Shown: positions 1-25,949 of the stretch, one piece after another
Layout of the letters: each line of letters starts with the position of its first letter
Numbering within the stretch: the stretch's first letter is position 1
Source of the DNA: a virus
Lineage: Duplodnaviria; Caudoviricetes
Direction: 5' to 3' (one strand)
Length of the DNA: 25,949 bases
IMG/VR virus record: IMGVR_UViG_3300016474_000947
Span: 1-25,949 of that record
The notes under the pieces: model-generated
What the model was told of the DNA's origin: nothing
Database searches by the model: none
What the model saw: the letters and a program-made list of their open reading frames with translations, nothing else
Translations under genes and position numbers: made by a program

Positions 1-2
1 CT

Positions 3-722
3 CTTATTCCCATTGCAAAGATTGAACAAGCCTTTAATTTGAAACCTAGGAATAAGGAACAAACATTTTCTCTAGATTTGTTGTTTGATCAAAATATTAA
101 ATTGTTGACGCTCGTTGGACCTTCCGGCACAGGTAAAACTTTGCTTGCAATTGCTGCGGCCCTAGAACAACTAAAGGGTCTAGGGGAAGTTCCAAGATAC
201 GAAAAACTAATCGTGACACGTCCAGTTCAACCTCTAGGTAAGGACATAGGGGTTTTGCCAGGAACCTTGGAAGAGAAGATGGAACCTTGGATTGCTCCTA
301 TAAGAGATAATATCAATTTTTTGATGGGTAAAAAGTCATCAGGTAGAAAGAAAATTGCCGATGATCAGAAAAAAACTCCTGATCAATATTATTTGACCTT
401 GATGCAAGAAAAGGGTCTTATTGAAATAGAGGCGATTACTTTCATTAGAGGTAGATCGATACCAAATGCCTTTATCATTATTGATGAATCGCAAAACTTG
501 TCAATGCATGAGTTGAAGACAATTGTTACAAGGGTTGGTGACGGAACAAAAATTGTTCTTACAGGAGACATTGAACAAATTGATAATGTTCACGTAGATG
601 CCTACTCAAATGGATTGACTTATGCAATTGAAAAATTTAAGGATTATCCTATAGCGGGTCACGTTACTTTGTTGAAGGGTGAACGTAGCGAACTGGCTAC
701 AATAGCGAGTAAAATTCTATGA
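3..722 (+). CDS. phoH: PhoH-family ATPase (5'-truncated by the window; possibly the C-terminal part of a PIN-PhoH/YlaK-like protein)
   Basis: Frame is open from nt 3. Walker A GPSGTGKT, plus LIVTRP, RGRSI..FIIIDESQN and TRVG.GTKIVLTGD.EQID motifs typical of PhoH. Ends at TGA. Confidence 0.93.
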   Translation, partial: LIPIAKIEQAFNLKPRNKEQTFSLDLLFDQNIKLLTLVGPSGTGKTLLAIAAALEQLKGLGEVPRYEKLIVTRPVQPLGKDIGVLPGTLEEKMEPWIAPIRDNINFLMGKKSSGRKKIADDQKKTPDQYYLTLMQEKGLIEIEAITFIRGRSIPNAFIIIDESQNLSMHELKTIVTRVGDGTKIVLTGDIEQIDNVHVDAYSNGLTYAIEKFKDYPIAGHVTLLKGERSELATIASKIL

Positions 723-736
723 TTTTGACATATTGT

Positions 737-773
737 GTGGCCGCGATTACGTGGCCACTGTATATTTGTATTT
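737..773 (+). terminator. Probable intrinsic terminator hairpin after phoH
   Basis: Stem GTGGCCGCG (737-745) pairs with CGTGGCCAC (750-758) with one G-U pair, loop ATTA, followed by T-rich TGTATATTTGTATTT. Confidence 0.6.
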
Positions 774-776
774 GAC

Positions 777-1955
777 ATGAGCGGAATACTTGATAATAAG
801 ACAAGGGTTTTTGATACGATAATAACCTTTGAAGGTAGAAAACAACTATCGCAAGGTGGTATCGATATTAGCTACGTGTCTTTCACGGACTCAACGACAT
901 TTTATTCTCCAGATGCCATGAGTGGTTCTTCTGACATAACCAATCGTGTTTATCTAGAGTCATGCAATCTTCCACAGGATCAAATAACATTTCAAGCGGA
1001 TGAAATGGGAAAGATCCTGCCGTTTTCAATAAATTCTGCTAACAATATAGTTGGTGGTCAGCTTGTAAGTAGCAGCATAGAAACTAATGTCTTTGGAGGT
1101 GCCACAATCATCTCCAATTTTATCACTGGTAGTGAACTCGTTAGTTTGTCTGATGATATTTTTGCATCATCAATTGGCAATTTTAAGATGATAAATGTCA
1201 TTGGTAGCATAGATAGCGTATTCAATGATGAAGAATTTATTGCATCAAATAAAAATATAAATTTCACTGTTCCAACTACAAACATAGTACAGCAAACAAA
1301 AGACATAGAATCAATGATTGATATTTTGGCAGATCCAAAATTTAGCAATCTAAAGAATTTCACTTTCCTTCCTCCTATCAATAAGGTTGAAAGTGAATCA
1401 GTAGATTTGAGTGATAATAATCAGACTATGGATTATCAACTTGCTGAATATAGTCCTTGGTATGGAGTTACGTCATCACCTCCAAATTACTATGAAGAAA
1501 GTAAAAATTGTTCACTTTCGGAGAAAGATGGACTTTCAAGTGAAATATATTTTGATCCCACTTCAAGATATAACAACTTGTCAATTCAGGTTTTTGAAGT
1601 GTCAAGTGGAATCATGAAAAAATTGGACATAATTGATTTTGGAAAATTTGATTCATCAATCATTCTAAAGAATTCGAATAATAAAAAGGAAAAGCCAACC
1701 TTTGCAAAAAGCAATAATTCTCCTGAATGGACTGGTGATTCACCTGCCAAAGGTAAAAAGAGCAATCCTAATTCAATTGATTCAAAATCAAAGTCAGGAA
1801 CCAATGTTGCAAATATTAAAAATAGTGAAAAAGTTTCTATTTTGGGTGATGCTGAGTCTTCAATAAAACACATGTTTTTTGTAGGAAAGCTTGTCAAGAA
1901 AGAATCTACACAGACAGATGCTTTCATTCATCTTTTTACCATAGTATTCGGGTGA
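777..1955 (+). CDS. Putative virion/baseplate structural protein with tail-collar-like N-terminal motif
   Basis: ATG 777 chosen because the ORF-track extension from 735 runs through a hairpin and contains in-frame TTA (747). N-terminus MSGILDNKTRVFDTIITFEGRKQLSQG resembles that of the 10180 gene. Confidence 0.6.
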   Translation: MSGILDNKTRVFDTIITFEGRKQLSQGGIDISYVSFTDSTTFYSPDAMSGSSDITNRVYLESCNLPQDQITFQADEMGKILPFSINSANNIVGGQLVSSSIETNVFGGATIISNFITGSELVSLSDDIFASSIGNFKMINVIGSIDSVFNDEEFIASNKNINFTVPTTNIVQQTKDIESMIDILADPKFSNLKNFTFLPPINKVESESVDLSDNNQTMDYQLAEYSPWYGVTSSPPNYYEESKNCSLSEKDGLSSEIYFDPTSRYNNLSIQVFEVSSGIMKKLDIIDFGKFDSSIILKNSNNKKEKPTFAKSNNSPEWTGDSPAKGKKSNPNSIDSKSKSGTNVANIKNSEKVSILGDAESSIKHMFFVGKLVKKESTQTDAFIHLFTIVFG

Positions 1956-1958
1956 AAA

Positions 1959-4490
1959 ATGTATTTTACGCCAACTAAAAAATATAACATCATAAATGTT
2001 GATGATTATTATGCAACTTTGACGGGAATTTCTGAAAATGATTTCCTAGACTTTGAATTTTCATATAAAGCATCTGTAAAAGACGTTATGAGATATGATG
2101 CATATCAAGTAACAATAACAGTCTTTTCTAATCAGGTATCAAATTCAAATTATACTCAAAGTTCCATTGGTTCCATCTTTTACAAAGATTCAAAAAACGT
2201 GAGCATTTCTGGCATTAGTTCACCAAATAAATTTGGAGCATCTTTGATTGATAAAGTGAATCTGGCAGAAAATATATTGCTCAACGTATCAAATGCAAAA
2301 GGTGCAGCAACATACGTAAAAAGTAACATAATAGCAACCAAAGTAAGTGACATAACTTCAAAAATTAACAATAATTTGATTTCTGATTTGAAATCTATAA
2401 ATAATGTGAGTGAAATCACGGGCCTTTATAAACAAAATCTTAAGACCGTTGCTGTCAATGATCTTAAAAAGAATGATAAAAATTATCAAAAGCTTGACAA
2501 AGTAGATGCTTCAATTAAGAAAAATTCTGTGTCAAGTGTCAAGGAAGAGTCTTTGTCGTTGATAAAAATGGGAATTGATCCATCAAAAATAACTAAATCA
2601 AAAACAAAAATTATAAGTTCATATGAAAATTTTCAAGGTGTAAATAATAAGGCAAATAAAAATAATCTCGCGGCATCAAAATTTGAAAATCTAAGTGATA
2701 ACATTACCTCTAAGTTGAATAATAGTTCTCAAAATTTTTCAGATAATATTTTTGATTTGAACGGTAATGATCAAAAGTATACCACGGTCATTTCAAATGA
2801 TCCCGTAGAATTTTATGATCTAAAAGCCAACATAACCTTTCTTAAACCAAAGGTAACATCTAGTTTGCATGTTGAGTTTGAAATAAAGAATAATAAAACG
2901 GGTGAGATACTACAAACAATTACTAAAGATCTAGATGTTCAAAAACACATAAATTTTTTTACGGTGCCCACAACGCCTCCAAAAATTTCGATAACAAAGT
3001 CAGGATACGGGTCATTCAGCGTACTTGAAATTTGTCAAGTAGACAAATTGGCAAATAAAGTCAACATATACAAGAAAAATATATACACATCCAGTCCCAA
3101 GATTGAATCTTACGTTTTGGTTGCAACTAGGAACTTGAAACTTGGGGAAAGAATAAAATATGTAATGAATGTCTCTTCTGAATTTGATCAAATTTACAGA
3201 GTTGTTCCTGTTTATAATGATTTTATTGGACAAGTATTTTCAAATGTTGTGCAAATTGCAAAAAAGAAAAGAAAACAAAATTTTGCATCAATTACCGCAA
3301 AGAATGTAAACAAGGGAATTAAAATTGAGGTTGGCAATCTTCCTGAAGGAATAACCTCATTTCAACTAATGAAGAAAAATTTGACTGCAAATGACAAAAT
3401 CTACACGAGTCAAGGTCCCATAATTCCCGTAAAAGTTTTGTCATTCAATAAGAAAACACTTGAAAATTCAATTACAAATGCTAGACAAAAAAATTTTTCA
3501 GTGATAGATTCTTCAGTCGTTGACGGTAACATATATGAGTATGTAGCTAAACTTCAATATATGAATGGTAGTCAGGTAATGGCTGGAAGTGAAATTATTG
3601 AATGTCTAAATCAACAAGAGGGTAAAGTTTCTATCGATACCAGCGGTCTTGAAATTGACAGTAATAACAATGACGTTAGATTTAATGTAGATGTACAAAT
3701 TGCAGATGGTGAACTTGATCACATTGATACGCTAGTTAAAGAATTGGGATACGGAGATTATTTTTCAAATGATGTTCAAAAACAAAAAGAACAATTGAAA
3801 AATTTGCTAGCATACTCTGTTGAAAGAGTTAATCTTAATACTGGGGATAGGGAAAAAATGGGGACTTATTCCAATAAACAGTTCTCTGACTCTACTGGAG
3901 TATCAGTATCAAATTGTAAAAAATTGGAAGCAGGAAATTCTTATAGATACATTGTAACTGCCCTAATAAGAAAACCCGAAACGGTGTTTGAAAAATTCCA
4001 AAAAACAGAGATTGACATCGAAACAAAAAAACAATACAAATATACCCCAAATACATTCAAACATCCAATTAGTCTTAAAACTGGCACTTTGGTAACGAAT
4101 AGTACCATGAAAAAAAATTATGCCAAGGACATATTGGAACATGGGCAAATTGGCTGTACTGTAATTGTAGAGGTTAGCATACCTCTACAAAAGTCATCGA
4201 TAGAAAATATTAAGGTTAATAGATTCGATAAAAGAAAAAATATAATTTCATGTATGTTGTCAGGAAATGAATCAGATTTTGATCATTTTATTGTGTCAAA
4301 GAACGTAAATGGTGTGTCAAACATTATAGGAAGTTTTCACTCAATATCAAAATCAAATGAAATATTTTGGATTCATGAGCTTGAAAAGGGAGATTTGGGG
4401 TATACTAGTTATTCAATAATACCCGTATATAATGATTATTCTCATGGCCAATTGAAAAACTCTAATTCTATTATGGTGGAAAATGTTTAA
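1959..4490 (+). CDS. Large putative virion structural protein with FN3/Ig-like beta-sandwich repeats
   Basis: 843 aa, beta-strand-rich. Motifs such as PPKISITK...YRVVPVYN and VIDSSVVDGNIYEYVAK resemble FN3 strands. Lies in the structural block. Ends at TAA. Confidence 0.55.
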   Translation: MYFTPTKKYNIINVDDYYATLTGISENDFLDFEFSYKASVKDVMRYDAYQVTITVFSNQVSNSNYTQSSIGSIFYKDSKNVSISGISSPNKFGASLIDKVNLAENILLNVSNAKGAATYVKSNIIATKVSDITSKINNNLISDLKSINNVSEITGLYKQNLKTVAVNDLKKNDKNYQKLDKVDASIKKNSVSSVKEESLSLIKMGIDPSKITKSKTKIISSYENFQGVNNKANKNNLAASKFENLSDNITSKLNNSSQNFSDNIFDLNGNDQKYTTVISNDPVEFYDLKANITFLKPKVTSSLHVEFEIKNNKTGEILQTITKDLDVQKHINFFTVPTTPPKISITKSGYGSFSVLEICQVDKLANKVNIYKKNIYTSSPKIESYVLVATRNLKLGERIKYVMNVSSEFDQIYRVVPVYNDFIGQVFSNVVQIAKKKRKQNFASITAKNVNKGIKIEVGNLPEGITSFQLMKKNLTANDKIYTSQGPIIPVKVLSFNKKTLENSITNARQKNFSVIDSSVVDGNIYEYVAKLQYMNGSQVMAGSEIIECLNQQEGKVSIDTSGLEIDSNNNDVRFNVDVQIADGELDHIDTLVKELGYGDYFSNDVQKQKEQLKNLLAYSVERVNLNTGDREKMGTYSNKQFSDSTGVSVSNCKKLEAGNSYRYIVTALIRKPETVFEKFQKTEIDIETKKQYKYTPNTFKHPISLKTGTLVTNSTMKKNYAKDILEHGQIGCTVIVEVSIPLQKSSIENIKVNRFDKRKNIISCMLSGNESDFDHFIVSKNVNGVSNIIGSFHSISKSNEIFWIHELEKGDLGYTSYSIIPVYNDYSHGQLKNSNSIMVENV

Positions 4491-7400
4491 TAAACTTACC
4501 GGGAATAACAATAGTCTTATAAAAACTGGTGGTGTTGAGCTACAACCTAAAAAAACCAACGCGCCTGTCAAGACGACATCAACGGGAGCTACGGCCACAG
4601 TTCTTGAAAATTCTAAAAATAAAACTATAATAACCACAAAGTCTACAGCAAAAAGTGATCAACAATCTTATCTAATCAAAAAGATAAAAACCGCTCAAAA
4701 GGTAGAAAATAAAAATTCAGATGACGTAGGATCTATTGGGATAGCAAATGATAGACCCGTCATCATCATGTCAACAAATTTTCAATCAATATTTGATCAA
4801 TTTTCAAATTACACTAACGCTGGAAATTATTATAGCAAACAATTTGGTGTTAGAGATCTTAGACAAAAACTGATTGAAGCAGTTTTTGATGACGTTAGCA
4901 ATTTGGGTCTAGACGATTATTTTGAAGTTTTGAGATCTGAATTTAAAAAAGGGTTTGATAGAACTAATGAAAATGTAATTTCGCTATTTGAAATTATTGA
5001 TAAATTCATTTCTACTAAAGAAATTTTGGATATTAAAAATTCTATTTATGATAAAGCTGGCGATCCAATTAAATTTCTAGAAGGTCGTTATAGTAAAAAT
5101 ATTACGGAAATTAATAATTCATTTACCTCTACAAAACTCTGGACAATGCTGTTTTATGAGTTCAAAACGATCGTAGAGGGAATGTCATTCCTGAAATATG
5201 AAGCAGGAACCTTGGACGATGATCCATTCAGTAATAATTTTTCTGTTGACAATAATCTTAAACTTGAAAAAAAATCTTCCATAGAAGCAATTAAAATAAA
5301 TGATTCAATTACTACGTTGGTTAATAATAACACCATAGAAGATACTAATGCTAAATTTACCGAAGCATTTAACAGCATAAATGAAATAATCCCAAATAAT
5401 AGTTCTCTCGATGAAAGAAAAGTTCCAATTTACGTGTGTTTCTTGAGAAAACATCAGAAGTTTGTAAATGCTATCAATAATCAATCTTTTATAGAATTTC
5501 TATCAAAAAATTATGATATTACGATAAACAACAGTAGTAACATTTCAAATGTTTTTGAAAAAATAGTTGGAAATATCCCAAAGGACATATTTGATAAACC
5601 AAAAAATTCTGCAAATTCTCTAATTTCAATTCTAAATCAAGGGCCTGATAACGCAAAAATTTTGCCTTTCGAAGTAGATTACATAACTGCAAAAGATGAT
5701 GTATACACACCAGGCGGCGTATACTACTTTGATAACATACTTTCATCAAATACCATTGATATAACTAATATCAATTCATTCGCTCAAAACATCAAGCAAG
5801 TCTATGTCCTTCTCAAGAGGGTTATAGATGAAATTAGATTGATAACTAATAATCAAGACGAAGATTCTGCGTGGTCGCTCTATAATCTTTTGATAAATTC
5901 ATTTTTCACATACACGCCAGGCGATACATTCCTTCCATTGCAAGATGAATATCTCAATGATCCATTCATGACTTTGTTGGAAAGTTCACGTGAAGATATG
6001 AAAGCTAAAGCATATTTGGCACAATATGTGCTTTATATTATGAAAAATAAACAAAACATGGCAAAGTCAACCCTAGATTCAATGTTGACTTTTATGTATC
6101 AAAAATTTAATTCACTCATATCTTCTAATATATCATCGCCTGAAATGGATACGAAAGTTGAAGAAATTAAGTTCGCACAAAAAATTATATCATTTGCATC
6201 CAATCCAGCGGCTGCCGCGGGCTTTAATGAAACTAGCCCGCTTGGCAAAGAATTTCTAATTCAAATTGATGACAATGGACAGGTTCTAATAAGCACCTTT
6301 TATCAAGGGGGATTTGAAGAATTCAAGCTGACTGATTACATAAAATTTTTGCAGGAATATGTAAACAAATTGTCTAAGGAAATTGAAGAGTATTCTACAA
6401 AATGGTGGGAGAATAACTCCAATCCAGAAGATAGTCATTACTGGTTGGATGGTTCATATTTTTATAATGCGATAAATGAATTGATGTCAGGTGAATCACA
6501 AAATTCTCCGCTTGGTACAAAATTCATTCAAGTAATTTCTGATCTTATGTCACAATTTACTGATAATAAATTTTCAGGAGGAATATCTGATTCTAAAGTA
6601 TTTGCAATAATATTTGATCTTGTATTTGATGTAATAACTAAATCTTTTGTGATAGTTGGACAAGAATTGTATTATGAAAATCCTTTCATAAAAAAATATT
6701 CTGTTTCGGAAGTTGACATTAAAAAGGACGTTCTTAAATTTTTTGATGACGTGAAAATTAAGGTTAAATTTAATGATAATTTTTCAAAAAATCTCAATCA
6801 TCAATTTTCAACACAAATTAAGATTGGAACTGAAGAAAACACGAGGATTGAAGCGACAAAGATAACATTGAATGTTATGCAAGAACTTAACACAAGGCTC
6901 ATGGATATTGCAAATTACATGAACTCTAATAAGGTTCAACAATTGATATCAGATCTAAAATTTTTGAACGACATATCCAGTGACACAGGTATTAATAAGA
7001 CAGCAACGGACGCTGGTTCTGGAAAATATATGGTTGTTAAGTCTAAAAATCAGGCTTTTTCTATGGGATCATCCCAAACAAATATTTTTAATTCGCCTGC
7101 GGCAGGCACAAATTTTGCAACAAATCAACTATCACAAGGTTTGCCCGTTGGCGCTGGCACTTTGCAATTTGGAAAATCTTACGAGTATAATAAAAATGCT
7201 GTTGGTGCCTCCGTTGACAGCATGTTGGTTTATGAAAATAATTTGGAAAAATTGAATTCGATAAAAGAAATTTTTAACAAAATTCAAATTAGTAATATTG
7301 CATCGACTTTTCTTGACATCAAGTCTGTTCTAGACAATAATCCTAATATAAAAGCAGGTAGTGAAATTGAACCTCTTGATGATTCATCGCCAAGAAGTAA

Positions 7401-8385
7401 ATTTAAGAAAGTTTTTGAATCTACGTTTAAAAATGGTGAACACATTAACACGCAAGATTCAGATGTTTCAAGAAAAAAAATATTGTCAATAGGAATTCCA
7501 AAAGGTTTTTCTAGTAATCTAAAGTACAATATCAATTTCAATGGAAATTCAATTAAATATAAAACTAAAGATCTAAAACAAAATGACATAATAGAAATCA
7601 AGGTCTATAAAATAGATGTTCTAACACCTGAGATAATTTATAAACCTGTGTCTTTTCTGTTTGAATTGTCGAGATTTGTTGTGAAAGATGAATCTAAGTT
7701 TCCAACCGATTATAATGATTTTGCTACCATGATAGCAAAATTTCCAACAAGAAACTTTAACAATATCACAAAAAGTGAATTGGAAAAAATTTATTATCTT
7801 GCTGATTTTGATGCGTCATACTCGTTCCTTAAAGGTTCTCAATTGAAAGAATTGTATAAGAATCATGTTCTTAGTTACATGTATGAAATGTATATAAAAT
7901 TGTTGACTGGGGTGTCTCTAAGCGAAAAAGACTTCGCGATTTTTGATCCAATCAGGTACGTCTCTGTTGAAACGATCAATAAATTTTTCAATTCTTATAA
8001 AACCGTGGAGAATAAAACAGAGAATCTTGAAAATGTTGATGCAACGTTGGATGAGTGGTCAAGAAAATTGACTCCTTTGTCTAATGGTGTTGCTATGATG
8101 AAAAATATTTTTAATCCTAGAAAGTTTGAAAGAATATTCAATGTGTTGGTTGATCCATACTCATTTGAAATAGATTACAAAAAAACTACCTCTACCTCAC
8201 AAGGAACTGACGCTCTCAAATATCAACAATCAATTGGTGATATAATCACAAAATCTGTGTTGGCAGATGGTACAGACCCGGATAAAAAAGTGACGGTCTA
8301 TGTTCAAAGGCCTAGAAACAAAAATGAGGTTGTTATGGAACGATACTTTGTTCAAATTAACACGACAAACATTGAGGTATATTGA
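4483..8385 (+). CDS. Very large hypothetical (probably virion) protein, 1300 aa
   Basis: Long uninterrupted ORF, coupled to both neighbours (8-nt overlap upstream, TGATG downstream). No recognisable catalytic motif. Confidence 0.6.
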   Translation: MFNKLTGNNNSLIKTGGVELQPKKTNAPVKTTSTGATATVLENSKNKTIITTKSTAKSDQQSYLIKKIKTAQKVENKNSDDVGSIGIANDRPVIIMSTNFQSIFDQFSNYTNAGNYYSKQFGVRDLRQKLIEAVFDDVSNLGLDDYFEVLRSEFKKGFDRTNENVISLFEIIDKFISTKEILDIKNSIYDKAGDPIKFLEGRYSKNITEINNSFTSTKLWTMLFYEFKTIVEGMSFLKYEAGTLDDDPFSNNFSVDNNLKLEKKSSIEAIKINDSITTLVNNNTIEDTNAKFTEAFNSINEIIPNNSSLDERKVPIYVCFLRKHQKFVNAINNQSFIEFLSKNYDITINNSSNISNVFEKIVGNIPKDIFDKPKNSANSLISILNQGPDNAKILPFEVDYITAKDDVYTPGGVYYFDNILSSNTIDITNINSFAQNIKQVYVLLKRVIDEIRLITNNQDEDSAWSLYNLLINSFFTYTPGDTFLPLQDEYLNDPFMTLLESSREDMKAKAYLAQYVLYIMKNKQNMAKSTLDSMLTFMYQKFNSLISSNISSPEMDTKVEEIKFAQKIISFASNPAAAAGFNETSPLGKEFLIQIDDNGQVLISTFYQGGFEEFKLTDYIKFLQEYVNKLSKEIEEYSTKWWENNSNPEDSHYWLDGSYFYNAINELMSGESQNSPLGTKFIQVISDLMSQFTDNKFSGGISDSKVFAIIFDLVFDVITKSFVIVGQELYYENPFIKKYSVSEVDIKKDVLKFFDDVKIKVKFNDNFSKNLNHQFSTQIKIGTEENTRIEATKITLNVMQELNTRLMDIANYMNSNKVQQLISDLKFLNDISSDTGINKTATDAGSGKYMVVKSKNQAFSMGSSQTNIFNSPAAGTNFATNQLSQGLPVGAGTLQFGKSYEYNKNAVGASVDSMLVYENNLEKLNSIKEIFNKIQISNIASTFLDIKSVLDNNPNIKAGSEIEPLDDSSPRSKFKKVFESTFKNGEHINTQDSDVSRKKILSIGIPKGFSSNLKYNINFNGNSIKYKTKDLKQNDIIEIKVYKIDVLTPEIIYKPVSFLFELSRFVVKDESKFPTDYNDFATMIAKFPTRNFNNITKSELEKIYYLADFDASYSFLKGSQLKELYKNHVLSYMYEMYIKLLTGVSLSEKDFAIFDPIRYVSVETINKFFNSYKTVENKTENLENVDATLDEWSRKLTPLSNGVAMMKNIFNPRKFERIFNVLVDPYSFEIDYKKTTSTSQGTDALKYQQSIGDIITKSVLADGTDPDKKVTVYVQRPRNKNEVVMERYFVQINTTNIEVY

Positions 8386-10133
8386 TGTCAATTTCACTAA
8401 CTTCCAGAGAAACATACTTCATTGATGTGCCTGAGGTAGAAAATTTTAATGTAAAATTTAGGTATAATTTTTATGTTTCTAATGAACAAATAAGCGATGA
8501 GATAACAGTACCTGATTTCTTGGCAACAAAACAATCAAAGGGTTTCTTTGATCCAGAATACTTTAAACTTTTTAATTTTCATGTTCCCAGATACATGACT
8601 ATTACATGGAAATCACTAAAATTGGGTAACAACATTAGTGATGAAAAGGAAAGTAATAAGCTTGTGACTCCCGATCAAGCAGGCGTATCTAAAAATCTTA
8701 TATCAAAAAATATCGACAAAGTGTTGACAGAAGATGAATTTTCATCTGCAAATTTTTTTGGTATCACATTTCAAGACAGCCAACTCTTTAATAAATTGCA
8801 GAATATGCTCAAATATTCATCTGAAATTGTTTCTGACGTTCCAATGTCAGATAATGATTTTGAGACGATAGCAATGGATTCTTCAACGTTTGGAGCGACT
8901 TATTACAAGACTGGAAAGCAACCTATTACTGGTGTTACTAAAAAATTGTTGGAGTCCGTGAATATTAATACTCAAATTAATTCAAGACACTTGTATGAAA
9001 TTTGTCAAAAAATTTCTGAAGATCCACAATCGCCATATACTGATGATGTGAAACCTTTGATGGATGCAAGTAAAAAATATAAGGATACGCCTGATACTAA
9101 TTTTAATAATTCTGATTATGCACCGGCGATTGATTATATTAGCGTAAGTCCTGCATCATCAAATGGTCAATCTAGGGGAGTTCCACAAGTTGTAGGATAC
9201 ATTATTGACAAATACGAGATTGACGCAAAAAGAAATATCGTTCCTCTAGATCCAATCATAATAGAGAATTCAAGTGTTAATTTTTATGTTGACACAAGGA
9301 TCAAATATAATCACACCTACGTATATTCAATAAGAAGTGTATTGGCAATTAGCGTGCCTGCTATAAATTCAACGAACGGTAAAATGTCAACAATAACTTT
9401 TTTGGTTAGTTCAAAACCATCAGGTAAATTGTGGATATCTACTCTTGAAAATAAGGCACCTCCTCCCCCAGTTGATATAAATTTTGCATGGGATTATGGA
9501 AGACAAAAGTTGATTGTAAATTGGTGCTTTCCAGTAAATCCTCAATATGATATAAAAAGATTTCAAATCTTTAGAAGAAAAAAGATTGAACATCCCTTTC
9601 AACTGATCAAAGAATACAATTTTGATGATTCAGCAGTGAAAATGAATGTTGGTGAATTTCCTGATGAAAAATTGGTAGAACATCTTGAGAATCCTATAAC
9701 GTATTATATAGATGATGATTTTACAAAAGATTCAAAGTACATTTACACCGTTACTTCAATTGATGCGCATGGATTGACATCTAATTACGGAGCACAATTT
9801 GAAATATCATTTGATAGATTTAAGAACATATTGATAAAAAAATTGATTTCTCAAGCAGGCGCTCCCAAACCATATCCAAACATGTATTTGAAAGGAACCG
9901 GATTTGCAAATTTGATGAAAGTTAGTGGTGAATATTCAAAGAAGATGAAAATATATTGTGCGCCACATAACAAAAAATATCTTTATGTAAAGAATAACAA
10001 TAAAGAAGTTTCTCCAATATTTGAAACCGATGCATCTGGAGGTAATTATAAGATTCAAGTTTTGAATCTAGACAATCAAAAAGGAGAGACAATTACAATT
10101 AACATTAAGTCTTCTTCTAATCAAAAAATATTA
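8385..10133 (+). CDS. Fibronectin type III domain-containing virion protein (582 aa if TTA is stop; standard code extends to 10193)
   Basis: ATG in TGATG overlap with SD-like GAGGT at 8374. FN3 pattern APPPP..INFAWD...KRFQIFRR...YIDDD....YIYTVTSIDAHGLTS. First in-frame TTA is at 10131-10133. Confidence 0.7.
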
Positions 10134-10153
10134 ATTATAATTTGTGGTAACTG

Positions 10154-10161
10154 TATACGTA
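10154..10161 (+). promoter_or_regulatory. Variant (TATACGTA) of the putative late promoter TATACTTA
   Basis: One mismatch to the motif at 13321, 21390 and 23421. Ends 18 nt before ATG 10180 and is intergenic only if TTA 10131 is a stop. Confidence 0.45.
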
Positions 10162-10179
10162 ATAAGGAAATGGTGAAAC

Positions 10180-10899
10180 ATGGGATGGCTTGATCACTCA
10201 ACTAACAATATTATCTTGGATGCTGTGTTGACAGATACAGGAAGAGAATTTCTTTCTAGAAACAATGGAGACTTTAGCATAACTAAGTTTGCCCTTGGAG
10301 ATGATGATGTTAACTATAACATTATCAGAAAATATGGTAGAACAGTTGGAAGGGAGAAGATTGAAAAAAATACTCCTATATTCGAGGCTCTAACAAGTGA
10401 TTCTCAAGGTCAAAAATATAAATTGGTTAGCGTTTCAAATCCAAATTTGATAAGGTTGCCCAATATCACCCTAACGGGAACTAACGTTAGCGGTGGTAGC
10501 GTAATTACGCTTAGTACTACCACCTTGACAGGTAAGAGCTCTGCAACTGTAACATTTTCACAAAATCTAAATGCCTCCACACTGTCTATAGATCAAGAAC
10601 TTCAAGATAATATTTACATAGTTGAAGTACCTAATCTATTTTGTGAAATTGCAGGAAATATAAAGGGCACCGTGGATAGCATGCAAAGAGCTACATACAT
10701 GCTTCCTTCTGACGGTTCATTGACACAACAAAAGGGTACAAAGGTAACTTTTACAATAAACGTAAAAGCAATTTCAAATCCCTTGTTCACCGTGTATGGA
10801 AACACTGGGAATAAGACCCAGATAAAGTCTTACATTCGAGTGACTGGTATTAATTCAGGTGCCGTCAAGGATGTTACGCTGATAATTAATAAGGGATAA
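10180..10899 (+). CDS. Putative baseplate/tail structural protein (tail-collar-like N-terminal motif)
   Basis: MGWLD...IILDAVLTDTGREFLS...ITKFALGDDDVNY N-terminus, similar to the 777 gene and to N-termini of phage tail-collar proteins. Ends at TAA. Confidence 0.65.
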   Translation: MGWLDHSTNNIILDAVLTDTGREFLSRNNGDFSITKFALGDDDVNYNIIRKYGRTVGREKIEKNTPIFEALTSDSQGQKYKLVSVSNPNLIRLPNITLTGTNVSGGSVITLSTTTLTGKSSATVTFSQNLNASTLSIDQELQDNIYIVEVPNLFCEIAGNIKGTVDSMQRATYMLPSDGSLTQQKGTKVTFTINVKAISNPLFTVYGNTGNKTQIKSYIRVTGINSGAVKDVTLIINKG

Positions 10900-10953
10900 T
10901 TTTCCTTTGTATAGTTGATTGTTATTTTAAAGATATTCACGGGATCAAGATCA

Positions 10954-12222
10954 ATGGCAATTTTTAAAGACATAGAAGATAATGACATTAAAACAGCAAG
11001 AAGTTTTCTCAATCAACTAATTGATGTTTTGCAGGAAGATATTAGTGGCTCTACATCACGTAGAAAATATCAGGTGTTCGTCACTGGTGGGGTTGGACCT
11101 GGCGTGACAAGCTCCTTGTATCAAACTGTGTACGATCAAGATTTTACCTTGCAAACAGCAAATCCAATTTTTGATATGACTGTTGGAATAAGTGAATATG
11201 GTTCTACTGCGGCTAGCGCGCTTGTTGGATTCGATTCAGTAGGAAAGGAAATATTCCCAAGTTCATCGCTAATGATGAGGGAGAAGTTGGACATATATCG
11301 ACAATTTGCGCAAGCGTTGTTGGGTGGTACGACTTCTGATCATCAATTTAAGGCACCATCATCATCCACTACGGTCTCAGACACGATAGACGTTGCGTTG
11401 TTCATTGCCTTCAAACGTCTTTTTGCACGTGATCAAATAAAGCGTGAAACTTTTGCAATGAAGTTTTATGAGACTGGTTCGGCTGTTAGATCCACAGGAA
11501 ATACTGACGGTCTATTGAGTGACCCACCTCGTGTTGGTCTTTCTGGAATAGATGTTATAGGAAGACCAAATCTATTTGTAACGTCTCTTACGGGATCTAA
11601 AATATACACCGACATTGGTGCAGCATCAGACAAATTGACAGCCATGGGTGGTCAATATGGACATATTGTTGATAGCTCAAACACCAATAGAACAGTGGGT
11701 CTCATGTATTATGATAGAGGTATAGCAGTTCTTGATTTGAAGAAGATCACAAGCGGTTCACAATTCATGTCAGGTGCAATTGATGCAATGCATCCTCTAG
11801 GCACAATTATGTTGGGCGGGACAGGAACTGAAACTGAGAAAAAATCAAAGTTTATCCCAGACTTTGTGGTATCTGCATCAATTGATAATATCGTTGATCA
11901 CATCGCATCATGTAGGTTTAGCTCTGGTTCGCTTTCAGCGATGACGTTCCAAAACGTAACAAACATAAATAGCACTCTCATATTCTGTAGGGCATCCGCA
12001 AACGAATTCAATTATTCATCTAATCCAACTTACACTGACACAGATAATAGGATAGTAGTAATCGATCCAGGACAGGAGGATACACAACAATCATTTACGT
12101 TTGTAACCTCAGTTGGATTGTATAATGCTAATGATGATTTGCTTGCAGTTGCGAAGCTATCGCGTCCTGTTGAGAAATCTTTTGAAAGAGATTTGACCTT
12201 CAGGGTTAGATTGGATTTCTGA
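10954..12222 (+). CDS. Putative baseplate/tail structural protein (tail-collar-like C-terminal motif)
   Basis: ATG 10954 chosen; the extension from 10915 contains in-frame TTA (10927). C-terminus FVTSVGLYNANDDLLAVAKLSRPVEK...FRVRLDF-TGA is shared with the 13338 gene. Confidence 0.65.
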   Translation: MAIFKDIEDNDIKTARSFLNQLIDVLQEDISGSTSRRKYQVFVTGGVGPGVTSSLYQTVYDQDFTLQTANPIFDMTVGISEYGSTAASALVGFDSVGKEIFPSSSLMMREKLDIYRQFAQALLGGTTSDHQFKAPSSSTTVSDTIDVALFIAFKRLFARDQIKRETFAMKFYETGSAVRSTGNTDGLLSDPPRVGLSGIDVIGRPNLFVTSLTGSKIYTDIGAASDKLTAMGGQYGHIVDSSNTNRTVGLMYYDRGIAVLDLKKITSGSQFMSGAIDAMHPLGTIMLGGTGTETEKKSKFIPDFVVSASIDNIVDHIASCRFSSGSLSAMTFQNVTNINSTLIFCRASANEFNYSSNPTYTDTDNRIVVIDPGQEDTQQSFTFVTSVGLYNANDDLLAVAKLSRPVEKSFERDLTFRVRLDF

Positions 12223-12243
12223 AGATTTTACGGTACAATCATT

Positions 12244-12276
12244 AAAAGCGCCTTTTCAAACACGGCGCTTTTTTTT
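12244..12276 (+). terminator. Rho-independent terminator
   Basis: AAAAGCGCC (12244-52) pairs with GGCGCTTTT (12264-72); GC stem followed by a T8 run. Confidence 0.85.
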
Positions 12277-12295
12277 GTGCATAATATATAAAAAT

Positions 12296-13291
12296 ATGAG
12301 AGCTAGAACTTATCAATTGCACGAGACAAGACTGAGACAAATAGTGAATGAAGAAATTCAGCGCAAGCAATTGCTAAGTGAAAATGTTATGGATTTGATA
12401 TCTAAACTTGTTGATCAAGTTCCTGCAATTGCTGATGCAATAAAAAATGTTGATTTGTCAAGCTTCACAATAGGCGATACAACATTTAAGATAGACACTC
12501 AGCTAATTACTGATTTCTATAATCTTGCGGAAAAACCTGTTAAAGGTATCGTAAAAGCAAAAAAGTCCACTGTGTTGAGTAGATTGTTTGATAATGCGTC
12601 AGCTCTTACATTTTGGACCATGATTCTTATGGCATGGTGGATGGGTACATCAATGCTGTTTTATACTTGCATGAAAATAAAAGAATTTTTGGTTGGTAAA
12701 GAAGGCGTTGAATCCGATAGAGAATTGGGTGGTTATAAACCAAAATGGCAACCAGGTATAATACAAAAACTTCTTGGTCCGTTGGTTAGTTTTGGGAAAA
12801 AAATTGATAAAAAATCAGCAGGAGATATTGCGAAAGCTGGCGCTAGAGGCTTTATGATTGGAGGAAAGTCAGGTGCAATTATAGGAATGGGTGAAAAAAT
12901 GATACAAAAATTTGCAGCTGACGGAGATCAAGTAATGCAATCAGAACCGGTTATAGAGCTAATGCAACTTCCTGAAGCCGCAGCAACCCTAAAGGCTGGA
13001 AAAAAACAATTTGATGCATTGCTTAATAAAGCCGAGGAAACAATGCTAGTAAATCAGCAACAATATTCTGGCAAGGGTTCTCCCACAGAAAAAGATCCAA
13101 GAACTCAAGTTCAACCTACCTATAAGGATACAGTTCGAGCTTCCCCCAAGTTTGATGCGGATCGTAGTTCACGAAGAACCAGGGACGGTTCTACAACTCA
13201 ACCAATGCAAACGTATAGACCAGGCGCAAGATCCAAAGAAGAAGAAGCTCCGGTACCAACTAGAAGATCTCGTAAACAAGGACAAGATTGA
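12296..13291 (+). CDS. Hypothetical protein with one hydrophobic/TM segment and Gly-rich helix; possible internal head/ejection protein
   Basis: ATG 12296 lies after the terminator. N-terminal LRQIVNEEI motif, hydrophobic ALTFWTMILMAWWMGTSMLFYTCM, AGARGFMIGGKSGAIIGMG, and a basic disordered tail. Confidence 0.55.
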   Translation: MRARTYQLHETRLRQIVNEEIQRKQLLSENVMDLISKLVDQVPAIADAIKNVDLSSFTIGDTTFKIDTQLITDFYNLAEKPVKGIVKAKKSTVLSRLFDNASALTFWTMILMAWWMGTSMLFYTCMKIKEFLVGKEGVESDRELGGYKPKWQPGIIQKLLGPLVSFGKKIDKKSAGDIAKAGARGFMIGGKSGAIIGMGEKMIQKFAADGDQVMQSEPVIELMQLPEAAATLKAGKKQFDALLNKAEETMLVNQQQYSGKGSPTEKDPRTQVQPTYKDTVRASPKFDADRSSRRTRDGSTTQPMQTYRPGARSKEEEAPVPTRRSRKQGQD

Positions 13292-13320
13292 TTTTATATA
13301 AACCTCGTTTACAAATGTGT

Positions 13321-13328
13321 TATACTTA
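13321..13328 (+). promoter_or_regulatory. Putative late promoter TATACTTA
   Basis: Identical 8-mer in three intergenic gaps just upstream of starts; analogous to the T4 late promoter TATAAATA. Confidence 0.6.
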
Positions 13329-13337
13329 CTGTAAGTT

Positions 13338-15818
13338 ATGTCAATAATCAAGGTTGGACCTGATGATCAAGAGAATTTTACCATCACAATGAACCCGAAG
13401 AGGACCTATGTGTCAAGTTCTTCGGGTGTGACTGGTTCAGTGTATGTTTTTGCTCGACGAAGCAAGATTGAGAAAAACATGGCTCCGTCTTCTGCGTTCA
13501 TTGAAGCAACGCATGATGACGCCGATATTAATGCTGAACTGGCTAGCGTAAAAACCAAATTGTTGTCGAATGGTGGTGTTGGATCAATTGAAGGCGCACT
13601 TGAAAAATATCTAGAAAAAGTAAATCAACAAAATATCTCTGCTAGAAAACTCAAGACCCTGGAGATCATTAGATTTACGCCATCATACACTTTCACAACA
13701 AACACCATGAGAAAGTTGTATGTCAAAGATGTGCTGATGCGTCATTACAGGGTTTCATACCCCACGGCACATTGGGCATACACAAATTATAATAGCATAA
13801 ATTTTTTTACATCATCTACCGTGCCAACGGGTTCAGCACTACTATATCCTAACATTGAAGGTCCTGCTTCACAATTTCATGAAGGTTATGTTTCTGGCAC
13901 ATATTCTCTTAGCGGTGCGTTTTCATTCGATTTCTACATAAATCCCAGATATAAGCAAGATTCTTACGATAAAGAATTTAAAGCAGGAACAATATTTCAT
14001 CTATCATCCAGTTATGCGGTGTCCTTGATAAGCGGATCCGCTAAGGATGAAAATGGAAAAACTATCGGTTATAGATTGCAGTTGCAATTGAGTCATAGTG
14101 CGGGTATTTTGCCTTCTTTGGCAAAACCTGGAAGTTATCCAAATGACCTTGTGTTTCTGTCAAACGACAATTGTTTGACTGGAAATAATTGGCATCATGT
14201 TGTTATTAGGTGGGGAACTAATCTTATCAATGGTGGTACGGGCAGTTTTAACATAGACGGAGAGGATAAAGGTTATTTTGTTGTTCCTTCAGGGACTATA
14301 ACACCCCGTTTGTCAAACGAAGCAGCTCCCGACGTATTGTGTGTTGGCAATTTTTATACTGGTAGAAATACAGGTGTTAACGCACAAGCGTATTTCTTTG
14401 CTAGGGATCCTGCTAAAAGAGATGGTCTTGTTGAATTGATAGATGATGGTTCTACAACAAATGAACCTGCCAATTATTCATTTGATCATCCTTTGAATGC
14501 AGAATTGCACGATTTGGCAATTAAACGTTATTACATGTCAGATCAAGACATTGTGATTTCTTCTTCTACAGGTCCTGCAACGCTTGATGATAATATTGCA
14601 TTCTATTTGCCTCCATTTTTTACTCAAACGTCATCGCTAAGACAAGATGTAAATGGTTATGGAGGTGTTCTTCAAACCCCATTTATAGCCGCTGACGGTA
14701 CAACCACCACACCATACAATGTTTCTATGGCATTTGGTGTTGCTGGTCACTTCATAAACATTGAGAATTATCTAAAAGATTTTGCTTCAAATTCTCACCC
14801 TCGTCTTCATCTAATGACCGGATCGGTGCTTGACACTGGCACGACTCAAGCTTTGTCCGCAAACGAGCATATCTATAACAATCCTTTTAACATAAGGAGA
14901 AATTTGTTGATTATGCCTTGTGATGACGGGCAGTTTAAACCCAACTACTCTTTGCTTGAAGCAGAAGTCAACAGACAAAGCGCTACTGGCGATGATGGGG
15001 TTGAAGATTATTCATTTGTAAATCTTAATAACTTGTTGTCAACTGGATCGTTGTTGTTTGGCACCACTTTTACTGACGTAGAGGGAACTAGCGCCGCATC
15101 TGCTGATCAATTTGTAAAAGACACAATTGGATTTTCACCTGAAGATCCAAGCATTCCTGCTGGGGATGCATATAAAAAATTCATGAATAGCGTCAAGAGA
15201 CAAATAGCAGCAGGAAATTACGCACCTGGAATTTCAACCGATGCACCATTGACAATCTATCAAAGAACCCTTGACCCTTCTTCCGATCAGGTAACTTTCT
15301 TTGACATAAGCAATTTGTATTACGGGAAAAGAATATTGCCAGGTAGCCTAATCATGGTTGATTCTAACGTTAGTGGGTCTGGAGGTACAATGCGTTGGAC
15401 ATTGCGTGATAATGGTTATGGCAACATTTATCGTGCAGACAGTCTTACCAATCACGCAACTTGGAATAGTGTAGGCAATATTTTTTACGATGAAGGGATC
15501 ATCGTGATAAAAAATCCTCACCTATATTTCTTTGGTAAAAATCAATTTGAAATAAGTTTTCGTGGCGAACAAAACATTCATACCCTAAAAATGGAAGTGG
15601 TGGCACCACGAGGTCTAATAAACTCATCATCTAATTCAGGATTTAAGAAATTGCCAGCATCTGGACATATCACTGACACAGACCCCGATTACGTCAACAT
15701 ATCTGGCATCAATTTTCATGATAAAAATTTGAATGTTGTTGCTAAGACACAATTGGCACAACCTATCATGAAACGACATGGTGATAGGATTATGTTTAAG
15801 GTTACTTTGGATTTCTTA
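13338..15818 (+). CDS. Large baseplate/tail protein with LamG/ConA-like domain and tail-collar-like C-terminus (826 aa if TTA is stop; standard code extends to 15944)
   Basis: LamG-like pattern FSFDFYINP...NNWHHVVIRW...FNIDG...LCVGN...LHDLAI. C-terminus KVTLDF matches the paralog's RVRLDF-stop and is followed directly by TTA, whose A begins the next ATG. Confidence 0.7.
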
Positions 15819-16207
15819 TGCCCCGTCGCCGAAAAAAAAGAGGCCATTATCACAGGGGCACTTATGTGTCCCACATTGCGGGTGAGTGTAAGTATCGAAG
15901 TGGGTGGGAAGAAAAGTATATGCGTCACCTTGATTCGAACGTAGACGTGAAAATATGGTCATATGAGAATTTGGTCATACCATACGTCTCTAATGTAAGA
16001 ACCGGCAGGTTGAGGAAATATTATCCTGACTTTTACGTTGAAATGCAAGATGGTCAAAAAATTCTCATTGAGATAAAACCGAGTAAAAAACTAACACAGG
16101 CAATTATAAAAAAGAAAGTTGCCGCAGCACAACAATGGTGTAGTGAACACGGTGTGACTTATAAGATATTGACAGAAATTGAATTGAAAGTTATGGGGAT
16201 TATTTTA
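15818..16207 (+). CDS. Head completion nuclease (T4 gp4-like / TnsA N-terminal PD-(D/E)xK endonuclease)
   Basis: YRSGWE, YYPDF, IEIKP and K..AA..WC....YKILTE.EL motifs. First in-frame TTA at 16205-16207 (standard code ends at 16225). Confidence 0.85.
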
Positions 16208-16238
16208 TCTAACAATTATATGTGATAAAATTGGCTGG

Positions 16239-16799
16239 ATGTCTAAGCTAATATTGGGTCTTGACGTTTCCACATCTTGTACTGGCGTTTGTGTGATTGA
16301 TTCGGAAATTCCACCTGATGATGCTGGAACGCATATCATAAAGCTAGACTACATAGATTTTAAAAAATGCGGCACATTCTTTGAAAAGGCAGATAGGGTG
16401 AAGAATGAGTTGATAAGACACTTTTCTACTATAGGTACCAAACCAATAATATTTGCGTTGGAAGAACCATTGCTTGGTTTTTCTAAGGGAATGTCATCAG
16501 CAGGAACTATCACAACTTTGATGCGTTTTAATGGAATAGTGTCATACATAGGCAGGGAAATATTTGGTATCGATCCAATCTATCAGTCTGCCGCTCACGC
16601 TCGTAAGTTGTGTGGTGTTAAATTGCAAAAAACTGCCATTGCTGGCATGAGTCACAAAGAACAAGTTTTCAAACACATGTCTGAAAACGATCTAAAACAC
16701 ATAACTTGGTCCACGAAGAAAAATGGTCAACCAATTGATGCTTCTCGTGATATGACTGATGCATACGTCATAGCTCGAGCGACATCTTTGAGTTATTTA
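16239..16799 (+). CDS. RuvC-like Holliday junction resolvase
   Basis: ILGLDVSTSCTG, central LEEP, and DMTDAYVIA acidic RNase H-fold motifs. First in-frame TTA at 16797-16799 (standard code ends at 16844). Confidence 0.85.
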
Positions 16800-16836
16800 T
16801 TGTACAAGTTAACTCAAGTATTTAATAATGTTAAAA

Positions 16837-17814
16837 GTGTATAGCCTTACCCAAAAGCTAAGGTTCATTGAATCGGTGTTTGGTAGTGGACGTCTGGCAA
16901 CAAACGGAAAGAATTTTGATGTTAGGTGCCCAATATGTGCACCATCTGATAACAGCAAAAGAAAATTGGCCATTCGTGTTACCGATGACGTGAATCATTG
17001 TTGGACATGCGGTTGGAAATCTCATACTCTTGCGCCTTTGATTAGAAGGTTTGGTACAACGTCGCAGCTCTCAAAATACAGAGAGGAGTTTATGCCTCAA
17101 GGAACAAGAGATGAAAATCTTGAATCTATTGAGGAAAAAAAGTCGCTACATCTACCACAAGATTTTTGCCTTCTCACAAATGCATCCCAATCAGATCCAG
17201 ATGCAAAGGCTGCATGGGCATATCTGAAATCAAGAGGAATAACTCGTAAAGATGCCTGGTATTATAAATTGGGTATATCTAATGAATATCGATGGCGTCG
17301 AAGAATCATTATTCCTTCGTTTGATAGTGAAGGTAATTTGAATTTCTTTGTGGCGAGAAATATTGATTCTGGAGACAAAAGAGCTCGTTATGATGGTCCT
17401 GATGAAGACAAACTACCAATCATTTTCAATGAAATAAACATTGATTGGAAAAGAAAATTGGTGATATGTGAAGGTGCATTTGACGTTATGAAATGTGGTG
17501 AAAATTCTGTACCTTTGTTGGGCTCAGATTTGAATGAACAGTCGAGACTTTTTAATCAGATTCTACTTCACAATACGTCAATTGCCCTTGCTCTTGATGG
17601 TGATATGTGGTATACCAAGACCCCAAGAATAGTAAAAAAAATGCAAGAATATGATGTGAATGTTTCAATTGTTGATGTAAGACAATGGGATGATCCTGGA
17701 AAAATGACAAAGCAACAATTTAAAATTGCGCTTGAAGATGCAATTACTCCTACTTGGGAAGACAATTTTTATAATAAGCTACAACGTGCTTCAGAACTAA
17801 AGATGAGAATGTAA
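16837..17814 (+). CDS. DNA primase (zinc-binding domain + TOPRIM)
   Basis: CPIC...HCWTC zinc finger; ICEGAFD, LDGD and DDPG TOPRIM motifs. Start placed at GTG 16837 because ATG 16828 is followed by TTA; the start is uncertain. Confidence 0.88.
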   Translation: MYSLTQKLRFIESVFGSGRLATNGKNFDVRCPICAPSDNSKRKLAIRVTDDVNHCWTCGWKSHTLAPLIRRFGTTSQLSKYREEFMPQGTRDENLESIEEKKSLHLPQDFCLLTNASQSDPDAKAAWAYLKSRGITRKDAWYYKLGISNEYRWRRRIIIPSFDSEGNLNFFVARNIDSGDKRARYDGPDEDKLPIIFNEINIDWKRKLVICEGAFDVMKCGENSVPLLGSDLNEQSRLFNQILLHNTSIALALDGDMWYTKTPRIVKKMQEYDVNVSIVDVRQWDDPGKMTKQQFKIALEDAITPTWEDNFYNKLQRASELKMRM

Positions 17815-17845
17815 AATATTGGACAATGGGAATAATATCAATAAG

Positions 17846-18496
17846 ATGGTAAAAATTGCTCACATTGCTGATGTTCACTGGCGAGGTCTATCTCGCCATG
17901 ATGAATACAGACAAGTATTTGAATATTTTGTGAAAGATATTAAGAAAAATCAAATAGAACATATTTTCGTGGGTGGTGATATTTTTCACACAAAAACAAC
18001 CGGTCTAAGTCCCGAATACATACAACAACTAACTTGGTGGCTAACCTCAATGTCGGAGGTTGCTGAAGTTCATTTGACTCTCGGCAACCACGATGGTAAT
18101 TTGGTTAATGTGACTCGTCAGGATGCAGTCACACCTGTTGTCGAAGCGCTAGCCAATGATAGAATCCATCTTTATAAAAAGAGTGGAAACTATGAATTCA
18201 CCCCAGGGTATGTTTGGTGCGTTTTTAGTCTATTTGATACAGAAAATTGGGATAAGGTGAAACCCACACCAGGAAAAATTAATATTGCATGTTATCATGG
18301 TCCAGTATGGGGTGCTCGTACCGAAACTGATTGGGTAATTGAAGATGGGATAGGGATTGAATATTTCAATAATTTTGATTTTGCATTTTTGGGCGACATA
18401 CACAAACTTCAATACCTTGGTTATCGGGATGTTGAAATTCTTATTGACGAAGAAGAGTTGGGGAAATATCCTGGTGCTACGATTATTGAGGAGTTA
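17846..18496 (+). CDS. Mre11/SbcD-like metallophosphoesterase, N-terminal fragment (T4 gp47-like)
   Basis: HIADVH, GGDIFH, GNHD, CYHG and LGDIH motifs; lacks the final YPGS motif. In-frame TTA at 18494, TGA at 18503-18505. Confidence 0.85.
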
Positions 18497-18501
18497 CAAA
18501 G

Positions 18502-21078
18502 TTGAAAAAGATTAAAATTAAAACACAAATGCCTTGGATAGCATATCCTGGATCAACTGTTCAACAAAATTATGCAGAAGATCTAAAACATGGTTATCTT
18601 ACGTGGGAAATAAATAACCCTAATGACTTTAGGGTATCATTCAATAATTTGCCAAATCCAAAACCCTTTGTTACTCTAGCATGGGCTGGTGATATTAATG
18701 ACGCACTATCGTTTGCTTCTTCACAACCAACGGGTTCTAGATTTAGAATCAAAAGCAATATCCATATTGGACAACATGACATACATAAGTTGTCGTCTTC
18801 CATAAAAAAAATTGGAGCATCAGAGATAACTTTTAAAATTGATCATCAAATTGATAAAAGTATCGTTTCATCAGGTACCCAAAAAATAGAAAGAAATGAT
18901 CTACGAAATATTGATGTTTTGTTGGGTTTGATAAAGAGTTATCACACTAAATTTAATTTTTCTGATGTAGTGTGGCAAAATGTTACTTCACAGGTAAAAA
19001 ATTACCTGTCTAACGTTATAGGTTCTGAGGACATTATAAGAAACACAAAGTGGACTCTTCGAAGTTTGAATTTTGACAATGTGTTTGCATATGGTGAAGG
19101 TAACGTAATCAATTTTGATAATTTGAATGGTGTGGTTGGAATATTTGGTCCTAATCGAGCAGGAAAATCTTCAATAGTTGGTACCATCATGTACTCCTTG
19201 TTTAATTCATCAGACAGGGGTTCAGTAAAAAATTTGTATGTTTGCAATATTAGAAAGCCATATTGTTACGCAAAAGCAATCATTAATGTAAATGGCACTG
19301 ATTACGTACTAGAAAGACAAACAACTAAACACGAATCAAAGAAGGGCGCAATTAGCGCTCCCACTTCACTTAATGTTTTTAGAATAAATGAAAGTGGTGA
19401 AGCAATTGATCTTGCTGGCGAGCAAAGAAATGACACCGAAAAAGTAATTCGATCGTTGATAGGAAATTCTGATGATTTTTTGCTGACATCGCTTTCTGCA
19501 CAAGGAGAAATAAATCAATTTATTTCACATGGGTCAGCTAAACGTAAGCAAATTCTATCAAGATTTCTCGACCTTGATATTTTTGATAAAATGTATGAGT
19601 TGGCGAATAAAGATGTGAATGCCGTCAAGGCACAACTCAAATCATTTCCAGATAGGGACTGGGATGGTTTGAAACACGAACTAGAAGAAAAAGTTAAAAG
19701 ATTTGATGATGAAATCATTGAAATTAATTCCGCATCTTCAGAATTGGCATACAAACTTGAAGAAGCAAAAATTTCTTTGTCAAGACACACTAATACGTCT
19801 CCTGTGACTGAATCTAACGTCAAAGAACAGTACCAAAAGGTTTTGTTGCTAACAAAGCAACTTGATGAAATTCAAAAGAAAACAAGTTCTATTGTTGAAA
19901 ATATAGAAAAAAATGAATCGAAGATCAAGACGATTGAATCCTTGAAGACTGAAAACGATGTTTCAAACTTGAAAAAAAGATTGCAATCATTGACCGAACT
20001 AGAAAACAGTGTTACAACTTTCACTTACAAATATGAGAAAGAACTTTCAACTCTAAAACAACAGGAAAAATCACTAAAAATTCTAGATGATGTTCCTTGT
20101 GATGATAAATTTCCCAATTGCAAATTTATTAAGGATGCGCATCTAGTGAAAGATAAAATTGCATCACAAAGAACAACAGTAGATTCTATGTTGGAATCTC
20201 TCAATAAGATGTCAACATCTCTTGACACCTTGAAGAGTGAAGGTTTGCGTGATAAATTGGAAAAGATACAAAAATTGCAAGATATGCAAGTAAGGTTGAG
20301 CACTGAAGTTTCCAATGAAAAACTCGAATTGGTGAAACTTGAACATAATAAATCAAAATTGTCTACTGATCTTGATGGTGCAAAAAGTAGACTGAAGAAT
20401 CTTGAAGATGCAATAAAAAATAATGAAAATTCTGAAGTTGTTTCCCTAAGGGAAAAAATAGAAGAATATTCTGTGTCAATTAGAGAACACGATAATAAGA
20501 AAATGAAGGTGGCTAGTGAACGTGGGAAAGCAATGTCAGATGCACAAAAATTGATAGATGAGCAAGAGAAAAGAAATTCTCTTTTTTCTGGAGTTAAATC
20601 AATAGAGTTGATTGCAAATGCCTTTTCTAAAAAAGGAATACCTAATGACATCGTTTCTTCACAATTGCCTATTATCAATGCAGAAATAACAAAAATTCTT
20701 GCAGGCATTGTTGATTTTACAGTTGAACTAGAGGTAGATCAGGAGTCCGATTGGATGGACATTTATATAAATTATGGTGATTCAAAAAGAATTATTGAGC
20801 TAGCAAGTGGAATGGAAAAGATGATCAGCTCTATTGCAATTAGGGTTGCTTTGATCAATATTTCCACGTTGCCTAAAACTGATATGTTTATTATTGATGA
20901 AGGATTTGGTGCGCTGGATGATGCTGGTGTAGAGGCGTGCAATCGTCTATTGACATCTCTAAAGAGATATTTTAAAACAATCTTTGTAATTACACACGTT
21001 GATGGTATCAAAGATTCTGCGGATCACGTAATTGAAATTTCTAAGAATGAAAAAGACGCGAGGGTTTCATATGTTTGA
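18502..21078 (+). CDS. Rad50/SbcC-like ATPase (T4 gp46-like) fused to the C-terminal part of Mre11/SbcD
   Basis: SD GAGGAG at 18488-93 before TTG. N-terminal IAYPGS.VQQNYAE (Mre11 C-part), Walker A GPNRAGKS, coiled coil with two central Cys, signature ASGMEK, Walker B/D-loop FIIDEGFGALD, H-loop ITH. Confidence 0.92.
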   Translation: MKKIKIKTQMPWIAYPGSTVQQNYAEDLKHGYLTWEINNPNDFRVSFNNLPNPKPFVTLAWAGDINDALSFASSQPTGSRFRIKSNIHIGQHDIHKLSSSIKKIGASEITFKIDHQIDKSIVSSGTQKIERNDLRNIDVLLGLIKSYHTKFNFSDVVWQNVTSQVKNYLSNVIGSEDIIRNTKWTLRSLNFDNVFAYGEGNVINFDNLNGVVGIFGPNRAGKSSIVGTIMYSLFNSSDRGSVKNLYVCNIRKPYCYAKAIINVNGTDYVLERQTTKHESKKGAISAPTSLNVFRINESGEAIDLAGEQRNDTEKVIRSLIGNSDDFLLTSLSAQGEINQFISHGSAKRKQILSRFLDLDIFDKMYELANKDVNAVKAQLKSFPDRDWDGLKHELEEKVKRFDDEIIEINSASSELAYKLEEAKISLSRHTNTSPVTESNVKEQYQKVLLLTKQLDEIQKKTSSIVENIEKNESKIKTIESLKTENDVSNLKKRLQSLTELENSVTTFTYKYEKELSTLKQQEKSLKILDDVPCDDKFPNCKFIKDAHLVKDKIASQRTTVDSMLESLNKMSTSLDTLKSEGLRDKLEKIQKLQDMQVRLSTEVSNEKLELVKLEHNKSKLSTDLDGAKSRLKNLEDAIKNNENSEVVSLREKIEEYSVSIREHDNKKMKVASERGKAMSDAQKLIDEQEKRNSLFSGVKSIELIANAFSKKGIPNDIVSSQLPIINAEITKILAGIVDFTVELEVDQESDWMDIYINYGDSKRIIELASGMEKMISSIAIRVALINISTLPKTDMFIIDEGFGALDDAGVEACNRLLTSLKRYFKTIFVITHVDGIKDSADHVIEISKNEKDARVSYV

Positions 21079-21379
21079 AGAAAAATTTGAACCTTATTTT
21101 CGTGATAGAATGATTTGTAATAAGAATGGATATTGCGTAATCATTCCTAAGGATTCACCACAACCAATTCCAATCAATTGCCCCGTGTGTGATTTTTTGT
21201 TGAGATCTAAGGATGATGAAAATTCATGGTACAAATATAATTGTTGTGAAAGATGTTCAACGTATTGGGCAATACCTAGAAAATCGGAATGGGATACAGG
21301 ATGGAGACCTGGAATAGAAGATTTGCAAAAAGAGATAGCCAGACGCCCTCCAATTGCCGTAGATATTAAGATTGAATGA
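21071..21379 (+). CDS. Small zinc-finger protein
   Basis: ATG 21071 overlaps the end of sbcC, with SD-like GAGGG upstream. CPVC...CCERC motifs. Confidence 0.65.
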   Translation: MFEEKFEPYFRDRMICNKNGYCVIIPKDSPQPIPINCPVCDFLLRSKDDENSWYKYNCCERCSTYWAIPRKSEWDTGWRPGIEDLQKEIARRPPIAVDIKIE

Positions 21380-21389
21380 TTTTTTTGAC

Positions 21390-21397
21390 TATACTTA
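21390..21397 (+). promoter_or_regulatory. Putative late promoter TATACTTA
   Basis: Intergenic, upstream of an AGGAG SD and ATG 21414; heads the terminase unit. Confidence 0.6.
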
Positions 21398-21413
21398 GTC
21401 TAGGAGATTCGAT

Positions 21414-21797
21414 ATGGCTCAAGGTAAAATAGACTATAACGCTCTAGGACAAACTATTGATACAACATGGGGAAGGGCCTCAACACCAAAAACTGCTAGT
21501 TATTCTGTTAAATTTTCAATGCAAGGTGATAAATTGATCGCCTCATATGCAGCTATTGTTAATTTTGGTACCGAAAGAGAAATGATTATGATGAAAAGAT
21601 CATATGCCGAGGAATCGATCTCAATCATCTCTGAGGCAATTAAGGGAATTAAGGCAAATTACAAACAAATTTCTGGTGATAGTCTTTCTACAAAAGAAGT
21701 TGCCACGTCAGATTCTTTGGAAATAATTGGTTACGGAGTACACAATCCTAAAAGAACGGCGTATTATAGAAGAAAGACAGTTTTTGAGCTCAGCTTA
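21414..21797 (+). CDS. Hypothetical protein upstream of terminase (127 aa if TTA is stop; standard code extends to 21812)
   Basis: Strong SD AGGAG. Ends YYRRKTVFELS followed by TTA, whose A starts the terminase ATG (TTATG). Confidence 0.7.
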
Positions 21798-23416
21798 TGT
21801 CAGGACCTATAAATAGAGAAGATCAAGTTAAGGAAATATTGAATTGTGGTAAGGATGCTGTGTATTTCATGCGTAATTACGCAAAAATTCAGCATCCTAA
21901 GAGGGGTCTTATACCCTTTGAAACTTACAAATTTCAGGATGAGTGCGTAAGCGAATTTGAAAAAAATAGATTTAACATAGTTCTTAAATCTAGACAATTG
22001 GGTTTGAGCACAGTTACTGCCGCATATGCAGTTTGGTATGCAATCTTCAAGAAAGATAAAAACATCTTGATCATTGCAACTAAACTTCAAACGGCAATGA
22101 ATTTCATCAAGAAAGTAAAAACCATTCTAGATGGTTTGCCAAAATGGCTGCTACTCACAAAATTTGAACCAACAAAACAACAAGTTAGTTTTTCAAATGG
22201 TTCAACTATAACGGCAGTACCAACCAGTCCAGACGCAGGTAGATCAGAGGCATTGTCACTACTCATAGTTGATGAGGCAGCATTTATTCGTGATTTTGAA
22301 GAAATCTGGACTGGTCTCTACCCCACCATTTCAACAGGTGGCAGCGCGATCATCATTTCAACTCCAAATGGTGTTGGTGGAACTTACTATACACTTTGGA
22401 CTGATGCTGTTGCTCAAGTAAATGAATTCAATCCTATAAATCTTCCATGGCACGTTCACCCAGAACACAATCAAGAGTGGTTCAATAAAGAAACTAGGAA
22501 CCTTCCCAAGAGAAAAGTTGCTCAAGAATTTTTGTGCGATTTCATATCTTCTGGCGATACATTCCTTCAACCTTCAGAGATGGACTATTTGAGAGATATG
22601 ATTGATCAACCTATACGAAAAGAAGGACCAACTTCTGGCGTGTGGATATGGTCTGATCCTGAACCAAATAAGAAATATGTCATTTCGGCTGACGTTGCTC
22701 GCGGTGACGGTAATGATTATTCAACATTCCATGTTATAGACAATAATGATTGTGAAGTTGTGGCGGAGTATATGGGAAAGCTACCTCCCGACAAACTAGC
22801 TGATCTTCTTGCCGAATATGGAAAAATTTATAATAACGCCCTGATATGTCCGGAAAGAAACACATTTGGATATTTTACGTGTGTCAAATTGAGGGACATG
22901 GGATATAAACGTCTGTATTACAGAAATACATCAGGTGATTTGTTTGAGTACATATCAAACGATCCAGATGCGGTGCCTGGATTTGAAACACAAGGAAACA
23001 CAAGACCACAAATACTTGCAAAACTTGAAGAAGTAATTAGAAATAGAATTATAAAAATTTATTCTCAAAGGTTTTATGATCAAATGCAGGCCTTTATTTG
23101 GAATGGATCAAAGGCGCAAGCAACAAAAGATGCACACGATGATTTGATTCTAAGTTTGGCAATCGGTATTTGGTTGAATAACGGTGGTTCTTCAACGGGT
23201 GAACAAGGCAAAGAATTTGCCATGGCAATGTTGAAAGCAACTAAACTAGACAGAAGAGATTCAAATCAAATGCCAGGTGATATTGCTTCAGCACAACCTT
23301 TGGTCAATCCTAACATTAGAGGACACTCTTACAATCCACAAAATGTTCACAAACCTAGGGATCCATCACAAGTGAAACATGTAGATGTTTCAGACTTTAG
23401 TTGGCTTCTTCATTGA
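21797..23416 (+). CDS. terL: Terminase large subunit (T4 gp17-like)
   Basis: Walker A-like KSRQLGLST, Walker B LIVDEAAFI, STPNG coupling motif, nuclease motifs ADVARGDGNDYS and HDDL. Confidence 0.95.
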   Translation: MSGPINREDQVKEILNCGKDAVYFMRNYAKIQHPKRGLIPFETYKFQDECVSEFEKNRFNIVLKSRQLGLSTVTAAYAVWYAIFKKDKNILIIATKLQTAMNFIKKVKTILDGLPKWLLLTKFEPTKQQVSFSNGSTITAVPTSPDAGRSEALSLLIVDEAAFIRDFEEIWTGLYPTISTGGSAIIISTPNGVGGTYYTLWTDAVAQVNEFNPINLPWHVHPEHNQEWFNKETRNLPKRKVAQEFLCDFISSGDTFLQPSEMDYLRDMIDQPIRKEGPTSGVWIWSDPEPNKKYVISADVARGDGNDYSTFHVIDNNDCEVVAEYMGKLPPDKLADLLAEYGKIYNNALICPERNTFGYFTCVKLRDMGYKRLYYRNTSGDLFEYISNDPDAVPGFETQGNTRPQILAKLEEVIRNRIIKIYSQRFYDQMQAFIWNGSKAQATKDAHDDLILSLAIGIWLNNGGSSTGEQGKEFAMAMLKATKLDRRDSNQMPGDIASAQPLVNPNIRGHSYNPQNVHKPRDPSQVKHVDVSDFSWLLH

Positions 23417-23420
23417 TGGC

Positions 23421-23428
23421 TATACTTA
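23421..23428 (+). promoter_or_regulatory. Putative late promoter TATACTTA
   Basis: Intergenic, immediately after the terL stop and upstream of ATG 23450. Confidence 0.6.
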
Positions 23429-23449
23429 TTATGCATAGAAGGTTTAGCA

Positions 23450-23761
23450 ATGGCAAATAAATTGACTCTAGCAAATCTAAGAAAAATTATCTCAGAAGAA
23501 ATTAGCAACATCAATGAAGAAGTTGATCTTGCGGCTGAAAATGATGTATTCAATACCGCTGGTAAATTGTTGATGGCGATAGGCGCATTTAAAGAAAATG
23601 CAAATCCTAATATGGTCTCAGCAATATCTGCAGATCTTGAAGATCTTGAAACTCACCTTAAAAATATGAGAAGCGCTCCGAGCCAATACGTGGTATCAAC
23701 GAACGAAAAAAGCGTAAAGACCGTTTCTTTGAAACCTGTAAAAAAAGATCGGGTGATGTGA
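23450..23761 (+). CDS. Small helical protein, putative prohead core/internal head protein
   Basis: 103 aa between terL and portal. N-terminal KLTLANLRKIISEEI motif resembles that of the 12296 gene. Confidence 0.6.
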   Translation: MANKLTLANLRKIISEEISNINEEVDLAAENDVFNTAGKLLMAIGAFKENANPNMVSAISADLEDLETHLKNMRSAPSQYVVSTNEKSVKTVSLKPVKKDRVM

Positions 23762-23835
23762 CTCAGTACCTATACGAAACATTTGCAAATTTTAGTATGA
23801 GCTAAGAGCTTAGCCTAAAATAGGCAGGCAATACT

Positions 23836-25860
23836 ATGGCAACAAAAAAAGACAAACCAGATAACAACAATCTATTTAGGCGCCTCACCAAACTGTTCCG
23901 TAGTGGTCCTGTCATCAAAAAGAAGATCAGGACCATTGATACAACAATAGCCGTTGCAGATAAGACAAAATCTTCTGGTGCTTTGTTGTTTCAAAAGTCG
24001 TTGGCGCCTACTTACGCGACAATAACCGCTAACGCTTATAATCTTTCTGAACGCTTGATGAGATATCAAGATTTTCAAGAAATGGAGTACACACCTGAAA
24101 TCGCGGCCGCTCTTGACATCTATGCAGATGAAACTTGTGCGCAGGATGAGAAAGGTCGAGTTCTTCACATATATTCTGACAATGAGAAGGTAAAAGAGAT
24201 TCTTGAGGATCTATTTTATAACACTCTCAACGTTGAATTTAATCTGCGTAGTTGGGCTCGAAATCTCGTGAAGTATGGAGATTTCTTTCTTTATAATGAC
24301 GTTTCACCAGATTATGGTGTGGTGTCAGCATTCCCAGTCCCGGTGAATGAAATTGAAAGAGAGGAAAATTATGATAGGGAAGATCCATTTGCCGTCAGGT
24401 ATAGGTGGGTCACCCTAGGTAATAGGGTTCTTGAAAATTGGGAGATAACTCACTTTAGGCTTCTTGGAAATGATATGTTTTTGCCTTATGGTTCTTCTGT
24501 CATTGAACCCGCAAGAAGAATATGGAGGCAATTGATCCTTATTGAGGATGCGATGTTGGTGTACAGGGTCGTTCGTGCTCCCGAACGTCGTGTTTTTTAC
24601 ATTGATGTTGCTAACATTCCTGCAGCGGAAGTTCCAATGTATGTTGAGGAACAAAGAAAAAATCTACGCACGAATCAAGTCATTGATAGAACAACAGGTA
24701 GAGTGGATCTTAGATATAATCCTTTGTCTGTTGATGAAGATTACTTCATTCCAGTCAGAGGAACTGACACTGGTACTAAAATTGAAACTCTTGCTGGCGG
24801 ACAAAATGCCGCAGCAGTAGAGGACGTTGCTTACATACAAAAGAAACTGTTTGCTGCGCTTAAGATTCCACGTGCTTATTTGGGATATGACGAAATGTTG
24901 TCATCAAAGGCAACACTAGCCCAAGAAGATATTAGATTCTCTAGGACAATAAACGTAATACAAAAAGTAATGTTGGCGGAGCTTAATAAGCTTGCTATCA
25001 TACACCTTTATGCTCATGGATTTGAATCTGAAGATTTGCAAAATTTTACTCTTAGATTGTCAAACCCATCAACGGTTGCTCAACAACAAAAGCTTGAGCT
25101 ATGGAGAACCAAATTTGAAATTGGTGGTTCTGCACCAGAAGGCTATGTAAATAAAGATTTCATTAGAAAAGAAATTTGGGGCCTAAATGATGATGAGTGT
25201 AAGAATATTGATAGAAATAGGATGAAAGACAAGGTTGTTGACGCTGCCGTTGAGTCTGCAACATCTGAAGGGGGCGGTGAATCAGGCGGTGAAGGTGGTG
25301 GAGGCGGATTGTTTGGTGGCGGCGGCGGAGGAGGCGAAGAGGAAGAAACCGAAGGTGGTGAGGAGACTTCTGGTGAGGAAAATGCGGGAGAAACGCCAGG
25401 CGAGGAGACTGATGACAATCTACAACTATTGACTGCGGTTGATGATCATGATGATGATGAAACATTTTCAATAAAATTTGATCCAACACAAGTTGAAGTT
25501 CCAATAAAGGCGCAAAGGCAACTAGATAAGGCCTTGTACAATAGAAGTCGACGTAGGAATCATGGTGCATCAAAAACTCATATGCCTGATTTTGCAAAAA
25601 TGACGTCAACAGATAATAGAGCGATGCAAGATCCTTATGATAATGATTGGTTGAAATCTGTAGTTAGTAATCCGTTCGGAGAAAGCAAAGAATATCATAG
25701 GACAAATTTGCCTCCCGATCTACAATCGATGTTGGGTAACTGGAGCAAGAAGCATCAAAGAAATACTTCTGATTCAAAAATATTGTCCGAATCTGAAAAT
25801 ATTGTTGATGAATTTTCAAAAGGAGACGAAAATCATCTATATATTGATAAGGATAAATGA
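23836..25860 (+). CDS. Portal protein (T4 gp20-like) with acidic/Gly-rich C-terminal extension
   Basis: MEYTPEIAAALDIYADE, LIEDAMLVYRVVRAPERRVFYIDV, EDYFIPVRG, IETLAGG and LFAALKIP motifs, characteristic of gp20-type portals. Confidence 0.95.
   Translation: MATKKDKPDNNNLFRRLTKLFRSGPVIKKKIRTIDTTIAVADKTKSSGALLFQKSLAPTYATITANAYNLSERLMRYQDFQEMEYTPEIAAALDIYADETCAQDEKGRVLHIYSDNEKVKEILEDLFYNTLNVEFNLRSWARNLVKYGDFFLYNDVSPDYGVVSAFPVPVNEIEREENYDREDPFAVRYRWVTLGNRVLENWEITHFRLLGNDMFLPYGSSVIEPARRIWRQLILIEDAMLVYRVVRAPERRVFYIDVANIPAAEVPMYVEEQRKNLRTNQVIDRTTGRVDLRYNPLSVDEDYFIPVRGTDTGTKIETLAGGQNAAAVEDVAYIQKKLFAALKIPRAYLGYDEMLSSKATLAQEDIRFSRTINVIQKVMLAELNKLAIIHLYAHGFESEDLQNFTLRLSNPSTVAQQQKLELWRTKFEIGGSAPEGYVNKDFIRKEIWGLNDDECKNIDRNRMKDKVVDAAVESATSEGGGESGGEGGGGGLFGGGGGGGEEEETEGGEETSGEENAGETPGEETDDNLQLLTAVDDHDDDETFSIKFDPTQVEVPIKAQRQLDKALYNRSRRRNHGASKTHMPDFAKMTSTDNRAMQDPYDNDWLKSVVSNPFGESKEYHRTNLPPDLQSMLGNWSKKHQRNTSDSKILSESENIVDEFSKGDENHLYIDKDK
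25261..25460 (+). repeat. Low-complexity GGN/GAR-rich coding tract (poly-Gly, Glu/Asp) in the portal
   Basis: Encodes EGGGESGGEGGGGGLFGGGGGGGEEEETEGGEETSGEE...DDHDDDE. Confidence 0.8.
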
Positions 25861-25909
25861 TTGCGTACCTACCTCGCATATTCACTAGGTAAGAGAAACG
25901 TTGACCAAA

Positions 25910-25949
25910 ATGTCGAAGTCAAATTCACACAATAAGAAAAGAAACACCG
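25910..25949 (+). CDS. Start of the next gene (3'-truncated), MSKSNSHNKKRNT...
   Basis: ATG 25910 is open to the window end, downstream of the portal. Too short to assign a function. Confidence 0.55.
   Translation, partial: MSKSNSHNKKRNT

Follow-up and report, generated by a model that had tools for sequence, protein, structure and literature searches.

The window, i.e., the whole 26-kb stretch of DNA analysed here (25,949 nt, GC content 35%), is a single metagenomic contig of an uncultured freshwater T4-like phage, which occurs in freshwater, reservoir, lagoon, and aquaculture samples. The following 19 genes were considered, six of which end in TTA when this codon is read as a stop:

3..722, + strand, PhoH-like ATPase (PHROG 2765), 5' end cut off, TGA stop
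777..1955, + strand, large gene without family match, TGA stop
1959..4490, + strand, large gene without family match, TAA stop
4483..8385, + strand, large gene without family match, TGA stop
8382..10133, + strand, virion-region protein without assigned family (583 aa), TTA stop at 10131..10133
10180..10899, + strand, gene with TAA stop
10954..12222, + strand, gene with TGA stop
12296..13291, + strand, gene with TGA stop
13338..15818, + strand, LamG-like virion protein family (826 aa), TTA stop at 15816..15818 (TTATG with the next ATG)
15818..16207, + strand, TnsA-like endonuclease/PHROG head closure (129 aa), TTA stop at 16205..16207
16239..16799, + strand, RuvC-like resolvase (186 aa), TTA stop at 16797..16799
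16837..17814, + strand, DNA primase (PHROG 47), TAA stop
17846..18496, + strand, SbcD-like nuclease (216 aa), TTA stop at 18494..18496
18502..21078, + strand, SbcC-like ATPase (PHROG 77), TGA stop
21071..21379, + strand, small gene, TGA stop
21414..21797, + strand, no family assigned (127 aa), TTA stop at 21795..21797 (TTATG with the terminase ATG)
21797..23416, + strand, T4-type terminase large subunit (PHROG 2), TGA stop; best cultured match in a Flavobacterium phage (39% identity)
23450..23761, + strand, small gene, TGA stop
23836..25860, + strand, T4-type portal (PHROG 213), TGA stop

With TTA counted as a stop, none of the 8,416 codons inside the 19 genes of this 26-kb window was TTA (including the PhoH-like gene and the 2,535 codons of the three large genes in 777..8385), which bears out the absence of TTA inside genes reported in the preliminary description. 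The 619 internal leucine codons comprised TTG (273), CTT (156), CTA (127), CTC (34), and CTG (29), and the TTA trinucleotide occurred 284 and 140 times in the other two frames of the same genes. Across 38 related loci of 33–38% GC, internal TTA reached a median of 30 per 1,000 codons (minimum 8.8); from GC-matched relatives, about 220–223 and at least 65 internal TTAs were expected in the window. Of 282 aligned columns with TTA in at least three relatives, 183 had a different leucine codon in the window and not one had TTA, the relatives' TTA being replaced by TTG and CTN. As these codons and TCA (34 per 1,000) are common inside the window genes, the other leucine codons and UCA keep their meaning. 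Stop usage amounted to TGA in ten genes, TTA in six, TAA in three, and TAG in none, internal TAG, TGA, or TAA were absent, and coding coverage with translation table 11 was already 0.977.

All nine in-frame TTAs located previously were found at their positions and none lay inside a gene, but the list was incomplete: further in-frame TTAs precede gene starts (e.g., 4471, 12206, 12242, 16822, and 23426–23444), and one at 16809 follows the 16797 stop and is likewise near homolog stops. Within 10180..13291, the TTAs at 10927, 12206, and 12242 are located ahead of gene starts. The DNA primase most likely starts at GTG 16837, past the TTA at 16831; a 1-nt deletion at 16833 in contigs of runs X3 and X5 would break the frame from ATG 16828 and leave that from GTG 16837 intact.

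Homolog alignments placed all six terminal TTAs at or next to the columns where homologs stop, with an exact match for three of them in 81–119 loci. The TTA at 15816 is the exact stop of 81 homolog loci, none of which end 42 codons downstream at the table-11 stop; the paralog at 10954..12222 has the same LDF motif at its end, followed by TGA, and Atlas clusters of this 826-aa protein measure 832–842 aa. Exact agreement was likewise found at 16205 (81 loci) and at 21795 (119 loci), the latter gene having no usable match in the Atlas. At 10131, homolog stops were exact in two loci and within three codons in 11, no homolog locus ended at the table-11 stop 20 codons further on, and a stop at this TTA does away with a 14-nt overlap onto the next gene. 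For 16797, one locus was exact and 58 were within three codons; directly behind this TTA, a 1-nt insertion at 16800 (runs X2, X3, and X5) alters the supposed extension. The TTA at 18494 is the weakest of the six by alignment, with no exact locus and 16 within three codons, and its advantage over the TGA three codons past it, which has seven loci within three codons, is slight.

Four further IMG/VR phage lineages share the TTA-stop pattern. Besides the six of the window, terminal TTAs lie at homolog stops in G002 (10), G007 (8), G006 (5), L018 (4), and G003 (3). In G002 (a 104-kb IMG/VR phage record, 29% complete), TTA closes 36 of 100 called genes, early as well as late (classes inferred from gene family), among them genes for Clp protease, Hc1-like, sigma-70 region 4, PhoH, HD, capsid, sheath, and lysin proteins. 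TTA stops thus occur in genes for regulation and DNA metabolism as well as in virion genes, without an early/late split. In G002, G003, G006, and G007, TTA closes the major capsid gene, which in relatives is terminated by TGA, TAA, or TAG, and the G002 counterpart of the small gene at 23450..23761 also closes with TTA, readthrough of which would fuse the portal to the small gene. The few TTAs scored as internal in the TTA-stop records were located before start codons or in opposite-strand ORFs, whereas control G004 had 93 inside genes. After genes were re-called with TTA as an additional stop, coding coverage was kept in the window (0.977 to 0.979), G002 (0.910 to 0.905), and G007 (0.926 to 0.933) and halved in G004 (0.895 to 0.490). 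tRNA genes, that for tRNA-Leu(UAA) included, were detected neither in the window nor in those fragments of TTA-stop phages that were scanned. Among 51 TTA stops, 11 overlapped an ATG, only 18 were followed by a base making a +1-frame stop, and six had a backup stop within three codons, which is no excess over TGA stops (12 of 64).

The TTA-stop phages do not form one clade in a terL tree (27 rows, four changes, AU p = 0.0076, the test resting on a quickly built tree in which G006 has a long branch), in agreement with the MCP tree. In G001, sister phage and closest long relative of the window phage, TTA does not serve as a stop, and about a dozen TTAs inside genes still encode leucine; hence even sister phages may differ in this labile trait. 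Four GC-rich records poor in TTA (G009, G413, G416, and G417) were rejected as recoded, TTA being a rare leucine codon there.

Release factors and hosts were searched for in several collections. Searches with PF00472 matched G001, G416, and G417 and no TTA-stop phage among 15 virus records, the TTA-stop records searched being fragments (2–29% complete). The G001 release factor was rejected as the cause, since G001 keeps leucine TTA at conserved sites and lacks TTA stops in its core genes, and since the motifs of the factor match 80 release factor loci, including many from TTA-rich phages. The sole viral match with Cys at the Ser204 column came from an unrelated provirus and was dismissed, being an RF2 fragment of 112 aa that lacks GGQ. 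A GTDB scan (185,579 genomes) for the end of ribosomal protein S9 followed by TTA, i.e., a weak test on one gene end by exact motif, returned two matches, both in TTA-using genomes, and a short RF2-variant pattern in 401 genomes of one phylum, that of the Clostridia MAG and probably not the right one, matched at chance level, as did the control. Nothing usable on the host taxon was obtained from GroEL, sigma factor, and tmRNA of G001, PhoH of the window, or the Hc1-like protein of G002. The tmRNA tag may resemble those of myxobacteria, on which the literature search gave no paper; no myxobacterial RF2 was found among 56 plasmid-collection records.

An assembly, sequencing, or editing artefact, conceivable for a window consisting of one 26-kb metagenomic contig, is extremely improbable. 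Run X1, which may be the source run, gave contigs without any difference from the window; the TTAs at 15816, 16797, and 18494 were covered by X2 contigs and that at 16205 by X5, with no other letters, 21795 was covered by an X2 contig with one difference, and 10131 was covered by X1 only among the pieces listed. As four sites are kept in contigs of three other studies, and independent IMG/VR and JGI records have the same pattern, the artefact considered in the preliminary description is refuted as far as contigs allow. It is also very unlikely that TTA still encodes leucine and is extremely rare, with six genes merely bearing short C-terminal extensions. The extensions are indeed short (2–41 aa), and rare TTA encodes leucine in sister G001, but all six TTAs lie few codons from homolog stops (rough chance (171/8416)^6, about 1e-10), and readthrough would produce a 127-nt overlap, gene fusions in G002, and one extension broken by a common indel.

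Imposition of the TTA stop by the phage on a standard-code host, via an altered release factor of its own and destruction of the host tRNA-Leu(UAA), appears unlikely, though less so than the preceding explanations. Release factors and large tRNA sets are found in jumbo phages of this type, as in G001 with an RF1-like gene and 49 tRNA calls (Leu CAG, TAG, and CAA present, TAA absent), the TTA-stop genomes examined are all incomplete (29% for G002), and TAG- and TGA-recoded gut phages have been proposed to convert hosts with the standard code to another one (10.1101/2021.08.26.457843). Yet the G001 factor shares PPT and QTS/HTS motifs with those of TTA-using phages and its gene has an internal TTA, two patterns run against IMG/VR gave no viral release factor in which Ala or Gly replaces Ser204, putative early genes are also closed by TTA, and repeated invention in separate clades would be required. 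Improbable, too, is UUA as an unassigned "hungry" codon without cognate tRNA in the host, with release by ArfB- or tmRNA-type rescue or slippage. Such a codon is known from Streptomyces, where UUA is regulated and used by a phage for bypassing (PMC10732093), and G001 and G413 avoid TTA both as sense and as stop codon, as expected where a host decodes UUA poorly. Against it stand the TTA-ended major capsid genes of four records, the use of TTA at the end of about one third of G002 genes, the TTATG coupling overlaps, and the lack of an excess of backup and +1-frame stops. Moreover, tmRNA rescue tags products for degradation.

The exclusion of TTA from genes, the match to homolog stop columns, the stop–start overlaps, and the same pattern in four lineages are features of the sequences themselves, from which we infer peptide release at UUA by ribosomes. 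We hence consider TTA a true fourth stop codon, probably decoded by the translation system of the host, at a probability of roughly 0.7. The suggestion that this phage or its host terminates at UUA was supported by every sequence test run, namely homolog stop columns, TTATG overlaps, retained coverage, and several independent phage records, and between the two, the evidence leans toward the host: the spread of TTA stops over phages of more than one clade, along with the lack of an early/late split, favours a host code over phage invention. By analogy with organelles, the likely mechanism is a host RF2 with a change at Ser204 and no tRNA-Leu(UAA). The host would have lost this tRNA, and the second-position check of its RF2 would be relaxed by substitution of Ser204 with Ala, Gly, or Cys, so that RF2 would read UGA, UAA, and UUA. 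Phages moving onto such a host would lose internal TTA, mostly to TTG, CTT, or CTA, and acquire TTA stops, for which a single substitution in TGA or TAA suffices.

Like the preliminary description, which knew of no such case, the literature searched (with few subscription papers) yielded no report of UUA as a stop in phages or bacteria, this code change being published there only for mitochondria and plastids; a term search of a 2026 survey of prokaryotic translation tables showed no mention of TTA or UUA (PMC13695967). NCBI translation table 23 (Thraustochytrium/labyrinthulean mitochondria) is alike in that UUA is a stop on an otherwise bacterial-type code and occurs at gene ends only, but concerns an organelle genome with a nucleus-encoded mtRF2a bearing a Ser204 change (PMC12574857), whereas the window is from a tailed phage of bacteria. 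The same 2025 study of organelles (PMC12574857) reports that RF2 of organelles with UUA stops acquired Ser204 substitutions in two independent lineages, and presents its plastid example as the first change from sense to stop beyond mitochondria. Its peDinoflagellate plastids (UUA/UCA stops) and Marsupiomonadales mitochondria (UUA/UUG stops) share the leucine-to-stop change with the codon only at homolog stop positions, but UCA or UUG also terminate there, whereas TCA and TTG (the top leucine codon) are ordinary sense codons in the window phage. Stop-to-sense recoded phages (codes 15, 4, and 25) likewise differ in code between close relatives, and code-25 phages are thought to match code-25 hosts (10.1101/2021.08.26.457843), which is the model favoured here for TTA. 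The change in the window phage runs in the opposite direction, from sense to stop, with no in-frame TAG or TGA inside genes and TTA stops free of late-gene bias; as a TTA stop leaves coding density undiminished, methods that detect code changes by density miss it. UUA in Streptomyces and its phage is similarly avoided in coding sequence and serves as a signal, but remains leucine inside genes (PMC10732093), while TTA is terminal only in this 35% GC genome.

It is fairly likely that a free-living bacterial lineage made UUA a fourth stop via an RF2 change, as the first sense-to-stop reassignment outside organelles, and that several unrelated phage clades, that of the window included, independently rewrote their genomes to match; the sister phages G001 and G413, in which TTA is avoided as sense and as stop codon, may be able to cross this code barrier. 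If true, a bacterial or phage UUA stop would bring the sense-to-stop class to prokaryotes and allow the reading of the second stop-codon base by RF2 to be tested directly. Being invisible to current tools, it would leave annotations in which proteins are fused or have a few residues too many. Such a stop would also constitute a natural genetic firewall between phages and hosts, a marker tying uncultured phages to their uncultured host, and a natural code able to give up a sense codon, which is relevant to genome recoding.

The window (25,949 bases, the entire virus record; GC 35%) holds 19 genes, all on the plus strand, of a T4-like phage, and its terminase is 39–43% identical to the best cultured matches. 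Family matches, all on the plus strand, were obtained for PhoH, primase, SbcC/D, RuvC-like, terminase and portal proteins. The coordinates in the preliminary description were all correct on recheck, and its claim that the genes are free of internal TTA was borne out: with TTA read as a stop, 0 of 8,416 internal codons in the 19 genes were TTA (counting began one codon ahead of ATG in one gene, the total being unaffected). The 619 Leu codons comprised TTG (273), CTT (156), CTA (127), CTC (34) and CTG (29), whereas the remaining two frames of these genes contained 424 TTA trinucleotides. As internal TTA had a median of 30 per 1,000 codons (minimum 8.8) in 38 related loci with GC 33–38%, about 223 would be expected in the window. 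At 282 aligned columns with TTA in at least three relatives, the window had TTA in none. The genes then stop at TGA (10), TTA (6) or TAA (3).

Gene ends were compared with those of homologs from TTA-using relatives. Homologs stop exactly at the window's TTA in 81 loci at 15816, 81 at 16205 and 119 at 21795, and within three codons of it in 11 loci at 10131, 58 at 16797 and 16 at 18494 (vs 7 near the next TGA); as the loci are related and partly redundant, these counts describe a conserved column rather than independent trials. Homolog stop columns thus coincide with or adjoin the terminal TTAs, as the claimed stop function predicts, and the table-11 ends have no homolog stop nearby except for the gene ending at 18494. 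Reading TTA as a stop also removes gene overlaps of up to 127 nt, and TTATG stop-start overlaps occur at two sites. Overall, TTA very probably acts as a stop codon in this phage (probability about 0.95). Two paralogs with a common C-terminal motif ending in LDF, at 10954-12222 and 13338-15818, stop at TGA in one case and at TTA in the other.

The TTA pattern is not an assembly artefact. The window showed zero differences from contigs of sequencing run X1, possibly its source, and contigs from other studies carried TTA, with no other letters, at 15816, 16797 and 18494 (run X2) and at 16205 (run X5). Among the matches listed, X1 alone covered 10131, and the X2 contig spanning 21795 differs from the window at one unlisted position. 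Three runs had a one-base insertion directly 3' of the TTA at 16797 and two had a one-base deletion at position 16833, which would upset the table-11 reading and not the reading of TTA as a stop.

TTA was absent from 4 of 80 terminase-related loci, and a search pattern of the capsid end followed by TTA matched four viral stretches and one metagenomic stretch. The following records probably use TTA as a stop.

Phage records with TTA as a probable stop
the window
G002 and G007, near-identical, GC 45%
G003 and L271, GC 49%
L018, GC 36%
G006, GC 47%

TTA lies at homolog stops in 10 genes of G002, 8 of G007, 3 of G003, 4 of L018 and 5 of G006, and 36 of 100 called genes in G002 close with it; the TTA-using control G004 had 93 TTAs within aligned blocks. 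With TTA added as a stop, coding coverage was unchanged in the TTA-stop records and halved in G004. Pooled over five records, backup stops within three codons followed 6/51 TTA stops vs 12/64 TGA stops, and 11/51 TTA stops overlapped ATG. Two of 120 PhoH homologs extend beyond the conserved end with Leu as the first added residue, which is a signature of further cases, and 73 primase loci yielded no clear additional AT-rich case; the trait is rare. A related phage (L259, L260; GC 33%) uses TTG 228 times vs 53 for TTA and may be partway through losing or regaining TTA.

Everything that sequence can test in the window's code is identical to table 23 of labyrinthulean mitochondria. TCA and TTG still encode amino acids in the window, unlike in the plastid and pedinophyte cases; known phage recodings run in the opposite direction. 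No report of UUA as a stop in phages or bacteria was found in the literature searched; a 2025 paper presents its plastid case as the first outside mitochondria (PMC12574857), and a term search of a 2026 tool paper on prokaryotic translation tables returned neither TTA nor UUA (PMC13695967).

It had been proposed that the phage or its host terminates at UUA; the sequence tests uphold termination, and the choice between the two leans towards the host from the gene mix of G002 and the terminase tree. TTA closes G002 genes of all kinds (Clp protease, Hc1-like, sigma-70 region 4, PhoH, HD-domain, capsid, sheath, lysin), which argues for a host-level code since a code that came into force only midway through infection would leave the early genes untouched; early and late were assigned from gene family. 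In a quick terminase tree (27 rows selected from the loci compared; G006 long-branched), TTA-stop phages were interspersed with TTA-using ones, requiring four changes, and a single clade was rejected (p-AU 0.0076); G006 was likewise apart from the others in a capsid tree. Scatter of this kind would be expected if phages had adapted repeatedly to a recoded host, a model proposed for code-25 phages (10.1101/2021.08.26.457843); unrelated phages would each adapt to a host already reading UUA as a stop. A phage-encoded factor is a possible alternative, for which the best TTA-stop record, only 29% complete, leaves room; a search of the window found neither tRNA nor release factor. Overall, a host-encoded RF2 mechanism appears likely. 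TAG ends none of the 19 window genes and TGA predominates although GC is only 35%; G004 shows a similar TGA bias, and this may point to a host in which RF2 dominates and whose genome is probably GC-rich. Scanning GTDB for the S9 end followed by TTA, a weak test, returned only two genomes, both TTA-using, and no host taxon was indicated by GroEL, sigma factor and tmRNA of G001, PhoH of the window or the Hc1-like protein of G002.

By its residue offset relative to RF2 chain 2ihr (365 residues), Ser204 of RF2 is probably the Ser of RRHTS. Organellar UUA termination has been linked to its change to Ala, Gly or Cys (PMC12574857). An IMG/VR pattern search for Ala or Gly at this column gave no match, and the Cys pattern matched a single RF2 fragment; this lies in an unrelated provirus, lacks GGQ and might act as a decoy or inhibit termination.

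L391:7830-8168, minus strand, 112-aa RF2 fragment in a GC-rich provirus; codon-reading region kept (SPF, RRHTCF), GGQ domain absent

The window's closest long relative is the sister phage G001 (309 kb, 91% complete). It has a gene for an RF1-like factor, and its 49 tRNA calls do not include tRNA-Leu(UAA). This set was rejected as UUA-reading machinery: TTA is still Leu (12/4,478 Leu codons), the core genes have no TTA stops, and the RF motifs are common to TTA-rich phages.

L081:1453-2122, minus strand, phage RF1-like gene of G001 without the N-terminal domain, split by a prfB-type AGGGGT-CTT-TGA +1 frameshift site
288775-288926, 228801-228949 and 257230-257317, odd tRNAs of G001: two (called tta, aat) whose anticodon loops are non-canonical, two with CUA anticodon, and one 88-nt tRNA(TAC) whose variable arm is long

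G001 and a further phage, G413, nearly avoid TTA in both roles, and the few internal TTAs that they have fall mostly in accessory genes and genes for homing endonucleases. Both phages might be neutral with respect to the code, or might have returned recently from a TTA-stop host. Of 80 phage RF loci, about 35 have a CTT-stop site resembling that of G001, so the expression of phage RFs probably responds to the level of RF in the host. Internal TTAs of G001 lie at conserved Leu sites, including one in its RF gene, which on a TTA-stop host would turn the RF off.

Follow-up and report, generated by a model that had tools for sequence, protein, structure and literature searches.

UUA is very likely a fourth stop codon in the phage analyzed here, because TTA is absent inside its genes and is placed where relatives have TGA, TAA or TAG. 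Our joint reading is that UUA serves as this fourth stop, probably because the bacterial host has a class-1 release factor with altered codon recognition. The DNA stretch (the window; 25,949 nt, 35% GC, genes all on one strand) encodes PhoH, a gp4-like nuclease, RuvC, a primase, SbcD/C, a terminase and a portal, and its source is an uncultured aquatic T4-like giant (jumbo) phage. The T4-like tailed-phage assignment is based on the portal (PF07230), the terminase (PF03237), the head-closure protein (phrog_218) and the primase (phrog_47), and is supported by the gp23 capsid and gp19 tube proteins present in the relative G002. A similarity search against cultured phages gave no close relative, with the terminase at most 43% identical and the gene under study, g13338, without a match. 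Translation of the window with NCBI table 23 resulted in a clean set of 19 plus-strand genes.

The gene g13338 (13338..15818, plus strand) ends in ...FKVTLDF-TTA (15816-15818), and g10954 (10954..12222, plus strand) ends in ...FRVRLDF-TGA (12220-12222), just as the initial annotation had described for this putative paralog pair. The A at 15818 is indeed also the first base of the ATG of a gp4-like head-closure/TnsA-type nuclease gene (15818..16207, plus strand; 129 aa, ending at TTA 16205-16207; phrog_218 and PF08722), and the TTA thus forms the first half of a TTATG stop/start overlap. The TGATG overlap named as its counterpart is present at 8383..8387 (plus strand), and the orthologous junction in G002 is itself TTATG. 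A second TTATG overlap in the window lies at 21795, where g21414 (21414..21797, plus strand; 127 aa, ending at TTA 21795-21797) runs into the ATG of the T4-like large terminase gene (21797..23416, plus strand; PF03237, phrog_2). With table 11, the g13338 open reading frame continues to TAG at 15942-15944, giving 868 aa, a tail of 42 aa counting the TTA (15819..15944, plus strand) and an overlap of 127 nt with the nuclease gene, as had been calculated. This tail, which is unconserved and altered by strain variants, is very likely untranslated. Since UUA is very likely a stop, the g13338 product is likely a protein of 826 aa ending in VTLDF.

Alignment of homolog C-termini, the check proposed at the outset, supported TTA as the stop of g13338. 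Of 114 loci searched, 58 matched and 44 distinct ends passed the filter; all 44 ended exactly at the TTA column, as did 114 of 120 database homologs. The other six had tails of 1 to 361 aa, which all start with Leu but are unrelated to each other and to the LCPVAEK extension of the window gene, an extension absent from all six. Similar results were obtained for g21414, where 62 of 66 homologs ended at the column, 3 ended no more than three codons from it and 1 had TTA there; of its 120 database homologs, 5 had no motif match and were left unscored, and all 6 long ones carried Leu at the stop column. Such false tails or fusions arise when recoded phages are annotated with table 11, as in 6 of the 120 database homologs of g13338 and 6 of the 120 of g21414. 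The nuclease ended at the column in 34 of 41 homologs, within three codons in 6 and further away in 1. The fit was looser for the RuvC-like resolvase (16239..16799, plus strand; TTA 16797-16799; phrog_159), with 28 of 44 ends within three codons and 16 further away. For the SbcD-like N-terminal part (17846..18496, plus strand; TTA 18494-18496; phrog_100), 18 of 48 homologs ended within three codons and 30 ran on, being fused or cut at a contig end. Homolog ends of g8385 (8385..10133, plus strand; 582 aa, TTA 10131-10133) were variable and uninformative (1 of 21 at the column, 6 within three codons and 14 further away), and this site is not diagnostic. The SbcD- and SbcC-like parts (17846-21078) are two genes in the window and one open reading frame in many relatives (30 of the 48 ends), and the split point in the window is the TTA stop.

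The comparison of g13338 with g10954 had been ranked as the strongest single piece of evidence, a rank it loses because it rests on one shared domain. The similarity of the two proteins is confined to the C-terminal domain, where it was weak pairwise (12/47 identities, E 2e-4) and clear by profile-profile comparison (97.5%, E 8e-12, 124 columns, last residues aligned). Stronger evidence comes from where the orthologues end, from the lack of internal TTA codons, from the swaps among TTA, TGA and TAA between phages, and from the tmRNA tag. While g10954 has TGA in the window, its orthologues in the phages G003 and G013 end at TTA. Even in near-identical strains the g10954 orthologues differ, with ...RLDF followed by a 10-aa tail and TAA in G002 (L086) and ...RLDY-TTA in G003 (L083); the 10-aa tail also occurs in several standard-code relatives. 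The gene g10180, considered as a third paralog, was not detectably related to g13338 or g10954 in the profile comparison. The structure model of the 826-aa g13338 protein had a mean pLDDT of 85, and its last predicted strand (residues 818-825) ends at ...LDF. Fold matches of the model were LamG/pentraxin and phage ConA-like proteins, and a LamG-like jelly roll is therefore predicted. The protein had no named match in Pfam and PHROGs and matched only unnamed viral clusters in the ESM Atlas; it is likely a virion protein. Between g10954 and g13338 lies a gene of 331 aa (12296-13291) that matches nothing in Pfam or PHROGs and lacks an orthologue in the genomes compared, and its start, MRARTYQLHETRLRQIVNEEI, is similar to the short N-termini of several small G002 genes.

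The codon usage of the whole window showed the same pattern. With TTA as a stop, the 19 genes contain no TTA among 8,428 sense codons, 620 of them for Leu, whereas the two remaining frames of these genes hold 423 TTA triplets; the chance of finding zero TTA if it made up even 5% of the Leu codons is P about 1e-14. A-ending codons dominate the other codon boxes tested (58-87%), and base composition therefore predicts that TTA would be common. UUG and UCA are still sense codons, as TTG is used 273-282 times as the main Leu codon and TCA 270 times as a common Ser codon. The 19 genes end with TGA in 10 cases, TTA in 6, TAA in 3 and TAG in none. When table 11 was used instead, the 19 open reading frames contained only 10 in-frame TTA codons; 3 of these were among the first five codons of genes whose start had been called too far upstream, the other 7 lay no more than 43 codons from the gene end, and no TTA lay inside any domain of the window genes. 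The primase (16837..17814, plus strand; phrog_47) has a GTG start with TTA as a stop, and the ATG called with table 11 at 16828 is directly followed by TTA. TGA is also the dominant stop in standard-code relatives, and in the window TAG is unused despite the low GC content, hinting at a high-GC host.

These counts bear on the standard code, under which TTA would be Leu, the stops would have been lost by point mutation and the tails would be tolerated read-through. In its favor, one substitution turns TAA or TGA into TTA, and the tails vary in some homolog families (g8385 and g16239). The standard code is nevertheless extremely improbable, as it requires that 6 of 19 genes lost their stop to a TTA and yet that no silent change of TTG or CTA to TTA took place at 620 Leu sites. 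It further requires fused open reading frames in G002, a tmRNA tag whose ALAA end is buried and frameshifting indels in tails.

Strain variation was consistent with termination at TTA. Contigs from three other studies span 15816-15818, with no change at the TTA among the variants listed; the three variants listed behind 15818 are all silent in the nuclease frame, and two of them alter the read-through tail. Three other studies had contigs with a 1-nt insertion behind 16800, just past the RuvC TTA, and two other studies had contigs in which 1 nt was deleted at 16833, which would break the table-11 primase start (for each indel one contig of depth <5 per run). Both indels fall after the RuvC TTA and before the primase GTG, in a stretch that is non-coding only if TTA stops and is a two-gene overlap under table 11. 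The strain comparison of 18350-21950 showed no indels and no change at TTA stops among the variants listed. An assembly error was rejected, given the TTA pattern at six sites of the window and in four other phages and the contigs of three other studies that span the site with no change among the variants listed. None of the sequencing runs listed for the phage was of RNA.

The four relatives with the same TTA pattern are G002/G003 (near-identical), G004/L263, G005 and G013, and they support TTA as a stop together with the homolog ends and the window-wide codon pattern. In G002 (104 kb), 31 of the 83 genes called with TTA as a stop end in TTA, including those for PhoH, ClpP, dUTPase, the sheath protein and the capsid protein, and the internal-looking TTAs that were read out proved to be gene boundaries. 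All 20 TTA-ended G002 genes with an orthologue aligned near the end in the standard-code relative G001 finish within 5 aa of it. Stop codons swap in both directions between G002 and the window. The capsid gene, compared over 80 loci, has TGA, TAA or TAG at the column in 68 and TTA in G002, the remaining 11 being short or cut. A host with the standard code would read through about a third of the genes, so the code would act as a host-range barrier.

The tmRNA tag also ends at TTA. The tag of G004 is ANDNGVAPFALAA-TTA (...ALAA-TTA), as opposed to ANDNGVAPLALAA-TGA (...ALAA-TGA) in G001, and read-through at the TTA would add 21 residues behind ...ALAA. The C-terminal Ala-Ala of a tmRNA tag is what proteases recognize. 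The ANDN...ALAA tag may resemble myxobacterial tags. A tmRNA tag and a capsid gene that both end at TTA argue for true termination over stalling. They therefore weigh on the possibility that UUA is an unassigned (hungry) codon, at which ribosomes would stall and then be rescued (by ArfB, ArfA/RF2 or drop-off) or slip by +1 into an overlapping stop. In that case the frame of the tag, itself ending in TTA, would stall the rescue system, and the capsid gene and TTATG-coupled genes would end in a stall as well. The base after TTA was T in 19, C in 11, A in 9 and G in 7 cases (n=46), a +1 stop was present in only 16 of 46, and the +1 frame at 15816 reads TAT, which is no stop. Slippage by +1 into a stop was rejected for most sites, as A or G follows TTA in 16 of 46. 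Some points favor a hungry codon, namely that tRNA-Leu(UAA) is missing among the tRNAs of G001 and that the accessible text of PMC10732093 considers stalling at UUA, bypassing and a push of 1 nt into a stop in Streptomyces; on balance, we consider it clearly unlikely.

In most relatives TTA is an ordinary Leu codon. The nearest relative by terminase, G001 (309 kb, 91% complete, 56% GC), uses TTA for 10 of its 4,265 core Leu codons, all of them internal and read as Leu, for example in the 5'-3' exonuclease (DNIPGVKG[L]GFKT). G001 may represent a TTA-poor state before the recoding, or a reversion from it. A conditional code, in which the phase or host state would decide whether UUA is a stop or Leu, with regulated read-through or fusions as the outcome, would accommodate this Leu reading of rare TTA and the in-frame fusions through TTA that exist on paper (P0001; G002). 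Such a code is very unlikely, since the tails are unconserved between phages and carry indels among close strains, and no domain contains a TTA. In a tree of four proteins with 29 chosen rows, six of them recoded, the distribution of the recoding needs 3 changes, which could be one gain and two losses; a single recoded clade was compatible with the AU test (p 0.073). No further large recoded genome turned up in scans with the capsid protein and P0027. In two other loci (L311 and L312), residues 161-538 of the terminase are matched over 2,331 nt, a length that suggests an intein or intron.

Phages with TAG recoded to Gln are known. Stop-to-sense recoding of UGA to Trp or Gly is also described in the accessible text of PMC8629427. 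The present phage resembles stop-to-sense recoded phages and bacteria in having a code other than table 11 that is not uniform among close relatives, but the direction is opposite, as a stop is gained here and no suppressor tRNA is needed. The accessible part of PMC8629427 makes no mention of UUA, and a code screen that infers amino acids, as described there, would at best leave UUA uninferred. A term search of the accessible body of PMC12421855 found no phage content. Streptomyces has bldA-dependent UUA, and the terminase of its phage Hau3 shows bypassing (accessible text of PMC10732093). The likeness is that UUA is singled out among the Leu codons and tied to translation control in a phage; there, however, ribosomes meet UUA within genes and either read it or hop over it, whereas here TTA is never internal and sits at homologous stop columns.

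UUA is a stop in the mitochondria of Labyrinthulea/Thraustochytrium (NCBI table 23), where Ser204 to Ala, Gly or Cys in mtRF2a is the proposed cause, and TTA sits at gene ends in the organelle UUA-stop codes (accessible text of PMC12574857). The phage shows the sequence features of table 23, a likeness drawn from its DNA: only TTA is changed, TTG stays Leu, TCA stays Ser, and TTA sits at gene ends. The two differ in that table 23 is an organelle code and the system here is a tailed phage with a T4-like portal and terminase. The same source reports UUA and UCA as stops in peDinoflagellate plastids and UUA and UUG as stops in the mitochondria of Marsupiomonadales and Pseudoscourfieldia (PMC12574857), with the plastid case called by its authors the first sense-to-stop change outside mitochondria. 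These codes share with the phage the UUA sense-to-stop change and the false gene fusions under the standard code, but neither two-codon pattern fits, as UCA and UUG are not restricted to gene ends in the phage. In the literature covered, mostly freely readable main texts, we found no report of UUA as a stop in bacteria or phages, and the sense-to-stop changes found in print are only those of mitochondria and plastids. If true, the code described here would have no sense-to-stop precedent other than in organelles. With four stops in use by phages, and likely by the bacteria they infect, it would demonstrate that a stop can be gained by a bacterial translation system. It would also offer a natural test of codon capture, as TTA is rare yet Leu in G001 and relatives end genes with it. 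The code points to a release factor of new specificity, which would be useful for termination studies and genetic firewalls.

The window and the four recoded fragments searched contained no release factor. No tRNA, including tRNA-Leu(UAA), was found in the window, G002 and G003, all of them fragments. The absence of these genes, the 3 changes on the tree and the absence of the RF2 Cys/Gly motif (at the SPF serine) from viral contigs favor the host as the source, and UUA is probably read by the release factor of the host. Because the recoded records are 2-29% complete, a phage-borne factor keeps some probability. On the model of the organelle codes, UUA would have become rare in a high-GC host, the host tRNA-Leu(UAA) would have been lost, and an RF2-type factor would have widened its second-position reading to accept UUA, with UUG (Leu) and UCA (Ser) staying sense. 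The phage would then use UUA like any stop, including in TTATG coupling. A free-living bacterial lineage and its jumbo phages would thus have turned a sense codon into a stop read by a release factor, and the phage family would gain and lose the code between hosts, with G001 as a TTA-poor intermediate; this course of events is the probable one in our judgment.

Alternatively, the phage itself could impose the UUA stop by encoding a UUA-reading release factor, or modifying that of the host, and removing the host tRNA-Leu(UAA), which would truncate host proteins and spare its own TTA-free genes. The family does carry translation genes, as G001 has a short release factor, suppressor tRNAs and 50 ARAGORN calls (tRNAs and a tmRNA, without tRNA-Leu(UAA)). 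Imposition by the phage also accords with the fragmentary state of the recoded records and the single origin allowed by the tree, but G001, where the release factor was seen, reads TTA as Leu. Of 80 viral loci with a release factor of the G001 type, 19 are TTA-poor, and no TTA-ended gene was recognized in the 9 of these that were read or in G001, with L194, L201 and L260 being ambiguous. The short phage release factor was rejected as the cause, since it was found only in the standard-code G001 and in loci without recognizable TTA stops. Furthermore, early TTA-ended genes would need the factor before its synthesis, and no viral contig matched the RF2 Cys/Gly motif. Imposition by the phage is thus fairly unlikely. 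The suppressor-like tRNAs of G001, two with a CUA anticodon and one with UUA (amber/ochre suppressor-like), lie at 228801-228949 and 288775-288850, and G001 still ends genes with TAG and TAA.

For the favored host release factor, species genomes were scanned for Ala or Gly at the SPF serine of RF2, which gave 12 matches, 9 of them in real RF2 genes; the 12 included no recoded bacterium and no myxobacterium. In five Gly-bearing genomes, with about 100,000 codons sampled, TTA was Leu where judgeable (G008, G010 and G012), the data for G009 and G011 being thin. Examples are S13 (HRRG[L]PVRGQ) and SecA in G010, and SecY in G012. In the genomes sampled, bacteria with Ser-to-Gly at the RF2 site therefore differ from table 23, and this replacement alone is insufficient to recode bacteria. 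IGPF replaces the SPF motif in RF2 of L346, L350, L352 and L354 (Armatimonadia) and of L344 (Acidimicrobiales), with TTA read as Leu where judgeable. Near codon 36, a prfB-like CTT-stop site for +1 frameshifting splits the short phage release factor, which has a PPT motif (L115:1453-2200 in G001; L183-L262). This site was present in 39 of 48 loci checked (CTT-TGA in 31, CTT-TAG in 7 and CTT-TAA in 1), often behind a GGAGG-like stretch, and looks like autoregulation in which the sensed stop differs between phages.

Follow-up and report, generated by a model that had tools for sequence, protein, structure and literature searches.

The question raised by this locus is whether the triplet TTA at 21795..21797, which table 11 reads as leucine, ends the gene in front of the terminase large subunit gene (terL). 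The window, meaning the whole stretch of DNA that was analyzed, is an entire IMG/VR record (G000) of 25,949 bases with 35% GC that is about 8% complete. Its 19 genes, all on the plus strand, belong to a large T4-like phage; among them PhoH, head closure, a RuvC-like resolvase, primase, a split SbcD/SbcC, terL (from 21797), and a T4-type portal (from 23836) were identified. terL (21797..23416, plus strand) is an intact, TTA-free frame of 539 aa with a TGA stop. It matched PHROG 2 (E 4e-53) and Pfam Terminase_6N, and its identity to the best cultured or GenBank phage matches was only 39–43%. The metagenomes carrying the window came from freshwater, reservoir, aquaculture, estuary, and lagoon samples; no RNA dataset was among those listed as carrying it.

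Bases 21790–21799 of the junction are TCAGCTTATG. The TTA is codon 128 of the ORF starting at ATG 21414. The terL ATG at 21797 begins on the A of this TTA, which gives a TTATG one-base stop/start overlap (21795..21799, plus strand). The original prediction, that the upstream gene contains no TTA before this codon and shares its last base with terL, was confirmed in the sequence. With TTA as its inferred stop, the upstream gene (21414..21797, plus strand) encodes 127 aa; it is conserved, with 660 homologues. The ends of the best 120 of these were examined, and the terminal motif could be parsed in 118. Exactly before the TTA column, 11 residues after the motif start, 105 of the 118 ended; 3 ended one residue earlier, 3 one residue later, and 7 were longer. 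Orthologues running on with LCQDL-like residues would have argued against a stop here; instead, 111 of the 118 ended no more than one residue from the TTA and had no counterpart of the apparent table-11 tail (CQDL and TAA; 21798..21812, plus strand), which is most likely untranslated. In 6 of the 7 longer homologues the tail opened with L at the stop column. One longer homologue had the same tail as phage record L018, whose codon at this column is TTA. The read-through tail of the window was also present in two database proteins with 79–92% identity. Reading the terL start in another frame yields the CQD letters, so the fact that they recur does not point to a functional tail.

The codon itself was compared in 60 junctions, parsed in 59 of 83 fetched loci with the window added. 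It was TGA in 52, TAA in 5, and TTA in 2 (the window and L018), and one junction had its stop a codon earlier; among the 59 relatives, 57 thus had TGA or TAA. A count of the five-letter forms against TGATG and TAATG had been proposed, and it gave TGATG 10, TAATG 5, and TTATG 2; most of the other junctions had ATGA-type overlaps at the same codon. The terL start was overlapped by 1 or 4 bases in 43 of 47 distinct orthologous junctions, with the 1-nt and 4-nt classes partly confounded. The distant phage G006 also had TTA at the stop column of the upstream gene. A degenerate junction pattern with TTA was found in IMG/VR in the contig of L018 alone, and a metagenome scan yielded 2 loci. Since both the stop and the start are fixed by orthologues, this junction is a clean proof site, and the comparison strongly supports the predicted termination at UUA.

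An AlphaFold model of the 127-aa protein, built with 98 sequences, had a pLDDT of 83. Its last strand spanned residues 114–126 and its final block had a pLDDT of 94, so the predicted fold is complete at residue 127. No PDB match was obtained for the protein at E ≤ 0.001, and the ESM Atlas gave no usable match. Weak BFVD/PDB matches pointed to tail-terminator and tail-completion folds, none of them firm.

The use of TTA was investigated across the window. In the table-11 frames (19 frames, 8603 codons), in-frame TTA occurred 10 times, compared with 282 TTG, 158 CTT, and 129 CTA. The remaining two frames contained 291 and 142 TTA, so the depletion is frame-specific. With true starts, and counted after each gene had been trimmed at its first TTA, TTA made up 0 of 621 internal Leu codons. 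In 25 relatives of 35–40% GC it made up 1627 of 5215 Leu codons, with a range of 18–45%; taking the lowest share among these relatives, the probability of 0/621 was 8e-55. As sense codons UUG and UCA were retained, with 274 TTG as Leu after trimming and 270 TCA under table 11.

TTA stands at the end of 6 of the 19 genes, at 10131, 15816, 16205, 16797, 18494, and 21795. In the table-11 frames, these six first TTAs are all confined to the final 45 codons, a region of 855 out of 8524 codons (P ~1e-6). TTATG is formed by two of the six (15816 and 21795), as had been predicted. The TTAs at 747, 10927, and 16831 lie 5' of likely gene starts, and that at 16809 lies behind the RuvC TTA.

The six genes were compared with the stops of their relatives. 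Agreement was exact for three, within one residue for RuvC, ambiguous for SbcD, and uninformative for one. The 826-aa gene (13338..15818, plus strand) ends in ...DF-TTA and forms the first TTATG with the start codon of head closure (ATG 15818). The TTA column is where 8 of 11 displayed relatives end. The orthologous junction in G006 is also TTATG, and a paralogue within the window (table-11 ORF 10915–12222) ends in ...LDF-TGA. The head-closure/TnsA-like endonuclease (15818..16207, plus strand; 129 aa, PHROG 218) has its TTA stop at 16205, and all 11 displayed relatives stop at that column. The RuvC-like resolvase (16239..16799, plus strand; 186 aa) has its TTA stop at 16797, and 8 of 11 displayed relatives stop no more than one residue away. 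For the 582-aa gene (8385..10133, plus strand), which ends with the TTA at 10131, the ends of relatives vary, and this gene is uninformative alone.

The ambiguous case is the N-terminal half of the split SbcD (17846..18505, plus strand), in which the TTA at 18494 lies three codons before the TGA at 18503. Relatives end 0–2 residues from the TTA. The TGA preserves the ancestral overlap with the following TTG start, an overlap that takes the form ATGA in L018 and L013. By sequence comparison this TTA is compatible with either a stop acquired later or a Leu codon. The SbcD/Mre11 split itself (17846–18505 and 18502–21078) has an acidic end and a basic start, and the second half is fused to SbcC. 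The split was also observed in L018, L010, L013, L047, L023, and L025; SbcD is continuous in L038–L044, L048, G006, and G008.

Five further phage records had the TTA-stop pattern: G002, G003, L018, G006, and G007. TTA fell within the last 45 codons in 24 of 35 cases in G002 (104 kb, 45% GC; p 4e-16), 43 of 75 in G006 (187 kb, 43% GC; p 4e-21), and 3 of 4 in G007. G003 and L018 had TTA at orthologous gene ends, and both are too short for statistics. Reciprocal swaps were also found. The TGA of the window PhoH is TTA in G002 and G006, the TGA of the window gene ending in ...RLDF is TTA in G007, and the TGATG at 8383 is TTATG in G002. In the six recoded records together, 298 ORFs ended with TTA in 86 cases, TGA in 149, TAA in 52, and TAG in 11, counts that are partly circular because the ORFs were called with TTA as a stop. 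One-base overlaps with a start were formed by 7 of 86 TTA, 5 of 149 TGA, 2 of 52 TAA, and 0 of 11 TAG ends. The backup stop after TTA was no nearer than after other stops (median 8.5 codons, p 0.5).

Other phages did not show this pattern. TTA was used freely in G005 (361 of 499 internal), and no clustering in the last 45 codons was found in G001 (4/19), G008 (3/19), or G009 (9/39). G001, G008, G009, and L081, with rare TTA, 54–59% GC, and no terminal enrichment, were not counted as recoded. G001 had 19 TTA among 5938 Leu codons. Ten of the 19 were internal, including conserved hydrophobic positions, so TTA seems to be read as Leu in this phage, which looks like a rare-TTA step preceding capture of the codon.

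These phages bear on the reading that TTA is only avoided and still encodes Leu, with the survivors lying in unconstrained tails and TTATG being coincidental. G001 and G009 do combine strong avoidance with internal Leu-like use, G009 encodes tRNA-Leu(taa), and the SbcD TTA is readable as Leu. The window, however, uses ATA, CTA, GTA, and TCA freely at 35% GC. Avoidance alone was judged insufficient in the original prediction, and this held: in several genes and in several phages, TTA coincides exactly with the column at which invariant C-termini stop. Reading TTA as Leu would also fuse the portal and other proteins in G002 and G003; in G002, the gene before the portal would fuse with it into a protein of 1186 aa. 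Mere avoidance is extremely improbable.

A programmed frameshift or bypass at UUA that fuses the upstream protein with the terminase, or a switch allowing conditional read-through, is suggested by the position of the TTA, which touches the terL frame, and by published UUA-linked bypassing that also concerns a terminase gene (PMC10732093). terL is nevertheless whole and TTA-free, and hard stops at the same codon in relatives indicate that the two proteins are separate. No neighboring frame is available for entry at the TTAs of head closure, RuvC, and PhoH (in G002 and G006). No longer form was present among 232 candidates of 224–2000 aa, which is weak evidence. Such a device is very unlikely, and TTATG is an ordinary stop-start overlap in a changed code, with nothing special about it.

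The accuracy of the sequence was considered because the window is a metagenomic fragment whose sole full-length match is possibly its source run, so that an error might have turned TAA or TGA into TTA. Run X1, which may be that source, has junction bases identical to the window. In the independent run X3, two 117-nt contigs cross 21746–21862, both at a depth below 5. The first differs at 2 positions and has T at 21796, as the window does; the other, with 5 differences (a strain about 96% identical), has T21796G, which gives TGATG and is seen in this single contig only. The same TTA is thus present in L018, G006, and an X3 contig, and the same tail is present in the two database proteins mentioned above. 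Errors also cannot clear TTA from 8433 sense codons, and their probability as an explanation is close to nil.

Close strains from two studies, each seen as a single contig at a depth below 5, had one base inserted immediately after the RuvC TTA, together with a deletion at 16833. These changes rewrite the entire RuvC table-11 tail and break the 16828 ATG-TTA frame, as expected if both are non-coding. The table-11 primase start at ATG-TTA (16828–16839) is probably false, and the likely start is GTG 16837.

TTA is missing inside the genes and present at the stop positions of relatives, and it most likely terminates translation. The overlap with terL is retained irrespective of which stop codon forms it. 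We consider it highly probable that TTA is a fourth stop codon in this phage, that the upstream protein ends after residue 127, and that ribosomes likely reinitiate on the overlapping terL ATG. Peptide release at UUA is suggested by the sequence comparison: UUA would release the upstream chain after residue 127, and the terminating ribosome would restart on the terL AUG, the course usually assumed at TGATG and TAATG overlaps. Such coupling is suggested by the geometry of the conserved overlap. Only a weak Shine-Dalgarno-like GAG precedes the terL ATG, which would fit dependence on coupling.

The tRNA genes of the recoded and TTA-poor phages were also investigated. No tRNA was found in the window or G002, and no Leu tRNA was among the 11 tRNA calls of G006, all three being partial records. 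In G001, scanned in 20-kb pieces, Leu(taa) was missing among 49 tRNA calls. In G001, the regions L098:8801-8949 and L101:8775-8850 contain tRNAs with anticodon CTA (two) and TTA, and G006 has one with anticodon CTA (L277:14237-14308). They are possibly amber and ochre suppressors, in phages still using those stops.

The search for a factor reading UUA gave the following results. In G002, G003, L018, G006, and G007 no RF-1 domain was found, and the window, G002, G006, and G007 gave no credible PCRF match (records 2–52% complete); a PCRF match in G006, weak at E 2e-4 and located in the portal region, was rejected. NCBIfam annotation of 124 of the 138 G006 proteins (110–520 aa) revealed no translation factor and no host clue. 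The RF2 motifs of 150 representatives were 138 SPF, 6 SPY, 2 SPT, 1 SKY, and 1 RF1-type, with 2 unparsed; none of the motifs parsed was an RF2 motif lacking the serine, which is retained in the odd motifs of P0159, P0162, and P0198. Looking for RF2 in 31 genomes around G013 retained no locus, an uninformative outcome. None of 71 loci in a GTDB PhoH scan was named Myxococcota, and no TTA-at-ends pattern was seen among the TTA-poor ones. With TTA counted, TAG ends 0 of the 19 window genes, and the six recoded records likewise end only 11 of 298 ORFs with it. This near-absence hints at RF2-dominated termination.

Short RF1-like genes with a PPT or PPN motif were observed in G001 (L084:1453-2182) and G009 (L269). 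The G001 gene is without the N-terminal domain, retains GGQ with an in-frame TTA before it, and is interrupted at CTT-TGA in the manner of the RF2 frameshift site. As readers of UUA these genes were rejected, because neither phage has a terminal TTA and the G001 gene contains an internal one. Both phages also carry tmRNA genes (L095:2403-2774 in G001 and L313:9392-9751 in G009), and the tag of G001 is closed by TGA rather than TTA. We presume a resemblance of both tags to myxobacterial tags, as a lead only. The recoded phage G006 encodes two patatin-like proteins (L271:3701-4567 and 5851-6705) whose matches to CBASS lipases were weak, at E 1e-15 and 4e-18, and fell well below the cut-off.

The same protein ends could arise by another mechanism if UUA were an unassigned 'hungry' codon for which the host has no tRNA, with stalling followed by rescue factors, drop-off, or near-cognate release. 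The partial recoded records yielded no release factor, G001 pairs rare TTA with the missing Leu(taa) call, and a hungry UUA is documented in Streptomyces (PMC10732093). TTA, however, ends 86 of 298 ORFs, including core genes, with no nearer backup stop, and its start overlaps are at least as frequent as those of TGA and TAA. Stalling with tmRNA tagging would also destroy the products. Judged from sequence alone, with which efficient rescue would be compatible, the hungry codon is unlikely.

For the preferred reading, a true stop, the UUA reader would be a class-I release factor of the host, probably RF2 with a relaxed second-position check; this is the weakest step and is proposed by analogy with labyrinthulean mitochondria and peDinoflagellate plastids, assuming a host without tRNA-Leu(UAA). 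In organelles, UUA termination is accompanied by either a Ser204 substitution in RF2 or an altered mtRF1a, so the best guess is an RF2 variant of the host. The likely route would be codon capture, in which TTA dwindled to a state like that of G001 before being taken up again as a stop; TTA is one base change from TGA and from TAA.

The distribution of the code among phages was examined with quick trees only. A three-gene tree of 24 selected loci grouped the window, G003, G002, L018, and G001 with a support of 95, and a single clade for the four recoded members (window, G003, G002, and L018) was not rejected (AU p 0.23). G006 was far off on a long branch. Judged from these sequences, the scattered distribution would fit a host-borne code or several origins. 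Our wider proposal, which we favor with some reserve, is that a bacterial host lineage turned UUA into a true stop through a release factor of new specificity, so that a sense-to-stop change took place in a free-living cell. On this proposal, TGA, TAA, and TTA flip among close strains, and G001 preserves the step before capture.

UUA as a stop in a phage implies that a bacterial cytoplasm or a phage factor terminates on UUA. Codon capture and release-factor specificity thereby become testable in a non-organellar system, and standard, TTA-poor, and TTA-stop members can be compared directly within one phage family. Annotation of the recoded phages with table 11 yields false tails and fusions, which are already in protein databases (P0001, P0002, and P0032). 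Among the papers covered by the literature search, UUA as a stop was reported for organelles only and for no phage or bacterium.

TGATG and TAATG one-base overlaps and ATGA overlaps are a common form in bacterial and phage operons. The geometry here is the same, and the terminating triplet is TTA; the overlap is ordinary, and the changed code is the point of interest. Stop-codon recoding is also known in phages, with TAG read as Gln and TGA as Trp. There, as here, a non-standard code occurs beside related standard-code phages. The present change runs in the opposite direction, from sense to stop, and needs tRNA loss and a changed release specificity, but no suppressor tRNA. The UUA stop code of the labyrinthulean type, which we take to be NCBI table 23, is the closest in kind. 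According to a 2025 paper, UUA acts as a stop codon in labyrinthulean mitochondria, peDinoflagellate plastids (UUA/UCA), and Marsupiomonadales mitochondria (UUA/UUG), it accompanies an RF2 Ser204 change or an altered mtRF1a, and the plastid case is the first sense-to-stop change outside mitochondria (PMC12574857). In those organelles, as in the phages here, UUA is absent inside genes and present at the ends of homologues, many genes end with it, and standard-code annotation produces false fusions and tails. Unlike the organelles, the present case concerns a bacterial cytoplasm in which a large T4-like dsDNA phage is translated, both UUG and UCA remain sense codons, and no altered release factor was located in the partial phage records searched. 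In Streptomyces phage phiHau3, UUA lies inside a split terL before a 7–10-nt gap and the protein continues (PMC10732093). Both cases involve a rare UUA at a phage terminase gene. Unlike in phiHau3, terL here is one intact 539-aa frame, and UUA ends the preceding gene as part of a genome-wide pattern.
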